IMG/VR virus record: IMGVR_UViG_3300009169_000001 | Span: 36,395 to 100,394 of that record | Length of the DNA: 64,000 bases | Source: a virus | Direction: 5' to 3' (one strand) | In this document: positions 1 through 64,000 of the stretch, piece by piece | How the letters are laid out: each line of letters begins with the position of its first letter | Numbering within the stretch: position 1 is the stretch's first letter | Notes under the pieces: model-generated | Database searches by the model: none | Told to the model about the DNA's origin: nothing | Seen by the model: only the letters and a program-made list of their open reading frames with translations | Program-made: the position numbers and the translations under genes

Positions 1-52
1 CACCACCCGCACTGGCCCTCGCAAGTTCTCTATCCGGGACAAGGAGTAGACC

Positions 53-412
53 ATGCCACAGTTAAAGAGCCAAGGGTTTCAACCTGTTGCATTCTGGGTG
101 AATCGCTGGGGCGTAAGCCCTGCGGCCCTGTACAGTACCGCCCGCCGTACGAAAGCCCCCACACGGTACAGTGGGACAACGGCTGAGTACCGGTTCACTG
201 CCAAGCTGGATGCCAAGTACCTCAACCGCAAGGACCGCCTTGACGCTTTCCGTGCCGCCCGGCTGGAGAAGAAAGCGGAGGCCATAGTCGAGACGAAGTT
301 CAGCACGGAGGCGGATGCGGCCATGAGTAGCATTGCTGATTTGATCAGCGCCAACCACCGACTCCAAGATAAGCTGGAGCGGATTCAAGCCATCATTAAC
401 GAGAAGGGGTAG
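53..412 (+). CDS. hypothetical protein
   Basis: 119 aa ORF with AAGGAG RBS, co-directional with the downstream operon. Confidence 0.6.
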   Translation: MPQLKSQGFQPVAFWVNRWGVSPAALYSTARRTKAPTRYSGTTAEYRFTAKLDAKYLNRKDRLDAFRAARLEKKAEAIVETKFSTEADAAMSSIADLISANHRLQDKLERIQAIINEKG

Positions 413-414
413 CT

Positions 415-714
415 ATGGACGCAGCACTGGTAAGGGCCGCCATCAAGGACAAGGTCAACTTGAAGTTTGGTGGCGATGATAAGCGCACCATGCGGGACGT
501 CGCCATCGATCTGATCAACGCATCGGGCCTATCGTGGAAGGAGATCGCCGAGGGGTGCTACCTTGCGGGAACCACCATAAAAAATCTGGCGATGGAGAAG
601 ACCCTCTTCCCGCGCTACGATACCGTGGAGCGGGTGTTCAAGTTCTTCAACTACGAAGCTAACCTGAAGTACGTGAGTACCATTACCCCCCAAAACGGTA
701 ACAAGAAAAAATGA
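415..714 (+). CDS. XRE/Cro-like HTH DNA-binding protein
   Basis: SGLSWKEIAEGCYLAGTTIKNL...PRYDTVERV resembles an XRE helix-turn-helix. Confidence 0.6.
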   Translation: MDAALVRAAIKDKVNLKFGGDDKRTMRDVAIDLINASGLSWKEIAEGCYLAGTTIKNLAMEKTLFPRYDTVERVFKFFNYEANLKYVSTITPQNGNKKK

Positions 715-1037
715 ACGAAGGGCAGAAACTAAAAGAACAAGGCATGAACTTGGTTTTTGATGCGTCGCCCACCGGCTGGAAGCTGGAGGTCAGTGTCGCC
801 TTATTTAGTTTCGACGATGGAGTGGAGTTGATTGGGGAGGACATTCGTAAGCGCGTGGCCTCGCAACCAAAGCACCCTAATGCGTGGGGGGCTATAATTA
901 ACCGGTACGTACGAAAGGGGATACTTGTCCCTACCGGTAATTACATTCAGTCAAAGTCGCCAGCCAACCATGCCCGGAGAGTACAAGTTTATCGGCTATG
1001 TAAGGCTGCTGCTTGGGGCGGGAACGGGTATGAATGA
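711..1037 (+). CDS. hypothetical phage protein
   Basis: Translationally coupled 108 aa ORF, HPNAWGA motif. Confidence 0.55.
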   Translation: MNEGQKLKEQGMNLVFDASPTGWKLEVSVALFSFDDGVELIGEDIRKRVASQPKHPNAWGAIINRYVRKGILVPTGNYIQSKSPANHARRVQVYRLCKAAAWGGNGYE

Positions 1038-1998
1038 GGAGCTGGCACGCCGTCTCTTCAAGGCCTTGGACATCAAGGACCCGGAGATGCGACAGGACAA
1101 ATGGCTCAACGGCTGCTGCCCGCTGGCACCGGTGACCCACGCCAAGGGGTACGACACCAATCCCAGCTTCGGCGTGTCTGTCCATGAGCACCACCCGGAG
1201 GCCAGTCATTTCTTTTGCTGGTCCTGTGGTGAGCGGGGGGCGGTCTCCAAGCTGTTGTTCGACATGACCGACATCGCGGAGGAGAACCCCCGGATCAAGT
1301 TGGGGTTGGCCTACGAGGTGCTGCAGGCTGAGGCGGATGGTCTGGAGGGGTACTTCCCCACCGACTGGGCCGAGACCAAAGCGGACAAGGGCTTCGATGA
1401 GTTCCCGGAGTGGTGGTTGGAGTCATTCCCACCATGGTCGACCTCACAAGCCTGTCAAGATTACTTGGCACTGCGTCGGGTGCGCCCGGAGGCTGCGGAC
1501 TACTTCGAGCTGCGGTACGACGCGAAGATGCACGCCGTGGGCTTTCCGTACTGGAACAAGAAGGGCCAGCTCGCAGGCATGCGGGGGCGCTACCTCAACC
1601 CCAAGGGCAAGAACAAGTACCATGACTACTCGTTCAACGACTTCAACAACTCGGCGAAGGTTTGGTTCAACGAGAGCCGGATTGACTGGTTGCGCCCGCT
1701 GGTGGTGTGCGAGGGTTCGTTCGATGTGCTGGCGGTGCATGAGCACTATACCAATGTGGCCAGCCCATGGACGTGCACACCCAAGTTGGAGATGCTCAAC
1801 CTCCTGAAGAAGTGCGTGTCGGTAGTGGTGGCGTTCGACAGTGACGTGGCGGGGCAGCGCGGCTACCAGAAGATCATGGAGGTGATTGGCAACGAGATCG
1901 CCGTGACGCAGCTGGCGCTACCCGACGGCTTCGATTGTGCAGAGATGGATCCAGATTCTTTACGGGATGCCTTGGCTTTTGCCGGAGTCCCGCTATAA
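1030..1998 (+). CDS. DNA primase (Zn-binding + TOPRIM)
   Basis: CCP..H / CWSC zinc motif, TOPRIM motifs VCEGSFD and AFDSDVAG; ATG at 1030 overlaps the upstream stop. Confidence 0.9.
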   Translation: MNEELARRLFKALDIKDPEMRQDKWLNGCCPLAPVTHAKGYDTNPSFGVSVHEHHPEASHFFCWSCGERGAVSKLLFDMTDIAEENPRIKLGLAYEVLQAEADGLEGYFPTDWAETKADKGFDEFPEWWLESFPPWSTSQACQDYLALRRVRPEAADYFELRYDAKMHAVGFPYWNKKGQLAGMRGRYLNPKGKNKYHDYSFNDFNNSAKVWFNESRIDWLRPLVVCEGSFDVLAVHEHYTNVASPWTCTPKLEMLNLLKKCVSVVVAFDSDVAGQRGYQKIMEVIGNEIAVTQLALPDGFDCAEMDPDSLRDALAFAGVPL

Positions 1999-2064
1999 TG
2001 TTTCCCGCCTAAACGGGCAATCGCACCTACCGATCGTAGGTTTAGAAGCTAGAGAGGTGACATT

Positions 2065-2793
2065 ATGTCATGGGCAACACAGGGGGCAGAAGCCGCCGCA
2101 GAGTTCGAGAAAGAGCACACCCAGAAAGAAACCCAGCGAGAGCAGAGCTATCGCATGTGGCGGTTCTGGCTCAAACCCGGAGAAGAGGCACGCATCACGT
2201 TCATTGATGGTGACTTGGTCGATGGGAAACTTAACTGCTTCAGCTATCCCCAGCACACCGTGTACATGAACGGGAACTGGAACAACCACTTCGTCTGTGT
2301 CGCCAAGCAGGAACCCTGCCCGGTATGCGAGAGTGGTAACAACGCATCGCGAGTTGCGGTGTTCACCATCATCGACCATCGCGTCACCACGTCGAAGGAC
2401 GGTAAGAAAACCTATAGCGACCAGCCCCGGCTATTCGTGGCGAAGTACAACACGTTCCAGCTGCTCCAGAACATGGCAGCGAAGCGTGGCGGCCTCGCAG
2501 GTATCACCGTTGATGCTTTCCGAGCTGATGACCACGCCGCCAACGTAGGCTCCGCGTTCGACTTCATTGAGAAGAACGATGTGCAGGCGCTGCGGAACAT
2601 GTTCTTCAAGGTCGATGAAAAAACGGGTAAGAAGGAGACCTACTTCGTACCTGCCAATTACGTGGAAGAGGCGGGTCGCAAGACCGCTGCCGAGCTGCGT
2701 GAGCTGGGCTTCGGGGGTGCACCTCCGTTAGGCAGCGCAGCGGGTAATCAAGCCATGGCCGCTAAGGCCGGAGGCTTTGAAGACCAGCTGTAA
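2065..2793 (+). CDS. single-stranded DNA-binding protein (phage gp32-like)
   Basis: RFWLKPGE, C..EPCPVC zinc motif, flexible acidic C-terminus, position between primase and helicase. Confidence 0.65.
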   Translation: MSWATQGAEAAAEFEKEHTQKETQREQSYRMWRFWLKPGEEARITFIDGDLVDGKLNCFSYPQHTVYMNGNWNNHFVCVAKQEPCPVCESGNNASRVAVFTIIDHRVTTSKDGKKTYSDQPRLFVAKYNTFQLLQNMAAKRGGLAGITVDAFRADDHAANVGSAFDFIEKNDVQALRNMFFKVDEKTGKKETYFVPANYVEEAGRKTAAELRELGFGGAPPLGSAAGNQAMAAKAGGFEDQL

Positions 2794-2894
2794 CCGTACC
2801 GCCGGGGGCGGGTGATTGATGGGCTGAGGGAGAAAGGTTCAGCTCTGGTTACCCTCGGTGCCCGCTCCCGGCACTTTACTACTAAGGAGAGGCT

Positions 2895-4199
2895 ATGGCG
2901 CTTCCAAGAATTTCACAGCAGCCCGTGCAGACCGATGCACTGGCGTGGTTCCCTCGAACTATGGGCCTACAGAAGCAGCTCACGGTCCAGTTCAAATTCG
3001 ATGACAAGCCGCTGCACTTGTACGCAGAGAAAGGGGCTCACATCGGTGTACCCCGTGGACTGTGCGAGCTGGTAGGCATTGATCACCGCGTACAGGGAAC
3101 CCCTAGTGTAATTAATTGCACTGTGCCCCCCAAGAACGATGAGCAGGTCTCGGTGCTGGCGAAAGCGGCAGCCCGACTGAAGGCCGGGAGATCGTTTGTG
3201 CTACAGGCGACCACCGGGTTCGGTAAGACTTACTGTGCGGCCAACCTGCTGTCGGTGGTGAACACCACCACCCTGATCGTGGTGACCAAGGAAGACATGA
3301 TGCTCCAGTGGCGCAAGGAGCTGCTGAAGTTCACCGATCTGACCGAGGATGAAATCGGCACGGCTCAGCAAGACCAGTGCGACTACAAGGGCAAGAAGGT
3401 GGTGCTGGGCATGATCCATTCGCTGGCCAAGAACAAGTACGGCACGGCGTTCAACAACTACTTCGGCTTCGTGATCTACGATGAGGTCCACCGTCTTGGA
3501 GCCGAGACATTCTCCAAGACCGCCGGGATGTTCCCCGCCAAGCTACGCCTTGGGCTCTCTGCGACCGTTGACCGGGTGGATGGTAAGCAGGACATCTTCA
3601 CGGCGCATATTGGCCCTGTGGGCGTACAGACGGCTGTGGTGCAGCTGCCGCCCAAGATCCTGATGAGGGAGACCGGGTACAAACCCTCGCGCAAGATCAA
3701 GATCGAGCCTGCCCGCATGATGGCCTTGTACAAAGACATGGGCCAGAACTACGCCCGCAATGCCATTATCGTGGAGTTCCTGCTGGCCAGCTACAAGAAG
3801 GGGCGCAACACCATCGTGTTCAGTGATCTGATCGGTGACCATCTGGACATCCTGCACCCCATGGCCCGGCACGCAGGGATACCGGCACACGATATGGCGT
3901 ACTACATCGGCGGCATGTCGGAGAAGGCCCGAGCCGATGCCAAGACCAAGCGCGTGCTGTTCGCCACCTACGCCATGACGGCGGAGGCCACGGACATCCC
4001 CCGGCTGGACACGGCGGTGTTTGCAACACCTCGGGCTAACATCACGCAGCCATTGGGGCGGATTCTTCGGGAGTTCCCCGGTAAGCCTCAGCCGGTGGTG
4101 CTGGATCTGGTCGATGGATTCTCGCCGATGCTCATGGGTTTCATGTCGAAAAGGCGTACGCAGTATTTTTCTTTGAAAGCAACGCTGCTAAGCATTTAA
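2895..4199 (+). CDS. superfamily 2 DNA helicase
   Basis: Walker A TTGFGKT, DEVH, LSAT, QPLGRILR motifs. Confidence 0.92.
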   Translation: MALPRISQQPVQTDALAWFPRTMGLQKQLTVQFKFDDKPLHLYAEKGAHIGVPRGLCELVGIDHRVQGTPSVINCTVPPKNDEQVSVLAKAAARLKAGRSFVLQATTGFGKTYCAANLLSVVNTTTLIVVTKEDMMLQWRKELLKFTDLTEDEIGTAQQDQCDYKGKKVVLGMIHSLAKNKYGTAFNNYFGFVIYDEVHRLGAETFSKTAGMFPAKLRLGLSATVDRVDGKQDIFTAHIGPVGVQTAVVQLPPKILMRETGYKPSRKIKIEPARMMALYKDMGQNYARNAIIVEFLLASYKKGRNTIVFSDLIGDHLDILHPMARHAGIPAHDMAYYIGGMSEKARADAKTKRVLFATYAMTAEATDIPRLDTAVFATPRANITQPLGRILREFPGKPQPVVLDLVDGFSPMLMGFMSKRRTQYFSLKATLLSI

Positions 4200-4248
4200 C
4201 AAACGTTAAGATGTAGGGTAGACTACCCCACCGACAAGGAGGGGCCCC

Positions 4249-4665
4249 ATGGCAGCTGACATCAAAGAATCACCATACCAACGATGGCACCGCAAGAACA
4301 AAGAGGATTTCAACAAACGTCGCCGGGAGCGTTACTCCGTAGACAAGAAGTACCGGAACAAACAGCTGGAGATGGCTCGCCGTCGCAGGCTGGCACAACC
4401 ACCCAAGGAGAAATCCGTGGATGAAGGCCTGACCACTTCGGAGGCAGGCCAGATGGTCGGGCGTAAGGCGCAGACCCTTCTCCTGTGGGAGAAGATCGGC
4501 CTGATCCCGGCACCGCTCAAGACACCGTTCCGACGGTACACCGAAGTACAGGTGAACCTGATGGCACTGCTGGCTGAGTATATGAACACCAACCGCGTCC
4601 GCCGTGCGAAGCATGAAGACGAGGAGCTGGATAAGTTGATCCAACACATTAGGGAGAAGTGGTGA
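4249..4665 (+). CDS. MerR-like HTH protein
   Basis: TTSEAGQMVGRKAQTLLLWEKIGLIP...RRYT is a MerR-type HTH. Confidence 0.7.
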   Translation: MAADIKESPYQRWHRKNKEDFNKRRRERYSVDKKYRNKQLEMARRRRLAQPPKEKSVDEGLTTSEAGQMVGRKAQTLLLWEKIGLIPAPLKTPFRRYTEVQVNLMALLAEYMNTNRVRRAKHEDEELDKLIQHIREKW

Positions 4666-5348
4666 TGGCTATTACCAAAGTGAGTAAAAACGCACCGTCT
4701 AACGCCCCGTCTGACGGCAAGCCCTCCGTAGTCGGCGGGTTCATGGCCAAGAAGCTGGCCGCGCTGCAAGCGGAGCTGGGCGTGGACCCGCTAGACGGCG
4801 TTCAGGAGGAGGCCTCTATCCCATGGGTGGAGGAGGACGTGGGCCCCGAACAAGAGCCGGGTGTCGTGGTGGGCTATGATTTCTCCCCGACGAAGGACAC
4901 CACCAGCACCACACCGTACACCATCGGCGAGGCCCTCAAGAAAGGCGAGAACCTGAAGAAGACCGCTGCGGGTCACGCGACCACCACCCTGCAGCACACC
5001 GTAGCTTCGACGGCTGCCGAAGACCCGGAAGAGGTTTTTGAGGAGCAGGTGCCTGCACCCCACCTTATGACAGCGGCCAGCCTTGCCAAGGTCGATATTG
5101 AGCTGGGCCGTACGATCAACACGGGCAATTACAGCAGCGCCCGGTTCTCGGTGCGCCTGACCATGCCGTGTGACCCGGAGCACCTCGACAGCACCTACCA
5201 GTTCGTGGAAGCATGGGTTTCTGATCGGGTCATCGCACTGGCGGCGCAGGTCTCGGCCCCCGCTAATCAGGATACGGGATCTGCTAAATCACCCGTCAGC
5301 TACTCTGCCAAATCACCCTTCAGCTACAGTGGCGAGGAAGACCTCTGA
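4665..5348 (+). CDS. hypothetical protein
   Basis: Acidic low-complexity N-terminus, C-terminal GRTINTGNYSSAR domain, short tandem duplication SAKSPxSY. Confidence 0.6.
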   Translation: MAITKVSKNAPSNAPSDGKPSVVGGFMAKKLAALQAELGVDPLDGVQEEASIPWVEEDVGPEQEPGVVVGYDFSPTKDTTSTTPYTIGEALKKGENLKKTAAGHATTTLQHTVASTAAEDPEEVFEEQVPAPHLMTAASLAKVDIELGRTINTGNYSSARFSVRLTMPCDPEHLDSTYQFVEAWVSDRVIALAAQVSAPANQDTGSAKSPVSYSAKSPFSYSGEEDL

Positions 5349-6391
5349 TGGCGTCTGGTGAGCTGGAACAAATCCTCAAGAAGGCCCACAAAGATTTTGG
5401 GGAAGGTATTGGCGGTAAGGGACATTCGCTCCTGCCTGTGGACCGGATCAAGACGGGGATGTTCGCGCTGGACCTTGCGACCGGTGGCGGGTTTCCCCGA
5501 GGCAAGACCAGCATCATCTACGGGCCGGAGTCATCAGGCAAGACCACCATCGCCTACAACGCGCTCGCCTTTGTGCAGAACGTGCTGCAGATGGACGCCG
5601 TGCTAATCGACATCGAGAACTCCTTCGACCCGGTGTGGGCTGAGGCGTGCGGGATCAACGTGGAGAAGCTGGTCCTGCTCTACCCGGAGACGGCGGAGGT
5701 TGCCGTGGATCTGGTAGATGCCACCATCCGCGCCGAGTCTGTGGGCCTCGTGGTGCTGGACTCCATTGGGTCCATGATCACCTACAACGAGGTGGAGAGC
5801 GACGCCGGGAAGCAGATCGTGGGCGGCTCAGCACAGATCGTGAGCAAGATGATGCGCAAGGTGGGGCAGGCTTACATGGCCGAGGCCAAGCGCGGGCACC
5901 AGCCCGCACTGATCTGCATCAACCAGATCCGTCACAAGATCGGCGTGATGTTTGGTGACCCTGAAGGCATGCCCGGAGGCAACCTGCTGAAGTTTGCCAG
6001 CAGTATGACGCTGCGGGTGTACGGCAAGGACAAGATGGTGGAGGCAATCAACAAGGACATGCCTGTGCTCAAGACCATCAAGGGCATTCTGAAGAAGTGG
6101 AAGGTCCCGATCCTCGCCAAGAATTTCGAGTGCGACATGTGCACCGTGGCCCACGACGGTATGACGCCCGGCGACACCGAGTCATGGAACACCGTGGTCA
6201 ATTACCTGAAGCTCCACGGCACCGTAGCCAAGCACGGCACCGGGTGGGTGTGCTTCGGGGAAGAGTTCAAGACACTGGCGGCCATCAAGGAGCGCTACAT
6301 GGTGAACCAGCTCTACCGCGTGAAGCTGCAACAGTCCGTCGTGGATCTGGAGTTGGGGAGTGGCCAATCCATACCTGCGCAGGTCGGCTAA
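5348..6391 (+). CDS. recA: RecA-like recombinase
   Basis: GPESSGKTT Walker A, LVVLDS Walker B, INQIRHKIGVMFGDPE..PGG..LKF. Confidence 0.95.
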   Translation: MASGELEQILKKAHKDFGEGIGGKGHSLLPVDRIKTGMFALDLATGGGFPRGKTSIIYGPESSGKTTIAYNALAFVQNVLQMDAVLIDIENSFDPVWAEACGINVEKLVLLYPETAEVAVDLVDATIRAESVGLVVLDSIGSMITYNEVESDAGKQIVGGSAQIVSKMMRKVGQAYMAEAKRGHQPALICINQIRHKIGVMFGDPEGMPGGNLLKFASSMTLRVYGKDKMVEAINKDMPVLKTIKGILKKWKVPILAKNFECDMCTVAHDGMTPGDTESWNTVVNYLKLHGTVAKHGTGWVCFGEEFKTLAAIKERYMVNQLYRVKLQQSVVDLELGSGQSIPAQVG

Positions 6392-6728
6392 CAACAAGAC
6401 TGGGCACGGGCGTAAGGCGGAGAAGCGTCTGGCCCGTGAGCATGGTGCAAGGCTAACACCGGGGTCCGGGGCATTCTCGGGCCACAAGTCCGACATGACA
6501 CGTGAAGGAGCGGGGGTAAAGTTGCAGATCGAAGTGAAGACGACCAACAACGACAGCATTGGTATCAAGCTGAAGTGGCTGGACAAAATAACCCAAGAGG
6601 CCAAGGGCACTAACTCGCTGCCGATTCTGATGGTGTCCTTCGTCACGGACAACGGCGCAGCCCGGCCCAATGGTGACTGGGTGATGATGCCCAAGGCCCT
6701 GTTTGACTTACTGGATGGACTCGAATGA
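6360..6728 (+). CDS. PD-(D/E)xK nuclease, Hjc-type resolvase-like
   Basis: G..AE, PGSGA, KSD, IEVK motifs. Confidence 0.7.
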   Translation: MANPYLRRSANNKTGHGRKAEKRLAREHGARLTPGSGAFSGHKSDMTREGAGVKLQIEVKTTNNDSIGIKLKWLDKITQEAKGTNSLPILMVSFVTDNGAARPNGDWVMMPKALFDLLDGLE

Positions 6729-7618
6729 CCCTGAAGAAAGCCAAGATGACCCAGACCCATGCGGGGATACCCAGCCTGATCGAGATCGCTGAGCACCTTA
6801 TGGGTAAGACTGAACCGGGGCGGCCCTTCAGTACCATCCATGCGTCGATGCTGACCAACGAGAAGAAGCGCTTCTGTCCGCGTGAGGTGGCCCTGTCCGA
6901 CATCACGGGCAACGCGCCCAAAGGCGAGTACATCAGCGCCACGCTCAAGGCTACGTTCGATGTAGGCTGGCAGATCCACCACCTGATGACGGACAACTGG
7001 CTACGGCAGATCGCCGTGGGGAACTGGAGGTGTCCACGCTGTGAGCAGGCAAGCGGTTGGGGCCCGTATCCAGAGGATGGCTTCTGCCTGCATTGCGCGA
7101 GTAGCCACAGGAAGTGGATCTACTTGGAGGCGAACTTTGTCCACACGGATACCAAGATCAGCGGGTCCATCGATTTGATTGTGGACCTTGGGCTGGAGAA
7201 GCTGATCCCGGTCGAGATCAAGTCGATCGATAAGGATCAGTTCAAAGACCTTGTAGCCCCCCTAGCCGAGCACCGCGTGAGGAGCCAGCTGTATCTCGAC
7301 CTGATAAAAAACTCCAACCATCTGCAGGCCCACAAGGTGAGCCACAAGCTGGCCAAGATTATTTACGTGAGCAAGGGGTACGGGGCCAAGAACAGTAATG
7401 GCAAGATCAGTCCGTTCCGGGAGTTCAACGTACAGGCCAATGAGAAGGCTATTGCACCGTACCTCGCCATGGGTGAAAAAGTGGTGCACTGGCGCACGCA
7501 GGGCGTGATGCCTGCAGGTGTGTGTCCCAACTCGTTCGGCCCCCGTGTGAGTTCCTGCTCGTGTCCCAAGGAATGCTTCTCGGGGCATTACCCGGCAGGC
7601 ATGACGGTGGCCCCATGA
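6725..7618 (+). CDS. PD-(D/E)xK exonuclease (Cas4/RecB-like)
   Basis: CPRE, GSID, EIKS, Q..Y motifs and C-terminal Cys cluster. Confidence 0.75.
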   Translation: MTLKKAKMTQTHAGIPSLIEIAEHLMGKTEPGRPFSTIHASMLTNEKKRFCPREVALSDITGNAPKGEYISATLKATFDVGWQIHHLMTDNWLRQIAVGNWRCPRCEQASGWGPYPEDGFCLHCASSHRKWIYLEANFVHTDTKISGSIDLIVDLGLEKLIPVEIKSIDKDQFKDLVAPLAEHRVRSQLYLDLIKNSNHLQAHKVSHKLAKIIYVSKGYGAKNSNGKISPFREFNVQANEKAIAPYLAMGEKVVHWRTQGVMPAGVCPNSFGPRVSSCSCPKECFSGHYPAGMTVAP

Positions 7619-8079
7619 CCTACCCGGTACTGGGCATCGATCCTTCAACCTTCACCGGGTACGCCCTACTCTGGGAGACGGGTGTGGTGCTGGCCTCAGA
7701 GATCAATTTCAAGAAGCTCTCCGGGATACCCCGCGCCGAGGCGTTCATGGACCACACCATGCGGCTGGTAGAGCACCATAAACCCTGCGCTGTGTTCATT
7801 GAAGGGTACGGGTTTGGCAACGCCCACACCCTCGCGATTCTGGTTGAAATAGGTACCGCGATCAGGTTAGCCTTGCATGGCTGTGGCATGACCTACACCG
7901 AGGTGGCTCCGACCTCCCTGAAGAAGTTTGCGACCGGGAAGGGGAACTCCCAAAAGGATCAGGTCATGCTGGCAGTCTACAAAAAATGGGGGTTTACCCC
8001 CGAGACCAACAACATCGCCGACGCCTATGTGCTGGCCAAGATGGCGGCCAATGCAGAGGGCTGGGCAGACCCCGAGTGA
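7615..8079 (+). CDS. RuvC-like Holliday junction resolvase
   Basis: LGIDPS, FIEGY, PTSLKKFATGKG, ADA motifs. Confidence 0.85.
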   Translation: MTYPVLGIDPSTFTGYALLWETGVVLASEINFKKLSGIPRAEAFMDHTMRLVEHHKPCAVFIEGYGFGNAHTLAILVEIGTAIRLALHGCGMTYTEVAPTSLKKFATGKGNSQKDQVMLAVYKKWGFTPETNNIADAYVLAKMAANAEGWADPE

Positions 8080-8097
8080 AATTAACTGCACCAATGT

Positions 8098-8126
8098 TTG
8101 ACAAACTAATATACGCCTGCCATAAT
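8098..8126 (+). promoter_or_regulatory. sigma70-like promoter
   Basis: TTGACA-17 bp-CATAAT with extended -10 TG; a 16-bp palindrome copy lies just upstream (8076-8091). Confidence 0.75.
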
Positions 8127-8160
8127 ACTCGCAGGGTCAATCACTAAAGGAGTACGGAAA

Positions 8161-9063
8161 ATGACTGCTACCGCATCAATGCTGAAACAGAAGAAAAAGG
8201 CCGTAAAGGAACAGGCTTCTGAGGAAGGCCTGCTGCTGAAGGTCGCCAATGAGATCCAATCGATGGAGCAGGCTGAGGCGGCGGATAATCTTGCCGTGCT
8301 GCTTGAAAGTGAAGGCCTCAATGACTTTAAACTGGGCGGCGTGCTCGCCCTGTATCAGGCCCACTCTGATTGGTGGGATGGCTGTGAGACCTTCAAGGAA
8401 TACGTCAACACCAAGGTGGCCCTGCACTACCGCAAGGTGATGTATCTGATCGAGATCCACGTCTGCCTCGTGGATAACAAGATCGAGTGGGACACCGTCA
8501 AGTCCATAGGCTGGACTAAGCTGAAGGAGCTGGTCAAGGTGCTCACCCCCGACAACGTCGAGGATTGGGTGGCCAAGGCCAAGGTGATGACCACCCTGCA
8601 GCTGAAGGATGCGGTCAAGGCCCATCTGGCCAGCCTGAACGGCGGGGAGGAAGATCCGGGCATTACCAGTGACGTGACCACCATGACCTTCAAAGTCCAC
8701 GCTGACCAGAAGGAGCAGATCCGTTTGGCGCTGGACAAGGCCAAGGCTGAGCTGAACACTGAGGTGGACACCGTGGCGCTGGAAGGCCTCTGCACTGCCT
8801 ATCTGGGCGGGACCTTCGCGATCGAGTCCACCGGTGGTTCACTGGTCGATGCGATCAAGGGCCACAGTCTGGAAGAGATCAATGCGGCGGTCGAGATTGT
8901 GTTCCCCGACGCAGTGATCGAAGGTGCGGTATCGGACGGATTCGCCGCTGCGACCGGCCCGGCTCCAACCCTGTTGCAGACCCTGATCGCCAACGGATCG
9001 GACGCGGTACTGGCTGCCTTTGAAGAGGCTTTCCCCGAGATGGAGTTGACTCTCGCGGTGTAA
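8161..9063 (+). CDS. hypothetical protein, possibly DNA-binding
   Basis: 300 aa monocistronic ORF with its own promoter, AAGGAG RBS and terminator; IGWTKLKEL helical motif. Confidence 0.6.
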   Translation: MTATASMLKQKKKAVKEQASEEGLLLKVANEIQSMEQAEAADNLAVLLESEGLNDFKLGGVLALYQAHSDWWDGCETFKEYVNTKVALHYRKVMYLIEIHVCLVDNKIEWDTVKSIGWTKLKELVKVLTPDNVEDWVAKAKVMTTLQLKDAVKAHLASLNGGEEDPGITSDVTTMTFKVHADQKEQIRLALDKAKAELNTEVDTVALEGLCTAYLGGTFAIESTGGSLVDAIKGHSLEEINAAVEIVFPDAVIEGAVSDGFAAATGPAPTLLQTLIANGSDAVLAAFEEAFPEMELTLAV

Positions 9064-9106
9064 CTTTCGGTGCGGGAAGTACCTTCATGGGGAAGAACCG
9101 ATGACA

Positions 9107-9130
9107 GCCGGGAAAGACCGGCGCTTTTTT
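9107..9130 (+). terminator. intrinsic terminator
   Basis: GCCGG-loop-CCGGC stem followed by a T tract. Confidence 0.55.
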
Positions 9131-9310
9131 CACGCTCTATAAGGAGATCACAATGAGCGCCAATTCCATCATTTTTTATGGAGGCCTGATCCTGACCTTC
9201 ATCGCCCCGACGGATATGAATTTCGCCCTGCTCTTCGGCTTCGGCTGCATGTGCTTCGCCGGGTACCGTTTCCTGCAGCGCGAAAAGAAACGCCTGATTT
9301 GAAAAAATAC

Positions 9311-9340
9311 TTGCACTGACCCCCACATAGTAGTACTATG
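9311..9340 (+). promoter_or_regulatory. sigma70-like promoter with CATAGT-N3-ACTATG operator
   Basis: TTGCAC-17-TACTAT overlapping CATAGTAGTACTATG (9326-9340). Confidence 0.65.
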
Positions 9341-9377
9341 TCAGTGGAAGTTTGATTCACATTGGGAGGAGCCCGCC

Positions 9378-9611
9378 ATGATCAGTGTCTACCCCGCCTA
9401 CGGCAGAGACTACAAATCCAAGGCTGAAGTCATCGAGGCCTTTAACGCCAACAAGGACTTCATCGTCGCAGATGCTTTTCACCGCTACTGCGGCGCGGCC
9501 TGCAACAAGTCAGACCTTGTCGCCGGGAACGAAGGGAAAGTCAAAATCCGCTACAAGAAGCTGGCCAATATCGTGATCCTCGACGCAGTGTCTGGGAAGG
9601 AGGCAAAGTGA
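9378..9611 (+). CDS. small hypothetical phage protein
   Basis: GGAGG RBS; PAYGRDYKS motif. Confidence 0.65.
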   Translation: MISVYPAYGRDYKSKAEVIEAFNANKDFIVADAFHRYCGAACNKSDLVAGNEGKVKIRYKKLANIVILDAVSGKEAK

Positions 9612-9826
9612 TGGGCAAGTTAGAACGGCTGAAGGCCCGACTGGAAGCTGGCCACGAGATCAACGAGGCCGCATGCAGTATGTGGGTCGAGGGTAACCGG
9701 ATCGAGATGTCCGGAAGCCGGTGGGGCAACCACTCTATCCTCCGGTCATCGAGTGAGGAGCGGATAGCCGCCCACTGGGCCGGGTACCTGAACAACGCCG
9801 CGAGGGCCGCAGGCCTGATTGATTGA
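9608..9826 (+). CDS. small hypothetical protein
   Basis: Coupled ORF with GGAGG RBS. Confidence 0.55.
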   Translation: MMGKLERLKARLEAGHEINEAACSMWVEGNRIEMSGSRWGNHSILRSSSEERIAAHWAGYLNNAARAAGLID

Positions 9827-9836
9827 AAAAAAGTAC

Positions 9837-9865
9837 TTGACCCCATAGTAGTACTATGAGACGAT
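9837..9865 (+). promoter_or_regulatory. sigma70-like promoter with operator
   Basis: TTGACC-17-GACGAT; spacer contains CATAGTAGTACTATG (9844-9858). Confidence 0.6.
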
Positions 9866-9904
9866 AATGGTGTCGGGGAAGGGTCCCCAATCTGGAAGGA
9901 GCCA

Positions 9905-10165
9905 GTGATGAAAAAGCCAGAATTTCAGTTCAAAGTCGGTGACCGGATCGTGGTCCATGGTCATCGCATCAATGCCGCCATTGCCCAGCGCGGAGAGGTG
10001 GTTGATATCTACGCCCTGCCCCGCGACGGGTACCGCTACTGGATCCGCTTCGATGGTGACAGCGCCTCCTACGGGTACGGCGTAGAACAGTCACTGGGGG
10101 GCATCAACGGTTTGGCCAGCAGCATCAAGGCCTACAGAGTCAACAATCTGGAGTACGCGCTATGA
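9905..10165 (+). CDS. small hypothetical protein (SH3-like start FKVGDRI)
   Basis: GAAGGAG RBS. Confidence 0.55.
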   Translation: MMKKPEFQFKVGDRIVVHGHRINAAIAQRGEVVDIYALPRDGYRYWIRFDGDSASYGYGVEQSLGGINGLASSIKAYRVNNLEYAL

Positions 10166-10392
10166 GAGAGCAACTTTTCAACCTGTACTGCGGGTCCAAC
10201 AATGTCGAGGGCTCGAAGGGGTCACTGGTCCGGGCTGACATCTCCCGGTCCAATGTCTGCTCCGCCCAGATCCAGCGGATGATGGACTACGTGGTGTCCG
10301 AGCCCGCCTGCGTCGGCGTCGAGTTCCAGCTGGAGATTGACGGCGAACTCTGGTACGTCCAGAAGGCTGAATACCGATTCGAAAGTGTTTGA
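10162..10392 (+). CDS. small hypothetical protein
   Basis: ATGA-coupled ORF. Confidence 0.5.
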   Translation: MREQLFNLYCGSNNVEGSKGSLVRADISRSNVCSAQIQRMMDYVVSEPACVGVEFQLEIDGELWYVQKAEYRFESV

Positions 10393-10417
10393 CATCCTAG
10401 TACTACTATGAGACCAT
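10389..10417 (+). promoter_or_regulatory. sigma70-like promoter with operator
   Basis: TTGACA-17-GACCAT; spacer contains CCTAGTACTACTATG (10396-10410). Confidence 0.6.
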
Positions 10418-10446
10418 AATACTGTAGTCGAGAGGAGGGAGCCGCG

Positions 10447-10593
10447 ATGATTGTTCTGGGTTTTGAGAGAGAAGAGATTCTGGCCTTGGTGGCGGCTGAC
10501 CTGCCGCTGGATGATGGCCCGGACGCTGCTGGCGGGAACCACTGGGACGCCTGCGACATCCATGAAGACTTCAACGACGAGTTTGACTACTAG
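10447..10593 (+). CDS. small acidic protein (48 aa; not in ORF track)
   Basis: GAGGAGG RBS; MIVLGFEREEILAL...DEFDY*. Confidence 0.5.
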   Translation: MIVLGFEREEILALVAADLPLDDGPDAAGGNHWDACDIHEDFNDEFDY

Positions 10594-10612
10594 ACCCCAA
10601 GGAGGGACTGCC

Positions 10613-10858
10613 ATGAAAGCCAATGCACGAAAAGCGTTCAACGAACTGAAGAAGGCCGGGTTTAGCGTGTGGGAAGACCTGCGCTGGTCGAGCCCCGGCT
10701 CCGGAGCCCACTTCGAGATTTCGGGGGAAGACGGCCTCGGGTTCTGCTACTACGACGATTACGATGGTGAGGCCTGCGGTGTGGCCGCCATCCTGAAGAA
10801 AAACAAGCTGTACTTCGAGTGGTACAACGCCGGGGTTGCGGCGGTCTACGATGGGTAA
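10613..10858 (+). CDS. small hypothetical protein
   Basis: AAGGAGG RBS before ATG 10613. Confidence 0.6.
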   Translation: MKANARKAFNELKKAGFSVWEDLRWSSPGSGAHFEISGEDGLGFCYYDDYDGEACGVAAILKKNKLYFEWYNAGVAAVYDG

Positions 10859-11020
10859 GCGCTGCCGGTTCTCCGGCCCGATAGAGACTTCAGTGGGGGA
10901 GCGGATGTCCGGTAAGGCCCGCTGCCCCGGATGCGGAAGGGTCATGAAGATCGCCCTCCGCAAGAACGATGAAGATGGAATCCGGTACCTCAGGTACCAC
11001 AACGAGAAGGAGCTGAAATC

Positions 11021-11344
11021 ATGATGCTACTCCGTAAGTCTGATCTGGCTGCGTTGGAGAAAAACCGGGGCGTCCCATCACCCAAGCCCGTGGTGAAATT
11101 CTTCAACCCCTGTGGCGCGGCCACGTGGTTGATCGCCGACATCGATGAGGACGGCGACACCCTGTTCGGCCTGTGTGATCTAGGCATGGGTTGCCCGGAA
11201 CTGGGCTACGTCTCCCTGCGAGAGCTGGAGAACCTGCGCCTGCCCTTTGGTCTGAAAATTGAGCGGGACCGCAGTTTCAAAGCGAGTAAGTCCCTGCTAG
11301 AGTACGCCAACGAAGCCAGTGCCAACGGTTGCATTCGCGCCTGA
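11021..11344 (+). CDS. DUF2958-family protein
   Basis: PVVKFFNP.GAATW, LFGLCDLGMGCPELGYVSLREL, IERD signature. Confidence 0.8.
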   Translation: MMLLRKSDLAALEKNRGVPSPKPVVKFFNPCGAATWLIADIDEDGDTLFGLCDLGMGCPELGYVSLRELENLRLPFGLKIERDRSFKASKSLLEYANEASANGCIRA

Positions 11345-11368
11345 CCCCCGAGACCCGAAAGGGTCCTT

Positions 11369-11393
11369 AGCCCCCCACGAGGGGGCTTTTTTT
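11369..11393 (+). terminator. intrinsic terminator
   Basis: AGCCCCC/GGGGGCT stem plus T tract, preceded by a GACCC-GAAA-GGGTC hairpin. Confidence 0.75.
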
Positions 11394-11452
11394 CGGACAT
11401 GGAAAATGTCCTAAGTTTGATTCTAGGACACGCGGTACGGTACTATCGCGAG

Positions 11453-12079
11453 ATGGCCGATATTAAAACCCCGAAGATGCTCAAGCCACTACCACCTGAG
11501 AAGATGCACGAGGTGAACGTGATGCTGATGGAAGCCCGTCGCACGGCGACCGTTGCCCGGATCATTCAGGAGGACTGGGGTTTTATCCCGGACGTGGAGC
11601 GCTCCAGTCTGATGCGCATCCTGAACCGGCACCGCACTGAGACCATCACCGAGTTCGATGTCCTTGAGCACAACGGGGCCAGCAAGCTACTGGCCTCCGT
11701 GGGCGATAAACTGGAGCGCCACGTTAAGGTTCTCGACGAGTATCAGGACCTGATCCGACTGCAGAAGGCCCGCATCGCGGCAGGGATGTACAAGGAGGGG
11801 ATCACCCCTGACGCTAAGGTGGGGCATGGCAAGCCCGACCGGCAGGTAACCAGCGACATCATGGCCATGAACAACATCCTCAACAGCTACGCCAACATCG
11901 GCCTGAAGATCGGCCTGCTCCGCACCATGACACCGGAGGAAGCCGACAAGGCTACGCGTGGCGTGCTGGTAGGTGAGCTGGCGGGGGACGTGCTGACCGA
12001 CACCGACCTGAAGGTCGGCCTGATGTCCCTGATCGGCAACATCCTCGAAGACGTGAGAGCCTCGCCTGATGACGCCTAA
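11453..12079 (+). CDS. putative terminase small subunit
   Basis: Helical ~208 aa ORF overlapping the start of the large subunit; positional inference. Confidence 0.55.
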   Translation: MADIKTPKMLKPLPPEKMHEVNVMLMEARRTATVARIIQEDWGFIPDVERSSLMRILNRHRTETITEFDVLEHNGASKLLASVGDKLERHVKVLDEYQDLIRLQKARIAAGMYKEGITPDAKVGHGKPDRQVTSDIMAMNNILNSYANIGLKIGLLRTMTPEEADKATRGVLVGELAGDVLTDTDLKVGLMSLIGNILEDVRASPDDA

Positions 12080-13925
12080 GGGGCAGGCGATTCTACAAAG
12101 TCTGCAGGCCCGCCTCCCGGCGGTGTTGGCGACCATGCAGACCAAGAGCCAGAAGGTCGAGTTCCTGCAGCGCTTTCACGACCACGTCGCCAATGATGAG
12201 TGGGACAAGCTATCCGAGATCGTTGAGACCAAGGCGACCCGGACGGTGGGAATCAAGGAGTTCATCGAGAGCCGGGACTTCCTGAACATGCGGGACGTGC
12301 TGTACCCGATCGTGATGGATGAGATCCAGCAGATGAACGGCGGCGACTACGTGGAGCTGGTGCTGACCGGGGCCATCGGGACAGGCAAGACGACCATCGC
12401 CCTGATCACCACCGCCTACCAGCTTTATCTGCTCGCCCAGTACGACTATCCCCAGAGAAAATTCGGCCTAGACCCGGCCTCCGAGATCGTGTTCATCTTC
12501 CAGTCGCTCAACGCCAAGCTGGCCAAAGACGTGGACTACGCCCGCTTCAAAGCCATGATCGACGGTAGCCCATGGTTCCAGCAGCACTTCCGTTACGACA
12601 AGACCATCGAGTCGGAGCTACAGTTTCCGAATCGCATTATCGTCAAGCCGGTGTCCGGGGCCGAGACTGCGGCGATAGGCCAGAACGTGTTCGGTGGCGT
12701 GATCGACGAATTGAACTTCATGGCCAAGATCGAGGGATCGAAGCGATCCGTGGATGGCGGCAACTACGATCAGGCGACCTCGCTGTACAACAGCATCGCC
12801 CGACGCCGGAAGTCCCGCTTCATGAAGCAGGGCAAGATGCCCGGCATCCTGTGTCTGGTATCGTCTGTCCGCTACCCCGGACAGTTCACCGACACCAAGA
12901 TCGAGGAGCAGCGCCGGGACATCGACCGCCACGGGTCCAGCACCATCTTCGTCTACAACAAGACCACATGGGGCATCAAGCCGCCGGGGACTTTCACCGG
13001 GTCATGGTTCGAGGTGTTCACCGGCAGCGCCAGCCGTTCGCCCCGGATCCTCCAGCCCAACGAGGTTCTGCTCCCGGAGGATCAGCGACTGGTGATCTCA
13101 ATCCCGGAGGAGTACCGGACCGAGTTCGAGAAGGACATGATGAACGCCCTGCGCGACATCGCCGGTGTGGCGACGCTGGCCATGCACCCGTACATCATCG
13201 TTACCGAGAAGATCACCGAGTGCGCCGACCCGAAGCTCCCGGTCCTGCTCAGCCGGAACGAGGTGGACTTCGTGGACACCAAGCTCAAGATCTATCCGGA
13301 GCGGATCACGAACCCGACCTACCCACGCTTCGCTCACGTGGACTTGGGCCTGACCGGGGACAGCGCCGGTGTGGTCATTGGGCACGTGGTGGGCTTCATG
13401 GATTGTGACCGGGGAGACCACATCGAGCAGGCCCCCAAGATTGTGATCGATGCGATACTGGAGGTGTCACCGCCGAGGAACGGGGAGATCCTGTTCTGGA
13501 AGATCCGGGACGTGTTCTACGCCCTGAAGAAATTCGGGATGAACATCAAGTGGATCACCTTCGACAGCTACCAGTCCGCTGACTCCCTGCAGCTGCTGAG
13601 GCAGGCGGGGTTCATCGCCGACATTCAGTCCATGGACAAGAGCATTGATCCGTACGAGTACACCAAGTCCGCGATCTACGATGGCCGCCTGAAATTCAAC
13701 CCGCACCCTAAGCTGCAGCGCGAGCTGGCCTCACTGGAGCTGGACACCAAGCGCGGCAAGGTGGACCACCCGCCCGGTGGCTCCAAAGACTGCTCCGATG
13801 CGCTGGCTGGCGTGGTCTACGGCCTGACCATGCGCCGAGAGGTCTGGGCGATTTTTGGCGTAAGGCCGCTGAACATGCCGACCAAGGTCAAGGCCGTGCT
13901 GGCAGCCCAGAAGCCCGACAAGTAG
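12069..13925 (+). CDS. terminase large subunit
   Basis: GAIGTGKT Walker A, VIDE Walker B, HVDLG and KDCSDA nuclease motifs. Confidence 0.9.
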   Translation: MTPKGQAILQSLQARLPAVLATMQTKSQKVEFLQRFHDHVANDEWDKLSEIVETKATRTVGIKEFIESRDFLNMRDVLYPIVMDEIQQMNGGDYVELVLTGAIGTGKTTIALITTAYQLYLLAQYDYPQRKFGLDPASEIVFIFQSLNAKLAKDVDYARFKAMIDGSPWFQQHFRYDKTIESELQFPNRIIVKPVSGAETAAIGQNVFGGVIDELNFMAKIEGSKRSVDGGNYDQATSLYNSIARRRKSRFMKQGKMPGILCLVSSVRYPGQFTDTKIEEQRRDIDRHGSSTIFVYNKTTWGIKPPGTFTGSWFEVFTGSASRSPRILQPNEVLLPEDQRLVISIPEEYRTEFEKDMMNALRDIAGVATLAMHPYIIVTEKITECADPKLPVLLSRNEVDFVDTKLKIYPERITNPTYPRFAHVDLGLTGDSAGVVIGHVVGFMDCDRGDHIEQAPKIVIDAILEVSPPRNGEILFWKIRDVFYALKKFGMNIKWITFDSYQSADSLQLLRQAGFIADIQSMDKSIDPYEYTKSAIYDGRLKFNPHPKLQRELASLELDTKRGKVDHPPGGSKDCSDALAGVVYGLTMRREVWAIFGVRPLNMPTKVKAVLAAQKPDK

Positions 13926-14004
13926 TGCACTTAATTGCACCCTAGCGATTGACAGGTACTTCGCCCATCCGCACTCTTTAGGTAGGGACGGGGGAGGGCT
14001 TGTT

Positions 14005-14211
14005 ATGTTTGGAATCGATATCCACACGGTGGTGAATTTTATGAAGAGGCACCGTGGCATGTGGGAGCACAAGACGGTGTTTGACCGCAAAAAAATGCGG
14101 TACACCACGAAGGTGTACATCGCAGGCGAACTGTTTACTGAAGAGGTGCTGGACGTTCAGCCCTTGGCCGACGCCATCATGGAGATGATGTCGGCTAAAA
14201 AAGCGTCATAG
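14005..14211 (+). CDS. small hypothetical protein
   Basis: GGAGG RBS; TTGACAGG promoter-like element at 13949. Confidence 0.45.
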   Translation: MFGIDIHTVVNFMKRHRGMWEHKTVFDRKKMRYTTKVYIAGELFTEEVLDVQPLADAIMEMMSAKKAS

Positions 14212-14373
14212 TGCTGCGGGGCTCACCGGGACATCCGCCAGCACCACGGCCAGCAGCCCCTGCTTTGACTTCGGCACTTTGAACAGAGCCACCGCTTTCT
14301 GCTTGGCCTCCCAAAGGCTTTGAGCCCCAAACCAGATTTGCTTTCCTTTGTAGTACGCAACGTAGTCGCGCAT
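14206..14373 (-). CDS. small hypothetical protein (55 aa; not in ORF track)
   Basis: Minus-strand GAGGTG RBS; MRDYVAYYKGKQI...AAL*. Confidence 0.55.
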   Translation of the reverse strand: MRDYVAYYKGKQIWFGAQSLWEAKQKAVALFKVPKSKQGLLAVVLADVPVSPAAL

Positions 14374-14384
14374 ATCACCTCTCC

Positions 14385-14615
14385 CTAGAGTTTTACTTCT
14401 TCTTCCAAGACCTTGAAGATCCCATCCGCGTCATCGCAGTGTGCGACCCGTTTCCCGGCCCACTCATTGCCATGGACCCAGAAATATCGCACCAGCAGGT
14501 AGTCGCCACCCACACCTCTGCAGACCGACAGCCTCACGTAGCTGCCAATGGCCATGTGGGAGACGACTTCATAACCGTCTTCCTCATAGGCCCGCACGTC
14601 CAGTAGTCCAGCCAT
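14385..14615 (-). CDS. small hypothetical protein
   Basis: Minus-strand AGGAGG RBS and its own promoter. Confidence 0.6.
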   Translation of the reverse strand: MAGLLDVRAYEEDGYEVVSHMAIGSYVRLSVCRGVGGDYLLVRYFWVHGNEWAGKRVAHCDDADGIFKVLEEEVKL

Positions 14616-14651
14616 CTCAACCTCCTCCTTGAAACTCCCACCAACAAGGAC

Positions 14652-14712
14652 ACCTTAGCATAGTATTACTAGTAATGCAACATTTGACAAACACGTACGA
14701 CTATGATACAGT
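14652..14712. promoter_or_regulatory. divergent sigma70-like promoter pair with operator motifs
   Basis: Minus: TTGCAT-17-TAAGGT. Plus: TTGACA(14684)-17-TACAGT. Both spacers carry the GTA-N2-ACTATG motif. Confidence 0.65.
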
Positions 14713-14755
14713 GCTTATATCGGGGGTAGTTCCCCCAGCCACTGAAGGAGCGATC

Positions 14756-14965
14756 ATGGCGAAGGTAAAGAAGGCCCCACCCCCCCTAGTCCGCAACGAG
14801 AAGATCCCGAAGCTCGTTAAAGCGTTCGACGGGTCGGACCTCAAGAAATGGCGACTGCCCGCCCTGCTCAAAGAACGGGCGGCACTGATCCGGGACGCGG
14901 AGCGCGGGCGCCCCGCCCCGCAGGCGCTGGCGGAAGTGGAGCGTGCAATCGAGGAGCGAAGCTGA
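14756..14965 (+). CDS. small hypothetical protein
   Basis: GAAGGAG RBS. Confidence 0.55.
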   Translation: MAKVKKAPPPLVRNEKIPKLVKAFDGSDLKKWRLPALLKERAALIRDAERGRPAPQALAEVERAIEERS

Positions 14966-15207
14966 TGAGCTACAGCACGGTGTACAAGCACAAGGTGTCC
15001 AAGAAAAAGGCGGCGTCGGGTGGCTACCCGGATGGTTGGGACTGGGCCATCTACACGACCAAGTCGAACACCGACCATCACCTGTTCCTGAGGGAGTTCC
15101 ATGGGGGTAAGACTTACCGTGATCTGAAGTGGGCAACGACCCATCTGGTCTGCGGGATGTTCCCGATCCCAGTCCCCATGGTAAACGCGGCGGAGGAGGT
15201 CCAGTGA
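14965..15207 (+). CDS. small hypothetical protein
   Basis: TGATG coupling. Confidence 0.5.
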   Translation: MSYSTVYKHKVSKKKAASGGYPDGWDWAIYTTKSNTDHHLFLREFHGGKTYRDLKWATTHLVCGMFPIPVPMVNAAEEVQ

Positions 15208-15620
15208 AATTAACTGCAATACAGGGTAAGAATTCTTACTGCGGTCCAGCGGCGATCGCGGCCATCGTCGGCATCTCTACCGATGCAGCGGCCAAGGCCA
15301 TCCGGGAGACCGGGTACAAGCGCAAGTCAGTTCGCAGGCTCCACCCGGAGGAGCTGGAGTGGGCACTGGCCAAGCTGGGGTACGCTGTCCACTACCAGCA
15401 GATGTCCCCTTCCGATACGCCGACCTTGGCCAAGTGGATCCGCGACCGCGAGGACCGTGCGGCGGTCAACATCGTGTACGTGACCGGGCACTACGCCGTG
15501 GTCTCTGGCAATAAGTACATCGACAACCATACCAAGGAGGCGGTGTGGATCAGCAAAGCACCGGGCCGCAGGAAGCGCGTGAAGGGTGTGCTCACCGTGG
15601 AGAAAAAAGCATGCAAGTGA
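15204..15620 (+). CDS. papain-like/C39-type cysteine peptidase-like protein
   Basis: Q...YCGPAAIA, GHY and D catalytic pattern; GTG start after GGAGG. Confidence 0.6.
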   Translation: MKLTAIQGKNSYCGPAAIAAIVGISTDAAAKAIRETGYKRKSVRRLHPEELEWALAKLGYAVHYQQMSPSDTPTLAKWIRDREDRAAVNIVYVTGHYAVVSGNKYIDNHTKEAVWISKAPGRRKRVKGVLTVEKKACK

Positions 15621-15799
15621 TTGTGACGTTGGACTACTACGATGGCAGCAAGGGTAAGTCCATTGTGGTGGCTGCGGAGGACATCCCCTCCCGGACGTTG
15701 ATGTTCAAGATGATGGAGTCGGGCGTGTGCGGGTACACCGTGACCCGGCTGGATACGCTGGGCAAATTGATGGAGCGCATGGCTCCGGAGGACGGTTGA

Positions 15800-16618
15800 A
15801 TGTTACGAGTGGAGGAAGCACTGGAGGCCACGGTCCGGGCCTTACAGCTGGGCGATGACGCCCCGGCGGGCCGAGAGCGTTATGGCGACCTACTGGATAG
15901 GCTGCGCGTAAGTCAGCATTTCTTGGTGCCCGACAGTGTGGCCGATCAGCTGAGTGAACGCATGCCTGCGGTGGATCTTTTAACGGTAAGTTTTCCGTTC
16001 CCCTGCAACTACCTGCAGATCGACAGAGTGAGCTACCCGAAGGTGGACCAGCTCGGATTCTTTTTTCTGCAAGGCGTTGGCCTGATGGGCTTGGACCGGT
16101 CTACCCCCACCGTACCCGGTATCTACAGCGCGATCATGGTGCTCTTCCCGGACCGCAATCTGTCGACGACCCCAAACATGGTGGCCTGTTTGACTGTGTG
16201 GGCGGACGGAGAGGTAACCCTCTCGACCATGGCAGACGGCGACGCGGAAGCACCCTCACACACGCGGGAGATTCTGAAGTCGGAGATAGCGCGGGCCCTG
16301 AATGTGATGAGCGCTACGACCGAGGGCGTGCTCACCCAGTACGTCCCCAGCACTCTCCGTCGGAAGGCCAAGGCGAAGCACAAGCACAAGCATCCGCTGA
16401 TTCAGTACAAGCTGCTCAAGCTGGACCTGTCTAAGCTGGAGGTACGACCGGTCCCCGGTGGTGGCCACCACGCCAGCCCCCGGCTGCACCTGAGGCGTGG
16501 GCACTGGCGGGCCTACAAGTCCGGACACCGGAAGTGGATCAACCCGATGTGGGTCGGTGACAAGGAGAAGGGGATGGTGGTCAAAAGTTATTCCATTGCG
16601 GCCACCCGAAACCCTTGA
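15800..16618 (+). CDS. hypothetical phage protein
   Basis: C-terminal SPRLHLRRGHWR...WINPMWVG motif common in phage proteins. Confidence 0.65.
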   Translation: MLRVEEALEATVRALQLGDDAPAGRERYGDLLDRLRVSQHFLVPDSVADQLSERMPAVDLLTVSFPFPCNYLQIDRVSYPKVDQLGFFFLQGVGLMGLDRSTPTVPGIYSAIMVLFPDRNLSTTPNMVACLTVWADGEVTLSTMADGDAEAPSHTREILKSEIARALNVMSATTEGVLTQYVPSTLRRKAKAKHKHKHPLIQYKLLKLDLSKLEVRPVPGGGHHASPRLHLRRGHWRAYKSGHRKWINPMWVGDKEKGMVVKSYSIAATRNP

Positions 16619-16645
16619 CACCCTAGTACCACTATGTCATAGTTA
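16615..16645 (+). promoter_or_regulatory. sigma70-like promoter with operator
   Basis: TTGACA-17-CATAGT; 31 bp identical to 17246-17276. Confidence 0.7.
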
Positions 16646-16679
16646 GCTCGTGGTTGGGAAATGTTGAAGGAGCAATGAG

Positions 16680-16895
16680 ATGGACGCGATAAAACTGGCA
16701 GTGAAAATCATGAACTACGCCGAGGCCCACTACGCTGATGGCAAGGGCTGGGACGTGGTGGTGGAGTGCAACGAGATCCCCGAGATCAAGGACGAGCTGG
16801 TCGAGATGGGTATCAAGAGCGTCAAGGAGTACTATGACAGGGTGGTCGCCCCCTACCACGAATACGCGATGGAAATAGCTTCTTCCGCCTACTAA
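16680..16895 (+). CDS. small hypothetical protein
   Basis: GAAGGAG RBS; GWDVVVEC motif. Confidence 0.6.
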   Translation: MDAIKLAVKIMNYAEAHYADGKGWDVVVECNEIPEIKDELVEMGIKSVKEYYDRVVAPYHEYAMEIASSAY

Positions 16896-17245
16896 GGAGA
16901 GTGCCATGGACCTGAAATACTTTGAATGGAAAGCTCGGATGGCCGCCCCCCAGCGGTCCCTGTCTGACTACTACAAGGCCGTGAAGTGGCCTAACGACTG
17001 CCCGGTCCGTCCGGTGCCAGTAAAGGCCGCCCCGGCCAAGGACGCTTAATGAACCATTCCCCGAGGGGTAACCTTATCCCCCAGACGGTAGAGTCGCTGC
17101 AGGAAGTGATGGCGGCTGACGCCGTCCTGATGGAGAAAATGGGCCAGAAGATTGCTGAGCTGGAAAAGACGCTCAAGGCCCGAAACGAGACGATTGCCAA
17201 GCTGCTGAGGCAGCGAGAAATACTTAGGGCGCTCAATAAAAAACG

Positions 17246-17276
17246 TTGACACCCTAGTACCACTATGTCATAGTTA
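17246..17276 (+). promoter_or_regulatory. sigma70-like promoter with operator
   Basis: TTGACACCCTAGTACCACTATGTCATAGTTA, duplicate of 16615-16645. Confidence 0.7.
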
Positions 17277-17310
17277 CTTCGTGGTTTGGATTTTCGAAGG
17301 AGCGAGAAAA

Positions 17311-18183
17311 ATGGGATATTTTCTGAGGGATGGGAGACCGGTCGCCGACCCAATGGTGCTGGTCGAAATCAAGTCGGTCAACGAGGCCAAGGTCCGGGTT
17401 TGGGAAGACTGCAACAGGTGTTGCGGCAAGGGGCATATCCCCTACTACAGCCACATCGCCGGTGGCGTGTGCTTCGCCTGCGGGGACTCAAAAGGTTGGT
17501 GGAAACTGAAGCCCTGCTACTCTGCGGAGAAGCTGGCCAAGCTGGTCGCCGCCGCCGATAAGAAGGCGGATGAAAAAGCGGCCAAGATCGCGGCCAAGAA
17601 GGCAGCGGCCCTGAGCGCCTCGATCGCCAAAGTCGGTGCTGACCTCTGGGCGGATATCGACGGCTGGGTCAATGGGCTGGGCCTGAACGCCAACTGGGAT
17701 GATGCCTACGATCACAACGCCGATGTCTACGACGGCCTGAACAAGTGGGACAGGATAATCATCGACCTCCACGGCAAGGCCGGGGCGGCGGTCGACGGCG
17801 GCCTCTCTGACAAGGCGGCGGATTTCCTGAAAAGCCTCTGGGCCAACAAAGTCAAGTTCGCCGCTGAGAAGGCGGCCAAGGACGCTGAGGCGGTGGACGT
17901 TCCCGCCGGGCGCTATGAGGTGAAGGGCAAGGTCCTGAGCATCAAGGAGTACCACGGGGACTACGGTGTGGTCTTCAAGATGCTGGTAGACTGCGGTGAC
18001 TACCGCGTGTTCGGGTCGGTTCCGGCCTCGATCAGGAAGGAAGCCCTCGCTGAGGACTGCATCCTGCAGATGGCTCTGGTCGGGAAGGTGGTCAAGTTCT
18101 CCGGGGAGTTTGAGCCGAAGGAAAAAGGTTTCGGGTTCTTCAGCCGCCCAAGCAAGGCTGAGATGGTCAAGGAGGAAGCGTGA
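17311..18183 (+). CDS. Zn-ribbon protein with C-terminal OB-fold-like domain
   Basis: CNRC.G.G...GGVCFAC; beta-rich C-terminus ending GFFSRP. Confidence 0.6.
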   Translation: MGYFLRDGRPVADPMVLVEIKSVNEAKVRVWEDCNRCCGKGHIPYYSHIAGGVCFACGDSKGWWKLKPCYSAEKLAKLVAAADKKADEKAAKIAAKKAAALSASIAKVGADLWADIDGWVNGLGLNANWDDAYDHNADVYDGLNKWDRIIIDLHGKAGAAVDGGLSDKAADFLKSLWANKVKFAAEKAAKDAEAVDVPAGRYEVKGKVLSIKEYHGDYGVVFKMLVDCGDYRVFGSVPASIRKEALAEDCILQMALVGKVVKFSGEFEPKEKGFGFFSRPSKAEMVKEEA

Positions 18184-18464
18184 TGAAGATGGACGTTTAC
18201 ATTGGTGACTTCAGGGACCGGTTCAAAGCCATGGGCCGGGATGGGGGCTGGTCTTATGAGGGTCTGGAGGCCCTGTACGATTACCTCGAAGAGATTTTCG
18301 ATGGTGAGTACAACTTGGATGTGGTCGAGCTGTGCGGGATCTACTCTGAGTACAAGGACCTTGAAGAGTACAACAAGGACACCGGCAACGACTACGACTG
18401 CAGCGATGATATCGAAGAGATCGTGGCCAGAGTTGGAGACGACGGATTTATTGTTGCCCGGTAG
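18183..18464 (+). CDS. small acidic hypothetical protein
   Basis: SYEGLEALYDYLE...LDVVELC motif. Confidence 0.6.
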   Translation: MKMDVYIGDFRDRFKAMGRDGGWSYEGLEALYDYLEEIFDGEYNLDVVELCGIYSEYKDLEEYNKDTGNDYDCSDDIEEIVARVGDDGFIVAR

Positions 18465-18477
18465 GGCGGAGGGAGCC

Positions 18478-18654
18478 ATGGACAATTTCGAAGCGGTAGG
18501 GCTGGCAGAAGGTTTCATCGACGGCGACGAGGATCAGGTGATCGAAGCGTGGCAGCATCTGGTAGACACTGGGCTGGCATGGCAGCTGCAGGGCTTTTTC
18601 GGTCGGCAGGCCCGCGCCATGATCGATGCGGGGGTGATCAATGAAGCCGCTTGA
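18478..18654 (+). CDS. small hypothetical protein
   Basis: AWQHLVDTGLAWQLQGFFGR motif, GGAGG RBS. Confidence 0.6.
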   Translation: MDNFEAVGLAEGFIDGDEDQVIEAWQHLVDTGLAWQLQGFFGRQARAMIDAGVINEAA

Positions 18655-19045
18655 AGATCGGACTTTCAACGAGCTGGTAGAGTGGGCCTCCGGGTATCTG
18701 CTCCAGCAGCTGCTCGCCGGGGACTTCCAGACCGGGGTCTATACGGTGATGAGTACCACGGCCTCGTGGCGCAGGCGGCAGGATGAGCGGGAGCTGGGGC
18801 CCAAGCGCCCGGTGCCCAAGCGCCATGATGGGTCCGCCGGGAAGTACGAAGCGGTCTGCAACTCGGAGCTGAGCACCCGCGCCAAGAACGCCCTGATCCG
18901 GGCCAACCTGACCGACGCCTATGCGGTGCGGAACGCGATCAAGAATTTTAGCGGAACGGACAAGGTGGGGGCCCTGAAAAAGATCCCCAATATCGGTACC
19001 CGTATCGCTCTGGAGATCATCAACTACTACGAGGTTTGGGAATGA
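18641..19045 (+). CDS. protein with RNA polymerase alpha-CTD-like domain
   Basis: ELSTRAKNAL...LKKIPNIG..IALEI matches the alpha-CTD/HhH pattern. Confidence 0.6.
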   Translation: MKPLEDRTFNELVEWASGYLLQQLLAGDFQTGVYTVMSTTASWRRRQDERELGPKRPVPKRHDGSAGKYEAVCNSELSTRAKNALIRANLTDAYAVRNAIKNFSGTDKVGALKKIPNIGTRIALEIINYYEVWE

Positions 19046-19431
19046 AGTGCGCATGTTGCGGGGAAGAGTGCAAAGCCGTCATCGAGGACCACGGTATCGG
19101 GCCCTACGAGTTCCAAGGGGCCAAGGGCGTGGACCGGAAGCAGGTGCTCGTCAGCGATTGCTGCGGCGACGCCGTACTCGATGACAACGGTGCCGAATGT
19201 GACGTGGAGGTCCTCGATGATCGAGAGGACGCCCTGATCGAGGACTACGACGACTGGCGTAACGACCGGTGAGCAGACACAATAAGCCCCGGTGCAAGAA
19301 GAAAATTCTGATGGGCTGGAAGAGCCACCGACGGTGTGCGGTTAGCGTGATGGAGGGGAGCGAGTACTGCTGCCACCATCAGCCGACACTGATTTATTTC
19401 AATGACATTAATTGCACTAAGGAGAAGGACA

Positions 19432-19617
19432 ATGGCACAAGAGAAGTGGGATCAGAGCTACAGGGAGAAGAATCAGGGCGCGGGGCTGGTGAAAGTGGCG
19501 GTGTGGATTCCGGCAGGCCGGAGGGTGGAGCTGAAAGCGCTGGCGGGCGAGTGGCGGAAGGCTGCTCGGGCGGAGGCGGGGGTAAACAAGGGCACCCCGG
19601 AGGACTTGATATCCTAG
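19432..19617 (+). CDS. small putative RHH-like DNA-binding protein
   Basis: YRE...AGLVKVAVWIP pattern; AAGGA RBS. Confidence 0.45.
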   Translation: MAQEKWDQSYREKNQGAGLVKVAVWIPAGRRVELKALAGEWRKAARAEAGVNKGTPEDLIS

Positions 19618-19634
19618 TACGACTATGGGATAAT
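19606..19634 (+). promoter_or_regulatory. sigma70-like promoter with operator
   Basis: TTGATA-17-GATAAT with extended -10; spacer CCTAGTACGACTATG. Confidence 0.7.
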
Positions 19635-19671
19635 GTCGCTGGAGGTTTGGTTGTTGTTTCAAGGAGGAAAG

Positions 19672-19983
19672 ATGAGAAAGTTTGACGGTTATAGGGTTGG
19701 AGAGAGAATCAGGGGTTACGACTTCATTTGCGTTTTTGACGTCTACCTCGAAGGGGAAATCGTAGCGGTCCACAGGTGGGGTGAGCCCGGTGTGGATTTC
19801 GACTGCTACGAGGTGAAGGTCGAAAGGCGTGTTGTGAACGGGGAGGACTGCCCGGAATTTTGTGGGGAGCACTTTTACATTCCGATGGAATTGGATATTC
19901 TCGATTTTGATTGGAGGGTGATGCCCGCTGGACACGATAATTTGGCTAGAGAAATTGCAGCGAGAAACAACGCGTGTGGGTGA
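19672..19983 (+). CDS. hypothetical protein
   Basis: AAGGAGG RBS. Confidence 0.55.
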   Translation: MRKFDGYRVGERIRGYDFICVFDVYLEGEIVAVHRWGEPGVDFDCYEVKVERRVVNGEDCPEFCGEHFYIPMELDILDFDWRVMPAGHDNLAREIAARNNACG

Positions 19984-20050
19984 CGGTAGGGTATGCTGCT
20001 CTTAGGTTAGGTGTTGGGAGACTCCGAAACCCTATTGGCAGCATTGCCCG

Positions 20051-20076
20051 CCCTCGGTCTCCGGGGGTTCTTTTTT
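20051..20076 (+). terminator. intrinsic terminator
   Basis: CCCTCGG/CCGGGGG stem plus T tract. Confidence 0.55.
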
Positions 20077-20086
20077 GGAGCAGCCT

Positions 20087-20323
20087 ATGGCTAACGGAAG
20101 GCCCGGACCAGCGAAGATCTCAGGGCGTTTCAAATCCCGCGAAGTGCTGGAGCTGTACGTGATACAGGAGCACGAGGCCGGGGAGTACACCAAGGTTATC
20201 GCCGAAAAGGCCGGGATCTCGATCGGCACGGCCACCAACATCATCAAAGACTTCAAGGCCCGGCAGGCACCCCCGGCGTCCGCCGAGAAGCCGAAGCCAT
20301 GGCTGTCCCGGAAGTGGCTATGA
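20087..20323 (+). CDS. HTH DNA-binding protein
   Basis: TKVIAEKAGISIGTATNII. Confidence 0.6.
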   Translation: MANGRPGPAKISGRFKSREVLELYVIQEHEAGEYTKVIAEKAGISIGTATNIIKDFKARQAPPASAEKPKPWLSRKWL

Positions 20324-20327
20324 GTAT

Positions 20328-20356
20328 TTGACAAAGGGCACCACCCATGTTAAGGT
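20328..20356 (+). promoter_or_regulatory. sigma70-like promoter
   Basis: TTGACA-17-TAAGGT with extended -10 TG. Confidence 0.6.
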
Positions 20357-20386
20357 GGTTCCAGAAGTTACGAAGGAGCGGAGAAA

Positions 20387-22438
20387 ATGTTCAGCTACCA
20401 TACCCTAGAGGACAACATCCCGGTGGATCTGCGGAACGCGGACTATCTCGGGGGCAAAGGCTTCGGCCTGTACAAGATGCGCAACGCCGGGGTGCCGGTC
20501 CCCCCCGCCATCATTATCCCGACTGCAGCCTGCATAGCCTACCGCGACGATCCCAAGGCCGTCATGGAGTGGGTGCTGCTGGACGTGCTGCCCGCGATTG
20601 AAGACTACTTCATGGAGCCGCTGGGCTATCTCCCGCTGCTCTCTGTTCGGTCCGGTGCCAAGTTCTCGATGCCCGGCATGATGGACACGATCCTGAACGT
20701 GGGCCTCAACCCCCTCAACTACCCCCTATGGAAAGCTAGGTTAGGGCTGGAGTGCATGCTCGACTGTCGCAAGCGGTTGATCACCATGTACGCGGACGTG
20801 GTACTGGGTAAGCGTTACGCTGATTACGATCTCGGCGGTGCCCCGGAGCAGGTCTTCTGGACCATGAGCGGGGGCCAAGAGTTCCCCGCCCCGCGACTTC
20901 AGCTGCTGAATTCTATCGAAGCGGTGTTCCGAAGCTGGGACAACGAGCGGGCCGTGATCTACCGCGACCTGAACAAGATTGACCATGACCTCGGGACCGC
21001 TGTGATCATCCAGCAGATGGTGTTCGGTAACCTTAACGAGAACAGCTATACCGGGGTGGTGTTCAGCCGCTGCCCTTCGACTGGCGCTCCGGCTATGACC
21101 GGGGAGTTCTTACAGAACGCGCAAGGTGAGGACGTGGTGGCCGGAGGCCGGACCCCGCTCCCGATCGGCGAGCTGGAGAAATTGGACCCGGACCTCTACG
21201 CAGCGCTGGAGGCGCACGTGGTTGCTCTGGAGGAGACTAACCGAGATATGCAGGACGTTGAGTTCACTGTCGAGGACGGCAAGCTCTGGATCCTGCAGAC
21301 CCGGAACGGCAAGCGCTCTACTCAGGCAGCAGTGGTGATCGCCTGCGGCATGCTCGAAGACGAGCTGATCACCTACACCGAGCTGAAGTCACGAGTGACC
21401 CTGAAGCAGTACTTGGCCCTGAACCAGCCCCGACTGGACCCGGACTTCGACGTGGTACCGAGTGGTATAGGGATCGGGGCCAGCACCGGAGTGGTGGTGG
21501 GCCGGGCGGTGTTCTCCAGCAAAGCGGCGGTAGCCAGCAAGGACCCGTGCATCTTGATCGCGAAGGAGACCACCCCGGATGATATTGCAGGGATCAACGC
21601 AGCGGTGGGGATCCTGACTGCTAAGGGTGGGGCGACCAGTCACGCGGCAGTGGTGGCCAGAGGCATGGGCAAGGTCTGTGTCGTCGGGGCCACTGGGCTA
21701 CTGATCGGACCGACCACCGTCTCATCAGGTGAAGTCCTGATCGGGGAAGGTGACTGGGTGACGATCGATGGGTCCACCGGGCGCTACTGGCTGGGAGTGC
21801 GGGCCGCGTTGGTTGAAGGCTCAGCCAAGATAGCTCGCCGATTCGAAGAGACCATCCTGCGCCAGCTTGAAGTTAAGGATGTGATCATCACCCACCCGGA
21901 CACCCTCAGTGCTGGGGTGGTGCGGGTTCAGCAGTTCATCAAGGATCACGGTGTGGTGGCCATGGAGGCACTGATTGCCAAGATGAGTGGTGGAGTACTG
22001 GATTGCAGACCGATCGACGCCGTGGCGGAGACTGAGGCAACGCAGGGCCTTGCAGTGTACGAGGCCAACGCCTTGATCGGTAGCATGTTTGGCGGCCCTG
22101 ACAAGGGCATACCATGGAAGACGCTCTACAGTATCCTTGACTCGGTGAAGCTGAAGCCGAAGGCTGAGATCACGGTGATGTATACCGAGAACGTCACCGT
22201 GCCACCCCAGTACAGGGGTGTGGCTGTGGTGACCACCCTCTCTGAGTTGATCTATTCGAAGGGCTACATCACCCCGTCGTTCGATCTGGATCAGCAGGCG
22301 CTGGACAAGGGGGCGCTCGATAGGCTCATCGATCTGAAGGCCAATGCGGGTGAGCCAGTGAAATTTATCCTTGGAAAGGGCGCACCGATCCACGGGGCCA
22401 TGACCGCGCTCCAGCATGTACAGGGGGCGTTGGCGTGA
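20387..22438 (+). CDS. PPDK-like phosphotransferase (ATP-grasp + phospho-His domain; non-canonical C-terminus)
   Basis: LGGKG, PLLSVRSGAKFSMPGMMDTILNVG, NAQGEDVVAG, QDVEFT..LQTR, GGATSHAAVVAR. Confidence 0.9.
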   Translation: MFSYHTLEDNIPVDLRNADYLGGKGFGLYKMRNAGVPVPPAIIIPTAACIAYRDDPKAVMEWVLLDVLPAIEDYFMEPLGYLPLLSVRSGAKFSMPGMMDTILNVGLNPLNYPLWKARLGLECMLDCRKRLITMYADVVLGKRYADYDLGGAPEQVFWTMSGGQEFPAPRLQLLNSIEAVFRSWDNERAVIYRDLNKIDHDLGTAVIIQQMVFGNLNENSYTGVVFSRCPSTGAPAMTGEFLQNAQGEDVVAGGRTPLPIGELEKLDPDLYAALEAHVVALEETNRDMQDVEFTVEDGKLWILQTRNGKRSTQAAVVIACGMLEDELITYTELKSRVTLKQYLALNQPRLDPDFDVVPSGIGIGASTGVVVGRAVFSSKAAVASKDPCILIAKETTPDDIAGINAAVGILTAKGGATSHAAVVARGMGKVCVVGATGLLIGPTTVSSGEVLIGEGDWVTIDGSTGRYWLGVRAALVEGSAKIARRFEETILRQLEVKDVIITHPDTLSAGVVRVQQFIKDHGVVAMEALIAKMSGGVLDCRPIDAVAETEATQGLAVYEANALIGSMFGGPDKGIPWKTLYSILDSVKLKPKAEITVMYTENVTVPPQYRGVAVVTTLSELIYSKGYITPSFDLDQQALDKGALDRLIDLKANAGEPVKFILGKGAPIHGAMTALQHVQGALA

Positions 22439-22952
22439 TAATTCTGTCGATTGCACCAATTGCACTGGGCTGGTACGATCACGGGCTAACTCGTTTCAGT
22501 TCGGGATTAGACGGTTGGCCCTTAGATTTGATTGCCCCAAGTGCAACCGTAAGCAGGCATGGTTGGAGGTCACGCATCCAGACGTGGTGCTCCGATGCTT
22601 GTGCGGATTTTGGCGGGTGGTCGAAACCCAACTCGAAACAATTACGATACGGCATGTGGACTCCGGCGCTAATGTTCGCCTACCTAAGCGGGACTCCAAA
22701 CTGTACCGTACCTTGGCCACGCTATATGCGGTCGAACCCGCATCCACAGCGTATGTGACTGAGATGCTAGATCTATCAAGCAAGCACCACGTAGTACCGC
22801 AAGAGTTTACCGTATCTGATGTAGCATCACAGTTGACTGTGCTAAAGTATCGAGGGTTGGTCGAAGTGACTTCGAACAAAAAGGGAGTAGTCGGCGGTTC
22901 TACGTGGCAGATGACCACTGCCGCTAAACAAATGTTTGAGCAAGGGGTATAA
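22416..22952 (+). CDS. Zn-finger plus winged-helix-like protein (start uncertain)
   Basis: CPKC/CLC motifs; SDVASQLTVLKYRGLV. Confidence 0.5.
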   Translation: MYRGRWRDNSVDCTNCTGLVRSRANSFQFGIRRLALRFDCPKCNRKQAWLEVTHPDVVLRCLCGFWRVVETQLETITIRHVDSGANVRLPKRDSKLYRTLATLYAVEPASTAYVTEMLDLSSKHHVVPQEFTVSDVASQLTVLKYRGLVEVTSNKKGVVGGSTWQMTTAAKQMFEQGV

Positions 22953-22954
22953 CC

Positions 22955-23230
22955 GTGGCACTGATCTTGGGCGTAACGACAGGCGGCAAGGTTTACGTGG
23001 GTGATACCCCCGTGGAGATCGTCTATGCAGAAATCGGCAGCGACACCATCGCGGTGAAGGTGCATGGCAAGATGACCATCCTTACCGGAAGAGAATCAAG
23101 TGAGATCCTGCCAGACGTTTTTATGTACGTCGGCAAGGGGAAAGAGTCGAGTGATCCGCGTCTGGCCATTGAGGCCCCACGCGACATCACCATACTCAGG
23201 CCGGAGCTTTATGAAAAGCAAGCGGGATAG
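22955..23230 (+). CDS. CsrA/RsmA-like protein
   Basis: ALIL...G.KVYVGD and RLAIEAPRDITILRPEL match CsrA termini. Confidence 0.65.
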   Translation: MALILGVTTGGKVYVGDTPVEIVYAEIGSDTIAVKVHGKMTILTGRESSEILPDVFMYVGKGKESSDPRLAIEAPRDITILRPELYEKQAG

Positions 23231-23609
23231 AGGCTTCCTCATACCCTTGAGGTTGACCAACTTAGCGATACAATCCGGGGTCAGTGTCGAGAAGCTGCAG
23301 TTCATGTTGCAGCGGTCTGCACGGTGCACGCACCCCGCAGGGAACCGCCGGTACCACGACTACATCTTCAACGTGGAAGGCAATCGGGTGCTGGGCTTCC
23401 TACACGAGCCAGAGATGGCCGAAGACGAAGACACCGACCATCAAGTCTACAAGTGCGACGTGTGCAAGGACACGCGCAAGGTTCAAGTGTTCAATGAGTG
23501 CCCACGGTGCCACGGCGAAGGCTGCCCAAAGTGCGACGAGGGATTGCTTGCAGGGTCGATACCCTGCCCAGAATGTAAGGCGCAGAAAACGTTTAAGCAC
23601 CACCATTAA
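23211..23609 (+). CDS. Cys-rich zinc-finger protein
   Basis: CDVC, CPRCHGEGCPKC, CPEC. Confidence 0.55.
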   Translation: MKSKRDRGFLIPLRLTNLAIQSGVSVEKLQFMLQRSARCTHPAGNRRYHDYIFNVEGNRVLGFLHEPEMAEDEDTDHQVYKCDVCKDTRKVQVFNECPRCHGEGCPKCDEGLLAGSIPCPECKAQKTFKHHH

Positions 23610-23626
23610 CCCAAAGGAGTGACACC

Positions 23627-24079
23627 ATGATCAGGAACATCCCCTTCAAATTCGGCTTTGGTAACACCGTGTACATTTACGGAGGCCCCTACCGCGCCCG
23701 CCCCACTAACACCTACAACATTTGCATGGCGGCGGAGATCGATGAGCCCGCCGACATCCGGGTTGAGACCCGTGACTTTTCCGTCCCTGACACCGAGGAG
23801 CTGCTGGCGGCTCTGAAGGGGGGCCTGCTGGCACTGGGTGCCCGGAGGCAGGTGTTTGTCGGGTGCATGGGCGGCATAGGCCGGACCGGGCTGTACCTTG
23901 CCGCCATGGCCAAGGTGCTGGGAGAGAAGTACCCGGTGATCTACGTCCGGGAGAACTACCTGTCCCATGCGGTGGAGACTAAGGAGCAGATGCGGTTTAT
24001 CAACGAGCTGGATGTCAGTTCATTGAAATTAACTGCACTGGCAGCCAAGGTCGGACACGCACTTTTATTCTGGAAGTGA
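23627..24079 (+). CDS. Cys-based (CX5R) phosphatase, dual-specificity/PTP-like
   Basis: DFSVP, VGCMGGIGRTG, AVETKEQ. Confidence 0.85.
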   Translation: MIRNIPFKFGFGNTVYIYGGPYRARPTNTYNICMAAEIDEPADIRVETRDFSVPDTEELLAALKGGLLALGARRQVFVGCMGGIGRTGLYLAAMAKVLGEKYPVIYVRENYLSHAVETKEQMRFINELDVSSLKLTALAAKVGHALLFWK

Positions 24080-24143
24080 TTTGACGATTGGGGGGGTGGG
24101 GTGGTATACTACCCCCAGAAGGCAAGTTTCGAAGGAGCGAAAA

Positions 24144-25214
24144 ATGTACCACCTGAATCCGACCACGTTGTCCTACTACAAACAGTTCATTGGACTGCAG
24201 CGGGCGAACAACAGCATGGTTGCGCTAACCGATGTGATCAAGGGGGTGAAGGCCTACATGCCCGCGTCCCCGGAACAGGCGTCCCCGGAATCCGAGGCCC
24301 TTCGGTTTTATCTGCTCAACCATGGGTTCGCCACCTTGTGCGCCACCTACCATGATGATGAGCCCATGCCCGAGAGGGCGGTGGAGCTGGCCGCCGAATA
24401 CGTCAAGCAGCTGGCGATCATTGGCCGCCGGGCGGTAACCTACACTTTGCTGATCATCACCCGTGAGGCTCGCCACCTGCATAAGAGCGCGACCTTTTCG
24501 GCACAGCTGAAGAGCTTGTTCGGGCCGGAGTTCCATAAGTTTCGAACGGGCCTGCCCCACTCGTCTGACGGGTGCGTGACCTACCTGCTGGAAAAGGCCC
24601 CGGACGTTCCGCTGGGCCTGTACGTTGCCGCCATCACCCACCTGTTCGACCATGGTAACTTCTCCAGTGGCTACGGTGGGAAGGCGTGGGGTGTGGTCGC
24701 CGAGGCCCTCCGCCGGTACGTGACCGGGGAGACCAGTTTGGAGATGTTCGTGGATACCGTGTGGACCCTTGCCCACAACAACGGGCCGATCTTCAACAAG
24801 GGCATGCTCTACACCGGGTACAGCGGGCACCTCTACACCATTCTCGACGTCCAAGCCGCAGGGCAGATACCGCAGCTGGTCAGTGACTGTATCAAGAGCG
24901 TCTACACCATCGATGGCGTAACCCTCAACATCCGGGATTACTTGCTGCACTATGGCGAGATCTTTGGGATCGCGAGGCCTGACTTCTACACCGATTGGCA
25001 CACGGTGGAAGCGCTGGGGTCGAAGAAGAAATACTCCAGCTACAAGCCGATCCAGCACAAGAAATACGGGGTGCCGCCGCACATGGCCGAAGCCGAAGCT
25101 GCTAAGCTCAAGGCTGAAGCAGAGCAGCACGCTCTCGAACAGGCAGCAGAGGCCTCGAAGTTTTACGTCAGCCCCGGTCAATTCGCCCTTATCGTCAAGA
25201 GGAACGCAGCATGA
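24144..25214 (+). CDS. hypothetical phage protein
   Basis: GYGGKAW and HNNGPIFNKG motifs; own promoter TTGACG-18-TATACT at 24081. Confidence 0.65.
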   Translation: MYHLNPTTLSYYKQFIGLQRANNSMVALTDVIKGVKAYMPASPEQASPESEALRFYLLNHGFATLCATYHDDEPMPERAVELAAEYVKQLAIIGRRAVTYTLLIITREARHLHKSATFSAQLKSLFGPEFHKFRTGLPHSSDGCVTYLLEKAPDVPLGLYVAAITHLFDHGNFSSGYGGKAWGVVAEALRRYVTGETSLEMFVDTVWTLAHNNGPIFNKGMLYTGYSGHLYTILDVQAAGQIPQLVSDCIKSVYTIDGVTLNIRDYLLHYGEIFGIARPDFYTDWHTVEALGSKKKYSSYKPIQHKKYGVPPHMAEAEAAKLKAEAEQHALEQAAEASKFYVSPGQFALIVKRNAA

Positions 25215-25876
25215 GCCATTACAAGAAAACCCTACCCCGGTGCTACGAAACCCACAAAGCACTGCAGATAGGGGACTACCAAGTCTATGGTGGGAACTGT
25301 GCGTTCCCCATGGTGACGGACGCCGACGTCTATGTCGGGCTGGACCACTCCATGAGGCACCAGCACAGGGTCTACCCATGGCAGCCGAAGCCCGAGAAAG
25401 AAGTGATCGAGGTCCACTTCCTGATCACGGACATGTCTGCGCCCAGCGATCCAAAGTTGTTCAAGGAGATGATCACGTGGCTGGCGATACAGGTTCAGCT
25501 CGGTAAGAAGGTTCACGTCGGATGTATCGGAGGCCATGGCCGGACCGGCACCGTCCTGTCGGCGCTGTACAATGAACTGACTGGGGACACTGACTCAACC
25601 AACCGGGTCCGGGATGGGTACTGCCAAAAGGCGGTGGAGTCCAAGTCGCAGATCCACTTTTTGCACAAGCACTTCGGCATCGAGCCGGTGAAGCCGACCA
25701 AGGACTACAGCGTGGGCTCGCAGTTCCCCTCGGTTACGCGTGGGGGCAGCTATTTCGGCGACACCGTGAACTTCCCCAGCAGCAGTGAGCGCACCGCCAA
25801 CCGGATGAAGAACTACTCGCTGAACACGCACCTGACTCCGTACGTACCCCCGGCGGCGGAGAAGAAAAAGAAGTGA
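25211..25876 (+). CDS. Cys-based (CX5R) phosphatase, dual-specificity/PTP-like
   Basis: ITDMSAP, HVGCIGGHGRTG, AVESKSQ. Confidence 0.85.
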   Translation: MSHYKKTLPRCYETHKALQIGDYQVYGGNCAFPMVTDADVYVGLDHSMRHQHRVYPWQPKPEKEVIEVHFLITDMSAPSDPKLFKEMITWLAIQVQLGKKVHVGCIGGHGRTGTVLSALYNELTGDTDSTNRVRDGYCQKAVESKSQIHFLHKHFGIEPVKPTKDYSVGSQFPSVTRGGSYFGDTVNFPSSSERTANRMKNYSLNTHLTPYVPPAAEKKKK

Positions 25877-25946
25877 TCCATTTGACAAAACAGGGGATAC
25901 AGGGTAGAGTAGTTCTAGTGATTGTTACGCCATTGAAGGAGCGGAT

Positions 25947-26660
25947 ATGGCCATTACAGTAAAGGCGAAAGGAGCGGATACGGTGCACTTACTCCAGATT
26001 GTGGGGCTGGACCCCAAAGCGAACTTGGAGCTATCCAAGCGTGGCATCGTGGTAAACACATCCTTGAAGGATGTGATCTTCTCGCGCAACGGGGTGGAGC
26101 TGACAAGGGCCAAGATGTCGGTACCAATAGCCACGCTGCTGAAGCCCGACAGTTTATCTGCGACGGTGCTTTCGGCCTGCCGGGGCTCGATTGTCAACGC
26201 CATGCTCAAGGCCATGGACATGGCGGAGAAGATCGAGTCCTCAGTCCCCCTGAAGGGGTCATTCGAGGACACCGTGATAAAGGTCAAGAAGCCACCTCAG
26301 TACCCCCCCAAGCTGGAGGCGTGCCCACTGAAGGACGCCACCCAGATGTACCAGCCGGTACGTGGCACCAGCGGTGGATCCAAGTACTTCGTGGTTGCCC
26401 TGAGCGATGACGTCAAGGTGGCGGCCCGAGTGCAAGGTAATGCGGTGTCGGTCCGGGCGGAAGGTAACCTGACCCCGAAGATCAAGGCGGCACTTGGTAG
26501 TGTCGGGATGGATGACAAGGTGGACTACATGAGCGCACACTTCACGGCCACGCCCAACGCCTCGGCGAAGAAAGTGGTAGGTGCGGTGCTGATCGGTTGC
26601 GGGTTGGACTTCGATACCCCGGTGCCCAGTGTTGATAAAATCCAAGACAAGGGCCAATGA
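25947..26660 (+). CDS. hypothetical protein
   Basis: Own promoter TTGACA(25882)-17-TAGAGT; YQPVRGTS..SKY motif. Confidence 0.6.
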   Translation: MAITVKAKGADTVHLLQIVGLDPKANLELSKRGIVVNTSLKDVIFSRNGVELTRAKMSVPIATLLKPDSLSATVLSACRGSIVNAMLKAMDMAEKIESSVPLKGSFEDTVIKVKKPPQYPPKLEACPLKDATQMYQPVRGTSGGSKYFVVALSDDVKVAARVQGNAVSVRAEGNLTPKIKAALGSVGMDDKVDYMSAHFTATPNASAKKVVGAVLIGCGLDFDTPVPSVDKIQDKGQ

Positions 26661-26663
26661 TTC

Positions 26664-29036
26664 ATGCTGGTATTCTGGGGCACCGATGATCCCAAGATCA
26701 TCCATAAAGAAATACCCGCCCTCGTAAAGTACGACGGACCCAAATCTCTTTCCACCTCCTACAACAGGCCCTCGGTTGAACCGGGCAGCCTGTTGGTTGC
26801 CATGGGGTCAAAGCGTCTGGCGCAGCTGGGTGAGGAGGCGCTCATACCCAAGAACCGGACCGTAGCGTGGTGCCGGTACCCGCGCTTGTTCACGGCACCC
26901 GAGGGTGGTCGCATCATGGTGACCTATGGCCCCTCGGCTAAGGAGTACTCCTACTCCAGCTACGTGCACTTCCGAGCTGACGTGCACCTTGCTGATCGGT
27001 TCATGCGGACCGGCACCTTCTCCCCGGTCCCCGGTAAGTACGAGTATGTCTCCAGCTTCGCTAGTGCAATTAAGTGCATTAGTGATGAGTACCAGAAGAC
27101 CGGCAAGCCTGTGGAGGTGGCGCTGGATCTGGAGACGCTAGGCCTCAATCCTTATGACCCCGACGCGTACATCATCACGATCCAGCTGAGCTACGAGGTG
27201 GGTCACTCCATGGTGATTGCGTTCCACAGCAAGGCGGAGGCCGACCAAGCTCTGAGCGAGTTCAATCCTTTATGGCTGGAGCTGTCATGGCTGCTGGACA
27301 CCCCCATGGTGTCGCTGCGCGGGGCCAACTTCAAGTACGACCTGATCTGGCTGGCCGTCAAGGCCCAGCTGGAGTGCACCAACTTCAAGTTCGATACTAT
27401 GCTCGTGGGCAGCTTGCTCGATGAGAACCGGCACAACTCCCTGAACACGCACGCCAAGTGGTACCTCCCTGATCTGGGTGGGTACGACGACAAGTTCGAT
27501 CTGGAACACGACAAGAGCCGGATGGATCTGGCGCTGGAGCAGGACCCTGCCGGGTTCCTGACCTATGCCGGGGGAGACACCGACGCCTGCCTGCAGGTAA
27601 GCAAGCTGATGAAGGCCGAGCTGATACAGAAGCCGGGGCTGGCCAACTTCTACATCAACGTCCTGCACCCGGCAGCACGGGCCTATGAGTTGGTGGAACG
27701 CACCGGCCTGCTGGTAGACGTGGACTACTACATGGAGCTGGAGTACGAGATTCTGGAGGAGATGGAGATGCTCTCCCGCCGGGGCTTGGCGCTGCTTCCG
27801 CATTCGCTGTTGTACAAGCACCGCAAGAATCTATCCCTGAGCAAGCCGAGCCTGATCATCGACTTCCTGTTCACACCGGCTGGGCTCAACCTGAAGCCGA
27901 AGAAATTCACCGAGACCACTGAGGCACCGGCGACCTCCGCTGACCACATGGCCATGTTCATCAACCATCCGAAGGCCGGGCCTTTCGTCAAGATATTGGA
28001 CGCGTACGCTGACTGCTCCAAGACCCTGAGCACGTATGTGCTGAAGCGGGACAAGCACGGTAACCCCACGTCCGGGTTTTTGCAGCACCTGCGCATCGAT
28101 CGCCGCTACCACCCGACGCACTTCCTGCACAACAGCGGGGATGGTAGCGGGGGCACCAACACCGGGCGGATCTCGGTGCGCGACCCCGCCATGCAGACCG
28201 TGCCCAAGCACACCAAGTGGGCCAAGCGCTTGCGCCGGGCGTTCATCGCACCGCCGGGCATGCTTGTCATGGGCAACGACTACTCACAGGGCGAGCTGAA
28301 GATCGCGGCGTGTCTGGCCAATGAGACCACCATGATCAACGCCTACCGGCAGGGGCTGGACTTGCACGCGGTGACCGGGGCCCGGATGGCCAACCTCAAC
28401 TTCAACGACTTCCTGAAGCTGAATGACACCAAGCCCGACCTCTTTGCCATGATCCGGCAGCGGGCCAAGGCGGGGAACTTCGGGTTTCTGTACGGCATGG
28501 GTGCGGCGGGATTCGTGGAGTACGCCCTCAACTCATACGGTGTGAAGGTTACCGAAGCAGAGGCCGAGGAGGCCCGGCAGGCGTTTTTCTCCGCCTATCC
28601 AATGCTTGACCCATGGCACAAGGAGTACAAGGCCTACGCGTTCCAGCACCGCATAATCCACTCACCCTTGGGCCGTATCCGCCACCTGCCGATGATCCGA
28701 TCCACGTTCTCAGAAGTGTCTTCAAAGGAGGAGCGCCGGGCGGTCAACGCCCCGGTCCAGTCAACGCTGTCGGATATGTCCCTGTGGGCCACTTCGATCC
28801 TGCACCAGCAGGGGCTGATGAAGACCCAGCCGGTGGTCGCCATGATCCACGATCAGCTGGTGAGCTATGTCCCTGAAGACGACTGGGAGGCCTCAGCCGT
28901 GCGGATGATGGGCATCATGGAGAACCTGCCCTTCGAGAAGGTGGGCTGGAAGCCTCAACTGCAGTTTACCGTGGACTGTGAAGTCGGCCCCAACCTCGGG
29001 GACCTGAAGAAGCAGTCTTTTAAGAAGGCCGCTTAG
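26664..29036 (+). CDS. family A DNA polymerase with 3'-5' exonuclease
   Basis: Exo motifs DLET, ANFKYD, YAGGD; TGRIS, DYSQGELK, RQRAKAGNFGFLYG, NAPVQS, IHDQ. Confidence 0.95.
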   Translation: MLVFWGTDDPKIIHKEIPALVKYDGPKSLSTSYNRPSVEPGSLLVAMGSKRLAQLGEEALIPKNRTVAWCRYPRLFTAPEGGRIMVTYGPSAKEYSYSSYVHFRADVHLADRFMRTGTFSPVPGKYEYVSSFASAIKCISDEYQKTGKPVEVALDLETLGLNPYDPDAYIITIQLSYEVGHSMVIAFHSKAEADQALSEFNPLWLELSWLLDTPMVSLRGANFKYDLIWLAVKAQLECTNFKFDTMLVGSLLDENRHNSLNTHAKWYLPDLGGYDDKFDLEHDKSRMDLALEQDPAGFLTYAGGDTDACLQVSKLMKAELIQKPGLANFYINVLHPAARAYELVERTGLLVDVDYYMELEYEILEEMEMLSRRGLALLPHSLLYKHRKNLSLSKPSLIIDFLFTPAGLNLKPKKFTETTEAPATSADHMAMFINHPKAGPFVKILDAYADCSKTLSTYVLKRDKHGNPTSGFLQHLRIDRRYHPTHFLHNSGDGSGGTNTGRISVRDPAMQTVPKHTKWAKRLRRAFIAPPGMLVMGNDYSQGELKIAACLANETTMINAYRQGLDLHAVTGARMANLNFNDFLKLNDTKPDLFAMIRQRAKAGNFGFLYGMGAAGFVEYALNSYGVKVTEAEAEEARQAFFSAYPMLDPWHKEYKAYAFQHRIIHSPLGRIRHLPMIRSTFSEVSSKEERRAVNAPVQSTLSDMSLWATSILHQQGLMKTQPVVAMIHDQLVSYVPEDDWEASAVRMMGIMENLPFEKVGWKPQLQFTVDCEVGPNLGDLKKQSFKKAA

Positions 29037-29248
29037 ATGGACCAGAGGGCGAAATACAGAACCCACATGGCTATGGGGAGTATCAATACCAGTACTACTG
29101 TGTCGTCGATTTTCATGAGGGCCATGGTACCGGGAATAATTAGAACTGAGATTCTAATATCGGGGTCATTATTACTGTTCTTAGGTGCGACATTGATCGG
29201 TAGCAGGGGCTGGTGTACTCTGCTGGAGAAACTATCAGGGCATAACCC

Positions 29249-31102
29249 ATGGCCATAACGAAGGTACCGAAGCCGGACGCGCCTACCAGTAAGGTGACGT
29301 TTGCAGGGATCCCGATCAAGAAGCGGGACACCCAAGCCACGGTCGTGGACAACTTGATGTACGAGGACCAGTTCGCTGGACTGTACTGGAGTGACGTCAA
29401 CGCCACCAACCTGCTGATCGAGCCGCCGTACAACCCCAAGGTACTGTTCGGGCTGGTCACCAAGAACAACATCCTGTCCCAGTGCATCTCCGCCATGGAG
29501 GTGAACGTGGACGGCACCGGCTACACCATTGAGCCGGTAGACGAGACCAGCAACGCCGATCCTGACGATGAGTACAAGACGCTGGACGCGTTCCTGAAGG
29601 AGCCGTTTCCAGAGGTCGGGCTCATCAGCATCCGCCGCCGACTTCGCATAGACCTTGAGTCCACGGGCAACGCCTACCTTGAAGTGCTACGCAGTTTGGC
29701 GGGCGATGTGACCTTCCTGCGCTGGGTAGACTCGACCGACATGAGACTGGTCAAGCTCGACGAAGCCGTGGAAGTGGAGAAGCAGATTACCCGCAACGGC
29801 AAGAAGGTCACGGCCAAGATGCTGACGCGGGAGCGTCGATACGCCCAGAAGGTAGGTGAGCAGACCATATTCTTCAAGGAGTTTGGGGCCAGCCGAGAGA
29901 TCGATCGTAACACGGGCGAATGGGTGGATGGCAAGAATCAAGGGGCCAAGGTCACCAAGGCCGACAAGGAACAGACGCTGGGCACGGAGATCATCCACCT
30001 GAAGGTGAACCCTGACGCCAACAGTGCGTACGGCCTGCCCCGCTGGATCAACCAAGTCCCCAGCGTACTAGGTAGCCGCAAGGCCGAAGAGTTCAATCTG
30101 GAGTTCTTCGACTCCGGCGGTGTGCCGCCTGCAGCCATCTTCATCCAAGGGGGGGCTGTCGCCGATGACGTGACCCAGCAGCTGAAGGCCTACTTCAACG
30201 GTGACGCCAGCAGCAAGCACAGGGTAGCCATCGTGGAGGTGCAGAGCGCGTCCGGTAGCTTGGCCAACCCCGGCTCTGTGAAGGTGACCACTGAGCGCTT
30301 CGGTGAGTCCAAGAACGACGCCATGTTCCAAGACTACGACAAGAACTGCGAGGAGCACATTCGCGTGGGCTTCCGTCTGCACCCGTTGTTCCTCGGTAGG
30401 GCACAGGACTACAACTTTGCTACCGCCATGACCGGGTACATGGTGACCGAGGCGCAGGTGTTTGCCCCTGAGCGGGTTGAGTTTGATGAAATCATCAACA
30501 ACAAGATTGTCCGGGCCATGGGCATAACCAAGTGGACCATGAAATCCAAGCCGCTGACTATCAAGAACGTTGAGGTCCAGCTGTCGGCCATGGAGCTGGT
30601 AAAGACCATGATCGACCCCGAGGACCTGATTGGGTCCGTGAACGACATGGTATCGCTGGACCTGAAGTACTCGAAGGAAGCACACGACAAGCACTTGGAG
30701 TCCCTAAACCCGATCCCGCCCGCTATGCCCGGCCAGCCTGCCGCCGGTGGCAAGGTGACGCCCGCTGCAGTAGGGAAGCCGAAGACCACGCAGCCCAGCA
30801 ACGTGACGCCCATCAAAGACGCCAAGGATACGCGCCGAGGTAAGCTGGTGAAGAAAGCTGAGGAGATGGACGCTGAGGACGTGGTGACGCTGGTCACCGA
30901 TTGGTCTATCGCCATGGGTCTGGAAGTAGGCGAGATCGACGACGAGGCCGTGACTCACGTCCTGAAGGCGGCCCGCGACCTGAATGACTCGCAGCGCAGG
31001 ATCTTCAACAACGTATTGGCGACCAAGGCCTTTGTGGGCGTGGGCATAGACGCCGAGGGCTTGGCTGCGATAGCAGGGTGCTGCGCTCACGCAATGGAGT
31101 AG
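29249..31102 (+). CDS. portal protein
   Basis: IEPPY, DLESTGNAYLEV, YGLPRW, FFDSGGVP, DYNFATA; precedes the head genes. Confidence 0.88.
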   Translation: MAITKVPKPDAPTSKVTFAGIPIKKRDTQATVVDNLMYEDQFAGLYWSDVNATNLLIEPPYNPKVLFGLVTKNNILSQCISAMEVNVDGTGYTIEPVDETSNADPDDEYKTLDAFLKEPFPEVGLISIRRRLRIDLESTGNAYLEVLRSLAGDVTFLRWVDSTDMRLVKLDEAVEVEKQITRNGKKVTAKMLTRERRYAQKVGEQTIFFKEFGASREIDRNTGEWVDGKNQGAKVTKADKEQTLGTEIIHLKVNPDANSAYGLPRWINQVPSVLGSRKAEEFNLEFFDSGGVPPAAIFIQGGAVADDVTQQLKAYFNGDASSKHRVAIVEVQSASGSLANPGSVKVTTERFGESKNDAMFQDYDKNCEEHIRVGFRLHPLFLGRAQDYNFATAMTGYMVTEAQVFAPERVEFDEIINNKIVRAMGITKWTMKSKPLTIKNVEVQLSAMELVKTMIDPEDLIGSVNDMVSLDLKYSKEAHDKHLESLNPIPPAMPGQPAAGGKVTPAAVGKPKTTQPSNVTPIKDAKDTRRGKLVKKAEEMDAEDVVTLVTDWSIAMGLEVGEIDDEAVTHVLKAARDLNDSQRRIFNNVLATKAFVGVGIDAEGLAAIAGCCAHAME

Positions 31103-31107
31103 TGGGC

Positions 31108-33351
31108 ATGACGGTAAAAGTTGAGGCTTTCCTAGCGATTGAGGATAGCCTGACCGCTCGTTTACAGAAGACCTACACGCGACTGGCCCGTGGGTACGAG
31201 CGTGCGGTGCAGGCAGCCATGGCCGAAGGTGATGTGCTAAAGGCGCAGGCCGTCGCCGAGAGCATCGACATGACCCCGGTCTACACCGAGAACGAGTCAT
31301 TCATCCGCATGCAGACCTACGCCTCGCTGACGTTCGGGGCCACACGCCTGACACCCGAGCCCAAGGACACGTCTGTTTCCACAGGTATCTACTCCGGCCT
31401 CGTGAACCGCATGATGAAGAAGCTGAAGGCCGAGATCGTCGGCACGTTCACGCAACGCGTGCAAGACATGATGGTGCAGTTAATTGCACAGGAAGGTGCG
31501 GGCGAGACTGTTGATGAACTGGTCGTACAGAAATACAACGAGAACCAACCCCGTGAGCCCAAGGGGTCCCCCATCGGTGGCCGCTTCAAGGGTGGTGGTG
31601 GCGGCACGGGCCGCACCCTGTACCATGTGACCCTGACCTCACGTGTAGAGGCCATCCAAGAGAAGGGTCTGCTACCCATGCAGACCAGCAACTGGATTCA
31701 AGCAGGTAGCGGCCAGCGCTATGGTGCGGGGGAGGTGTACGCCTTTGAGTCCAAGAAGGATGCGATTCGATGGGCCGCACGCTGGGACTGGCAATTGAAC
31801 AAGGCCACCGGCACCGGTGACGTGAGCATACTGGAGGTGGACAGTGATCCAGATGACTGGCAGGTAGATGAGAACGACCCGCTGAGCCAAGCAGGCGGCG
31901 AGGGGCGCTGGTTCAAGCGCATGGCGAGGATACCCCCTGAGTTTATCGGAAAGCCGTCCAAGGTCACTGCAGAGGCCATACGCTCGATCGTTATGGTGGC
32001 GAAGTACGACAAGAACCAACCCCGTGATCCCAAAGGCAGCCCCACCGGGGGTCAATGGACTTCACAGTACGCGTCCAGTGCGGATAACCCTGACGGCCTA
32101 CCCATGGATCAGGCCTCACGCTTGGAGAGGGCCCGACAGCAGGGCTTCGACACGAGCCGGGTGCTGTACCATGGGTCCAAGCAGGACATCAACGAGTTCA
32201 AGCCGGGCTACGATGATGGGCTGATCTTCCTGACCACCAACCCGGAGTTCGCGGCCAAGTGGATTCATGGCACCGGCGGCCTACGTACAAGAACGACGGG
32301 CCCCTCGGGAGAGCTGTGGGCCGACCAAGAGTACGATGCCCTGAGGGAGCGCATGAGGCCCCTACGGGCCAATTACCCTGAGGGAGACGACGGGGATACC
32401 GCGTACTATGACATGGTGTACGCCGAGAGAGCCAAGCTGGTATCCGCTAGTGCGGTGGACTCAGCGGTGTACCCCGTGTACCTGCGCGTGCACCCTGAGC
32501 AGATCTTCGACCCCCGTACCCAGTGGGCTGAGATCGAGGACACTCTCCGGGAGATCGGCAGGAAGCGACTACGGGAGACCGGTGAGGACCAAGGGTGGGA
32601 CAAGCTGATCGCCGAGGGCAGGCACAAGGAAGGTAACTGGATCATCTACGAGCGCAAGGAAGTGGTGCGGGCCCTCAATGGCATGGGATACAACGCCATG
32701 TGGATCCGTGAGTCCGCACTGCAGGATGCACCCACCGAGACCATTGCGGTGTTCGACCCTAGTGACATTCGATCCGTGAATGCGGTGTTCGACCCCAAGC
32801 ACCAGTTCAGCAAGAACATCCTCAAGTATGATGAGAACCAGCTTAGGGACAGCAGGGGTAGGTGGGCCACAATGTGGCATCTGACTGATAACCCTCAGTT
32901 TGCGTTAGATTCGGCACGCACCCCGGAGAAGAACACCTCGATGGGTCTGGGGGTTAAGCCGGGACTTTTTGTTGCTAAGGATCTGGAGCCATGGGTCAAT
33001 GGCTACGACTACGTGCGCCCGTTTGCAGTGGAGCTGAAGGTGCCACTGGATTTGTCCACCCCTGATCCCGGCATGTATGGCGGGGAGCGGTTTATTCCGG
33101 CGGAGAGATTTGGTGATGTGGAGGTATCCCGCGTGATACCTCTCGATGCGTATGCGCGTGAGGTCTACAATGACTATGGTTGGCTGGAATCGTGGCGGGA
33201 CTCACCCCCTATGGGCCAGAAACCTCCCGAGCGGTGGTACACAGGCCCTGACGTCCGGGTGATGCCTAAGAAACAACAGCGGGCGTACATTCAACTCGCG
33301 CAAGAGTATTTACGTGCTAACCGCCCATGGGTGTTGGACGAGCAGGAGTAA
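31108..33351 (+). CDS. polyprotein: MuF/gp7-like N-terminal region + three tagged ADP-ribosyltransferase-fold domains
   Basis: Helical N-terminal ~140 aa directly after portal; tags at 31522, 31993, 32815; domains LYHVT..GL.P..IPPE, LYHGS..VYPVYL..VFDP.DIRS, MWHLT..GLFV..ERFIP. Confidence 0.7.
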   Translation: MTVKVEAFLAIEDSLTARLQKTYTRLARGYERAVQAAMAEGDVLKAQAVAESIDMTPVYTENESFIRMQTYASLTFGATRLTPEPKDTSVSTGIYSGLVNRMMKKLKAEIVGTFTQRVQDMMVQLIAQEGAGETVDELVVQKYNENQPREPKGSPIGGRFKGGGGGTGRTLYHVTLTSRVEAIQEKGLLPMQTSNWIQAGSGQRYGAGEVYAFESKKDAIRWAARWDWQLNKATGTGDVSILEVDSDPDDWQVDENDPLSQAGGEGRWFKRMARIPPEFIGKPSKVTAEAIRSIVMVAKYDKNQPRDPKGSPTGGQWTSQYASSADNPDGLPMDQASRLERARQQGFDTSRVLYHGSKQDINEFKPGYDDGLIFLTTNPEFAAKWIHGTGGLRTRTTGPSGELWADQEYDALRERMRPLRANYPEGDDGDTAYYDMVYAERAKLVSASAVDSAVYPVYLRVHPEQIFDPRTQWAEIEDTLREIGRKRLRETGEDQGWDKLIAEGRHKEGNWIIYERKEVVRALNGMGYNAMWIRESALQDAPTETIAVFDPSDIRSVNAVFDPKHQFSKNILKYDENQLRDSRGRWATMWHLTDNPQFALDSARTPEKNTSMGLGVKPGLFVAKDLEPWVNGYDYVRPFAVELKVPLDLSTPDPGMYGGERFIPAERFGDVEVSRVIPLDAYAREVYNDYGWLESWRDSPPMGQKPPERWYTGPDVRVMPKKQQRAYIQLAQEYLRANRPWVLDEQE

Positions 33352-33355
33352 CTAT

Positions 33356-33550
33356 ATGAACTACCCCAAACTGATCGCGAGAAACAAATACGATGGTGCT
33401 GGTGTGTGGGTACTGGGCGAGGGCCGCAATGCCCCGGCTGTTATCAGCGTGGAAGCGCCTGACCCTGAGACGGCGGTGACCAGACCCCTGCAGGCACTGG
33501 TAGCCCACCTCGATCTGGGTGAATGGCAGAAGGTCACGGATACTGACTGA
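33356..33550 (+). CDS. small partner protein (putative immunity), 64 aa
   Basis: GGAG RBS, directly after an effector polyprotein. Confidence 0.5.
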   Translation: MNYPKLIARNKYDGAGVWVLGEGRNAPAVISVEAPDPETAVTRPLQALVAHLDLGEWQKVTDTD

Positions 33551-35616
33551 TGTACGAGATCCTCAAGTTCGACGAGAGCCAACCACGCCACCCCAAAGGC
33601 AGCCCCGAGGGAGGCCAGTGGAGCGGGGCCCCCGTTCCCAAACTGGGCAAATACGCCCGCATGGTCATAGAGCAGGTGAACTCCAACACGTGGTACCACG
33701 GGAGCAGACGCAACCTCGACATTGACAATCTGGACCTCGACCAACCCATCTACCTGACGGAGTCTGCCCGGTACGCCAGCTACTATGCCGCAGGGGAAGC
33801 CACGGGCAGCCCACTCTCATTTAATCCCGCCAAGGACACACCCCTCCCTGACTTGAGCTACGAGGAGTGGGAAGCCGAGATTGAGGCGTCCGCCAAGACC
33901 CTGAAGCAACCCCTCGACACCGACCAGCAGTACACGCGCCTACGGGAATTGGAGGAGCTTGAGAACAAGTACCAAAGTGACAGGATCATGCACCAGATCG
34001 AGATCATCCCCGATGATGTTTGGGCCACGATTGAAGCCAAGTGGCAGGCGCAGAAGCCTGAGCTGGATGCACTGCGGGCCCGATGGGAAGAAGCGGATAA
34101 ATTGCGGGACGCCCATTTCCGCCTGATCAACCGGAGATACGGGCGGCCCCAGATATACCCAGTGAAGCTGGAGATCAAAGCCCCCTACCTGACCACCAAT
34201 GAAGATTTCATTCTAGGCTTTGAAGGCGGGCTCTCCATTAAGGAGGACGAAGACATCCAGCGACTATTGGCCAAGGGCTACGACTCCATTGTGTGGACAC
34301 CCAGCGCTGAAGAGATGGATGGATTCGAAGACTTCGGGAAGATGCAAGGGTACGCCTACGGCTCAGAACTACTGATCATTGACCCCAAGGTGATCAAGAA
34401 AATCCGCTCTGTTTACCGCAAGAGAGACCGCGTCCAGTTTTTGTCCGGGACAGACCTGCGCGTCCTGAAGTACGACCAAAATCAAAAAAGACACCCCAAG
34501 GGTCACCCGAAAGGGGGGCAGTGGGCGGATGAGGGCGCAGAAAACAGCGCACCACTGGCCGAAAGACTGACCAGTTTCATGGAAGAATTGTGGGCTACGA
34601 CGGACCCACACCCCTTCGCACATGGCATGCGGTTGACCAAGGACTGGGTGGGTTTGGAGGTGAGGCCGTTCGATAACGCGATCCACCTGAGTTCGATCAT
34701 GTCGTTTGTGCCCAAGGGCAAAGGGGCAGGCACCAGAGGTTTGTTGCAGTTAATTGCACTGGCAGACAAGCATCAGGTCGACATCACCGGGTTTGTAAAG
34801 CCGATCGAGAATGCGGGGTCTGATGAAGGTAAGCCGAGCCTGACCAAGAAGCAGCTGCACAAGTGGTACGCCAAGCATGGCTTCAAGAAGGACAAGGCGG
34901 GGGACTACATCCGACGCACGCCCAAGGTTGAGGTTGAGAAGTACAGCAAAGACCAGCCCCGACACCCGAAGGGCACGCGTGAAGGGGGACGCTTCGCTTC
35001 TTCAGGCAACCATGCGCTGGCCAACAATGGACGGGCCGCCCTGCGCCGGAAAGGCTTTGATCCAGATCAAGTGCTTCGGGATTTGAAGAAAGAACAGGCC
35101 AAATTCACCAAGAATGGCGCGAATTTGGGCATTCGGGTCGACGCCGACCTCGATCAAGAGGCCCTGCCTACTGAGGAACTGACTCGGATCATGAAAATGT
35201 TCCCGGCGAAGAGCTACGAGGGCTGGACCTTGGCACATGGTGAGGAGTTCGTCTCCCCAGCCACACCACCCCCGATCAAACTGGGCACACCGAAGCAATG
35301 CTTTGCCAACGCGGGCAAGTACGTGGCCATGGACTCCGTGTTCGCCAAGGATGATGTGGAGTATGTGGAGGGCTTTGTGATGGACGCTCGCCTGCCATTC
35401 CCTATCCACCACGCGTGGTACGTGAAGAGCGGGACCAATGAGGTAATCGACCCCACGATGGGCTGGAGACCCGGAGCTGCCTACTATGGTGTGCGCTTCG
35501 ATCGGGCATTCCTGCGCAAGAAGCTGTTCGACCAGAAATACTATGGCCTATTCACCGATGGCCTGCGGCCCCTGCCGCTGATACTAGGTGAAGATGAGGA
35601 CTACGACTACACATGA
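33550..35616 (+). CDS. polyprotein: tagged ART-like + GNAT + papain/transglutaminase-like domains
   Basis: Tags at 33556, 34459, 34930; WYHGS..IYPVKL..GYDS; KGKGAGT..WYAKHGF; CFANA..HHAW..IDPT. Confidence 0.75.
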   Translation: MYEILKFDESQPRHPKGSPEGGQWSGAPVPKLGKYARMVIEQVNSNTWYHGSRRNLDIDNLDLDQPIYLTESARYASYYAAGEATGSPLSFNPAKDTPLPDLSYEEWEAEIEASAKTLKQPLDTDQQYTRLRELEELENKYQSDRIMHQIEIIPDDVWATIEAKWQAQKPELDALRARWEEADKLRDAHFRLINRRYGRPQIYPVKLEIKAPYLTTNEDFILGFEGGLSIKEDEDIQRLLAKGYDSIVWTPSAEEMDGFEDFGKMQGYAYGSELLIIDPKVIKKIRSVYRKRDRVQFLSGTDLRVLKYDQNQKRHPKGHPKGGQWADEGAENSAPLAERLTSFMEELWATTDPHPFAHGMRLTKDWVGLEVRPFDNAIHLSSIMSFVPKGKGAGTRGLLQLIALADKHQVDITGFVKPIENAGSDEGKPSLTKKQLHKWYAKHGFKKDKAGDYIRRTPKVEVEKYSKDQPRHPKGTREGGRFASSGNHALANNGRAALRRKGFDPDQVLRDLKKEQAKFTKNGANLGIRVDADLDQEALPTEELTRIMKMFPAKSYEGWTLAHGEEFVSPATPPPIKLGTPKQCFANAGKYVAMDSVFAKDDVEYVEGFVMDARLPFPIHHAWYVKSGTNEVIDPTMGWRPGAAYYGVRFDRAFLRKKLFDQKYYGLFTDGLRPLPLILGEDEDYDYT

Positions 35617-37601
35617 TGGACCTCCACGACGACGAGTACCTGTACCTCAACCAATCGGTGGAAGGCCAGCCGATTGAGCCTGATGAGATGGCGATGCTGG
35701 CAACGACCAGCCTGATGCGCATCCTCAAGTACAGCAAGGACCAGCCGAGGGCCCCGAAGGGTACGGCTATCGGGGGCCAGTTCGTGGATGATCTGGAAGC
35801 GGGGCTTGCCATGACCCGTACGAAGATTTTGGCACTGGGCAACAAGTCTGGCATGGAGCACTTGGCGGTGTTGGGCCCTGATGGCAAGCTGGCGGTCGAT
35901 ATCAAGCGCGGCAACAAGAGCAGCGTGGAGTTCACTCCCGAGATGCTGAAGCTGTTCGAGATGGAGGAGAACGACTACCTGCTGGTGCACAACCACCCGA
36001 AGACGTCATCGCTCTCTATGGCGGATCTGACCGCAACCATGTTCCCCGGCGTCAAGGCCATTGAGGCCGTAGCCAGTGATGGGCCCAACAACATTGCGTT
36101 CCGGGGGTCCATGATCATTGGTAAGGATCTGGACAGCGAAGAGCTGCGCAACACCATAGGCGGGTACCTGCGCAACATGAACACCCGGATCGGTGACCAT
36201 ATCTTCAAGCCGCTGTCGGAGAAAATGACTTCAGGTGACATCACCTCTTTTGAGGCTAACCTGTTCCACACCCACTCGGTCAATGAGGTGCTCCGGAGGG
36301 CCAAGGTCACCGACTACAAGGTGGAGGATCCCACCGGGATGCTGCCCAAGATCGAGAAAAAGGTACGCAAGAGCGTAGCGTGGGATGATGTTCTGAAAGC
36401 CGCCCAGAAAGATCTGGAGGGTATGGTGGATATGGAGTTCCTGCAGGAAGACATCGCTGCCCATGAGAGCGAGCGAGTGCACAAGGCCGACTGGTTCGTG
36501 GGCCTCATCGACCCTCCCACTCTGGAGTACGCCACCACCGAAGAGCTGCGGGAGTGGAAAGCCGATCTGGACGCTATGCCCATGTTCGCAGACAAGCCTG
36601 ACATGGTGCGGGATGTGCACGCCGCTCTGGCAGCGCGAGGCCAGTACGCGTTCATCCTCAAGTACAGCGAGAATCAGCCCCGAGACCCTAAGGGCACTCC
36701 CACCGGAGGCCAGTGGTCGGCGACGGGGGGTGAGGCAGGCAACACTTACGGTGCAATTAATGTCAATAGCGGGGCGGTGCGTTACCGGGAGGATGCACTT
36801 CTCGATGCCATGGTGCAACGCGGGACGTTTACCGAGCCTAAGGCCATTGATCTACTCAACCGTGCCGATGAAAACCTTCGGGGGGTACTGGCTGAGGCCG
36901 ACATCGTGATCAACCGCAGGACCCTTGAAGTGCTCGCAGGCATTGCCATGGACGGGCGCATCAAATCTCAGTTCGAGACTGGCAAGTCCGATGGCATGCT
37001 GGACCCCAATTTCCGGAGCAAGGCTGAGAGCATGTTGTTCGGCATCGATCACCATGATGACGATGAGGACCTCTGGGATGAAGATGGGGGCCGCAAGCCC
37101 GGCAGCAAGATCAAGGAGTTCCCCCCTGCGCTGCGCCCTATCTATGGGTACGCGAAAGATGAGGATGATGATTTCGATGTGGCCTCTGAGTACGGGCGCT
37201 ACCAGCTGGTACTGAAGAATTCTGTGCGGGAGCGCACTACCATTACCGGGGGCGACAGTCTGGACTACTCGTTCGATGACCCACGCTACATGCCCTCCCC
37301 GATCGATAGCCCCTCGGTGGTGTCGTTTACCAACCACAGCGACCCTGATGAGGCAGCCAACTTTGCGGAGGTCGCCGCCAATGGTGGACTGGGTAACACC
37401 AAGGACATCCGGGCACACGTGCGGTACAGCGGCTATCTTGAGGTCCAGATCCATGGGGGCGTCAAGCTGTCCGATGTCAAGAAGCTGCGGGTGCCCAAGC
37501 CGGTGGTCGATCAGGAGCAGTATCGGGAGCAGGCTGAAGTGATCATGCAGATGTACCGTGACGCCGGGATAGAGGTCGAAGTTTACGAGTTTGACAGGTA
37601 A
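35613..37601 (+). CDS. polyprotein: tagged JAB/MPN-like + DUF3626-like domains
   Basis: Tags at 35718, 36651; E..HNHP..SLS..D; KSQFETG, RPIYG, YG, RTT..GDS, YLEVQIHG. Confidence 0.7.
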   Translation: MMDLHDDEYLYLNQSVEGQPIEPDEMAMLATTSLMRILKYSKDQPRAPKGTAIGGQFVDDLEAGLAMTRTKILALGNKSGMEHLAVLGPDGKLAVDIKRGNKSSVEFTPEMLKLFEMEENDYLLVHNHPKTSSLSMADLTATMFPGVKAIEAVASDGPNNIAFRGSMIIGKDLDSEELRNTIGGYLRNMNTRIGDHIFKPLSEKMTSGDITSFEANLFHTHSVNEVLRRAKVTDYKVEDPTGMLPKIEKKVRKSVAWDDVLKAAQKDLEGMVDMEFLQEDIAAHESERVHKADWFVGLIDPPTLEYATTEELREWKADLDAMPMFADKPDMVRDVHAALAARGQYAFILKYSENQPRDPKGTPTGGQWSATGGEAGNTYGAINVNSGAVRYREDALLDAMVQRGTFTEPKAIDLLNRADENLRGVLAEADIVINRRTLEVLAGIAMDGRIKSQFETGKSDGMLDPNFRSKAESMLFGIDHHDDDEDLWDEDGGRKPGSKIKEFPPALRPIYGYAKDEDDDFDVASEYGRYQLVLKNSVRERTTITGGDSLDYSFDDPRYMPSPIDSPSVVSFTNHSDPDEAANFAEVAANGGLGNTKDIRAHVRYSGYLEVQIHGGVKLSDVKKLRVPKPVVDQEQYREQAEVIMQMYRDAGIEVEVYEFDR

Positions 37602-37645
37602 CCTCGCCCCACCGACAATTGCCCTACGCGCCAAGAGACACCACC

Positions 37646-38194
37646 ATGAAGAACCTGCTGAAGATCCTCAAGTACGACGTGAACCAACCCCGAGATAAGA
37701 ACGGGATGTGGACCAAAGGCGGTGGCGGCGGTAAGGCCAACTTATCGCTAGGCTCAGCGAATAGCCTACCCAATCCGACCTCGATCCTGAACGCGATTAC
37801 GGCCCAGTATGGCGGCAGCACCGAGAGGGTGGTGTACAACCCCGAATACCCAGAGTCGCAGCCCCTGATGGTGGAGGAGGACTCTCAGCGCGAGCGCCTG
37901 AGGGCGGACCTGTTGCAGTCCGGGTGGGTGAATACCAAGATCCAGAGCTATGAGGCCACCTATTACGGCAGGATGGCGGATACGGACCACGTGTTCGAGC
38001 ACCCCCTGAGCAAAACCTCCCAGATCATCATTCGAAACAATAATCCTCGAATAGATATTCGGGGCACGCGCAAGCCAAAGCCCGGCGAGCGCAAGCCAGC
38101 GCCCGGTAGCGATGAGGCGGAAGGCTGGAGTTTTATGCCAGACCCCAATAATCCGGGCAATGGCTTCCACATACCTCCGGACTGGTATGGCTAA
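37646..38194 (+). CDS. tagged protein of unknown function
   Basis: MKNLLKILKYDVNQPRDKNGMW; own promoter TTGACA(37591)-17-GACAAT. Confidence 0.65.
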   Translation: MKNLLKILKYDVNQPRDKNGMWTKGGGGGKANLSLGSANSLPNPTSILNAITAQYGGSTERVVYNPEYPESQPLMVEEDSQRERLRADLLQSGWVNTKIQSYEATYYGRMADTDHVFEHPLSKTSQIIIRNNNPRIDIRGTRKPKPGERKPAPGSDEAEGWSFMPDPNNPGNGFHIPPDWYG

Positions 38195-38200
38195 AAACAT

Positions 38201-41200
38201 TTGACAAACCACCCCCTACTGTCTAGTATGGGGGTGTACTTCAAGGAGGAGCCCATGATCGAAATTGCCCTGATTAGCCTGACAGTCGTCTTTCTCGGAC
38301 TGACGTTCATTTTGTTCGTGTGGCCCAGTATTCGAGTGGATAAGCATATCCGCCTGAGTGATGACTGGGACCCCATGGAGAGCCGTGGGCGCATCAAGAA
38401 GAGGTGGTACGAGTGATCGAGATTATCAGCCGAAGCAGCCGCATGAACGTGATCAGCGTGAATGGCGAGGTGTACAAATTCAGACGACGCAGCTCTTCCG
38501 CCCGGTTGGCCGGGTTCGAGCAGCGCTCTGAGGCGGGCAGGATCTTCCGCAACGTGTGGGTCGAGTGCGACGCATGGCCGGGGGAGCGAATGAGCCGCCT
38601 CAAGGTTGAAGCGGTACTCCGCCACCTTGATCTGGGTGAGACGGCTGCGCAGGCTTTCGAGGACGCACAGGAGTGGGAAGTGCGTGGGGATCAAGTTCGC
38701 TACATATCATGGGGGTAAGATGAATCTGGAAGACCTGCAACGCCGCAAGCGCACGGACCGATCCACCGGTAACTATGAGACCCGTGAGGAACTGGTTGCC
38801 GCCTGCCTGTACATGAACAGCGTGACCAAGTTGTCACACCGCCAGATAGGTGAGAAGGTAGGGGTGGCGCAGACCACCGTCACCCGAATACTCTCCGGGG
38901 ACGCACCCGAGTACCGCAAGGCCTACGCGGCGGTGAGGGAGCTGCCAAGCACCAAACTCAACAAACTGTGGAAGGTGCCAAAATCCACAGTGGGTCAACC
39001 CGTTATCAACCCGAAGTACCAGTGAAGGAGCACACCATGAGCAAAGTACTGTCACCTGACGAACGTTGCACCAAGTCGGTACGCACCGAGGGCACTAACT
39101 TCAGGCACCACCAATGCAAGCGAGGTGCGGTGAAGGACGGCTTCTGTCTGCAGCACCACCCGGACACGGTAGATGCCCGACGCAAGGCCTCTGATGATGC
39201 TTTCAAGCGGAAGCATGAGCAGAGCATTTATGGCCAGTACCGCCGGGCGCTGGAGCGTGTCAAGGTGCTGGAGACCACCATCGAGAACGTCCTGTACGGG
39301 ATACCCACCGACTACCAAGGTAGCCGAGATGACCACGGCCTGCTGCGAAAGGCTGATGTGGAATTGGCGATCTCCCTGCTGCAGTCAGTATTACCGGAGA
39401 AGAAAAATGACGTATGAATCGATCGGGCTGATAACCCTATTTCTATTGAGCAGCCTACTGGTTCACCTACTGGTGAAGAACGCGTACCTGCGGGGCCGAG
39501 CAGACGGCTATGAGTCGGCGTCCAAGCTACTGGACACCGGTCTGAAAAGTATTTTTCGTGAGTAGCCCATGACCTTTGATGAATGGGTGTACCAGCTGCC
39601 TGATGATGAACTGGAATGTCTGTGCCCTGCCGATGCTTGGCGGGCCGGGGCACTCGCCATGATCGACGCACTGATTGATCGAGGCTACATCAGCTTGGAC
39701 TACGCAATGCTTGCGCGGGAAGACGTGGCCGATATCTGTTCGTTAGGGGGTACGAGGTGAGCGACCGGTTGTGTGACACCTGCGGGGATTACAAAGAGTT
39801 GTGCGGGCACGAGTACCTTTACGCTGAAATAAAAAGGCTCAAGGCAGAGAACCAGAGGCTGCGAGAGATACACAAAAGCAATGTGGATGAGGATACGCAC
39901 AGCAGAATCATGCGGAGCAGCCACTTCTGCGAATGGCGCACCTCCTTTGAGGCTGTAATTGAACGCAGCAAGGCAGCCCTACTGCAGGAGGACAAGGCCA
40001 ATGAGTGACAAACTTTATCAATCAGCGTTAAGCAGGCTTTCCAAGGCCTATTGCGATGATAGTGCCGCAGGCGATATAGAAGATCATGTTGAGGGATTGG
40101 AGGCCCGCATCACCCTGCTGGAGGCCTTAGTAAAAAGGCGTGACCGAGGAATGCACACTATAGGGCAGCATGAGCAGGGGTGTCCGGGCCGTTACCCATC
40201 AGGCCGCTGCATCTGTGGTCACGACGATGTGGCCAAGTATTTTAAGGAGCAAGGGGGGTGAGTAAGAGTATACTCGAACGGATACAAGCATGGAGCAGAT
40301 TCCACAAAGGCGTAGCGTTTAAGCCCGAGACACCCTCCGTCAGTGACAGCGAAGTGGTAGCCGAATTACTCCGGCTAGAAAAGCGCATCGCCCTGCTGGA
40401 GGCAGCGATACGGAACCATAAAGCGTGTGGGGGCGAACCCGTAGATAGTGAACGGCTATACTCTGTACTGCAGGAGGACAAGCCATGAGTGGGGAGAGTA
40501 CTGTGAAAGTAGTGCTTGGGCTTTTCGTCCTGTTGGCAGTTATAGCGGTCTGTAGCGCCTACGTTCTTGGAGGCTGTGGATGAGTGACTGCCCAGAGTGT
40601 GGCGTTATCAACTACGGCATAAACCCGCGCTGTGCTTCATGCGTGAGGAAGGTGATGCTGGAGCGCATCAAAGAGCTAGAGGATGTGGCAGAGGCGGCGG
40701 AAGGAGCACTGGATTTTATAGAAGAATGGGCCTCGCACACCCGACGTAACCTTGAAAAAGCCCTTACAGCGGCTGGGTATCCGAAGGGGCAAAACAAATG
40801 AAGGCGTGCGGGCATGAGAACGTCACGGTGGAAGGGTGTGACACCTGCTACGTCGTGAAGCTGAAAAAGCGGGTCGATAAACTGCTGGCAGCCGAGCACA
40901 AGCGTCTCGACCGCATCAGGGAGCTGGAATCAGCAGCAAGAGCTGTGCTCATTCACTACCGCCTTGATGGCGGAGACTTTGTTGATGCGATGAACGATCT
41001 GGAAAAACTATTACCGGAGCAAGGGAAATGACTAGGTCCATTTTAAAGTATCCATTTGACACCTCTGTCAGCATGCTCAAGGGGGCAAAGATTCTTACCG
41101 CTCAATATCAGCGCGGGAATCTTTGTATCTGGGCCTTGGTTGACGCAGACGAGACAGCAACTGAAGTCCGCAATTTCATGATCTACGGCACAGGTATGAC

Positions 41201-43257
41201 ACTGCCAGACAACCCCGGCGTATATATCGACACCGTCCAAGAAGTAGACCTGTTCGTGTGGCACATTTTTGAGGGGGTGGGGAATGAGTAAGTTAGTTCC
41301 ATGCGGTAAGACATTGGGTCACGGTGTGAGCTGCACTGACAGCTTTGAAGGCGGACTGTGCGATAGTTGTCAGCACATAAAGGAGCTGGAGGAGGACAAG
41401 GTAACCCTCCGTGAAGTGACATGGACTCAGGATGCCCGCATCAAGGAGCTGGAGGCAAGGCTCGCAACGATTATTAAAATCTACCGCACCGCTGGCCCAT
41501 GCTTAGATTGTGACGCAATAGGTGAAGCAATAGAGCAAGCAGAAGGCTGCGGTGAATGGTACTGGGCAGATTTGGGCATGCCTGTTTCTGAGAGTGCCGA
41601 GAACCCGAACGAAAATTGCTTCACAAAAGTATGGGTACCGGAATGAAACACGAAACGACGATTGAGTTAAAACCCTTCAGCACACCGAATTATGTGCTGA
41701 TTGCTCCAAAGCTGGGGAGGCGGCAGGACGGGTTCGACCATGCACCTGCCATCCCCCTGTCTGACCTGAGTGTAGAGACGCTGGACTCCCTGTGCACGCA
41801 GTTCAGGGCCGACGTATTCGCCAAAGCAGGCAAGGCCGACGTAAAAGAGGGGAAGGGCCGATGACTGATTGCGAGCACGGACAGCCCGAGTGGGCCGCCT
41901 GTCCAAAGTGTATTGAGGCCGCTGAGGAGCGCATGGCTGCCCGACTCCAAGAGTTGGAAGAGCGGCAGGTGGCGTGGCTGCAGGAAAAAATGGAGGAGGC
42001 ACAGAAAGTGGCCAAGCTGGCTCGCATGCTCTACCTTGCACGAGACGCCCTTACCCAGATCAGTCTGGCCAGCAATAACAGTATGTCTACAAAAATCGAG
42101 TGCGGGCGGATCGCCCGTAAAGCCTTGAAGGAGCTGCACCTATGAGTGATAACCCCCTCTGCCCCCACTGTGGGAAGATCTTCTATGAAGCAAATCGTGT
42201 GAGCATACATGGTATGTACGACGCCCACCTTTTTCAGAAAGTTACGGGGAACAGTGTTGATGAGATCATCCTGAACTGGGTGCTGGAGGAAGACGACGTT
42301 CAGTACGGCCCAACGTCTCTCTGCCCCGCCATTGTGCTGTGCGGCAAGAGGGAGTTGCGACGCGTGGGTCCCATGGTGCATAGGCGCACTGACGCCGCTG
42401 TGCTCAAGCAGTACCGGGAAGCGCTGCTGGCCGACCCCGATATACCCCGCCTGCTGGGTTTGGGTACAGCCTCTGAAAGGCCGGAGTGACGCCATGAGTG
42501 CATTCAGTGAATTTGTGATAACCTACTGGCACTTCACGGTCCCTGTAACTCTGATCGTTGGAAGTTTTTTGGCAGGCCGCTACGCCTAAGGTGAGCTACC
42601 ATGAGAATACGCACGTTCAGGAAGATATCGACCCTCGGCCTGTTGATGGTGGCCACGACGCTGCCGATACTGATCACCAACTTCCACGCCCCCGGCGGGC
42701 TGGAGTACATCCTGTCCATGTCGGCGTCCATCGGCATACCTCTGGGGCTGCTAACCTCTATAGCGCTGCGGACAGGGCACCTCTATGACGTTTGATCCCA
42801 AGGTACGGTAATGAAGACGCGATATTTACTGCTAGGTATGTTTATAGGCATTCTCGGGGGAGCGCTATTTCAGTTTGTGCTCATACATGCACCGCACCAC
42901 AGCACAGTACTCTTCTGTGAAGAAATCATGGCCCGTAACCCACATGATGGGAGGTAGCATGAGCCTAGCAGAGGATGCCACAGGGCTTATCCTAATCTTT
43001 TTCGTAGGCGGGCTCTTCTACCTTGGGTGGGTGCTATCCAAGAGGAAAAAGTGATGGCGTGGTGGCAAAGGATACGCGCCCGGTGGTGGATAATTCGACA
43101 CCATGGGGACTCGATAAATCGGCGGGTGGAGGTAGAGAATTACCTGCTGAAAGCCTACAAAGGACAGAAGCCTCTACCGGATAAAGCCATGTGTCGAGAG
43201 CTGGCCGTGAAACTGGGCGTGCCCACAGACTGGCAGAAAAAACCGGGTAGCCCCTAA
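38201..43257 (+). other. block of ~20 small, tightly coupled hypothetical ORFs (includes HTH 38720-39025 and small membrane peptides)
   Basis: Promoter TTGACA(38201)-17-TAGTAT; 45-150 aa ORFs with overlapping start/stop codons; none carry the peptide tag. Confidence 0.65.
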
Positions 43258-43477
43258 GAAGCTCCCAACGTATTCCGAGCCGAAAGGCTTTCGTTGGGAC
43301 CTGCGGTAGCGCGTGGGGCAAAGTCGTGATGCTGGCACAGCCGTCCCTGACACTTCAACGGCTGTGACTGGGTAAGGTGTGGGGCGTAAAGTAATGCACT
43401 TAATCACGGAATAGCTATTCTTTGACAGGGGGTACGCACCCCCCTAGCATGTAGGGATGCGCCGAGAGAACTCTGAC

Positions 43478-44275
43478 ATGTCCCTGTTTTCCATCCTAAA
43501 ATTCAACCCGTACCACGACCCGAAGGATGGCCGGTTCACCACCGGCGACGGGGGTGGTAAGGGCGTTGTTACTACTTCAGATGTGAACGCAGCCGCCAAG
43601 GCGCTGGCTGAGGGGCGGAAGGTACGCCTGACCAGCACCAAGCAGGTATCGACCCTGCTGGCCAAATTGCGAGAGATCGTCGCCGACGCCAAGGCCAAGG
43701 GCAAAGACGCCCCCAATTACAACTTGTGCAGCGTGTCCGTGAAGGGCACCAACCTCTTCTGTGCCGAGAACAAGGGCCTTGCCCGTGTGCAGATGCCGCA
43801 GCTCTCTGGCAAGCCCCTGCCGGGCAGTAAGGGCGACAAGCTGCCCAAGGATAAGGACGGCGGCATCGATCTTACTGGTAAGTTCCGGGAGCACCTTGAG
43901 AAGGCGCTAGGCGTCAAGGTGTCGGATGAGGATGAGAAGGCCTCGTACCTGAAAGCCACACAGAACGAACTGAACGGCGTGAAGGTGGCGGGCATGTCCG
44001 GTGCCTTGGAGTCCGGCACCCTGCCGGATGCCAGACTGTTCGTGTCCAAGGACAACTACGTCGTGGACGGGCACCACCGCTGGGCGGCCAATGTTGGCGC
44101 TGACGCGTCTGATGGGAAGCTGGGGGACCTCACGATGAAGGTGGCGCGGGTAGACATGGACATCATCACCCTGCTGTACGAGTCCAATAAATTCGCCAAG
44201 GACTGGGGCCTGCCCCAGATGAGTGCCGCCAACGTGAAGAAGACCACGGGCTGCGGGTGCGCTACGTGCAGTTAA
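43478..44275 (+). CDS. tagged ParB/Srx-like domain protein
   Basis: SILKFNPYHDPKDGRF tag; LKATQ, VSKDNYVVDGHHRWAA; promoter TTGACA(43422)-17-TAGCAT. Confidence 0.75.
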   Translation: MSLFSILKFNPYHDPKDGRFTTGDGGGKGVVTTSDVNAAAKALAEGRKVRLTSTKQVSTLLAKLREIVADAKAKGKDAPNYNLCSVSVKGTNLFCAENKGLARVQMPQLSGKPLPGSKGDKLPKDKDGGIDLTGKFREHLEKALGVKVSDEDEKASYLKATQNELNGVKVAGMSGALESGTLPDARLFVSKDNYVVDGHHRWAANVGADASDGKLGDLTMKVARVDMDIITLLYESNKFAKDWGLPQMSAANVKKTTGCGCATCS

Positions 44276-45207
44276 TTGCACTGCTGAAGTTCAACAAGCA
44301 CCACGAGCCTGCAGGCACTGAGATAGGCGGCCAGTTTGCTTCCGTTGAGGCGTGGCGTCTGCAGCCGGGGATCTACCAGAAAAACGGCGTGTGGGTCCGC
44401 AACGGCAAGACGGTAACCGGCGCTGACGCAGCGACGTTGAAGCGCATGCGCGTGCCCCCAGCGTGGAAGGACGTCAAGGTCAACCCCAACCCTGATGCCA
44501 AGCTGCAGGTGATCGGCAAGGACGTGAAGGGCCGAACCCAGTACCTGTACTCCGCCGCTCACAGTGAGCAGGCCGCCGCTGAGAAGTTTGCCCGGATCAA
44601 GGCGTTCCACGATGCGCTGCCCAACCTGCGCAACCACATGACGCGGGACATCCATGACCCCAACCAGCCTGCAGCTGTGCGGGAGTCCGCTCTGGTGCTG
44701 CGCCTGATCGATAAAACGACGTTCCGGGTGGGCTCGAATGCGGAAACCCATGGGGTTAAGAAGGCCTATGGGGCCACGACTTTGCGGGGCGAGCATGTTA
44801 CAATACTGGGTAACAAGGTCGCGTTTTCCTTCGTTGGAAAGAAGGGCGTCCAGATAGACCAAACGATCACCGATCCGGTACTGGCGAAGGAGCTGCGAGC
44901 CCGGAAGCGCGAGGCCAAGAACGGCCCACTGTTCAAGGTAACCGACAGCCGCCTGCGCCAATACATCAAAGATGAGGGCTTCGGGGGTTTTTCGCCGAAG
45001 GACTTCAGGACATACCACGCGACCTCGATGGCGCTGGCGCTGGTGCGCAAGACCCCTATGCCGGGGAACCGTACGCAGGCCAAGAAGGCCAGAAAGGAAG
45101 TTGCGACCAAGGTGTCTACCAAGCTGGGCAACTCGCCCGCCATGGCACTGGCATCGTACATCAGCCCCGAGGTGTTCTCGGACTGGGAGGATCTACTCTA
45201 TGACTGA
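44266..45207 (+). CDS. tagged DNA topoisomerase IB
   Basis: VPPAW, GKDVKGRTQYLY, FRVG, GATTL, F.GKKG, KDFRT, LGN, SYI (catalytic R-K-R-N-Y); start may be 44257 or 44266. Confidence 0.88.
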   Translation: MQLIALLKFNKHHEPAGTEIGGQFASVEAWRLQPGIYQKNGVWVRNGKTVTGADAATLKRMRVPPAWKDVKVNPNPDAKLQVIGKDVKGRTQYLYSAAHSEQAAAEKFARIKAFHDALPNLRNHMTRDIHDPNQPAAVRESALVLRLIDKTTFRVGSNAETHGVKKAYGATTLRGEHVTILGNKVAFSFVGKKGVQIDQTITDPVLAKELRARKREAKNGPLFKVTDSRLRQYIKDEGFGGFSPKDFRTYHATSMALALVRKTPMPGNRTQAKKARKEVATKVSTKLGNSPAMALASYISPEVFSDWEDLLYD

Positions 45208-45334
45208 GAAAGACGACACGATCAACGAAAAGAAGGAGGAGCAGTTAATGCTCGATTTCTTCGGGACCGTGCAATACGACAAGACCAAGCCTTGGCAGAA
45301 AACGCCGGAGACTGAAGAGGATCCTGACGAATGA
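45200..45334 (+). CDS. small acidic partner protein, 44 aa
   Basis: GGAGG RBS; overlaps the topoisomerase stop; ends ETEEDPDE. Confidence 0.5.
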   Translation: MTEKDDTINEKKEEQLMLDFFGTVQYDKTKPWQKTPETEEDPDE

Positions 45335-46089
45335 CACTGCTGGCCATCTTCAAGTTCAACCCCTATCACGATGAGAAGGGGCGTTTTGCTACGGCTGACG
45401 GCCATGCGTCCCGGTCACCCGCCCAAGGGCAGGGCATCGATTTCGTCTCACCGAACAAGGCCAACCTGAGCTATGTCCGGGCCAAAGAGCGGCTGCAGTC
45501 TCGTGAGCAGTCCCTGCTGGTCCAGTACGGTACCAAGATCAACGCAGCACTGGGCATCAAGGGCTCGATCGCATCGGTAGTAGGGGCGTGGGCTGACGGC
45601 GCTGAGAACAGCACTGTGGGGGTGTACGACGATGACACCCCCTACGAGGCCATCCGCGCCGCAGCCTCCCTGAAGGGGCTACTGGAGCGGCAGAAAGCGG
45701 TCATCGCATTTAAGGCCAGACCCAAGGGCAAGGCCCGTGTGTCCATGCTCGAATTGAAAGGTGGATTGGACATACATCATAATGCTATGATAGAAGCAGG
45801 CATAGAATTTCACACCCTGCAGCCGACCGCTGATGGCGTGAAGGCGTGGGTGTTTCAAGATAAGAGTTCCTCGGCCCTCAACACGAAACTGGCGCACTAC
45901 GCCAAGTCGATGGGGGGGCAGCTAACCACGTGGGCCGGAGACGGTGAGTTCGTGGGGAGCTGGTCTTCCCGCACGGAGGGGAAAGCCGCGTACCTGAAGG
46001 AGCTGGACAGCTACACCGAGCGACACCCGGAGACCAAGGCTGGGATCGACGGAATACTCAAGGACTGGAGACGGAGGTCTGGGCAATGA
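45331..46089 (+). CDS. tagged protein of unknown function
   Basis: AIFKFNPYHDEKGRF tag; GAWADGAENS motif. Confidence 0.7.
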   Translation: MTLLAIFKFNPYHDEKGRFATADGHASRSPAQGQGIDFVSPNKANLSYVRAKERLQSREQSLLVQYGTKINAALGIKGSIASVVGAWADGAENSTVGVYDDDTPYEAIRAAASLKGLLERQKAVIAFKARPKGKARVSMLELKGGLDIHHNAMIEAGIEFHTLQPTADGVKAWVFQDKSSSALNTKLAHYAKSMGGQLTTWAGDGEFVGSWSSRTEGKAAYLKELDSYTERHPETKAGIDGILKDWRRRSGQ

Positions 46090-46283
46090 AGGCGAAGGGC
46101 GTGATACCGGGGTGGGAAGAAAAGCTGAGCCCCGAGGACAGGGCTATTCTTGAGAGGCACCGGAAGGTGTATCCTGCCATGATCGCGGCCAAGCCACGTA
46201 TGACCGACGAAGAATTTATGGGCCTCACCGAAGCGTCGGCGGAGCAGTACAAGAAAGGGATAATCCTGCCGGGGGTGGGGTAG
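46086..46283 (+). CDS. small partner protein, 65 aa
   Basis: ATGA-coupled, GGAGG RBS. Confidence 0.5.
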   Translation: MKAKGVIPGWEEKLSPEDRAILERHRKVYPAMIAAKPRMTDEEFMGLTEASAEQYKKGIILPGVG

Positions 46284-46284
46284 C

Positions 46285-47301
46285 ATGAATTTTCTCGACA
46301 TTCTGAAGTTCGATGAGAACCAGCCGCGCAAGCCGAAGGGCACCCCTGAGGGCGGCCAGTTTGCCTCTACTGGGGGCAAGGCCTCTGGCGGCGGTGTCAT
46401 GGGCGGCCCCGGCGCGGGCAGCACCTTAGACGGGACCTCTGCAGCGCTGCTCCGGGATAAGAACATGGAGGCCGCAGCCCTGAGAGGCGTACAGGCCGCG
46501 CTCAAGAACAAAGGCTTGGACCCTTCCATGGCGGAGCAGCTGCTGGCCCGAGGTAAGGCGATCGAGAAGGAAGTCGAAGACAACTACACCAAGAACGCCA
46601 CCGAGTTCATGCACAAGCTGAAGAACGGCGACTGGACACCTGAGCGGCGGGATCTGCACACCAAAATTCTTGAGGAGTTCTTCGCGAACGAAGACCGGTT
46701 CAAGCCGCCCACCGGTGAGCCCCCGCAGGTACTGCTGTTAGCAGGCCGACCGGGCTCCGGCAAATCCAATTTCGGCAAGGCCCTCAAGATTTACGACAAG
46801 GAGAGCTACATCGTACTGGACTCGGATGAGTTCAAGGCGTTGTTGCCTGAGTACGACCCGGAGCGTCCGGGGTACACTCACCGGGAAGCCTCGGATCTGA
46901 TGGACACCGCTGGCTTGATAGCGCGGGCCAAGGGACTGAACATCGTCTATGACATGACGATGAAAAAGCCCCCAGATGACCTGATCACTATGTTCAAGAA
47001 CCACGGCTACAAGATCGAAGGGCATCAGATGGATGTCTCTGAAGAGACCTCCGCCGAGCGGGCCTACTTCCGGTGGGTTAATGACGGCCAGAACGGCACA
47101 CCGGGCCGCCTCGTACCCCTGAGCATTATTAAGGAAATGAAGAAAATTCCTGAGGTGTTCAAGGCGACAGCCAGTAAATTAGACGCATGGACGCACTACA
47201 CGCATGAGAATCTGGGAGAACAGATCCGGGTAGCGGCCAGTGAGAAGTACAGGGTAGCGAAGGCTTTCCTGAAACGAATCCTCAAGGGAGTTACACGATG
47301 A
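46285..47301 (+). CDS. tagged zeta-toxin-like P-loop kinase
   Basis: DILKFDENQPRKPKGTPEGGQF tag; AGRPGSGKS, LDSDEFK, HREAS, NIVYDMT. Confidence 0.8.
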   Translation: MNFLDILKFDENQPRKPKGTPEGGQFASTGGKASGGGVMGGPGAGSTLDGTSAALLRDKNMEAAALRGVQAALKNKGLDPSMAEQLLARGKAIEKEVEDNYTKNATEFMHKLKNGDWTPERRDLHTKILEEFFANEDRFKPPTGEPPQVLLLAGRPGSGKSNFGKALKIYDKESYIVLDSDEFKALLPEYDPERPGYTHREASDLMDTAGLIARAKGLNIVYDMTMKKPPDDLITMFKNHGYKIEGHQMDVSEETSAERAYFRWVNDGQNGTPGRLVPLSIIKEMKKIPEVFKATASKLDAWTHYTHENLGEQIRVAASEKYRVAKAFLKRILKGVTR

Positions 47302-47486
47302 CCGATTTATCCAAGGATGAAATACGCCAACGGGCCTACGATGATACCCCGGACCCCATGGGCGTGACCATCCTGTTCAGCATGTGGTACAACGACGCAG
47401 GGAAGAAGCCCGAGGAACTGGGCCCTGAGTATGATGACTTGAAAGTGGCGTACGCCAATTGGTTGAAGGCCCGAGGATATGCCTGA
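47298..47486 (+). CDS. small partner protein (putative antitoxin), 62 aa
   Basis: ATGA-coupled to the zeta-like gene. Confidence 0.5.
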   Translation: MTDLSKDEIRQRAYDDTPDPMGVTILFSMWYNDAGKKPEELGPEYDDLKVAYANWLKARGYA

Positions 47487-47808
47487 TCTACTCCGCATCT
47501 TAAAAATGAACCCGTGGCATGATGAAGCGGGTCGATTCGCTCATGCACCGGGGGGTCGGAACCTTGTGCCCAACATCGCGTGGATATCGGACGGCAAAAA
47601 TCGGATATCCACCGACGGGCGCTTCAAGATCGAACCTTCCAGTTCCAATGGCCAGAAATTTAAGAAGGGCACCCCGGTGTACCTCCTGACCGACACTCGC
47701 CACAACAGAGACACCCTGCTGAAGTTCCCCAAGTACCGGGAGTTTATGAAGTTGGAAGACGCGAAAATCGAAGCGAACATGCGGCTGGAAGAACTTGTTG
47801 ATAGCTAA
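47479..47808 (+). CDS. tagged small protein of unknown function
   Basis: RILKMNPWHDEAGRF tag. Confidence 0.65.
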   Translation: MPDLLRILKMNPWHDEAGRFAHAPGGRNLVPNIAWISDGKNRISTDGRFKIEPSSSNGQKFKKGTPVYLLTDTRHNRDTLLKFPKYREFMKLEDAKIEANMRLEELVDS

Positions 47809-49102
47809 GGCTGAGCGGATTGTCCGGGACTTCACGTCCTTTGACACCGAGGCCAAAAACCTATTGCAGTTAATTTCACAGCTGCACACGAGTCGTGTGT
47901 CGGGCTACGGCTACACCGCTGAGGCCGAGATACTGGGCGTGGAGTACTACGCCATCAATGAGCAGCTGGATGTGCGCACCTGCCCTGTGTGCGAGATGAT
48001 GCACGGCAGGGTGTTCCCGGTTTCCGAGGCTAGACGCTTGCTCGACGATATCCTCTTCGAGGAGGATCCCGAGATCATCAAGACCAAGCAGCCGTGGCCT
48101 AGCCAGAAGCAGGCCGCCGTAGCATCAATGCAATTAATGTCACCGGAAGAATTGATCGGTAAGGGGTGGCACATCCCACCCTTCCACCCGTGGTGCAGGG
48201 GCATACTGGTCCACGTGAAGGATGTGCCCGACAAGATCATGCCTGTGGAAGTGGCGGCCCTGCAGGAAGTACTGTCTTCACCGGTACACGCTGGGCGTCC
48301 GATCGAGGTTACGGATTTTGAGGCTCTCAAGCAGATCTCCACCCTAGACTTCAGCATTCAAAACCCCAATGGGAAGATCCCGGAGCTGCGCCCCGAGCAC
48401 TTGGCCACGTGGAACAAGGTGATGGGAGACGTCACCCCCGCCGCGCTGTACAACGTGGTCAACAACGGATTCAAAGGTGCGTTGGCGGTGAACGGCGGGG
48501 AGTTTACCCTGAGCATAGGGGGGGACAACATCCTCATGTCTGCCCGGATGTGGGATGACGTGAAGGGTACCGTGGGGCGCAGCATACTGGCGCACCTAGA
48601 GCGCACTTTTGTTCGCGAGCGGGATGGCGTGCTCAATGTAGAGCATGATTACTTCAAGATTGCTAACCGGCACGCCCGCAGCGGGTACGGCAAGAATTTC
48701 ATGTCCGAGTCCTTTCGCCTCTACGAAGAGATGGGCGTCGAGGCGGTAGATGTAGATGCCAACATCGAGGTGGGGGCCTACGCGTGGGCCAAGTACGGCT
48801 TCAAGCCTAAAAACCTCAAGGTGTCCAAGGCCCTCTCCGATAATTTGAGAACCACCCTGAGAGCGATGTCTTGGCGCTTGTCCCCGGATGTTGTGGACGC
48901 CGTGCAGGAGGTGATCACCAAGATCCAGACCGATCCCACGGCCTTGTGGGTCCTGTCTGACATCGGGTTCATCACTGAAGGTGAGCCCCTTGCCAAGAGC
49001 CTGCTGTATCGTAAATCGTGGCTGGGTACGATTAGACTGGATGATGATGTAGCCATGAATCGGCTATGGGCCTACGTAGGGAGACCTGAAAATGTCAAAT
49101 GA
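47795..49102 (+). CDS. MuF/gp7-like C-terminal domain + C-terminal GNAT-like effector
   Basis: LDVRTCPVC..MHG and PPFHPWCRG MuF motifs; ARSGYG..GAYAWAKYGF; TTG start uncertain. Confidence 0.8.
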   Translation: MLIAKAERIVRDFTSFDTEAKNLLQLISQLHTSRVSGYGYTAEAEILGVEYYAINEQLDVRTCPVCEMMHGRVFPVSEARRLLDDILFEEDPEIIKTKQPWPSQKQAAVASMQLMSPEELIGKGWHIPPFHPWCRGILVHVKDVPDKIMPVEVAALQEVLSSPVHAGRPIEVTDFEALKQISTLDFSIQNPNGKIPELRPEHLATWNKVMGDVTPAALYNVVNNGFKGALAVNGGEFTLSIGGDNILMSARMWDDVKGTVGRSILAHLERTFVRERDGVLNVEHDYFKIANRHARSGYGKNFMSESFRLYEEMGVEAVDVDANIEVGAYAWAKYGFKPKNLKVSKALSDNLRTTLRAMSWRLSPDVVDAVQEVITKIQTDPTALWVLSDIGFITEGEPLAKSLLYRKSWLGTIRLDDDVAMNRLWAYVGRPENVK

Positions 49103-49268
49103 GATGTTCACCCGGAATGGACGTGTCAAAACGGATGAGGCCCTGCACAAGCCCATGCTGGCCAACTTCGAGGCCGACAAAATGACGCAGGAGCAATCTG
49201 CGGCGGTCGCCCGTTCGTGGGGCATGTCCACCGAGATGGTCCAAAAGCTGTTCCCACTGGCAAATTGA
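49092..49268 (+). CDS. small partner protein, 58 aa (not in ORF track)
   Basis: GGGAG RBS; MSNEMFTRNG...LFPLAN*; overlaps the MuF-GNAT stop. Confidence 0.5.
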   Translation: MSNEMFTRNGRVKTDEALHKPMLANFEADKMTQEQSAAVARSWGMSTEMVQKLFPLAN

Positions 49269-49318
49269 CAGGTAGGGCCCCACCCCCCAGAATCCCCGCT
49301 AACTACCGGGGATTTTTT

Positions 49319-49918
49319 ATGTCCGAATTAAAGCTGGCCTCCGAAGAGAAGCGCATCGTCTGGGCCGAGGTCTATGTGCCTAACGTACCCGACTCGGACG
49401 GTGATTTCATGGACCACGAAGGTGTGGAGAAGGCCGCCTACCAGTTCATGATGGACCTGAACCTCAAGAAGATCGATGTGCAGCACTCCAACGACCTAGT
49501 GCCGGGGGCCAGTGTCGTCGAGTCGTTTATCGCCCGCAAAGGGGATCCGGATTTCATCGAAGGATCGTGGGTGGTAGGGGTGCACATTCCAGATGACGCA
49601 ACATGGTCCCAGATCAAGAAGGGCGAGATTAACGGCTTCAGCCTCGAAGCACTGGTCAAGGGCGAGCACGTCGATATCGAGGTGGAGATCCCACCAGTGC
49701 TCACCGGAAGGACGTCAAAATCTGAAGGTTTCGATAGTCACGAGCACACGTTTTACGTTACGTACGACCCGACGGGCAATCTTGTGGGTGGGCGCACGGA
49801 TGTGGTTGGCGGGCATTCTCATATTATCAAGCGGGGAACTCTTACCGAAGTGGCTTCGGGGCACGACCACCGATTCTCCTTCATCGAGGGACTAGGGCCC
49901 CTGTACGGACCCCAGTGA
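49319..49918 (+). CDS. prohead protease, XkdF-like
   Basis: VY.P..PDSDGDFM, IDVQH, GSWVVG, IKKGEINGFS; promoter TTGACA(49265)-17-CAGAAT. Confidence 0.8.
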   Translation: MSELKLASEEKRIVWAEVYVPNVPDSDGDFMDHEGVEKAAYQFMMDLNLKKIDVQHSNDLVPGASVVESFIARKGDPDFIEGSWVVGVHIPDDATWSQIKKGEINGFSLEALVKGEHVDIEVEIPPVLTGRTSKSEGFDSHEHTFYVTYDPTGNLVGGRTDVVGGHSHIIKRGTLTEVASGHDHRFSFIEGLGPLYGPQ

Positions 49919-49988
49919 AACCAATTGCACTGAAAAAAAGTGCTAGAAAAGTTTCTTCGGAGGCTTTTCAGGGTGTTAGTTTGGCACC

Positions 49989-51089
49989 ATGAGCAAGACG
50001 ACTATCAGAGCGCGAAAGTTATCGGACCCCAAAGTCCAGTTCATTTCTCTGGTGGACCGGGGTGCTAATAGGGTTCCATTTAGAATTATCAAGCAACAGG
50101 AGAACGGCATGATAGACATCGGTAGACTGTTTAAGGGCAGCAAAGAGCCTGCTACGACCAAAGTCGTCGTTGCCGCTCTGGCTGTTGAGAAGCGCGAGGA
50201 CATGGCCCCTGTTCGCGAAGCGATCCAGAAGGCCGGGTTCAAGGTCGACGCCGAGATCGAGCGGGAAGACGGCGCTGTACTCTATCCTCAGGTCGAGAAT
50301 TTCGACGAAGCAGCTTGTACAGTGTACAAGGTGAACGGCGACGTACTGGCCCTGATGACTGGCACCATGGTTGCCAAGGCAGAGCAGACCGGCTTCATCA
50401 AGGACCTGTTTGGCCGCTACGGCTACGTGCCCTCCATGCAGGAAGCGTCGCAGGCTGTGGTCCAGTCCGTACTGACCGAAGCGGGCAACGTCACCGAGGA
50501 GAACTTCGAAGGCTTCCAGACCATGATGAAGTCCGACTTCTCTGAGCTGGCCAACTACATCAGCGACACGCTGGTGAGCATGCCTGCCAACCTGTTCGAC
50601 ATCAAACTGCCCGAGGTAGTTGCCAAGTCTGAAGTGGCCGACGGCGCAGAAGACGATGCGACCGACGTGGGCACCGGTGAAGGCGAAGAAGCCCCCGCTG
50701 AAGAGGCCCCCGCTGCTGAAGGCGAAGCTGAGGGCGGAGTTGAAGTGGCCAAGGCAGAGACCGACATTGCAGCACTGATTGCCAAGGCGATGGGCCCCGT
50801 GGCCACCCAGATGGGTGACATGGTTACGGCCCTCACCGGCATCAGCCGAGAAATTACCACCCTGAAGTCAGAAGTCTCTGACATCAAAGAGGGCCAAACT
50901 GAGCTGGCCTCCAAGGTGGATGAAGTCGATACGGTAGCGAAGGCCGCCAATGAAGCTGTTGGTGGGACCATCGTGAGTTCAGCACCCCCCGGTGATAAAA
51001 AGCCGGTAAGCCGTATCGTTAAGGCTGAGGATTCCGATCCGAGGCAAGGCGTATTTGACACCGCGTTCCTTCCGGGCGCACGTCATTAA
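49989..51089 (+). CDS. scaffold-like head protein
   Basis: FISLVDRGAN N-terminal motif, acidic linker, coiled-coil; lies between protease and capsid. Confidence 0.7.
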   Translation: MSKTTIRARKLSDPKVQFISLVDRGANRVPFRIIKQQENGMIDIGRLFKGSKEPATTKVVVAALAVEKREDMAPVREAIQKAGFKVDAEIEREDGAVLYPQVENFDEAACTVYKVNGDVLALMTGTMVAKAEQTGFIKDLFGRYGYVPSMQEASQAVVQSVLTEAGNVTEENFEGFQTMMKSDFSELANYISDTLVSMPANLFDIKLPEVVAKSEVADGAEDDATDVGTGEGEEAPAEEAPAAEGEAEGGVEVAKAETDIAALIAKAMGPVATQMGDMVTALTGISREITTLKSEVSDIKEGQTELASKVDEVDTVAKAANEAVGGTIVSSAPPGDKKPVSRIVKAEDSDPRQGVFDTAFLPGARH

Positions 51090-51115
51090 TCTGAGAGCTA
51101 AATAGGAGCTTTTCA

Positions 51116-52051
51116 ATGGAAAATCAAAGTCTCATCAAAAAAGCCGATATCGCTCTTGGCGACTTGGCATCCGGCGGTGGTCTGCTGAACCCTGAGATGA
51201 CGGATAAGTTTATCCGTACCCTCATCGACAGCCCGACTATCATAAACCGTGCGCGTACTGTCACCATGAATGCGCCCACTCGCAAGATCAACAAGATCGG
51301 CTTCGGCACTCGGATCTTGCGTCCTGCGCTGTCTGCTACAGCACTGTCTTCAGGGGATCGCGTTAAGCCCGACCTGAGCCAGATCCAGCTGGACACCAAA
51401 GAAGTCATCGCGGAAGTTCACATTCCGTACGACGTTCTGGAAGACAACATCGAAGGCGGCAACATCAACGCTGGGATGGAGTCTGGTGCTGGCGGTCTGC
51501 ATGCGACCATCGTTCAGCTGATGGCCGAGCGTGCTGCGCTTGACCTCGAAGAGCTGCTCCTGTTGGGCGACACCCTTTCTGGCGACCCCTACTTGGCTCT
51601 GCTCGATGGCTACCTGAAGCGTTCAACTGCTCACATCGTTGACGCTGGCGGTGCAACCATCGACAAGGCCCTGTTGAAGGCAGGTATCAAGGCGATGCCC
51701 GACAAGTACCTGCGGAACCGCGCTGCTCTTGAGCACTTCGTGTCCGTAGACAACGACACCGAGTACCGCGATACCTACGCGAGCCGTCAGACTGCTCTGG
51801 GTGACAACATGCTGCAGGGCACTGGCCCGGTCTACGCATGGGGTTCTCAGCTGAAGTCAGTGCCCCTGATGCCTAACACCAGTGGCCTGTACTGCAACCC
51901 GCTGAACCTGATCTTCGGTATCCAGCGTCGCATCACGATCGAATACGACAAGGACATCCGCACCCGCGAGTTCATCGTCGTAATCACCACTCGTGTGGCG
52001 AACCAGATCGAAGAAACCGACGCGGTCTGCAAGTACATCAACATCGGCTAA
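51116..52051 (+). CDS. major capsid protein
   Basis: GGLLNPE, VLEDNIEG, DLEELLLLGD, NLIFGIQR; highly expressed codon style; followed by a terminator. Confidence 0.9.
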   Translation: MENQSLIKKADIALGDLASGGGLLNPEMTDKFIRTLIDSPTIINRARTVTMNAPTRKINKIGFGTRILRPALSATALSSGDRVKPDLSQIQLDTKEVIAEVHIPYDVLEDNIEGGNINAGMESGAGGLHATIVQLMAERAALDLEELLLLGDTLSGDPYLALLDGYLKRSTAHIVDAGGATIDKALLKAGIKAMPDKYLRNRAALEHFVSVDNDTEYRDTYASRQTALGDNMLQGTGPVYAWGSQLKSVPLMPNTSGLYCNPLNLIFGIQRRITIEYDKDIRTREFIVVITTRVANQIEETDAVCKYINIG

Positions 52052-52088
52052 ACCCCGGTGCGTTGACTCTTGACGCAAAGCACGCCAG

Positions 52089-52122
52089 AATCCCCCTTCA
52101 GGAATCCTGTTGGGGGATTTTT
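52089..52122 (+). terminator. intrinsic terminator after the capsid gene
   Basis: AATCCCCC/GGGGGATT stem plus T tract. Confidence 0.6.
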
Positions 52123-52141
52123 GCTTTCTACGGAGTGGACA

Positions 52142-52603
52142 ATGGCCATAACCAAAACAACAGCTGCGGCATCTGCAGCGACGATCGACCTTGAACTGAC
52201 TACTGCAGCCACCTACGTCCACCCCTCCGGGATGGTATTCCGTGGGGGTGAGATATACACCGTGGAAGCCACCGACGCTCGTGATCTTCTGGGCAGGCTT
52301 GACGACCGGCAGGTCCCCGTGTTCCGCAAGTACCGCAAGCCCGAGCCTGTCACCTCGAAGACCCGCGCAGGCAACCACGATGCGGCCATGACCTCGGATG
52401 AAGGCGTCGTACGTCTGCCAGAGCACATGAAGAAAGGCCGTGAGGCGATGGAAGCTGAGCAGAACGCAGCGGCTGAGACCCAGTCCGAGCGCCCTGCGGA
52501 GCCCAAGGTTAAATCCACCCGCAGCACCAAGCCCGCAGCTCAGGTAGATGGCGATGATGTAGACTCAGGCGAGTTCGACTCCGCAGAGGGTGTCGAAGTT
52601 TAA
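52142..52603 (+). CDS. hypothetical virion-associated protein
   Basis: Position after capsid; GGAG RBS. Confidence 0.55.
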   Translation: MAITKTTAAASAATIDLELTTAATYVHPSGMVFRGGEIYTVEATDARDLLGRLDDRQVPVFRKYRKPEPVTSKTRAGNHDAAMTSDEGVVRLPEHMKKGREAMEAEQNAAAETQSERPAEPKVKSTRSTKPAAQVDGDDVDSGEFDSAEGVEV

Positions 52604-52619
52604 AGCCTGAGGAGGACAC

Positions 52620-53210
52620 GTGAATCTGGTAACCGCTGATGATGTCAAAACCAAGATGGGCCTACCAGACAACGTCCTCGAAGCCGATGATGCGATCGAG
52701 TCTGCGATCTCTTCCGGCGAGAATTTTGTGCGGGCCCTGCTAGGCACAGACACAGAGTACAATGCCAGCAGGACCGACACATACCTTCTCCGGCTCAACG
52801 AGTTCCCGCCTCTTCAACCGTTTCAGCGGGTCAAGCTCCGCCTGAAGCAGGGCTTCGTGAAGACCGGTACGGTCGTGGTGATGGCCGGGGAGAGCTACAC
52901 CTCCATGGCTGTGGTCGGCGATACCGAGTACCGCGTGGACCTGACGTTGGGCATTCTTCATCTGGAGCCCTCTTACCTTGGCCAGTATGTAGAGGTAACC
53001 TACGCTGCCGGATTCGAGCAGCCAGCGGATATCCCTCAGTGGCTCAAGGACGCTGTACTGGCCTACGTGCCGGGGGTGATGAACACCATGCAGGTCACCA
53101 ACCGGAGTGAGGAGTACAGCACCACCATGAAGCAGTCGGAAGAGCTGGCGATCGGCATTCTATCCTCGCACATGAGGGGTAAAGCACTGCAGCACAGGCC
53201 CATCTACTGA
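52620..53210 (+). CDS. head-tail adaptor/connector
   Basis: LVTADDVK, VTYAAGF..IPQWLKDAV. Confidence 0.7.
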   Translation: MNLVTADDVKTKMGLPDNVLEADDAIESAISSGENFVRALLGTDTEYNASRTDTYLLRLNEFPPLQPFQRVKLRLKQGFVKTGTVVVMAGESYTSMAVVGDTEYRVDLTLGILHLEPSYLGQYVEVTYAAGFEQPADIPQWLKDAVLAYVPGVMNTMQVTNRSEEYSTTMKQSEELAIGILSSHMRGKALQHRPIY

Positions 53211-53665
53211 TGCAGCTCGAAGTCGACTTCAACTTCGACAAGCTGTTCGACGTATTCGATAGGCTTGCCAAGGCCACCAACACCACCCAGATCCTAGATG
53301 AGGCAGGGGCGGTAATCCTGAACAGGATCCGCACGCGCTTCCTCGCAGAGGAGGATGCTGACGGCTCGAAGTGGCCCGAGTCCCGAGCGGCTGAGAAGCG
53401 CAAAGGGGGCGGATACACGATCCGGGGCGGCAAGAAGTGGCGTGGCACCGGGACCCTGTTCGAGACCGGCACCCTGTTCCGCTCCCTGCAGCTGGCAGGC
53501 ACTGGGCCTGATGAGCGCAAGATCCTCACGGATGTCGAGTACGGTAAGTATCACCAGTACGGGACTAAATTGCTCCCCAGACGGGTATTTCTCGCATTCA
53601 ATCAGGCAGACGCAGACCTTGTGTCGACGCTTATCACCCGACGCATTGAGAAGGCCTTAAAATGA
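53210..53665 (+). CDS. virion morphogenesis/tail completion protein
   Basis: RF..E.DADG.KW, LFETGTL, YGKYHQYG, PRR.FL. Confidence 0.75.
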   Translation: MQLEVDFNFDKLFDVFDRLAKATNTTQILDEAGAVILNRIRTRFLAEEDADGSKWPESRAAEKRKGGGYTIRGGKKWRGTGTLFETGTLFRSLQLAGTGPDERKILTDVEYGKYHQYGTKLLPRRVFLAFNQADADLVSTLITRRIEKALK

Positions 53666-54093
53666 CAACCATTGCAGTTAATTGCACTGAAGATATCAAG
53701 GCCCGCCTTGAGCAGACCGAAGAATTCGGGAATAAGATTTTTTCTGTTTTCAGCGAAGAAGATATGTTGGACAAGGCGTCCAAGCTACGCCTCCCTGCGG
53801 TGGGGGTCTTGTACGAGGGGATCTTCCCGGAAGGAGGACAGGATCGCTCCCGGCAGGGCCTGATGGGCACGCTGCGTGTGGCGGTGGTCCTGATCGTGTC
53901 GGGCAAGGCCACGTCCATGGACCGCAAGGATGCCGCTGCGGAGTTGCTGGACGCCACCCGCACCTGCCTGCTGGGCACGGCATCCCCCACAGGGCACAAG
54001 TGGCAGTACGCTGGAGAATTTCCCGCAGGGGACGCCTCTGGAGTCATGGTCTACCTACAGCGGTGGCAGACGGCAGCCCCGTTGACAAAGTAA
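53662..54093 (+). CDS. putative tail terminator
   Basis: Position, size and PAVGVLY motif. Confidence 0.55.
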   Translation: MTTIAVNCTEDIKARLEQTEEFGNKIFSVFSEEDMLDKASKLRLPAVGVLYEGIFPEGGQDRSRQGLMGTLRVAVVLIVSGKATSMDRKDAAAELLDATRTCLLGTASPTGHKWQYAGEFPAGDASGVMVYLQRWQTAAPLTK

Positions 54094-54360
54094 ATTTGTT
54101 AGGTGGACCCCAGACGCATAGAATGAAGCAACGGGATCAACGGAAGCGGTAGGGATTAGGCTAGATGGACTTGGAACTACTCAAGAACCACACACACGCA
54201 GGGACCAAGTACCCGGCGGGGGCCATAATCACTGTTCCTGATGGCAAGGTGGCATACATGGTAGCCATGGGCATTGGCAAGAAAGTGAAGCCCGCGCCCC
54301 CGACAAGACAAGACTCTAAGACCCTCAACGCAAACCTCGAACTACCTTTAGGAGAAGACA

Positions 54361-55017
54361 ATGGCCTTGCAACCGACGAATAAACTGCTTGGTGATGGTG
54401 GCGTAGGCCTGAATGATCAGGCGGGCAAAGCCATTCGTGAACTACAAGGGATGAGGGTCGCCATTGTGGCTGGCGCTTCAGCCAACGCCCAGATCAACAT
54501 CGCCGCCATTCGCACGGAGGACACTGTTCTCTCCGTGATCGAGTCCGCTGCAGGTGTTCTGACCGACCGTACCAGTACCACGAGTATCGTGGATCTGCGT
54601 GCTACCGGGACCATCACTGTAGGCGCTGTTGTAGCCGACAACACTGTGACCGTTCGCGGCGTGGTGTACACCTACAAAGCCGCCCCAGCCAGCCTGCAAC
54701 AAGTTAAGCTGACCCTCGGTGACGCCAACGCTAATGCTGCAGCCCTTGCCGCCGCTGTCAACGCCTACGAGCGCCGGTACGGCGGCTCAGGTTGGACGGT
54801 TCCGCTGGTTCTGGCAACCGTTGCAACCAACGTGGTCACGATCACTGCGGTAGTTGAAGGCACCACTGCTAACGCCTATACAATCGCTTCAAACAGCGCG
54901 AATGCCGTGGCTTCTGCCGCTACGTTGGCTGGGGGTTCTGCGACCGGCGGGATCAAAAATTCAGTAGACACGACTGGCGATAGCCTGATTGTCATCTGGT
55001 TCAACAAGAACGCCTAA
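54361..55017 (+). CDS. structural protein (Ala/Thr/Val-rich)
   Basis: Beta-rich composition; lies in the tail operon. Confidence 0.6.
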   Translation: MALQPTNKLLGDGGVGLNDQAGKAIRELQGMRVAIVAGASANAQINIAAIRTEDTVLSVIESAAGVLTDRTSTTSIVDLRATGTITVGAVVADNTVTVRGVVYTYKAAPASLQQVKLTLGDANANAAALAAAVNAYERRYGGSGWTVPLVLATVATNVVTITAVVEGTTANAYTIASNSANAVASAATLAGGSATGGIKNSVDTTGDSLIVIWFNKNA

Positions 55018-55044
55018 TAGCCCGTCTGGGTAGGAGATAAAGAT

Positions 55045-56076
55045 ATGAGTACTTGGGACGGTAACAACTTTTACTACTCCGGGCAGGGCGTGGTCCTTAT
55101 CGGCGAGCGGGATGCTGCAGGCAACCCGAAGAACCTCGTACCGGTAGGTAACGTGTCTGCACTGAGCATCGCTATCGCGACCTCAGTACTGGAGCACAAG
55201 GAGTCACAGACGGGTTCACGCGGTATCGACCTGCGCTTGACCACTGAGACCAACTGTAACCTGACGATGACGATGGAGAACTTCATCTCCGCCAACCTCG
55301 ACATCGCTCTGCGCGGCAGCACCACCAAGGAAGTGGCTGGCACGGTAACCGGTGAGGTGCTCAACCACCCCATACCCGGCGCGGTGCTCCCGCTGGACAA
55401 GATCAACGTGGCTGCAGTTGTGATCGACAACCCGGCTGGCACCCCGCTGGTTCTTTACACCAACGATTCCACTCCGTGGGACTACAAGCTGAACGCTAAC
55501 TCTGGCTCGATTCAGTTGAATGATGGTGTCGCTCAGCTTATGTCTGCCATGGCCACAGGCGGAACCCCCCTCACTGCTGTTAGCGCGGCAACTCAAGCAG
55601 TAGTTACTGTCAACAACGTCACTCTGGGAGCCTCTGCGGGTGATTACGTCACCTTCACCTTGGTTACAGGCACTGATGCTGCTGACCTGAACGGCAAGTG
55701 GTTCAGGGTAGTCTCAGCCACCACCACCACAGTGACCATCGACTACAACAGTACTGCCAAGACGTTCACGTACACCACCGCTGTGATGACCTCCAGTCAC
55801 AAGACTCTGAGCGCAGACTACACCTACACGGCTCAGAACTTGGTAGACGCCCTGACTGAAGGCGCTACTGAGCGGTACCTGCGCTTCGAAGGTCTCAACA
55901 CCGCTGACGGTAACAACCCGGTAGTGGTGGAGGTGTTCAAGTTCAGCACTGACCCGCTCCAGCAGCTGGCGCTCATCGGCGATGAAGTACAGCAGTTCGA
56001 ATTGGCAGGTAACGTACTGGCCGATCCGCTGCAGACTTCTGGCTCGAAGTTCTTCAAGCAGCGCATGGTCCGCTAA
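55045..56076 (+). CDS. major tail tube protein
   Basis: YYSGQG, VGNV, LEHKES, LRFEGLNTA; followed by terminator and chaperone. Confidence 0.8.
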   Translation: MSTWDGNNFYYSGQGVVLIGERDAAGNPKNLVPVGNVSALSIAIATSVLEHKESQTGSRGIDLRLTTETNCNLTMTMENFISANLDIALRGSTTKEVAGTVTGEVLNHPIPGAVLPLDKINVAAVVIDNPAGTPLVLYTNDSTPWDYKLNANSGSIQLNDGVAQLMSAMATGGTPLTAVSAATQAVVTVNNVTLGASAGDYVTFTLVTGTDAADLNGKWFRVVSATTTTVTIDYNSTAKTFTYTTAVMTSSHKTLSADYTYTAQNLVDALTEGATERYLRFEGLNTADGNNPVVVEVFKFSTDPLQQLALIGDEVQQFELAGNVLADPLQTSGSKFFKQRMVR

Positions 56077-56092
56077 TCCACAGTGGTACGAC

Positions 56093-56117
56093 AAGGGGCC
56101 TCCGGGCCCCTTTTTTT
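56093..56117 (+). terminator. intrinsic terminator
   Basis: GGGGCC-TCCG-GGCCCC plus T7. Confidence 0.8.
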
Positions 56118-56163
56118 GTGCCCGGTATCCTGCTAGGATCACACCACAACAAAGGAGTGCCAC

Positions 56164-56792
56164 ATGGCCGTAGTGATTGCAGATCTGCTTCCCGAAGCAG
56201 TGCTAGTTGAAGTTGGAAAAGGCAGTATAGAAGTGCGGGGGATACCGCTCGATCAGCTGGTGCCATTAATTGCACGGCACGGCGAAGGGCTCTCCAAGTT
56301 TCTCGTGGGGGATAAGTTCAACGCGGAGGCCATGGCCCTGCACGCCCCGGAGATCGTAGTGGATCTGTTGGCCGCAGCTTGTGATGCCAAGGGGCAGGAA
56401 GCTGACCTACGCAGGCTGCCTGCAGCGGTGCAGATCGAGATTTTGCTGACCACATGGAAGTTGTCGGTGCCTGATGTAAAAAAGCTCCGAAGCTCGTTGT
56501 TGGGGCTAATCAAGTCTCTAAACCTAAGCGACGCGCAAAAGGCGAAGTTGATTCCTTTGAACGGGCCATCGGAAACTCTCTCGCCATCGCCGTTGAGCGA
56601 CTCATCGCCAACGGACATCGACTCAGAGACATCCGAGGCTACACCCTAAGGCAGATCGATGCCTTTAACGTCCTGAGCTTTAATAGGGGTGCGGAGGCTG
56701 ATAAAGATGTAGCATACATAAACAGGCTTGCTCAGCACGCTGATGACAAGCAATTCAAAAAGTTTATAGAGGCTACGCACGACGATGGCTGA
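56164..56792 (+). CDS. tail assembly chaperone G (56164-56649) and -1 frameshift product GT (to 56792)
   Basis: In-phase slippery A AAA AAG at 56478-56484; -1 frame stays open (…LIANGHRLRDIRGYTLRQI…) to TGA 56790-56792, overlapping the TMP start. Confidence 0.8.
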
Positions 56793-59700
56793 TAGCGTTG
56801 TCGATATCACGATCAAAGCGTCGAACGAAGCTGGGGCAGTATTCAAGCAGCTTCTGAAGGACCTCGCCGAGGTAAAAGCGGCCCTCAGGACGGTGGGCGA
56901 CGTACCCGCGTCTGCGGGTGTTACCGCCTCACTGGAAGACATCTCCGGCGCAGCCCAGAGCGCCATCAAATCGATCACTGCAGTCAGCACCGCGTTGACT
57001 GGCGCAGCCGCGCCTACGGGCGACATGGCCGGGGCTTCTGAAGAGCTGGCCACAGGCCTGACGGCTACGGCCACTGCCGCCGCCTCGGTAGAGAACTCGG
57101 TAACTCCGGCAGCGGATTCACTAGGTGAACTGGGTCAAGCGGCCAACGACGCTGTAGTCCCCATGCAGGGCCTCCCCAAGGCGACGGATGAAGCCAGCAA
57201 TGCCATGGGCCGCATGGGTGAGGAAGTGGAGGCCCTGTCGGAATCCCTACCCAAGATGGTGCGGTTCCTCAAGCTCGCACTGGGTGGTTTTCTCGCATTC
57301 CAATCCGTCCGATTTGGTAAGGGCCTCGCAGACGATGCGGCCCGTACGGAGGTACTGGGCACAGTACTGCGCACGGTGGGGGCCAACGCCGGTATCGGGT
57401 CAGCAGCCATTGAGACGATGGACAAGGCTGTCCAGAAGCTGGGTATCACGGCTGAGGCGTCACGGGACGCACTGACCAAGCTGATCCAGTCGGGTCTGGT
57501 CAACGCGGAGACGTCCTACCGGGCAGCCGAACTCGCTCGACTGGCACAGGACCTCGCGGTCACCTCTGGGCAGAACTCCTCAGAGACTTTCCGCCGGTTG
57601 ATTCTCAACATCCAGCAACTGGACACGGTGGGCCTGCGGTATCAGGGTCTCGTGGTGGACCGGGCGGCGGCAGAAAAGGAACTCATCCGCACCCAAGGCT
57701 TGATGACCAGCACCCTGACCAAGGCCCAGCAGCAACAGGCCATGTACAACGCGGTGGTGCTCGAAGGCGGCAAGCTGACAGGTATCTACGAGCTGTCCAT
57801 GCAGAACGTGGGCAAGCAGATAGGATCTTTGGAGCGCCTGCATGAGACGTTGTCCGAGACGGTGGGCGATTCACTGCTACCTGCGTATTTGGCCATCGTG
57901 GAGGTCTACGGCGAGTTCCTGAAGGAGGTCACCGAAGGCGCTGCGGCGTTCGATGCTAATGGGGAGGCGGCGGTCACTCTAGGGGTCGTGGTCCGAGAGC
58001 TGGCGACCCTCCTCAAGGATGCCGTACTGACCCTGCTCGAATTCAAGGAAGCGCTCATCATTCTGGCGGCCCTGATAGGTACCGGGCTGGTGCTCAAGGC
58101 TACCATTGCACTGGGCACGGCTGTGGCGGCACTGGGGGCCCAGTTCCTGTTCACCGGGGCGGCAGCGATCACCATGGCCAAGCAGGTGGGGGTCATGGCC
58201 ACCGCCATGGGTGTAGCCCGTACCGCTGTCACACTGCTGGGCTTCGCCATACGTGCGGCGTTCTTCGTCGGCTGGATAATTGCGATTATTGAAGTGCTGG
58301 TCACCCTCAACGAGCGCTTTGGCATCATTGGGGATTCGGCCAATGTTGCGTGGGCGGCAATAAAGCTGGGTGTTCAGAAGGCAATACAGCCCTTGAAGGA
58401 GCTGTACTACGGCCTGATCGCTGTCGGCAAGGCGATGGAGGCGCTGCGCGACGGGAAGGGAACAAAAGGCGCAGCGGATGCGTTCGCTAAGGAGTACGCC
58501 AAAGCCTTTAAGGGCGTACTTGATGCGAAGCAGGATTTTGATGACTCGATTAATGACTTCGGCGGCCTGAACGGTAAGACCCAAGATCAGCTGATCGAGA
58601 AGGGCAAGATACTGGTTCGGCAGTTATCCCTGTACAACGATTCACTGGCGGAGGCCAAGGTCGCCCTGTTCGAGCTGCGGGCTCAGCGCACGGATGAAAA
58701 CGCCGACGTACTGGACGAACAGATCAAGGATGCCGAAGACAAGGTCAAGAGCATCGAGGCGGATGTCCAGACGGCGGCGAAGGGCGTTGCGGCTATCACC
58801 CGTAACCTCGGCGAGGCGGGTAGGGAGTCTCTGCGGGCACTGGACACCGACCTACGCGCAGCCCGTGGATCCGTAGCCACTGAGCTGGCCAAAGCCAAGG
58901 TAGTTGTTATCGAGGCCGAAGCGGCCCTGTATGGCAAGGAGTCCGACGCCGGTAACAGTCGCCTGTCGAAAGGCTTCCAAGCCGCAGCCGCTGCATTCAA
59001 GCAACTGCAGCTGCCCGAGGTCACCGCACTGGTTAGCCGGTCCACCGACCAGATCGCCCGAGACTTCGAACGCCTCGGAGATGCCGCCAAAAACCCAGCA
59101 GAGATTGCACAGGCCTTGTCACTGGTCCCGGCAGAGCTGGTCAACACCGTGGCAGCGATCGCACGCACCCAGCAGGATTTGCAGGACCGCTTTGCGACGG
59201 CTACCACGGCAGAACTAGACGCCAAGTTCCAAGGGCTCACCACGCGTCTCAACGGGCTCAAGGACGCCATCAATCTGGGCCGGGACGCACAGCGCGGGCT
59301 GGATGCAGACACCAGCAATCTGACCCAACAGCTACTAGGCCTCGGCATACCGCTTGCCCAAGCTCAGCAGGGCATGGGGGCGTTCAGCGGCTCACTGGCT
59401 AACCTGTCAACGAGCTTCAAGGATCTGGCCAGCATTTCGCTGGACAATCTGAGCACTCAGTTTGCCACGCTGTCGAGCGCCTACCAGACGGACCTCAGCA
59501 ACTTCAACCGGGTACAAGGTGAGAAGCGTGCCGAGATCACGCGCACCGCCAGTAGCGAAGCGGAGGCAACGCGAGCCATCAAGGTGCTTGATGCCCAGTC
59601 TCTAGCAGGACGTGCGGAGCTGGCCAAGAAATACTTCAGCGACCTGAGGGCCTTGCGTGAGCAGTCACTGCAGGAGTACGTCGCCGCGAAGGAGAAGGTC

Positions 59701-60732
59701 AAGGCGATCGACCAACAGCAGTTTGACATCCGTACGGATGAGGCTGCGTTCCGACGCGAGACCTACCGTGAGGGCCTGAGCGACGCTGCCCAGTACTACG
59801 ACCGCCTGAAGGAACTGAATGAGCTGGCCATCCAGTCCCGGTCTGCTGATCTGCGGGGTGAGTTCGAGGTCGCCAATGATCTGAACCGCAAGCGGGTCGA
59901 GCTGGCCCGCAGCCTACGGGGCGCTGAGGGGATCGACCCTTACAAGTCTCGCAGGGATTCACTCCGGGAGTCGCAGAAGGCCAGCGAAGACTATCTGCGC
60001 AGTTTGGACAAGGAGAAAGCCAAGGCCCAAGAGACCGCAGACAAGCAGGAAGCCCAGTACAAGCGATTGACCGATGCGCTGACCAAACTGGCGGATGTAT
60101 TAAAGGGCATCGGCAAGGAGCAGCAGGTAACCCTGACTGCTGAGCTGGAGACGGCTGCGGTCGAGCAACAGCTGGAGCTGCTGGGCGAGCAGGTTTACGT
60201 CGTACCCATCCAAGCGGAGCTGGACACCGAGAAATTCAAGAAAGACATCATCAGCTTGAAGGGCATTGTTGAATCGGCACTAGCCGGGATCAGGCTTAAC
60301 GGCGGGGACACTGCGGCACCTCTGCGTCGAGCATTCGGGGGTCCGGTATTCGGGGCAGGCACCAGCACCAGTGACTCCATCCCCGCGTGGCTGTCGAACA
60401 ACGAGTTCGTGATGCAAGCCAAGTCGGTACAGAAGTACGGCATGGGCTTCATGAAGGCGGTCAACGACGGCACCCTATCACTGGCCCACCTGATACCCGC
60501 ATTTAAGAGTGGCGGCATGGCGCAGACCTTCCGTCAGCAGACGCTGCTCCCCGGCCACATTCCGGCGTACCGTACCGGGGGCCCGGTCTCCGCGCCGAAA
60601 GCGGGGCAAGGCCCTAGTGATGAGGTAACGATCAACCTGAGGATGGGTGGCAAGAAGGTGACCCTGATGGCTGAGAGGTCACAGGCCCGTGGATTTGTGG
60701 ACCTGCTTACGGCAGTAGAGGCTCAAAGGTGA
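56785..60732 (+). CDS. tape measure protein
   Basis: 1315 aa Ala-rich helical protein with hydrophobic segment; C-terminal GAGTSTSDSIPAWLSNNEFV. Confidence 0.9.
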   Translation: MADSVVDITIKASNEAGAVFKQLLKDLAEVKAALRTVGDVPASAGVTASLEDISGAAQSAIKSITAVSTALTGAAAPTGDMAGASEELATGLTATATAAASVENSVTPAADSLGELGQAANDAVVPMQGLPKATDEASNAMGRMGEEVEALSESLPKMVRFLKLALGGFLAFQSVRFGKGLADDAARTEVLGTVLRTVGANAGIGSAAIETMDKAVQKLGITAEASRDALTKLIQSGLVNAETSYRAAELARLAQDLAVTSGQNSSETFRRLILNIQQLDTVGLRYQGLVVDRAAAEKELIRTQGLMTSTLTKAQQQQAMYNAVVLEGGKLTGIYELSMQNVGKQIGSLERLHETLSETVGDSLLPAYLAIVEVYGEFLKEVTEGAAAFDANGEAAVTLGVVVRELATLLKDAVLTLLEFKEALIILAALIGTGLVLKATIALGTAVAALGAQFLFTGAAAITMAKQVGVMATAMGVARTAVTLLGFAIRAAFFVGWIIAIIEVLVTLNERFGIIGDSANVAWAAIKLGVQKAIQPLKELYYGLIAVGKAMEALRDGKGTKGAADAFAKEYAKAFKGVLDAKQDFDDSINDFGGLNGKTQDQLIEKGKILVRQLSLYNDSLAEAKVALFELRAQRTDENADVLDEQIKDAEDKVKSIEADVQTAAKGVAAITRNLGEAGRESLRALDTDLRAARGSVATELAKAKVVVIEAEAALYGKESDAGNSRLSKGFQAAAAAFKQLQLPEVTALVSRSTDQIARDFERLGDAAKNPAEIAQALSLVPAELVNTVAAIARTQQDLQDRFATATTAELDAKFQGLTTRLNGLKDAINLGRDAQRGLDADTSNLTQQLLGLGIPLAQAQQGMGAFSGSLANLSTSFKDLASISLDNLSTQFATLSSAYQTDLSNFNRVQGEKRAEITRTASSEAEATRAIKVLDAQSLAGRAELAKKYFSDLRALREQSLQEYVAAKEKVKAIDQQQFDIRTDEAAFRRETYREGLSDAAQYYDRLKELNELAIQSRSADLRGEFEVANDLNRKRVELARSLRGAEGIDPYKSRRDSLRESQKASEDYLRSLDKEKAKAQETADKQEAQYKRLTDALTKLADVLKGIGKEQQVTLTAELETAAVEQQLELLGEQVYVVPIQAELDTEKFKKDIISLKGIVESALAGIRLNGGDTAAPLRRAFGGPVFGAGTSTSDSIPAWLSNNEFVMQAKSVQKYGMGFMKAVNDGTLSLAHLIPAFKSGGMAQTFRQQTLLPGHIPAYRTGGPVSAPKAGQGPSDEVTINLRMGGKKVTLMAERSQARGFVDLLTAVEAQR

Positions 60733-61109
60733 TACAGTTAGGCGCTACGGTACTGAACCCCAACCTGACGTGGCCCGATCGGGATAATTTTTCGAGCGTG
60801 GTGCAGACTCGCGCTCGCACGCTGGGGGGTTCACAGGTATTCTGGGCTCAGGAGGTCAGCGCTGGCAGGCCGATATCACTGGTTGCGATCAACGATCAGG
60901 GGTGGTTTACCAAGGAGCAGAAGGATGCGGTGGTAGCCATGGCGCAGGTAGCGGGGGCGGTTTATACCCTGATCATCGGTGCTGAGAGCTTTTCTGTTAT
61001 GTTTGACCACGAACAGGGGAACGCTATTGAATTCCAACCGTTGATCACACGTGCTGTGGATCTGACGGGGGATTATTTTTGGGGCCAGATCAAATTAATT
61101 ACTGTGTAG
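60729..61109 (+). CDS. distal tail-like protein
   Basis: Follows TMP; W.D, RTLGG, GRPISL motifs. Confidence 0.6.
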   Translation: MIQLGATVLNPNLTWPDRDNFSSVVQTRARTLGGSQVFWAQEVSAGRPISLVAINDQGWFTKEQKDAVVAMAQVAGAVYTLIIGAESFSVMFDHEQGNAIEFQPLITRAVDLTGDYFWGQIKLITV

Positions 61110-61118
61110 GAGTAGAGC

Positions 61119-62135
61119 ATGTCAATCCAATCAAGTGAACTCGTGTGGCGCACGTCTCTGGAGGTTTCCGACGCTGGAACCAACGGTGGGGCGATGTCCA
61201 ACGTAACCAGCACCAGCACGGTGAAGAATAATATCTTCCCCGACATATCGCAGGCCCAGCGCCTCGCAGGTGTAACCCAGCATCGCAAGATGTTCATTCT
61301 GGTGAACAATTCAGAGACCAACGGTAACGACGCGGGGCTGGATCTGATCACGCCCCGTGTGTTCGTTGAGACCAAGACTCCGGGAGATGACATGGTGCTC
61401 TTCTTCGCGGGCACCCAGACCAACATCCAGAGCGCCATCACCGGCGCAGAGCAGAAATACGGGGCGGGTCTGCTGAACGCGCCAGTATCCCCGGCGGCCA
61501 CCACCATCGTGGTGAACGTGGAGGACTGGGATGCGGGTGCCATCTTCGTGGCTGGCATGACCATACGGATCTCGGACAAGACGTCGGTAGACGCGGTCCC
61601 CGGTAATGCTGAGTACCACGTGATAGACACCGGCGGCGTGTCAGTTAACGTGGACCAAATCACCCTGACACTCGCTACCCCGTTGGCCTTTGGCTACAGC
61701 GCCGGAGCCAAGGTGGCCTCGGTGTATATGCCTGCCACCGTCTCAGCGAGCGTGAACACCCTGAACAACACAGGATCAGGCACGTTCAACATCGCGGGTG
61801 TCACTACCGACAACACCGGCACCATCTATCAGCAATGGAGGATCACCTTCACCTCCGCTACCGCCTACAACGTGGAAGGCCTCAACGGTGTGGGTTCAGT
61901 GGGCTCCGGCAACGTGGGGTCCGACTTCCTGTCGGCCACGAATCCTATCACCGGCGGGAAGTACTTCACGCTGCTGTCCACCCAATTCGGCGGCACCTTC
62001 ACCGCTGCGGACCAGATCACCTTCTACACCGAGCCCGCAGCGATCCCGATCTGGTACAAGCGTATTGTCCCAGCGGGTGCCAGCTCACTATCGGCTAACA
62101 AGATCATCGTTGCAGTAGACGGAGAGAGTTCATAA
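61119..62135 (+). CDS. tail/baseplate protein
   Basis: NGG.M, NNIFPD, RKMF, PIWYKRIVPAG. Confidence 0.65.
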   Translation: MSIQSSELVWRTSLEVSDAGTNGGAMSNVTSTSTVKNNIFPDISQAQRLAGVTQHRKMFILVNNSETNGNDAGLDLITPRVFVETKTPGDDMVLFFAGTQTNIQSAITGAEQKYGAGLLNAPVSPAATTIVVNVEDWDAGAIFVAGMTIRISDKTSVDAVPGNAEYHVIDTGGVSVNVDQITLTLATPLAFGYSAGAKVASVYMPATVSASVNTLNNTGSGTFNIAGVTTDNTGTIYQQWRITFTSATAYNVEGLNGVGSVGSGNVGSDFLSATNPITGGKYFTLLSTQFGGTFTAADQITFYTEPAAIPIWYKRIVPAGASSLSANKIIVAVDGESS

Positions 62136-62138
62136 CCC

Positions 62139-63413
62139 ATGGCTGGAGTGCAACAGACTTCCCTTTCGGTTACGTTTGGCGCTGACGCATTTAGTTCGTT
62201 CAGTGACTCTGGCGCGGTTATCCTTGAGCGCTCTAACCGGGAGCCCGAAGAAGACAATATCGTGTTCTTCCGGGCTCACGGGATCAGCACCCACACCATG
62301 AACAGCACCTCGGGGTTCGTGAGCAAGGAGAACAAGAACCTGCGGCGCTTCACCTCGGAGTTTGTGACCTTTACCGGGACCTCGATCGCGGCTATACGCT
62401 ACCCGAATGCGGAAAATGTCACGATCACCCGACAGGGTGTTTTCTTCGACGCGAACGGTAAGACGGTACCGGCCCCGAATCTCACCTACGACGCAGCGAA
62501 ACGGTCGATCGTAACCCCAGCACCAGTGCACGGAATTGCACTGGTAGAGTATCGGGCCCCCTACGAGCTGTGGCGTGCGACGTTCAGCGGTAACTGCCCC
62601 AGCGTGGAGCCCGTGTCGCCGCCTGTGGATACGTCACTGGGCGCACCTGACGATGACACCGCCTACACCGGTAGGCAGCCTATGGTGGTCTCAGCGTGGC
62701 TGGGAGGCAAACTGGAAGCGTCTCTGCAGCTGACCCCACCGGCCTGCGTGTACACTACCGATGAGGCTTACACTGCGGTACGCCGCATGGACGCCAAGCT
62801 GCCCAAGCTGAAGATCGAGGAGGACCCTGATGATAGGACCCGTTTGGTAGGCGGGGAGACCCAGATCCCCGGACACCTGAGGGGGCGCTGTGGCTTGAGG
62901 GTGTACCCCGGACGGTCCGGTATCCTGCTGGAAGCCTCCAATGGGTCACTGCTCCCCTACCCCTCGACGAAGTACGACATCCTGATCACGGAGACGCTTA
63001 CGTTCAATGGGTCTTCCAGTGCTTCACTGAGCTACCAGCCCACCGGGACCAGTGTCGCCGTTACGTCTGTAGGCAACTTCACGGACCAATGGGACCGCAC
63101 CTTCGCACCAGATATCCTCCAAGGCGGGGACAACGTTACCTCCGTGAACTGGGTCTCGAAGAACACCTACAATAGCCCGGTGAAGCGCAGGCTGTACGCC
63201 GACGAAATAGCGATCGCCAACCTGTTTGGGGTAGCGGTCCCCTGCTACGGTGCGGTTGAAGTGTCCTATGTCACCTCGTACTGGAAAGCGCACTTTTTCT
63301 TCGATTACAATTACTCAGAGCAGCGGTTTGAGCCTGCCTCGTTCATCGCCAAGGATTCAAAGCAGACTGCGAGTCTGACTCTGCAAGGTCCGACCGTTAA
63401 AGGATTTTATTGA
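62139..63413 (+). CDS. putative tail protein
   Basis: 424 aa beta-rich ORF in the tail operon. Confidence 0.55.
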   Translation: MAGVQQTSLSVTFGADAFSSFSDSGAVILERSNREPEEDNIVFFRAHGISTHTMNSTSGFVSKENKNLRRFTSEFVTFTGTSIAAIRYPNAENVTITRQGVFFDANGKTVPAPNLTYDAAKRSIVTPAPVHGIALVEYRAPYELWRATFSGNCPSVEPVSPPVDTSLGAPDDDTAYTGRQPMVVSAWLGGKLEASLQLTPPACVYTTDEAYTAVRRMDAKLPKLKIEEDPDDRTRLVGGETQIPGHLRGRCGLRVYPGRSGILLEASNGSLLPYPSTKYDILITETLTFNGSSSASLSYQPTGTSVAVTSVGNFTDQWDRTFAPDILQGGDNVTSVNWVSKNTYNSPVKRRLYADEIAIANLFGVAVPCYGAVEVSYVTSYWKAHFFFDYNYSEQRFEPASFIAKDSKQTASLTLQGPTVKGFY

Positions 63414-63859
63414 TGTCATCGTTAGCTTCACCCGGCTGGGGCTTTGAAGGCTACAAGCTGTGGAAGGTCATCTACGACAAGCGCGTGATCACCTCGGACG
63501 GCGTCTACGCTGAGGGACAGGTACCGGTCGACTACGCCGGGGCTGAGCTGGAGGTTGAGTTCCACCAGCTGATGATCTTCGCAACCCCCGGTGGGCGCTT
63601 TTTGGAGTGGGGGGTCTTCGACTACGCCGAGGTCATGGACAAGGACAAGAAGAAGGGCATCGGCTACACCTACACCCCCACGGGTGGCGGCGCGAGCACG
63701 CTGGGCTACAAGGACGTGGACGCGAAAGGCCCAAGCACCCATAAGACTGAGTGGTACGACCGGGTGCTCTCCGATAATTTCGATCCTGTGGACCTGAGCA
63801 AAGTTGACTACATGTACGGGCTGTACCTAGCAGAGCTGAAAGCCGCTGAGGCACCGTGA
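63410..63859 (+). CDS. hypothetical tail-region protein
   Basis: Coupled ORF; the next ORF starts at 63856 and runs off the window. Confidence 0.5.
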   Translation: MMSSLASPGWGFEGYKLWKVIYDKRVITSDGVYAEGQVPVDYAGAELEVEFHQLMIFATPGGRFLEWGVFDYAEVMDKDKKKGIGYTYTPTGGGASTLGYKDVDAKGPSTHKTEWYDRVLSDNFDPVDLSKVDYMYGLYLAELKAAEAP

Positions 63860-64000
63860 CCGTAAATTTTGAGTCAACATTCTTTACCAAGCCGATCCGC
63901 TGGGACTCCGGCACGGTGCGGGGCTTTATCATTCGCCCACATGACGACAACGGCACTGTGTGGGGTGAACCCTATGAGGATGAGGACGGCAACCCTATCC

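Follow-up and report, generated by a model that had tools for sequence, protein, structure and literature searches.

The analyzed window (64,000 nucleotides, bases 36395 to 100394 of a phage contig of 100,394 bp) contains 17 copies of a 16-bp quasi-palindromic sequence, and 25 copies were found in the full genome. These copies most likely serve to dock a single conserved phage protein whose DNA-binding domain is of the ParB/KorB type, and the array is common to many phages. Literature searches on the phages, the motif, and the topic yielded no published description of the array.

An evenly spaced array under DNA-level constraint

All 17 copies listed in a preliminary description of the window were recovered in a scan, with one to three mismatches to GTGCAATTAATTGCAC (Table 1), compared to a mean of 0.16 copies and a maximum of 2 in shuffles that kept the dinucleotide composition. 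Two weaker matches did not hold up: the weight-matrix score at 22450 was only 4.0, and the match at 43394 fell outside the top 45 positions. No sequence with exactly 4 mismatches was present in the full genome. The 25 copies scored 19.7 to 31.2 bits and the next-best genome position scored 11.4, a gap that is circular by construction, since the weight matrix was made from the same 25 copies. The mean spacing of 4.0 kb agreed with the suggested one copy per ~4 kb, and the copies were spaced more evenly than random placement would predict (CV of 0.44 versus 0.95); none of 20,000 simulations was as even (p < 5e-5).

The symmetry of the palindrome reaches ~20 bp (yA-GTGCAATTAATTGCAC-TG), and both halves are degenerate, with 24 mismatches in the left and 16 in the right half-sites. 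An RNA hairpin or DNA cruciform, e.g., a processing or termination signal, would draw on the self-complementary consensus and on the location of several copies at gene ends; however, none of the 25 copies had fully complementary arms, half-site changes were not compensated in the other arm, and the stem would be just 6 bp long and AU-rich. Given the noncomplementary and uncompensated arms, the palindrome is not a hairpin, and we regard the RNA hairpin or cruciform reading as extremely improbable. Symmetry and independently degenerate half-sites fit a dimeric DNA-binding protein, as had been proposed.

The copies had been described as mostly embedded in coding sequence, and 16 of the 25 indeed lie fully within called genes; however, gene interiors make up 87% of the genome and are underoccupied (9 of 25 copies are not fully inside them; binomial p = 0.003), and about half of all copies are located ≤100 bp from a gene start or end. 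As claimed, the sites are read in different frames: both open frames are used (VQLIA type and GAINCT type), and copies in the third frame supply the stop codon of a gene through their central TAA or, in a GTGAAA variant, a TGA. The codons reported to be rare at the sites were confirmed as such, TTA making up 3% of Leu, ATT 20% of Ile, and GCA 16% of Ala codons (AAT, 23% of Asn). Shuffling synonymous codons within genes did not reproduce the copy number; a mean of 0.97 and a maximum of 4 of the 16 intragenic copies were left (300 shuffles). The view that the constraint acts on DNA and not on protein or RNA was upheld.

Table 1. Sites of the array and features of the candidate reader locus in the window
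Feature	Coordinates	Strand	Context
Site GTGTAATTAATTGCAC	3106..3121	.	Within SF2 helicase gene (2895-4199)
Site GTGAAATTAACTGCAC	8076..8091	.	TGA is stop of RuvC-like gene 7522-8079; ends 6 bp before -35 of 8161-9063 promoter
Best sigma-70-like promoter in window positions 1-20000	8098..8126	+	TTGACA, 17 nt, CATAAT, extended -10; drives 8161-9063
Candidate reader gene, P0001, phrog_17202	8161..9063	+	300 aa, no Pfam hit
Terminator-like hairpin	9107..9122	+	Just 3' of 8161-9063
Site	13925..13940	.	Abuts stop codon of large terminase gene (12069-13925)
Site	15204..15219	.	TGA is end of ORF 14848-15207
Intergenic site	19402..19417	.	Directly upstream of ribosome-binding site and ATG
Site	24023..24038	.	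Near 3' end of gene 23627-24079; relatives' counterparts annotated as tyrosine phosphatases
Site	27064..27079	.	Within gene 26664-29036, matching relatives' annotated DNA polymerase genes
Site	31474..31489	.	Within 757-aa ORF with ART-PolyVal domain
Site	34744..34759	.	Within 688-aa ORF 33550-35616
Site	36751..36766	.	Within 662-aa ORF with DUF3626
Site	44266..44281	.	Central TAA is stop of 43457-44275; overlaps topoisomerase IB gene start
Site	47864..47879	.	Near 5' end of ORF 47795-49102 (minor head/MuF-like)
Site, second in ORF 47795-49102	48128..48143	.	
Site	49915..49930	.	TGA ends gene 49217-49918, matching relatives' annotated prohead protease genes
Site	53672..53687	.	Codons 4-9 of gene 53662-54093
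Site	56260..56275	.	Within ORF 56164-56649
Site GTGCACGGAATTGCAC, weakest of window	62526..62541	.	Within ORF 62139-63413

Conservation of the array in related phages

The array spans a wide phage clade. TGCAA-N4-TTGCA arrays with one site per 2 to 4 kb were shared by 8 distant relatives (Stenotrophomonas phage DLP5, Rhodobacter phages RcZahn and RcTiptonus, Rhizobium phages TM16 and L338C, Vibrio phage SIO-2, Aeromonas phage HJ05, and Pseudomonas phage UF_RH6), and arrays of the same type were found in many IMG/VR contigs of 40 to 67% GC. Array-bearing phage genomes contained 25 to 54 sites. A megablast search of 8 kb against phage records gave no match, and no relatives were recovered when IMG/VR was searched for the locus by its portal. 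Purifying selection on the array was evident from the comparison of DLP5 with DLP3: 17 of 18 sites were orthologous, and the sites were 97.9% identical versus 84.6% for their flanks (Fisher p = 5e-11). The two middle bases of the AT-rich center vary freely between phages, and an orientation bias of the sites was only weak and seen in TM16 and RcTiptonus.

The core TGCAA-N4-TTGCA is near-invariant across phages whose proteins are only 30 to 50% identical. This would suit a conserved host protein, i.e., a nucleoid-associated protein or global regulator that the phages exploit; however, the hosts come from the genera Vibrio, Aeromonas, Pseudomonas, Stenotrophomonas, Rhizobium, and Rhodobacter, and we know of no regulator common to all of them that matches the motif. 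Moreover, 5 phages that have a related terminase and lack the family of the 8161-9063 gene have zero sites. We therefore consider binding by a host protein very unlikely. The co-occurrence of gene and array is itself confounded by shared ancestry, because any clade-specific gene would co-occur with the array.

The candidate reader P0001

Four proteins of the window had been named as possible readers of the sites. The one encoded at 8161-9063 (P0001) is favored, being a core gene product with a predicted ParB/KorB-type fold and a site at its own promoter, and the other three were not borne out. No hits at all were obtained for 415-714, and 22416-22952 was shared only with DLP5. The supposedly ParB-like protein 43478-44275 (ORF 43457-44275) had no Pfam ParB hit, matching only phrog_2859 of unknown function and, below threshold, Mrr_cat; its identification as a ParB was rejected, and it had no match in the relatives sharing the array.

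In a tblastn comparison with four complete relatives, the 8161-9063 gene belonged to the core set with matches in every one of them, and a profile search detected one family copy in each of 8 genomes or loci, adjoining an annotated or matched RuvC gene in 6 of the 8 as read there. The terminator-like hairpin directly after the gene makes it a one-gene unit. In 7 of 8 cultured phages, a site was located 61 to 131 bp upstream of the annotated start of the family gene; the distance was similar in UF_RH6 and amounted to 55 to 88 bp in 6 of 9 metagenome loci. In five of those phages, the site lies 7 to 9 bp before a -35-like hexamer. With a site 6 bp upstream of the -35 element of its own strong promoter, P0001 probably regulates itself. 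Two observations speak against P0001 as a self-regulating reader of the array: SIO-2 has no site at the promoter of the family gene, and in the phage studied here only one site abuts a recognizable promoter. The early promoters of this phage carry a different palindrome. A second conserved site position, the portal-protease junction (5 of 6 genomes), is not accounted for by self-regulation. The homologue gp62 was not listed in virion proteomics of DLP3; this says little, because the preparation consisted of DNA-free ghost particles. The phrog_17202 family currently either lacks an annotation or is wrongly labeled "ribonuclease E/G" or "single-stranded DNA binding protein."

An upstream site shows that a gene is regulated but does not identify the product of this gene as the reader, so that 8161-9063 might be only one of the targets of another phage protein. 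Such a reader could be 22416-22952 (small zinc-ribbon or winged-helix-like; weak hits to Rpc34 [winged-helix] and Lar [zinc ribbon]) or 4249-4665 (MerR-like; MerR helix-turn-helix hits). However, the Pfam hits of both were below or near threshold, and among the four complete relatives, only DLP5 gave a tblastn match to them, whereas the array is present in all. We therefore judge this alternative to be rather unlikely. The palindrome might also be an enzyme target, either of a site-specific nickase or recombinase, or of topoisomerase IB, or an entry site for a DNA-modifying machine. DNA of DLP3 resists 15 restriction enzymes (PMC7326821), indicating that the DNA of the clade is probably modified; a PPDK-like kinase and phosphatases are conserved, relatives carry sugar-modifying genes, and the topoisomerase IB gene of the window starts at a site. 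However, the complete relatives sharing the array yielded no match to the topoisomerase IB ORF, and this absence led to rejection of the enzyme as a universal reader. Double-strand cutting at 25 palindromes would fragment the genome, and the fixed position upstream of the -35 element in many lineages points to a transcription-type role. An enzymatic function of the sites thus seems unlikely.

The preferred reader, P0001, was modeled with AF2 (mean pLDDT of 80). Residues ~34 to 160 model as a helix-turn-helix DNA-binding domain of the ParB/Spo0J/Noc/KorB type. VIA-align Z scores over ~110 residues were 9.4 for Spo0J-parS (4umk; rmsd of 3.0 over 110 aligned residues), 9.0 for ParB-parS (6t1f), 8.8 for Noc-NBS (6y93), and 6.6 for KorB-OB (1r71), all of which lie below the caution level of VIA-align for helical domains; unrelated chains gave Z ≤4, except for the Rubisco factor Raf1 (Z of 9.0). 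Foldseek probabilities reached 0.95 with nonsignificant E values. Sequence searches of PDB and Pfam with P0001 alone, with a family profile, and with individual family members gave chance-level hits only and no sequence link to ParB/KorB; likewise, Pfam ParBc had no hit in P0001, 46 family members, or five longer homologues. At the fold level only, P0001 is therefore predicted to contain a ParB-type helix-turn-helix domain. Only ~33 residues precede this domain in the model, and the ParB/Srx CTPase domain is absent. A strand-helix-helix block (TFKVHxDQK) at the C terminus of P0001 is also conserved; that it forms a ribbon-helix-helix is a guess from its sequence, and a Pfam scan of the block from nine phages found no ribbon-helix-helix family.

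Proposed function and comparison with known systems

It appears reasonably probable that dimers of P0001 bind the array, that the protein controls its own expression, and that it employs the lattice in a genome-wide role such as silencing or organization. The 25 palindromes would serve as docking sites for a dimer of this 300-aa protein, with the ParB/KorB-type helix-turn-helix of each subunit reading a single TGCA(A); the 10-bp distance between the two elements puts them on the same face of the helix, across the AT-rich center. Autoregulation would be exerted from the site at its own promoter, and the other copies would form the ~4-kb lattice, which is maintained even within genes despite codon preference. 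The likeliest tasks of this lattice would be KorB-like silencing or control of transcription at a distance, or the bridging and organizing of the replicating phage chromosome. The long-range mechanism of KorB cannot be transferred as it stands, since KorB and ParB slide by means of their ParB/Srx CTPase domain, which is missing from P0001. More tentatively, a CTPase-less ParB-domain protein and an even lattice in coding DNA may represent a new virus-encoded, chromosome-wide system that organizes, silences, or self-marks the chromosome and in which the spacing itself is selected. It is an equally speculative extension that this system is kept in 80- to 110-kb siphophages of Alphaproteobacteria and Gammaproteobacteria.

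If the preferred reading is true, a large and widespread phage group keeps a regular lattice of sites for one protein over its entire chromosome, at the cost of rare codons within essential genes, and the phrog_17202 family gains a function. The phages would then possess a virus counterpart of the plasmid KorB/ParB systems that works without the CTP clamp, raising the question of how a nonsliding reader acts genome-wide and why the spacing is even. This is directly testable in cultured members (DLP5/DLP3, RcZahn, RcTiptonus, SIO-2-like vibriophages, L338C, and the Pseudomonas Samunavirus UF_RH6).

The preliminary description had also considered parS-like partition sites. A canonical ParABS system of a plasmid prophage, with the sites as centromeres, would be in line with the parS-like form of the 16-bp palindrome, with the persistence of DLP5 as a phagemid, and with the ParB-domain proteins carried by DLP3 and DLP5 (PMC5834331, PMC7326821). 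However, neither a ParB N-terminal domain nor ParA was found in the ~40 proteins scanned with Pfam (~29 from the window; 109 called genes), which renders this reading highly improbable. In addition, the terminase-adjacent position of a ParB-like gene in relatives has no tblastn match in this genome, and partition does not need 25 evenly spread sites. In the conserved module, the sole ATPase belongs to the classical AAA+ type (PF00004). ParB-parS and Noc-NBS nevertheless provide the best structural matches for the domain of P0001 (Z of 8.8 to 9.4), and their sites are 14- to 16-bp palindromes that are read by dimers and of which many copies can be intragenic. They differ from the present array in sequence and in clustering near the origin, whereas the phage sites are genome-wide and even; here, no CTPase domain or ParA was found.

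A matS/MatP-like role, likewise suggested before, is disfavored: matS sites (consensus GTGACRNYGTCAC) are confined to one macrodomain, whereas the phage sites cover the whole genome evenly and differ in sequence and spacing. Stoperators of Cluster A mycobacteriophages are asymmetric 13-mers that are read by the immunity repressor (L5 gp71), oriented with transcription, located in short intergenic gaps, and spread through the genome in some 20 to 30 copies; genes in these phages mostly run one way, and some of the phages are extrachromosomal prophages. Many copies of one site in a phage genome with mostly unidirectional genes are common to both systems. However, the sites described here are quasi-palindromic and mostly intragenic (16 of 25 fully), which argues against the stoperator-like blocks that had been proposed, and they are conserved across hosts of different classes, in contrast to the fast-evolving immunity specificities. 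In the linear phage-plasmid N15, a ParB-family protein binds scattered inverted repeats and affects gene expression, as the candidate with its predicted ParB-type domain might do here; unlike the present phage, N15 has only four dispersed sopC centromeres and a full SopA/SopB partition pair.

The IncP plasmid RK2, with its 12 OB operators, offers a further parallel. Like the phage array, the KorB/OB system consists of a 16-bp palindromic operator that is dispersed over the whole replicon, with some copies a few base pairs upstream of -35 elements and others promoter distal; promoter-proximal OB operators lie 4 to 10 bp upstream of promoters (PMC11790492), compared to 6 to 9 bp here. A ParB-type helix-turn-helix is present in KorB and predicted in the candidate reader (VIA-align Z of 6.6). 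Unlike KorB, the candidate is without the ParB/Srx CTPase clamp domain, and a KorA-like partner was not found; the 25 to 54 sites of these phages are evenly spaced, mostly intragenic, carried by a virus, and unrelated in sequence to OB.

An evenly spaced array of quasi-palindromes

All 17 copies of a 16-bp palindrome that the preliminary description had reported in the window were recovered at their positions with one to three mismatches to GTGCAATTAATTGCAC, compared to 0.16 in dinucleotide-preserving shuffles. The whole genome contained 25 copies and not a single site with exactly four mismatches. A weight matrix, derived from the same 25 copies that it separates, scored them at 19.7 to 31.2 bits and everything else at 11.4 bits or less; two weak matches that had been proposed at 22450 (4.0 bits) and 43394 fell outside the set. 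The symmetry reached approximately 20 bp when flanking bases were counted. Gaps between sites averaged 4.0 kb with a coefficient of variation of 0.44 (0.95 for random placement), and none of 20,000 simulations was as even. The sites form a discrete, evenly spaced array that is under selection at the DNA level.

Synonymous shuffling within each gene, the codon-preserving control suggested earlier, left a mean of 0.97 and a maximum of 4 of the 16 intragenic copies. The codons used by the motif are all minority choices (TTA, which accounts for 3% of Leu codons, ATT, GCA, and AAT), which bears out the earlier remark on rare codons. Copies occupied both open frames; those in the third frame end the gene before them with their central TAA or, in the GTGAAA variant, with a TGA. 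The view that the copies lie mostly in coding sequence holds insofar as 16 of the 25 are wholly within genes, but the array is enriched at gene junctions: gene interiors account for 87% of the genome, and 9/25 sites fall outside them (P = 0.003). Roughly half of the sites are located no more than 100 bp from a gene start or end. Perfect palindromes were absent from the 25 copies (3.9 expected; P = 0.015), and no change in one arm was compensated in the opposite arm. Together, these features exclude a hairpin or cruciform function, and an explanation of the sites as RNA or cruciform structures is hardly credible. Two sites upstream of the window (genome positions 8177 and 29425) lie within the near-identical peptides PAGALNFTGL and PTGAINFTGL, where the DNA motif may ride on a repeated protein motif.

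Conservation of the array among related phages

The window spans bases 36395-100394 of a contig of 100,394 bp. The contig ends are identical over 123 bases (window 63878-64000 corresponds to genome bases 1-123), which indicates a circular contig or a terminally redundant assembly with approximately 100,271 unique bases. The genome has a GC content of 58%, and its + strand carries essentially all long open reading frames (ORFs) with coding-like GC3. Portal, terminase, polymerase, and capsid proteins showed 33 to 65% identity to those of Stenotrophomonas phages DLP5, DLP3, and Summit, Rhodobacter phage RcZahn, Rhizobium phage RHph_TM16 (TM16), and the SIO-2 group of vibriophages. In all four complete relatives, tblastn matches were obtained for helicases, primase, RecA, resolvases, terminase, polymerase, portal, protease, capsid, the PPDK-like kinase, phosphatases, and the candidate reader of the array, whose coordinates are listed with those of other features in the table.

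Features of the window
Feature	Window position	Size or copies	Remarks
Candidate reader	8161-9063	300 aa	phrog_17202, function not assigned
CATAGTAGTACTATG-like palindrome, unrelated to the array motif	9326, 9844, 10396, 14659, 16622, 17253, 19613	15 bp, seven copies	
PPDK-like kinase (PPDK_N and PEP-utilizers mobile domain); two genes with counterparts annotated as tyrosine phosphatases in relatives; 377-aa protein with no assigned identity	20387-25876		All conserved in all relatives
Span between portal and prohead protease genes	31078-47301	~18 kb	Giant ORFs encoding ART-PolyVal and DUF3626 domains
Type IB topoisomerase	44257-45207		Between portal and prohead protease
Zeta-toxin-like kinase domain	46285-47301		Between portal and prohead protease

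An IMG/VR scan with a near-consensus motif returned many contigs of 40 to 67% GC with several copies apiece, and many of these encode relatives of the phage's genes (30 to 55% identity). Among cultured relatives, arrays were found in DLP5 (38 copies, TGCAAT-CA/TG-ATTGCA), RcZahn (27 copies), TM16 (26 copies, mostly TGCAAC-AT-ATTGCA), SIO-2 (26 copies in a genome of only 45% GC), RcTiptonus (48 copies, TGCAATCGATTGCA), Rhizobium phage L338C (54 copies, TGCAAC-NN-GTTGCA), Aeromonas phage HJ05 (25 copies), and Pseudomonas phage UF_RH6 (30 copies, TGCAAR-CG-YTTGCA). The core common to the relatives is TGCAA-N4-TTGCA with two free central bases. Spacing was tested in five complete genomes and was significantly even in four of them. 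Between DLP5 and DLP3, 17 of 18 sites occupied orthologous positions, and the sites were 97.9% identical compared to 84.6% for their 75-bp flanks (P = 5e-11), demonstrating purifying selection on the DNA. Over longer distances, the positions turned over while number and evenness persisted. Two locations escaped this turnover, namely, the portal-protease junction (site in 5/6 genomes) and the promoter of the candidate reader gene. The portal and protease genes of the relatives are adjacent or one gene apart.

In SIO-2, 24 of the 26 sites carried exactly one mismatch to TGCAAT-NN-ATTGCA, and only one site was perfect (8.7 expected; P = 4e-4); unlike in SIO-2 and the present genome, perfect palindromes were not depleted in DLP5 and RcZahn. 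The sites may be tuned to submaximal affinity, or there may be selection against perfect palindromes. An 11-kb IMG/VR locus (L105) contained 21 sites, about one per 500 bp, and encodes a second, divergent paralogue of the candidate reader; a paralogue is also present in locus L139.

The genes at window 20387-25876 may constitute a DNA hypermodification pathway; relatives carry additional sugar-modifying genes, and DLP3 DNA withstands 15 restriction enzymes (PMC7326821). The sites could be an enzyme target tied to the probable DNA modification of this clade, for which the resistance of DLP3 DNA speaks; we regard this explanation as unlikely.

The candidate reader and its promoter

We favor, with measured confidence, the candidate reader as the protein that reads the array. 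When eight genomes or loci were searched with a profile of 46 homologues, each proved to contain exactly one copy, and a later search revealed one family member in UF_RH6. In six of these genomes or loci, the gene adjoins an annotated or matched RuvC-like gene. Homologues include DLP5 gp067, RcZahn gp66, and SIO-2 VPEG_00074. Five phages with a related terminase but without this family (Gordonia Jumbo, Thermus phiLo, Maribacter Molly_2, Rhizobium RHph_TM3_3_6, and Yersinia GN1) lacked TGCAA-N4-TTGCA and TGCAAY-NN-RTTGCA sites; since co-occurrence of gene and array is confounded by shared ancestry, it fits our reading without being decisive. A different phage protein as the reader is rather unlikely: among the four complete relatives, the zinc-ribbon/winged-helix and MerR-like proteins of this phage had matches in DLP5 only. 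Binding of the sites by a host factor appears improbable. The candidate reader had no Pfam match. Its homologue in UF_RH6 (orf94, L142) is named putative single-stranded DNA binding protein, and that in TM16 (EVB27_031, L129) is named putative ribonuclease E/G family protein; our searches returned no support for either name.

The AF2 model of the candidate reader (mean pLDDT of 80, above 90 across residues 30 to 160) was compared with structures of ParB-family DNA-binding domains in complex with their palindromes. It matched Spo0J-parS (Z of 9.4, root mean square deviation of 3.0, 110 residues), Caulobacter ParB-parS (Z of 9.0), Noc-NBS (Z of 8.8, 112/116 residues), and KorB-OB (Z of 6.6), whereas unrelated chains gave Z values of 4 or less, except for the Rubisco factor Raf1 (Z of 8 to 9). 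Foldseek returned probabilities of up to 0.95 with E values of approximately 1. By the tool's own caution, Z values in this range may be generic for helical domains, so the evidence for a ParB-type DNA-binding fold is moderate. The putative recognition helix carries the invariant residues R91, K92, and Y95. The conserved block TFKVHxDQK...ALExIC at the C terminus follows a strand-helix-helix pattern and could be a dimerizing ribbon-helix-helix, which a Pfam scan did not confirm.

A site was located 61 to 131 bp upstream of the family start codon in 7/8 cultured phages, SIO-2 being the exception; UF_RH6 had one at a comparable distance. The site preceded a -35-like hexamer by 7 to 9 bp in five of these phages. 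The distance to the start codon was 55 to 88 bp in six of nine loci from metagenomes or metagenome-assembled genomes. In the window, 6 bp separate the end of the 16-mer from TTGACA-17-CATAAT, which is the promoter of the candidate reader and the top sigma-70 match within the first 20 kb; the gene is followed by a terminator. This order of site, promoter, gene, and terminator is that of a self-regulated regulator. The gene is conserved and present in single copy, a site lies at its own promoter, and its product has a predicted ParB-type DNA-binding fold. Sites 7 to 12 bp upstream of strong promoters were also found in L338C (10/27) and SIO-2 (4/29), and in this phage the reader's own promoter was the only one with such a site. 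The early small-gene promoters carry the CATAGTAGTACTATG-like palindrome in place of the array motif. In the small-gene region, at least three copies (16622, 17253, and 19613) overlap strong sigma-70-like promoters at their spacer and -10 element, and another, at 14659, is next to a pair of divergent promoters; this palindrome is probably the operator of another regulator.

Comparison with ParB and KorB

The repeat goes unmentioned in the publications on DLP3, DLP5, and the Rhodobacter phages, and no description of the array was found by motif sequence or keyword in open-access text. No ParB/Srx CTPase domain precedes the DNA-binding domain in the candidate reader or its longer homologues. A canonical partition centromere is very improbable; neither ParA nor a ParB N-domain was found among approximately 40 proteins scanned of the 109 called genes. 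The candidate reader would bind the sites as a dimer in which each helix-turn-helix contacts one TGCA(A) element, the two elements being separated by one helical turn. It may repress or tune its own promoter, and the lattice of sites could support a genome-wide role, although we hold any single downstream function with far less confidence than the assignment of the reader. We classify the finding as dispersed operators of a ParB/KorB-type protein, the candidate reader itself not being a member of the ParB/KorB family, since the defining CTPase domain was looked for and not found. Lacking this clamp, its long-range mode cannot be the sliding of KorB, the protein of IncP plasmid RK2 with dispersed OB operators; plausible forms are bridging or oligomerization via its C-terminal portion or the roadblocking of transcription, which runs in a single direction. 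The "OB-proximal" operators of KorB lie 4 to 10 bp upstream of promoters (PMC11790492), a geometry that the promoter of the candidate reader matches.

Follow-up and report, generated by a model that had tools for sequence, protein, structure and literature searches.

A lysine-centred motif as the predicted cut site of a head-maturation protease in scaffold, capsid and MuF proteins of an uncultured 100-kb phage

Head and cargo proteins encoded in a 64,000-nt stretch of phage DNA (the window) share a short motif, a hydrophobic residue two positions ahead of a lysine. Does this motif mark the places where a head-maturation protease cuts? We put at about 0.6 the probability that [V/I/L]-x-Lys, mostly followed by Ala or Ser and then by Asp or Glu, is the substrate code of the XkdF-type protease encoded at 49319-49918. 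Judged from sequence, the motif is most likely a predicted cut site in the scaffold, capsid and MuF proteins of this uncultured 100-kb phage. For these three proteins such a reading appears well supported, because the strict-motif comparisons, the family and fold of the protease and the virion data on Bacillus phage 0105phi7-2 point to it, while for the portal it is weaker. That packaged cargo polyproteins are diced at the lysines of their tags is plausible but unproven. The head genes concerned are as follows.

29249..31102, plus strand: portal protein (PF04860 and phrog_12)
31078..33351, plus strand: MuF N-part (residues ~11-150) and three tagged cargo modules; aligns to MuF 1-135
47795..49102, plus strand: MuF/gp7-like head protein, C-terminal part of a split gene (MuF-C); aligns to the MuF of relatives
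49319..49918, plus strand: XkdF-type prohead serine protease, 199 aa (PF14550, phrog_15223; predicted activity)
49989..51089, plus strand: scaffold protein, 366 aa, with nine [ILVM]-x-K-[ASG] sites
51116..52051, plus strand: major capsid protein, XkdG-like, 311 aa (phrog_1623 at 1e-100)

The original prediction had proposed that a loose motif, [ILVM]-x-K-[ASGYF], would be enriched in the head module. We found 55 copies in the 6766 aa encoded at 29249-52051 and 55 in the 12213 aa encoded outside (Fisher p=0.0026). When each protein was shuffled with its composition preserved, the head module was expected to hold 30.2 copies (z 4.9), the upstream genes 42.5 (36 observed) and the downstream genes 14.2 (19 observed). 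The excess stems wholly from 14 cargo tags and nine scaffold sites. Once these are excluded, the remaining 6400 aa hold 32 loose motifs, no more than background (p=0.65), and therefore the loose motif was rejected as a general feature of the head module. All 14 peptides that had been named individually do occur in the genes to which they were assigned. Those in the scaffold, at the capsid N-terminus, at the start of MuF-C (LIAK↓AE; arrows mark the proposed cut) and at the tag lysines exceed chance and are backed by relatives. The portal site LVKK↓AE is weak, and the cargo-end sites RVAK↓AF and RILK↓G were dropped since they are not conserved among homologues.

The real signal is a tighter form, [VIL]-x-K-[AS][ED]. 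In 56 fast-diverging scaffold homologues its lysine form occurs 148 times compared to 14.8 expected (about 10-fold), while the same motif with Arg in place of Lys occurs 0 times compared to 5.3 expected. Counts of hxK[AS][ED] across protein classes in ~79 relatives, with shuffles as the expectation, were:

Scaffold: 200 observed, 18 in shuffles
Capsid: 78 observed, 5 in shuffles
Protease: 26 observed, 4 in shuffles
Portal: 17 observed, 5 in shuffles
MuF: 25 observed, 10 in shuffles
Downstream tail genes: 21 observed, 33 in shuffles

The enrichment thus appears limited to prohead-internal proteins. The lysine-centred profile of the scaffolds (V/I at P3, S/A at P1', E/D at P2') is absent from the downstream proteins. 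These comparisons support the view that the motif acts like a protease recognition code, unlike a composition effect.

In the window, the nine scaffold sites compare with 1.35 expected from shuffles. Cuts are predicted after K49, K81, K130, K181, K213, K255, K266, K318 and K345, and full cutting would leave pieces of 11-52 aa. Each of 28 scaffold homologues (26-56% identity) carries 4-11 sites, with 1.3-3 expected, and in an unbiased count of repeated patterns V.KA and V.KS came out on top. We observed that the 355 scaffold sites are spread over 82 alignment columns, so that the sites seem to turn over in position in the manner of a short linear motif. An internal tandem duplication as the source of the repeats was set aside, because inspection of the sequence showed the flanks of six sites to be unrelated. 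Near distant XkdF proteases, hxK[ASG] is also frequent: 15 compared to 2.0 expected in 0105phi7-2 gp5, 19 to 2.3 in CPD4 and 7 to 1.6 in Jay2Jay. The scaffold of Vibrio phage SIO-2 has K↓[ASG][ED] without the hydrophobic residue at P3.

In the capsid protein a single cut is predicted after K9 (MENQSLIKK↓ADIALGDL, nt 51131-51148). Among 120 close homologues the site is nearly invariant, with K at P1 and A at P1' in 120 of 120, D at P2' in 119 of 120, and I/L/V at P3 and P4, while the length of the leader before it varies. Of the distant homologues, 118 have K and 12 have R at this position, which is thus basic in 130 of 134 (97%). A structural element of the N-arm would also explain the conservation, since it extends to both flanks. 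For the homologous capsid of Bacillus phage 0105phi7-2, virion mass spectrometry found residues 1-10 absent and an abundant peptide beginning at A12, where the predicted cut is TIIEK11↓ADVT (PMC10219371). The digest used trypsin, which itself cuts after K11, and a few peptides kept K11 (PMC10219371), which leaves E10↓K11 as a possible bond. No mature N-terminus was given in genome papers and reviews covering phiH, PhiCh1 and ChaoS9.

The MuF gene carries the same site at a junction. In 20 of 23 relatives h-x-K↓A[ED/A] lies 8-15 aa ahead of a conserved FVSF (for example VEVQK↓AERIL and STVKK↓AERFV). In the window 16 kb of cargo genes interrupt the gene exactly at the junction lysine: the N-part of 31078-33351 aligns to residues 1-135 of the MuF of relatives, and MuF-C, which starts at a TTG overlapping the upstream gene and opens M-LIAK↓AERIV (nt 47798-47815), aligns to residues ~137-end of their single-gene MuF. 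In the portal the candidate sites are C-terminal, LVKK↓AE (K536, nt 30845-30862) and HVLK↓AA (K573, nt 30956-30973). Across 25 portals the density of strict sites is 4.5 per 1000 aa in the two tails (N and C) compared to 0.44 in the core, and 12 of the 25 have none.

The identification of 49319-49918 as an XkdF-like protease was borne out by its family match. Over residues 39-146 of the long ORF the product scores 89.6 bits for PF14550 (Peptidase_S78_2), where the cut-off is 24 (E 2e-25), and it hits phrog_15223 ('protease') at 1e-69; the start is the ATG at 49319, preceded by GGGGA. All of 27 homologues keep H56 and S108, the candidate catalytic residues, and invariant His residues abound in the C-terminal half. 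The best fold match of the protease model, ranked first only by the VIA wide search, was T4 gp21 (5jbl_A) with a Z of 7.4, middling since it is <8, and an rmsd of 2.8 over 104 aa; the VZV protease followed at Z 5.1. Foldseek gave no match below 1e-3 for the model against the PDB, and neither the capsid nor the protease matched any PDB chain at the sequence level.

Proteases of the XkdF type (PF14550) occur commonly in PBSX-like elements as well as in tailed phages, both bacterial and archaeal. The gene order here is MuF-C, protease, scaffold, XkdG-like capsid, and the same order, or a protease-scaffold fusion, is seen in DLP5, SIO-2, 0105phi7-2, CPD4, Jay2Jay and Drs3. Many relatives have a strict site at the N-terminus of the protease itself, 6-10 aa ahead of its core; the N-terminus encoded here, MSELKLASEEK, does not fit the strict motif. 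Among the papers searched, on XkdF, XkdG and cleavage after lysine, none described the cleavage specificity of XkdF.

The cargo genes between the two MuF parts bear the tags. Their coordinates and tag lysines are given below.

31078..33351, plus strand: tags at 31522-31599, 31993-32070 and 32815-32892, with K152 (VVQK↓Y), K309 (MVAK↓Y) and K583 (NILK↓Y)
33550-35616, plus strand: cargo gene, three tags (K6, K307, K464)
35613-37601, plus strand: cargo gene, two tags (K39, K350)
37619-38194, plus strand: cargo gene, one tag (K18)
43457-44275, plus strand: stand-alone cargo gene, one N-terminal tag
44257-45207, plus strand: stand-alone cargo gene, one N-terminal tag
45331-46089, plus strand: stand-alone cargo gene, one N-terminal tag
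46285-47301, plus strand: stand-alone cargo gene, one N-terminal tag
47479-47808, plus strand: stand-alone cargo gene, one N-terminal tag

As had been claimed, [VIL]-x-K opens all 14 tags of the window. A conserved core follows C-terminal of the lysine, which stands two residues ahead of it, in 14/14 window tags and in 46/48 tags of relatives. In the five stand-alone genes the tag lysine is at residues 8-15. The reading of the motif as a protease code held in that the motif is Lys-specific, prohead-internal and fixed at the capsid N-terminus; it fits the tags less well, where P1' is mostly Phe, Tyr or Trp (aromatic in ~70%) and only sometimes A/S/G. Upstream of the lysine, P6, P3 and P2 of the tags are conserved as hydrophobic. 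In the papers searched, no description of such a tag (NPYHD, NQPRD and others) was found.

The modules behind the tags are mobile between genes. For example, residues 308-463 of the 33550-35616 product form a module whose match in one relative (locus L019) is a polyprotein module flanked by two tags, and the products of 44257-45207 and 46285-47301 recur inside polyproteins of relatives. The latter product starts directly behind a tag in another relative (locus L025; tag at 478, match from 480). DUF3626 scores above its cut-off in 35613-37601, and an ART-PolyVal match in 31078-33351 stays below (27.6 bits compared to 31.2). A Pfam scan of 31078-38194 found no embedded peptidase domain.

From the observed motif statistics, the conservation, and the family and fold of the protease we infer a course of events, including which bond is cleaved, when this happens and that tags are cut. 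Scaffold, capsid, MuF, protease and tagged cargo would assemble jointly into the prohead, where the XkdF-type protease would cleave after Lys. The scaffold would be cut into pieces of ~50 aa or less, able to exit the shell; the capsid protein would lose a 9-residue leader; and the halves of MuF would be separated, being here already two genes of which the second still bears the site. Less certainly, a cut ahead of every cargo tag would turn the polyvalent proteins into single tag-plus-enzyme units. An activation of the enzymes only after packaging, as the original prediction had it, would be a speculative further step. We tentatively consider, at somewhat below even odds, a cut-and-load system in which the MuF-anchored polyprotein and the loose tagged proteins enter the prohead and are diced before every tag into single enzymes. 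Fusion or splitting of genes at the boundary would then cost nothing, and cargo cassettes could swap freely. The split of the MuF gene at its own cut site would itself be a product of that process.

The order of the tag allows a different outcome: since the core is C-terminal of the lysine, cargo cut there would keep its tag. It is conceivable, though on the unlikely side, that the code holds in the scaffold, the capsid and MuF but that the tag lysine stays uncut as part of a docking peptide of ~25 aa, a short amphipathic helix plus an NPxHD..GRF or QPR..GGQW core, with the polyvalent proteins whole in the virion. The aromatic P1' and the hydrophobic P6, P3 and P2 agree with this, as the lysine may simply belong to a binding helix, and so does a core that survives the cut, contrary to the T4 targeting sequence. 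Moreover, polyvalent proteins of the N4 vRNAP type are packaged unprocessed according to Iyer et al. (PMC5512222). An uncut lysine is harder to reconcile with a position that is Lys, never Arg, in 60 of 62 tags, with A/S/G at P1' in several relatives (e.g. VLK↓ANPYHD, VQK↓SNPCHE), with a first tag that replaces the MuF junction exactly at the junction lysine, and with modules that exchange between stand-alone genes and polyprotein slots at the tag boundary.

Two further explanations would do away with cutting altogether. The motif could be a short binding motif that lets the scaffold, the cargo, the protease and the N-arm of the capsid attach to one shared partner in prohead assembly, which would suit the two conserved flanks of the capsid site and the similar N-termini of capsid and protease in DLP5 (DLIKK↓AD and DLIIKK↓AD). 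We consider it improbable: 4-13 repeats at shifting scaffold positions are unusual for a binding motif, the 0105phi7-2 virion capsid is without its first 10 residues, a dedicated protease gene adjoins the scaffold and capsid genes, and the P3/P1/P1' register mirrors known gp21-type sites. Chance is hardly credible. Helical proteins rich in Lys, Ala, Glu and Val might often yield V-x-K-A-E, and the background level of the loose motif outside tags and scaffold, as well as the unconserved cargo-end sites, look like it. However, the 10-fold enrichment survives shuffles that keep the composition of each protein, the Arg form is absent and downstream proteins have no such profile. For scaffold, capsid and MuF we regard the chance reading as refuted by the shuffles, the Lys specificity and the invariant capsid site.

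With the protease code as the preferred reading, a defined Lys code would make the mature ends of capsid, scaffold, portal and MuF predictable from sequence. It would also explain why tryptic proteomics misses such cuts, and would let cultured relatives be tested directly and at low cost. The free fusion and splitting of cargo genes would likewise be explained, and if the code extends to the tags, it would make clear how the enzymes of polyvalent cargo come free within the head. The code would further show which sequence such phages would cleave in host defences that sense proteases (e.g. CBASS activation loops).

The prohead protease gp21 of T4 has the code I/L-x-E (PMC12991175). As proposed here, a single prohead protease in T4 reads a single three-residue code, with P3 hydrophobic and P1 fixed, and this code is found again and again in the scaffold, at the capsid N-terminus and in the cargo that is packaged; its sites lie in gp23, gp24, the proteins of the scaffold core and those internal proteins that carry capsid-targeting sequences. 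The repeats in the scaffold stand above chance, as a T4-type prohead maturation would require of scaffold or core proteins. P1 is Glu in T4 and Lys here, the T4 protease belongs to S77 and ours to PF14550 (XkdF), and the predicted capsid leader here is only ~9 aa. The T4 targeting sequence precedes the cut and is discarded, whereas the cargo tag follows the putative cut and would stay.

In giant phages, the protease of SPN3US follows the code A-x-E, P4 being V and P1' being S, and also cuts portal and ejection proteins (PMC10052503). With phiKZ gp175 and SPN3US gp245 (A/S/G-x-E), many copies of the motif are cut in portal, ejection proteins and propeptides. V at P4 and Ser at P1' resemble V/I at P3-P4 and Ser/Ala at P1' here. 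On the other hand, P1 in the giant phages is Glu instead of Lys, the propeptides are 111-254 aa, and the sites were measured by mass spectrometry while ours are predicted.

HK97 gp4 (S78) and the XkdF protease are both classed as prohead serine proteases and probably share a broad fold class; the name that Pfam gives to XkdF, Peptidase_S78_2, sets the two close together. The HK97 protease cuts after Lys103. A paper on the D3 capsid leaves the P1 residue unnamed. An HK97-type capsid with a ~100-aa delta domain, as in gp5, does not match what we found: the capsid protein has 311 aa, its conserved core begins by residue ~10, and the 366-aa scaffold is encoded by a separate gene.

Strings of ART-like and other enzyme domains linked to MuF, predicted to be packaged and injected, were described as polyvalent proteins by Iyer, Burroughs, Anand, de Souza and Aravind in 2017, who proposed their processing into separate domains and predicted release by embedded zincin or C-terminal assemblin-like peptidases (PMC5512222). 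The present locus shares the joining of modules to MuF, its MuF N-part being fused to three of them. In contrast to those embedded peptidases, the candidate for release here is a separate prohead protease that would act at a Lys motif before a repeated tag.

The strict motif hxK[AS][ED], that is [VIL]-x-K followed by [AS][ED], is real, Lys-specific and confined to proteins inside the prohead. (P1 is the Lys, P2 and higher numbers the residues before it, P1' and P2' those after it; a vertical bar marks the predicted cut.) Most likely (probability about 0.6), it is the code by which the XkdF protease cuts the scaffold, the MuF junction and the leader of the capsid protein. All real genes of the window are on the + strand, while minus-strand ORFs have low third-position GC, as in shadow frames. 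The capsid protein shares 64% identity with its counterpart in Stenotrophomonas phage DLP5 and ~50% with capsids of Rhodobacter, Rhizobium and Vibrio SIO-2-group phages; no cultured phage near-identical to the window phage was found.

Genes of the head module
29249-31102, + strand, portal
31078-33351, + strand, polyvalent protein
33550-38194, + strand, further cargo genes
38-43 kb, + strand, small untagged ORFs between the cargo blocks
43457-47808, + strand, five more cargo genes
47795-49102, + strand, MuF-like protein (C-part)
49319-49918, + strand, XkdF-type protease (PF14550, PHROG 'protease')
49989-51089, + strand, scaffold
51116-52051, + strand, XkdG-like capsid protein

A 58-aa ORF (49092-49268) is situated between the MuF C-part and the protease.

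The original prediction took [ILV]-x-K as the site at which the protease dices cargo polyproteins, the multi-module products of predicted packaged enzyme genes, and proposed that this would activate the enzymes only once they are packaged. Every peptide it named was found in the window, and its frequency comparison came out positive: the loose motif [ILVM]-x-K-[ASGYF] occurred 55 times in 6766 head-module residues and also 55 times in the 12213 residues outside the module (Fisher p=0.0026). Relative to shuffles of each protein, the observed and expected numbers were 55 vs 30.2 in the head module, 36 vs 42.5 in upstream genes and 19 vs 14.2 in downstream genes. The head-module excess came wholly from nine scaffold sites and 14 copies of the tag, a repeated cargo peptide of ~25 aa opening with [VIL]-x-K. 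With these removed, 32 loose motifs in 6400 residues were at background (p=0.65). The loose motif was thus rejected as a general property of head proteins, and the case depends on specific sites; enrichment and conservation support the protease-site reading for scaffold, MuF junction and capsid leader.

The scaffold diverges fast (26-56% identity among 28 database homologues, compared to 66-89% for capsids), and each of these homologues has 4-11 [ILVM]xK[ASG] sites vs 1.3-3 expected. An unbiased count of gapped patterns in scaffolds put V.K on top (240 vs 92 expected), with V.KA (79 vs 11.5) and V.KS (39 vs 5.1) as the leading repeated patterns. For 56 distinct scaffolds from 80 related IMG/VR loci, we observed 148 strict motifs vs 14.8 expected, and none of the Arg form vs 5.3 expected. 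The Lys-centred profile showed V/I at P3, S/A at P1' and E/D at P2', preferences that were all absent from proteins downstream of the capsid. The 355 scaffold sites were spread over 82 alignment columns, with a few hot columns and much turnover. Cutting the window scaffold at all nine sites would give, by calculation from site positions, pieces of 11-52 residues.

The scaffold N-terminus (residues 1-40, 49989-50108; VQFISLVDRGANRVPFRIIK) matches a motif that, where protease and scaffold are fused in one protein, precedes the protease domain, as in phrog_3017 (positions 2-33), 0105phi7-2 gp5 and CPD4. In the window the protease gene comes first, without the motif that VQFISLVDRGANRVPFRIIK matches. 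The database gene call for the scaffold (P0121, 326 aa) has its start at Met41, which probably makes it too short.

Strict sites in relatives, compared with shuffles by protein class, numbered 78 vs 5 in capsids, 26 vs 4 in proteases, 17 vs 5 in portals, 25 vs 10 in MuF, 35 vs 21 in other upstream ORFs and 21 vs 33 in downstream genes. The capsid count reflects a single N-terminal site per protein. Across 120 homologues this site had Lys at P1 and Ala at P1' in all, Asp at P2' in 119 and I/L/V at P3/P4, while P2 and the preceding 3-7 residues varied in sequence and length. Among 134 representatives at 35-57% identity, P1 was K in 118 cases and R in a further 12. Arg replaced the N-terminal Lys in ~9% of the distant homologues (P0149-P0298; for example, LIQR|AD and VER|AT); at the family level P1 is basic rather than strictly Lys. 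In portals, the density of strict sites in the N- and C-terminal tails was 10x that of the core, and 12 of 25 portals had none.

In relatives MuF is one intact protein. Its first ~135 residues correspond in alignment to residues 11-150 of the 31078-33351 product; from residue ~137 on, it aligns with residues 3-430 of the 47795-49102 product. At this junction 20 of 23 relatives have h-x-K, then A and E/D/A, 8-15 residues ahead of a conserved FVSF (VEVQK|AERIL, STVKK|AERFV, RSVQK|ADVPR). In the window, the N-part ends in VVQK followed directly by the first tag, and the C-part gene begins M-LIAK|AERIV. If MuF is normally cut here, a gene split at the junction would leave the mature products unchanged. 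We regard the split as the strongest single reason to think that the motif marks a real processing boundary. The two parts (31078-31533 and 47795-49102) are separated by ~16 kb of tagged cargo genes and the small untagged ORFs. The C-part starts with TTG (47795 or 47798), just 3' of GGAAG, and overlaps by 14 nt the end of a tagged 109-aa gene (47479-47808), which suggests translational coupling.

The assignment of 49319-49918 to an XkdF-like protease was borne out by matches to Pfam PF14550 (2e-25) and PHROG 'protease' (1e-69). H56 and S108 (within NGFSxEA) are invariant in 27 homologues. An AlphaFold model (pLDDT 78) was structurally closest to T4 gp21 (Z 7.4, rmsd 2.8 over 104 residues) and next to VZV protease (Z 5.1); Foldseek alone gave no significant match for the model. 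Many relatives have a site in the protease itself, 6-10 residues ahead of a conserved RIVWAEVY core (HSAVIK|SEDQK, DLIIKK|AD); the strict form is not matched by the N-terminus in the window (MSELKLASEEK) and its nearest clade. Residues ~125-199 (49691-49918), outside the gp21-like fold match, form a separate His-rich half with H141, H143, H166, H168, H182 and H184 invariant (HxH...GHxH...GHxHRFS), suggestive of a metal-binding module.

That the tags are cut, which would dice the cargo polyproteins, is a plausible reading at somewhat under even odds; a serious rival is that the tag is purely a docking element. The 14 window tags, found at cargo-gene N-termini or between modules, take the forms [IL]LK[YF]xxxQPRxPKGxxGGQ[FW] and [IL]LKFNPYHDxxGRF. 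Lys two residues ahead of the tag core is present in 14/14 of them and in 46/48 tags of relatives, and P3 is mostly V/I/L. P1' is usually F/Y/W and sometimes A, S, G, L, V or M (VLK|ANPYHD, VQK|SNPCHE), and a hydrophobic P6 is conserved, so the Lys sits within a longer conserved element. Modules shift between stand-alone genes and internal polyprotein positions: in related loci, the 46285-47301 product begins directly behind a tag (L025), module 308-463 of 33550-35616 has a tag on either side (L019), and the 44257-45207 product recurs in two polyproteins (L016, L019). Such movement fits dicing, and it fits as well a simple shuffling of cassettes that carry a docking tag.

Residues 250-293 of the 35613-37601 product (36360-36491), which connect its first cargo domain to the tag that follows, hold three clustered motif copies (VRK|S, VLK|AA, VHK|AD) and may be a linker that is cut repeatedly. 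Several relatives have tagged cargo genes between protease and scaffold, not inside MuF; DLP5 has there a 57-aa ORF (L001 3883-4053) with a mini-tag, KVQK|ANPYRGAGGKF.

Distant phages: hxK[ASG], observed vs expected, in the protease or scaffold protein, and capsid N-terminus
Bacillus 0105phi7-2: gp5, XkdF-scaffold fusion, 15 vs 2.0; TIIEK|ADVT
Clostridium CPD4: fusion, 19 vs 2.3; KINK|AV
Streptomyces Jay2Jay: protease, 7 vs 1.6; LIEK|VI
Methanobacterium Drs3: 5 vs 2.1; VANK|AS
phiH and PhiCh1: phiH prohead protease, 2 vs 1.15 (PhiCh1 left out of the count); ITEK|NALT
Vibrio SIO-2: scaffold, 1 vs 1.3; IIQK|AD

The SIO-2 scaffold (L085 3156-4331) has K|[ASG][ED] at 12 of 28 Lys without a hydrophobic P3; P3 is occupied by small or polar residues, and where a hydrophobic residue occurs it is at P2, so the upstream half of the code varies between clades. 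For 0105phi7-2 virions, mass spectrometry gave many spectra of a capsid peptide starting at residue 12 and a few keeping K11; residues 1-10 were uncovered, and the authors concluded that the first ten are absent from virions (PMC10219371). These data place the in vivo capsid end at the predicted bond or one residue away. The digest was tryptic, and the data are therefore compatible with more than one cut bond.

Herpesvirus assemblins cut (V/L)-x-A|S, and [VIL]-x-K|[AS] is in the same register. Proteases of the gp21 fold combine a hydrophobic or small P3 with a fixed P1, T4 reading I/L-x-E (PMC12991175). The SPN3US protease recognises A-x-E, favouring V at P4 and S at P1', and makes several cuts in the portal, ejection proteins and propeptides (PMC10052503). 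The principle proposed here is the same as that already known from T4 and phiKZ; the novelty lies in the protease family, in specificity for Lys, in a tag that follows the predicted cut and in the MuF split.

What the first reader, a model, noticed from the sequence alone, without database searches (positions are those of the whole stretch)
31108..49268. Tagged effector array inside the head module: candidate modular virion-cargo/toxin system
Seen in sequence: 14 copies of one peptide motif across 9 ORFs between portal and prohead protease: VVQK|YNENQPREPKGSPIGGRF, MVAK|YDKNQPRDPKGSPTGGQW, NILK|YDENQLRDSRGRW, EILK|FDESQPRHPKGSPEGGQW, RVLK|YDQNQKRHPKGHPKGGQW, EVEK|YSKDQPRHPKGTREGGRF, RILK|YSKDQPRAPKGTAIGGQF, FILK|YSENQPRDPKGTPTGGQW, KILK|YDVNQPRDKNGMW, SILK|FNPYHDPKDGRF, ALLK|FNKHHEPAGTEIGGQF, AIFK|FNPYHDEKGRF, DILK|FDENQPRKPKGTPEGGQF, RILK|MNPWHDEAGRF. 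Each copy sits immediately N-terminal to a separate domain: four ART folds, GNAT, papain-like, JAB, DUF3626-like, ParB/Srx, topoisomerase IB, zeta kinase and three unknowns. It occurs both at ORF starts and between domains of polyproteins, and I saw it nowhere else in the window. Established: MuF proteins can carry C-terminal toxins, and phage polyvalent proteins carry ART/GNAT/ParB domains. Inference: the motif is a portable address label (protease site plus packaging or ejection tag) that loads ~14 enzymes into the capsid for delivery with the DNA, without each needing its own MuF domain.
Basis: partly seen in the sequence, partly recalled or inferred. Interest (0 to 1): 0.95.

Follow-up and report, generated by a model that had tools for sequence, protein, structure and literature searches.

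The report
Tagged capsid-cargo enzyme array in phage head
A 100-kb phage carries, between its portal and head-protease genes, 14 enzyme modules that each begin with the same short peptide. The peptide looks like a head-protease cut site joined to a conserved "header", it occurs in thousands of uncultured phage proteins, and I could not find it described.

Summary
Exactly 14 copies of the tag (34-64 bits) lie on the + strand at 31.5-47.5 kb; the next-best match in the whole 100,394-bp genome scores 8.7 bits. Seven copies start ORFs and seven are internal.

The tag has two parts:
- **Upstream half (h-x-h-h-K).** It matches a motif, [ILVM]xK[AST][DE], that is strongly enriched in the scaffold and marks the capsid N-terminus and MuF-C start here and in two related phages. 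This is the probable cut site of the XkdF (S78) head protease.
- **Downstream block ([FYW][ND]xxQPR...GG[QR][WF], or FNPYHDxxGRF).** It stays on each module.

In other phages the Lys goes with an S78-type protease: 25 of 30 contigs with one, against 1 of 6 complete contigs without. In the contigs without a protease, the block sits bare at ORF N-termini, so it has a role of its own.

The array lies inside a split MuF (SPP1 gp7) gene. Relatives DLP_5 and RcZahn have one gene or none at this site.

The tag profile hits 7,885 protein clusters. Carriers are fused to portals, MuF and head proteases and carry ART, zeta, TopIB, Acb1 and similar domains. No Pfam or NCBIfam model and no paper I could search describes it.

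This scan has reported the same tag on other DNA. Cleavage and packaging remain untested.

The parts
29249..31102 (+). portal protein (left border of the array)
   Evidence: PF04860, E 2.3e-10; 42-45% identical to the portals of Stenotrophomonas phage DLP_5 and Rhodobacter phage RcZahn
31108..31533 (+). MuF N-terminal half, ending in VVQK at the first tag
   Evidence: Aligns with residues 1-139 of DLP_5 gp003 (MuF+ParB), E 4e-9, and ends exactly at the tag Lys; homologues in L107, L087 and L129 are each followed by a tag
31108..33351 (+). polyprotein 1: MuF-N plus three tagged modules (ART-like, ART-PolyVal, unknown)
   Evidence: Tags at 31525, 31996 and 32818; PF18760 at 30.9 bits for module 2
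31525..31590 (+). tag 1 (long form, internal)
31996..32061 (+). tag 2 (long form, internal)
32818..32865 (+). tag 3 (NQ-type without the PKGxxxGG insert, internal)
33550..35616 (+). polyprotein 2: three tagged modules (ART-like motif; two unknown)
   Evidence: Tags at 33559, 34462 and 34933; no Pfam or PDB hit
33559..33624 (+). tag 4 (long form, ORF-initial)
   Evidence: in-frame stop 2 codons before the ATG
34462..34527 (+). tag 5 (long form, internal)
34933..34998 (+). tag 6 (long form, internal)
35613..37601 (+). polyprotein 3: 36-residue leader, then a JAB-motif module and a DUF3626 module
   Evidence: Tags at 35721 and 36654; PF12294 E 1.5e-9; HNHP...S..D motif seen in the sequence
35721..35786 (+). 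tag 7 (long form)
36654..36719 (+). tag 8 (long form, internal; best-scoring internal copy)
   Evidence: 60.9 bits
37646..38194 (+). tagged single-module ORF (unknown domain)
   Evidence: Tag at 37664; no family hit
37664..37711 (+). tag 9 (NQ-type short, ORF-initial)
38195..43456 (+). untagged block of small ORFs that interrupts the array
   Evidence: No tag; only phrog_3848 (unknown function) for 41028-41291; lower G+C; promoter-like TTGACA-17 sites at 38201 and 43422
43478..44275 (+). tagged ParB/Srx-like module
   Evidence: Tag at 43493; AF2 pLDDT 81 with the tag region at 46-56; Foldseek top hits are ParB-N and sulfiredoxin; DGHHRW motif
43493..43537 (+). tag 10 (FNPYHD short form, ORF-initial)
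44257..45207 (+). tagged type IB topoisomerase
   Evidence: PF01028 E 1e-27 and PF21338; tag at 44281
44281..44340 (+). tag 11 (FNKHHEPAGxxxGGQF hybrid form, ORF-initial)
45331..46089 (+). tagged single-module ORF (unknown; homologue in L107)
   Evidence: Tag at 45346; 38% identical to a tagged ORF in relative L107
45346..45387 (+). tag 12 (FNPYHD short form, ORF-initial)
46285..47301 (+). tagged zeta-toxin-like kinase
   Evidence: PF06414 E 5e-24; tag at 46300
46300..46365 (+). tag 13 (long form, ORF-initial; best score of all)
   Evidence: 64.2 bits
47479..47808 (+). tagged small ORF that overlaps the MuF-C gene in another frame
   Evidence: Tag at 47497; overlap read
47497..47538 (+). tag 14 (MNPWHD short form, ORF-initial)
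47795..49102 (+). MuF C-terminal half (SPP1 gp7-like) plus an unknown tail; begins LLIAK|AERIV
   Evidence: 44% identical to DLP_5 gp003 residues 141-278, E 8e-40; phrog_115/595/30193; TIGR01641 at 29 bits, below its cut-off
49319..49918 (+). XkdF-type S78 prohead protease (right border)
   Evidence: PF14550 E 2e-25; invariant His, Ser, Asp and Glu columns in A4
49989..51089 (+). scaffold-like protein carrying six [ILVM]xK[AST][ADE] sites
   Evidence: 6 observed against 0.42 expected, 0 of 2000 shuffles reach this; homologous to the gene between protease and capsid gene in DLP_5, RcZahn and IMG/VR relatives
51116..52051 (+). major capsid protein with an N-terminal ...SLIKK|ADIAL site
   Evidence: 62-74% identical to the capsid genes of relatives; the same N-terminal site is present in DLP_5 and RcZahn

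Best explanation
The 18-kb interval is an expanded capsid-cargo module.

An SPP1-gp7/MuF head gene has been opened at its internal junction. Fourteen effector modules have accumulated there as three polyproteins and six single-module genes. They include ART-like, JAB-like, DUF3626, ParB/Srx-like, TopIB and zeta-kinase domains and several unknown ones.

Each module is headed by a two-part peptide.
- **Upstream half.** A short amphipathic stretch ending in Lys (h-x-h-h-K). It is a substrate site of the phage's XkdF-type S78 prohead protease, which would cut after the Lys inside the prohead. This frees the modules from one another and removes the 5-11-residue leaders of the single-module proteins.
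- **Downstream block.** [FYW][ND]xxQPRxPxGxxxGG[QR][WF], or the compact F-N-P-Y-H-D-x-x-G-R-F form. It then becomes the new N-terminus of every module. It acts as a header that loads or keeps the module in the capsid, or leads it out with the DNA.

The modules are delivered into the host at infection. The small ORFs directly behind several modules probably neutralise them in the producing cell.

**Shown:** the anatomy, the confinement, the peptide-level conservation, the MuF split, the spread of the tag, and its link to head genes and to S78 proteases.

**Inferred:** cleavage after Lys, presence in the virion, and the role of the header.
For: 1. **Real and confined.** There are 14 copies at 34-64 bits; the next-best match in the genome scores 8.7 bits.
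2. **Selection acts on the peptide, not the DNA.** The copies are only 60-78% identical as DNA.
3. **The protease-site pattern recurs in expected substrates.** [ILVM]xK[AST][ADE] occurs 6, 9 and 7 times in the scaffolds of this phage, DLP_5 and RcZahn, against 0.4-0.8 expected (none of 2000 shuffles reach this). It also marks the capsid N-terminus in all three phages (SLIKK|AD, DLIKK|AD, SLLQK|AD), the MuF-C start (LLIAK|AE; VEVEVQK|AE in L099) and the DLP_5 MuF junction (VVKK|AA). The tags carry the same P3-P1 pattern (VVQK, MVAK, VEK, ILK).
4. **The Lys was not selected for in the search.** Of 462 tags from IMG/VR, found with DNA patterns that did not include the upstream half, Lys holds that column in 94% and Val/Ile the P3 column.
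5. **The Lys follows the protease.** It is the majority state in 25 of 30 contigs with an XkdF or HK97-type S78 protease, against 1 of 6 complete contigs with none (Fisher P = 0.0035). At tag level this is 84 of 109 against 2 of 14.
6. **The header works without the cut site.** In the protease-less contigs the header stands at the very N-terminus of separate ORFs (MTYNPNQPR, MPYNPNQPR, MTNWNEQDHPR). It therefore has a role apart from cleavage, at or near a free N-terminus.
7. **Head context.** All 109 tags in the 30 contigs lie on the protease strand, and 96 lie within -25 to +3 kb of the protease. Many XkdF domains are followed 5-47 residues later by a tag.
8. **Carriers are fused to capsid-interior proteins.** These are portals (PF04860, PF06381, PF06074), MuF and XkdF. 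They bear anti-defence or toxin domains: ARTs, zeta, Acb1, TopIB, NUDIX, 2H and barnase.
9. **Relatives show the same plan.** They have portal - MuF-N-tag-cargo...cargo-MuF-C - protease - scaffold - capsid. In L107 this is one ORF. DLP_5 has one MuF gene and RcZahn none at this site.
10. **The tag is flexible.** In the AF2 model of ORF 43478 the tag region has pLDDT 46-56 and lies in front of a well-folded domain.
11. **Established knowledge.** HK97 gp4 (S78) cuts gp5 after Lys103, and SPP1 gp7 is brought into procapsids by the portal (my own knowledge). MuF is regarded as a capsid-targeting domain for toxins (PMC11699363; PMC5512222).
Against: - No cleavage, no virion proteomics and no packaging data exist for this phage or, as far as I could find, for any tag-bearing phage.
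- The scaffold motif was defined after I had looked at the scaffolds, so its enrichment is post hoc. Its P1' and P2' residues (Ala/Ser, Asp/Glu) also differ from the tag's (aromatic, Asn/Asp).
- The Lys-protease link rests on only six protease-less contigs. Five protease-bearing contigs, three of them HK97-type, lack the Lys.
- In bacterial genomes, mostly Alphaproteobacteria, only 30 of 118 tag loci show a recognisable head gene inside the 8-kb locus. Many of those tags have Arg-Lys, Lys-Ala-x or no Lys before the aromatic residue.
- Most of the 14 modules have no recognisable family, so calling them enzymes is unproven for about half.
- The header's partner is unknown.
Confidence: 0.55

Rival explanations
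1. Cut site only. The whole roughly 30-residue tag is an extended recognition sequence for the prohead protease and has no addressing role. Packaging depends on MuF-N, MuF-C or co-assembly. Tags at ORF starts are relics of broken-up polyproteins.
For: The upstream half resembles the scaffold and capsid sites. Tags flank the protease domain itself in many polyproteins, as expected for self-release. Polyproteins fused to portal or MuF need no further address.
Against: Contigs without any detected S78, ClpP or S49 protease keep the header but lose the Lys, and place the header at ORF N-termini. About a fifth of all tags (96 of 462) are ORF-initial, as are seven of 14 here. The scaffold and capsid sites manage without the downstream block.
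Confidence: 0.2
2. Cassette joint. The tag is a conserved boundary, like VENN in CdiA or other pre-toxin motifs, that marks where toxin modules are swapped by recombination. It also serves as a flexible linker and is neither cut by the head protease nor an address.
For: Modules behind the tag are unrelated and differ between relatives. In alphaproteobacterial genomes the tag precedes CdiA-CT-type RNase A domains, which are followed by small DUF2019 or DUF6968 ORFs, as in polymorphic toxin loci. Short shared DNA words of 10-17 nt exist between copies.
Against: DNA identity between copies is low (60-78%) while the peptide is conserved across very distant phages. A recombination joint does not explain the co-variation of Lys with the protease. 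It also does not explain the strict aromatic residue after the Lys.
Confidence: 0.08
3. Another protease does the cutting. Candidates are a papain-like, JAB or zincin module of the polyproteins themselves, as proposed for polyvalent and MuF toxins, or a host protease. The cut could come before or after injection.
For: Iyer et al. 2017 propose processing by built-in zincin metallopeptidases. Zhang et al. 2012 list papain-like proteases for the MuF system. Module 7 here has a JAB motif.
Against: Among 116 non-redundant tagged ORFs, the only peptidase families found were XkdF (3) and one anthrax-LF-like domain. Most tag-bearing contigs have an S78-clan protease nearby, and the Lys follows it.
Confidence: 0.07
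4. Degradation timer. A cut after the Lys exposes Phe, Tyr or Trp as the new N-terminus, which is a ClpS/ClpAP N-degron. The injected toxic enzymes would then act briefly and be destroyed.
For: The residue after the Lys is Phe 69%, Tyr 23% and Trp 4% in 462 tags. These are three of the four primary destabilising residues of the bacterial N-degron pathway (my own knowledge).
Against: Leu, the strongest degron residue, is essentially absent. In protease-less phages the header starts Met-Thr-Tyr or Met-Pro-Tyr, which would not expose an aromatic residue. The hypothesis does not explain the conserved 10-18 residues that follow.
Confidence: 0.05

Closest known systems
Phage-type polyvalent proteins (Iyer, Burroughs, Anand, de Souza, Aravind 2017, J Bacteriol; PMC5512222)
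   Same: Several unrelated effector domains (ART, ParB-like, zeta kinase, JAB/RadC-like, GNAT-type) sit in one polypeptide. They are encoded beside virion genes, are often fused to MuF or portal, and are predicted to be packaged and injected.
   Different: That work does not describe a shared header peptide; text searches for linker, cleavage and processing found none. It proposes processing by built-in zincin peptidases. Here the modules are also spread over six single-module genes that keep the header, and the array is nested inside a split MuF gene.
MuF polymorphic toxins of temperate phages (Zhang et al. 2012, PMC3482391; Jamet et al. 2017, PMC5576092; Bxa and Apk2 work, PMC11699363, PMC12226406)
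   Same: A MuF head-protein domain is joined to variable toxin domains in the head-morphogenesis region. Small ORFs, proven or presumed immunity genes, follow the toxin.
   Different: The classical form is one MuF domain plus one C-terminal toxin. No junction motif or cleavage is mentioned in those papers. Here MuF is split into N and C halves 16.3 kb apart, with 14 tagged modules between them.
T4 internal proteins (IPI-III, Alt) with the capsid targeting sequence, cut by prohead protease gp21
   Same: It works like this system. A short N-terminal peptide is linked with loading of non-structural proteins into the prohead, the head protease then trims it, and the cargo is injected with the DNA.
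   Different: T4 uses a different protease family (S77) and a different site (Leu/Ile-x-Glu). The T4 signal is removed with the propeptide. Here the conserved block lies after the cut, would stay on the cargo, and also occurs inside polyproteins. This comparison rests on my own knowledge of T4.
HK97 gp4 / XkdF (MEROPS S78) prohead proteases and their substrates
   Same: Cuts fall after Lys in head proteins; HK97 gp5 is cut at Lys103|Ser104 (my own knowledge). The protease gene lies between the portal and capsid genes, and the scaffold is digested at many sites.
   Different: The known substrates are structural proteins: capsid delta domain, scaffold, portal and the protease itself. Cargo enzymes with a dedicated high-information tag have not been described as substrates.
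Pre-toxin boundary motifs such as PT-VENN of CdiA (Zhang et al. 2012)
   Same: A short conserved peptide lies directly in front of interchangeable toxin domains.
   Different: The delivery route differs (type V secretion) and there is no link to capsid genes. VENN is not known to be a protease site.

Membership tests
Phage-type polyvalent proteins (Iyer et al. 2017) | Two or more unrelated effector domains in one polypeptide | tested here: met
   ORF 31108-33351 holds MuF-N plus three tag-delimited modules, one of them ART-PolyVal. ORF 35613-37601 holds a JAB-motif module plus DUF3626. Several modules have no recognised family.
Phage-type polyvalent proteins (Iyer et al. 2017) | Encoded among virion (late) genes of a portal-terminase phage | tested here: met
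   The interval lies between the portal and the XkdF protease, scaffold and capsid genes.
Phage-type polyvalent proteins (Iyer et al. 2017) | Packaged in the virion and delivered at infection | not testable with these tools
   This needs virion proteomics. Only context supports it.
MuF polymorphic toxins (Jamet et al. 2017) | An intact N-terminal MuF domain fused to one C-terminal toxin | tested here: not met
   MuF is split. Residues 1-139 of the DLP_5 homologue match the start of ORF 31108, and residues 141-278 match ORF 47795. Several modules follow rather than one toxin.
MuF polymorphic toxins (Jamet et al. 2017) | Cognate immunity gene directly downstream of the toxin | tested here: inconclusive
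   Small coupled ORFs lie behind five genes: 33314-33550, 45200-45334, 46086-46283, 47298-47486 and 49104-49268. Their function was not tested.
T4-type capsid targeting sequence system | N-terminal propeptide cut by an S77 (gp21) protease at Leu/Ile-x-Glu | tested here: not met
   The protease is PF14550 (S78 clan) and the tag residue before the presumed cut is Lys.
Substrates of S78 (HK97/XkdF) prohead proteases | An S78 protease is encoded in the same head module | tested here: met
   PF14550 at 49319-49918, E 2e-25.
Substrates of S78 (HK97/XkdF) prohead proteases | The site resembles the sites of the phage's own structural substrates | tested here: met
   The same h-x-K pattern occurs in the scaffold (6 copies), the capsid N-terminus and the MuF-C start. 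The P1' residue differs.
Substrates of S78 (HK97/XkdF) prohead proteases | Demonstrated cleavage | not testable with these tools
   This needs N-terminal mapping of virion proteins or an in vitro assay.

The most novel reading that the evidence does not exclude
The downstream block, [FYW][ND]xxQPR...GG[QR][WF] or FNPYHDxxGRF, is a general, portable N-terminal header. It would be sufficient by itself to load any protein into HK97-fold phage capsids, or to lead it out through the tail. It would work independently of fusion to MuF or portal. Thousands of phages, gene-transfer-agent-like elements and prophages would use it to deliver arsenals of anti-defence enzymes and toxins.
Probability: 0.3. 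Interest if true: 0.9.

Novelty: new variant of a known kind. Interest (0 to 1): 0.7.

Why it matters
Phages are known to inject proteins with their DNA. Outside T4, however, there is no known rule for how non-structural proteins are chosen for the capsid, and the biological role of MuF-linked toxins is still called unknown (PMC11699363).

A short peptide that marks cargo in thousands of phages would help in three ways:
- It would give a sequence-based way to read a phage's injected arsenal from its genome. That arsenal includes many domains of unknown function, Acb1-type anti-CBASS enzymes, ARTs, TopIB and zeta kinases.
- It would give a direct handle for experiments: tag fusions, protease mutants and N-terminomics.
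- It would offer a possible tool for loading chosen proteins into phage particles.

This window is a good test case. It has 14 modules, both polyprotein and single-gene forms, an identifiable protease and scaffold, and cultured relatives (DLP_5, RcZahn) that lack the array.

Tried and rejected
- **Co-fold of protease with a tag** (complex prediction, alignments A4 and A5). No verdict (score 0.02), so it is no evidence either way.
- **AF2 of a natural XkdF-domain-plus-tag fusion** (A8). The protease domain is confident. The tag region has only pLDDT 52-58, with a weak helix before the Lys and a weak hairpin after it. There is no sign of docking, and the tool gives no contacts.
- **tblastn of a 51-residue tag segment against cultured phages.** No match. 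A tagged Firmicutes-type protein found only its protease or ART domains in 15 records. I could not name a cultured phage that carries the tag, or find proteomics for one.
- **The search for related loci with the tag alignment.** It was replaced by two DNA-pattern scans.
- **The look-up of encoding contigs.** Closed.
- **The look-up of sequencing runs.** The frame overlap at 47795-47808 could therefore not be checked against reads.
- **Literature string searches** for NPYHD, NQPRD and similar found nothing relevant. Searches for prohead-protease specificity found only T4/phiKZ-type work.
- **Sequence searches of the three polyproteins** against PDB, NCBIfam and PHROGs gave almost nothing. A homologue search for ORF 33550 gave only two relatives, too few for a useful fold.
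- **A first neighbour-clustering of the bacterial loci** merged everything through the tag itself. It was discarded and redone without tagged ORFs.
- **Strict dependence on the XkdF family** was rejected. HK97-type S78 proteases also occur with tags, and six complete contigs have neither.

Full report
**1. What is there**

The window is the right-hand 64 kb of a single 100,394-bp virus contig. All are on the + strand between 31525 and 47497, and none occurs in any other frame or strand.

A profile built from them (A1) was run against the six-frame translation of the whole genome. It scores the 14 copies at 34-64 bits, and the next-best match scores 8.7 bits.

The copies lie in nine ORFs. Seven open an ORF, with in-frame stop codons 2-23 codons upstream of the start. 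Seven are internal, 157-311 residues apart.

As DNA the copies are only 60-78% identical over 58 nt. What is kept is the peptide, not a DNA repeat.

**2. Gene map**

The order on the + strand is:
- Pol A (26664-29036)
- portal (29249-31102, PF04860)
- the tagged interval
- XkdF-type S78 protease (49319-49918, PF14550)
- a 366-residue scaffold-like protein
- the capsid protein

The closest cultured phages by portal (42-45% identity) are Stenotrophomonas phage DLP_5 and Rhodobacter phage RcZahn. They share the synteny from the pyruvate-phosphate-dikinase-like gene through Pol A and portal to protease, scaffold and capsid. Between portal and protease, however, RcZahn has nothing and DLP_5 has one gene, a MuF+ParB protein. 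Neither has a tag.

**3. The array sits inside a split MuF gene**

Residues 1-139 of the DLP_5 protein align with the start of ORF 31108, and the alignment ends exactly at the Lys of the first tag. Residues 141-278 align at 44% identity with the start of ORF 47795, which begins LLIAK|AERIV. ORF 47795 also matches SPP1-gp7/MuF families.

Uncultured relatives have protease 51-61% and capsid 62-74% identical to ours. They show the same plan: portal, MuF-N-tag-cargo ... cargo-MuF-C, protease, scaffold, capsid. In L107, MuF-N, a tag, one domain and MuF-C lie in a single ORF. In L177, L152 and L165, MuF-C ends a long tagged polyprotein.

MuF-C is always preceded by a hydrophobic-x-Lys junction, for example VEVEVQK|AERIL in L099. 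The MuF junction therefore appears to be the place where cargo cassettes are inserted.

**4. The upstream half looks like the head protease's own site**

The motif [ILVM]xK[AST][ADE] occurs 6, 9 and 7 times in the scaffolds of this phage, DLP_5 and RcZahn, against 0.4-0.8 expected. None of 2000 shuffles reaches the observed count. I defined the motif after looking at these proteins, so the enrichment is post hoc.

The motif also marks:
- the capsid N-terminus in all three phages
- the C-terminal part of our portal
- the MuF junction

The tags have the same P3-P1 pattern. They differ after the cut, with an aromatic residue then Asn/Asp in place of Ala/Ser then Asp/Glu. HK97 gp4, the type S78 protease, cuts after Lys (my own knowledge).

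**5. The tag elsewhere**

- A word-indexed search with the tag profile found multi-tag proteins of 700-2000 residues. They are fused to portals, Mu-type portals, XkdF and MuF, and carry Acb1, PARP/ART, Tpt1, TopIB, zeta and GNAT domains.
- Two DNA-pattern scans of IMG/VR gave 210 loci with 462 tags.
- Lys fills its column in 94% of aligned copies and Val/Ile the P3 column, although neither was part of the search pattern. The residue after the Lys is Phe, Tyr or Trp in 96%.
- 96 tags are ORF-initial and 362 are internal. The median spacing is 225 residues, and a median of 204 residues follows the last tag.
- A Pfam tally of 116 non-redundant tagged ORFs shows portals (10), MuF (5), XkdF (3), ARTs (14), zeta, PI3/4-kinase-like, barnase, Acb1, TopIB, NUDIX, 2H and others. 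It shows no conjugation proteins.
- An exhaustive profile search of 1.84 billion representative proteins gives 7,885 clusters at E <= 0.001 and 122 at E <= 1e-30, with up to 14 tags in one protein.
- Pfam and NCBIfam have no model that matches the tag. I found no description in the polyvalent-protein or MuF-toxin papers or by string search.

**6. Link to the protease**

Of 48 tag-bearing contigs of 30 kb or more, 24 have XkdF and 7 more have an HK97-type S78 protease. Among the 26 that are at least 90% complete, 20 have one or the other.

In the 30 contigs where I mapped both features:
- All 109 tags are on the protease strand.
- 96 lie between -25 and +3 kb of the protease.
- Many XkdF domains are followed 5-47 residues later by a tag.

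Lys is the majority state in 25 of 30 contigs with a protease, against 1 of 6 complete contigs without (Fisher P = 0.0035; at tag level 84 of 109 against 2 of 14). Those six contigs also lack ClpP- and S49-type proteases.

In the six, the downstream block stands directly at ORF N-termini, for example six such ORFs in L176. The sample is small. Even so, it separates the two halves: the Lys half goes with the protease, and the block works at or near a free N-terminus.

**7. Bacterial genomes**

The tagged ORFs there are short (median 249 residues).
- Twelve carry a CdiA-CT-type RNase A domain, seven are portals and two are S78 proteases.
- The commonest neighbours are portal, S78, connector/capsid, terminase, and small DUF2019 or DUF6968 ORFs.
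- Only 30 of 118 loci show a head gene inside the 8-kb locus.

Confinement to head modules is therefore shown for this genome and supported for viral contigs. It is not shown for bacterial chromosomes.

**8. Structure**

- AF2 of ORF 43478 gives a confident domain with pLDDT 81. ParB-N and sulfiredoxin are the top fold matches. The flexible tag region has pLDDT 46-56.
- A natural XkdF-plus-tag fusion gave no confident placement of the tag.
- The co-fold job gave no verdict.

**9. Reading**

The best-supported account is a two-part tag. A prohead-protease site frees the modules inside the prohead, and a retained N-terminal header does something else, probably loading, retention or exit.

The concept of capsid-delivered polyvalent and MuF-linked effectors is known. 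The shared header, its two-part logic and the nesting inside MuF appear to be undescribed.

The same tag has been reported by earlier agents of this scan on other genomes. This window is therefore a further, well-suited example rather than a first sighting.

Noticed in passing
window 47479-47808 and 47795-49102: The tagged 109-residue ORF ends 14 nt inside the MuF-C ORF, which is in the +1 frame and has only TTG starts (47795, 47798). In relatives MuF-C is the C-terminal end of a longer tagged polyprotein. This may be a frameshift (programmed or an assembly error) or a genuine split with re-initiation.
   Followed up: partly
window 33314-33550, 45200-45334, 46086-46283, 47298-47486, 49104-49268: Small untagged ORFs of 44-78 residues are tightly coupled (overlapping stop and start codons) behind polyprotein 1, TopIB, ORF 45331, the zeta kinase and MuF-C. 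The arrangement matches the immunity genes that follow MuF toxins.
   Followed up: partly
window 38195-43456: A 5.3-kb block of about 15 small ORFs, several Cys-rich, with no family apart from one phrog of unknown function. It has lower G+C and sits in the middle of the array. Promoter-like TTGACA-17 sites lie at its start (38201) and just after it (43422).
   Followed up: partly
window 31472, 34742, 44264, 47862, 48126: Five copies of a near-palindromic 15-24-nt word (TGCAGTTAATTGCAC). In frame it encodes [VL]QLI[AS], among other places at the end of MuF-N, at the start of the TopIB ORF and in MuF-C.
   Followed up: no
window 49770-49915 (C-terminal 50 residues of the protease): The protease of this clade has a His-rich C-terminal extension with HxH repeats. 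It begins with F-x-V-x-Y-D-x-x-G-x-F-x-G-G, which MAFFT aligns with the short tag (F-N-P-Y-H-D-x-x-G-R-F) found at the same place in other XkdF proteins. It may be a relic of a tag, or chance.
   Followed up: partly
window 49989-51089; L001 4125-5348; L002 16019-17440: The scaffold proteins of three related phages are studded with [ILVM]xK[AST][ADE] (6-9 copies each). This is probably the cut-site consensus of this XkdF protease clade.
   Followed up: yes
loci L225-L344 (bacterial genomes): In Alphaproteobacteria the long tag (NQPRVPAGNPDGGQWT) heads short ORFs with CdiA-CT-type RNase A, MafB19-deaminase and unknown domains. These are often followed by DUF2019 or DUF6968 ORFs. Locus L230 has five such ORFs in tandem.
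   Followed up: partly
window 20387-25876: The truncated pyruvate-phosphate-dikinase-like gene and two phosphatase genes upstream of Pol A are conserved in synteny with Rhodobacter phage RcZahn genes 6-11.
   Followed up: no
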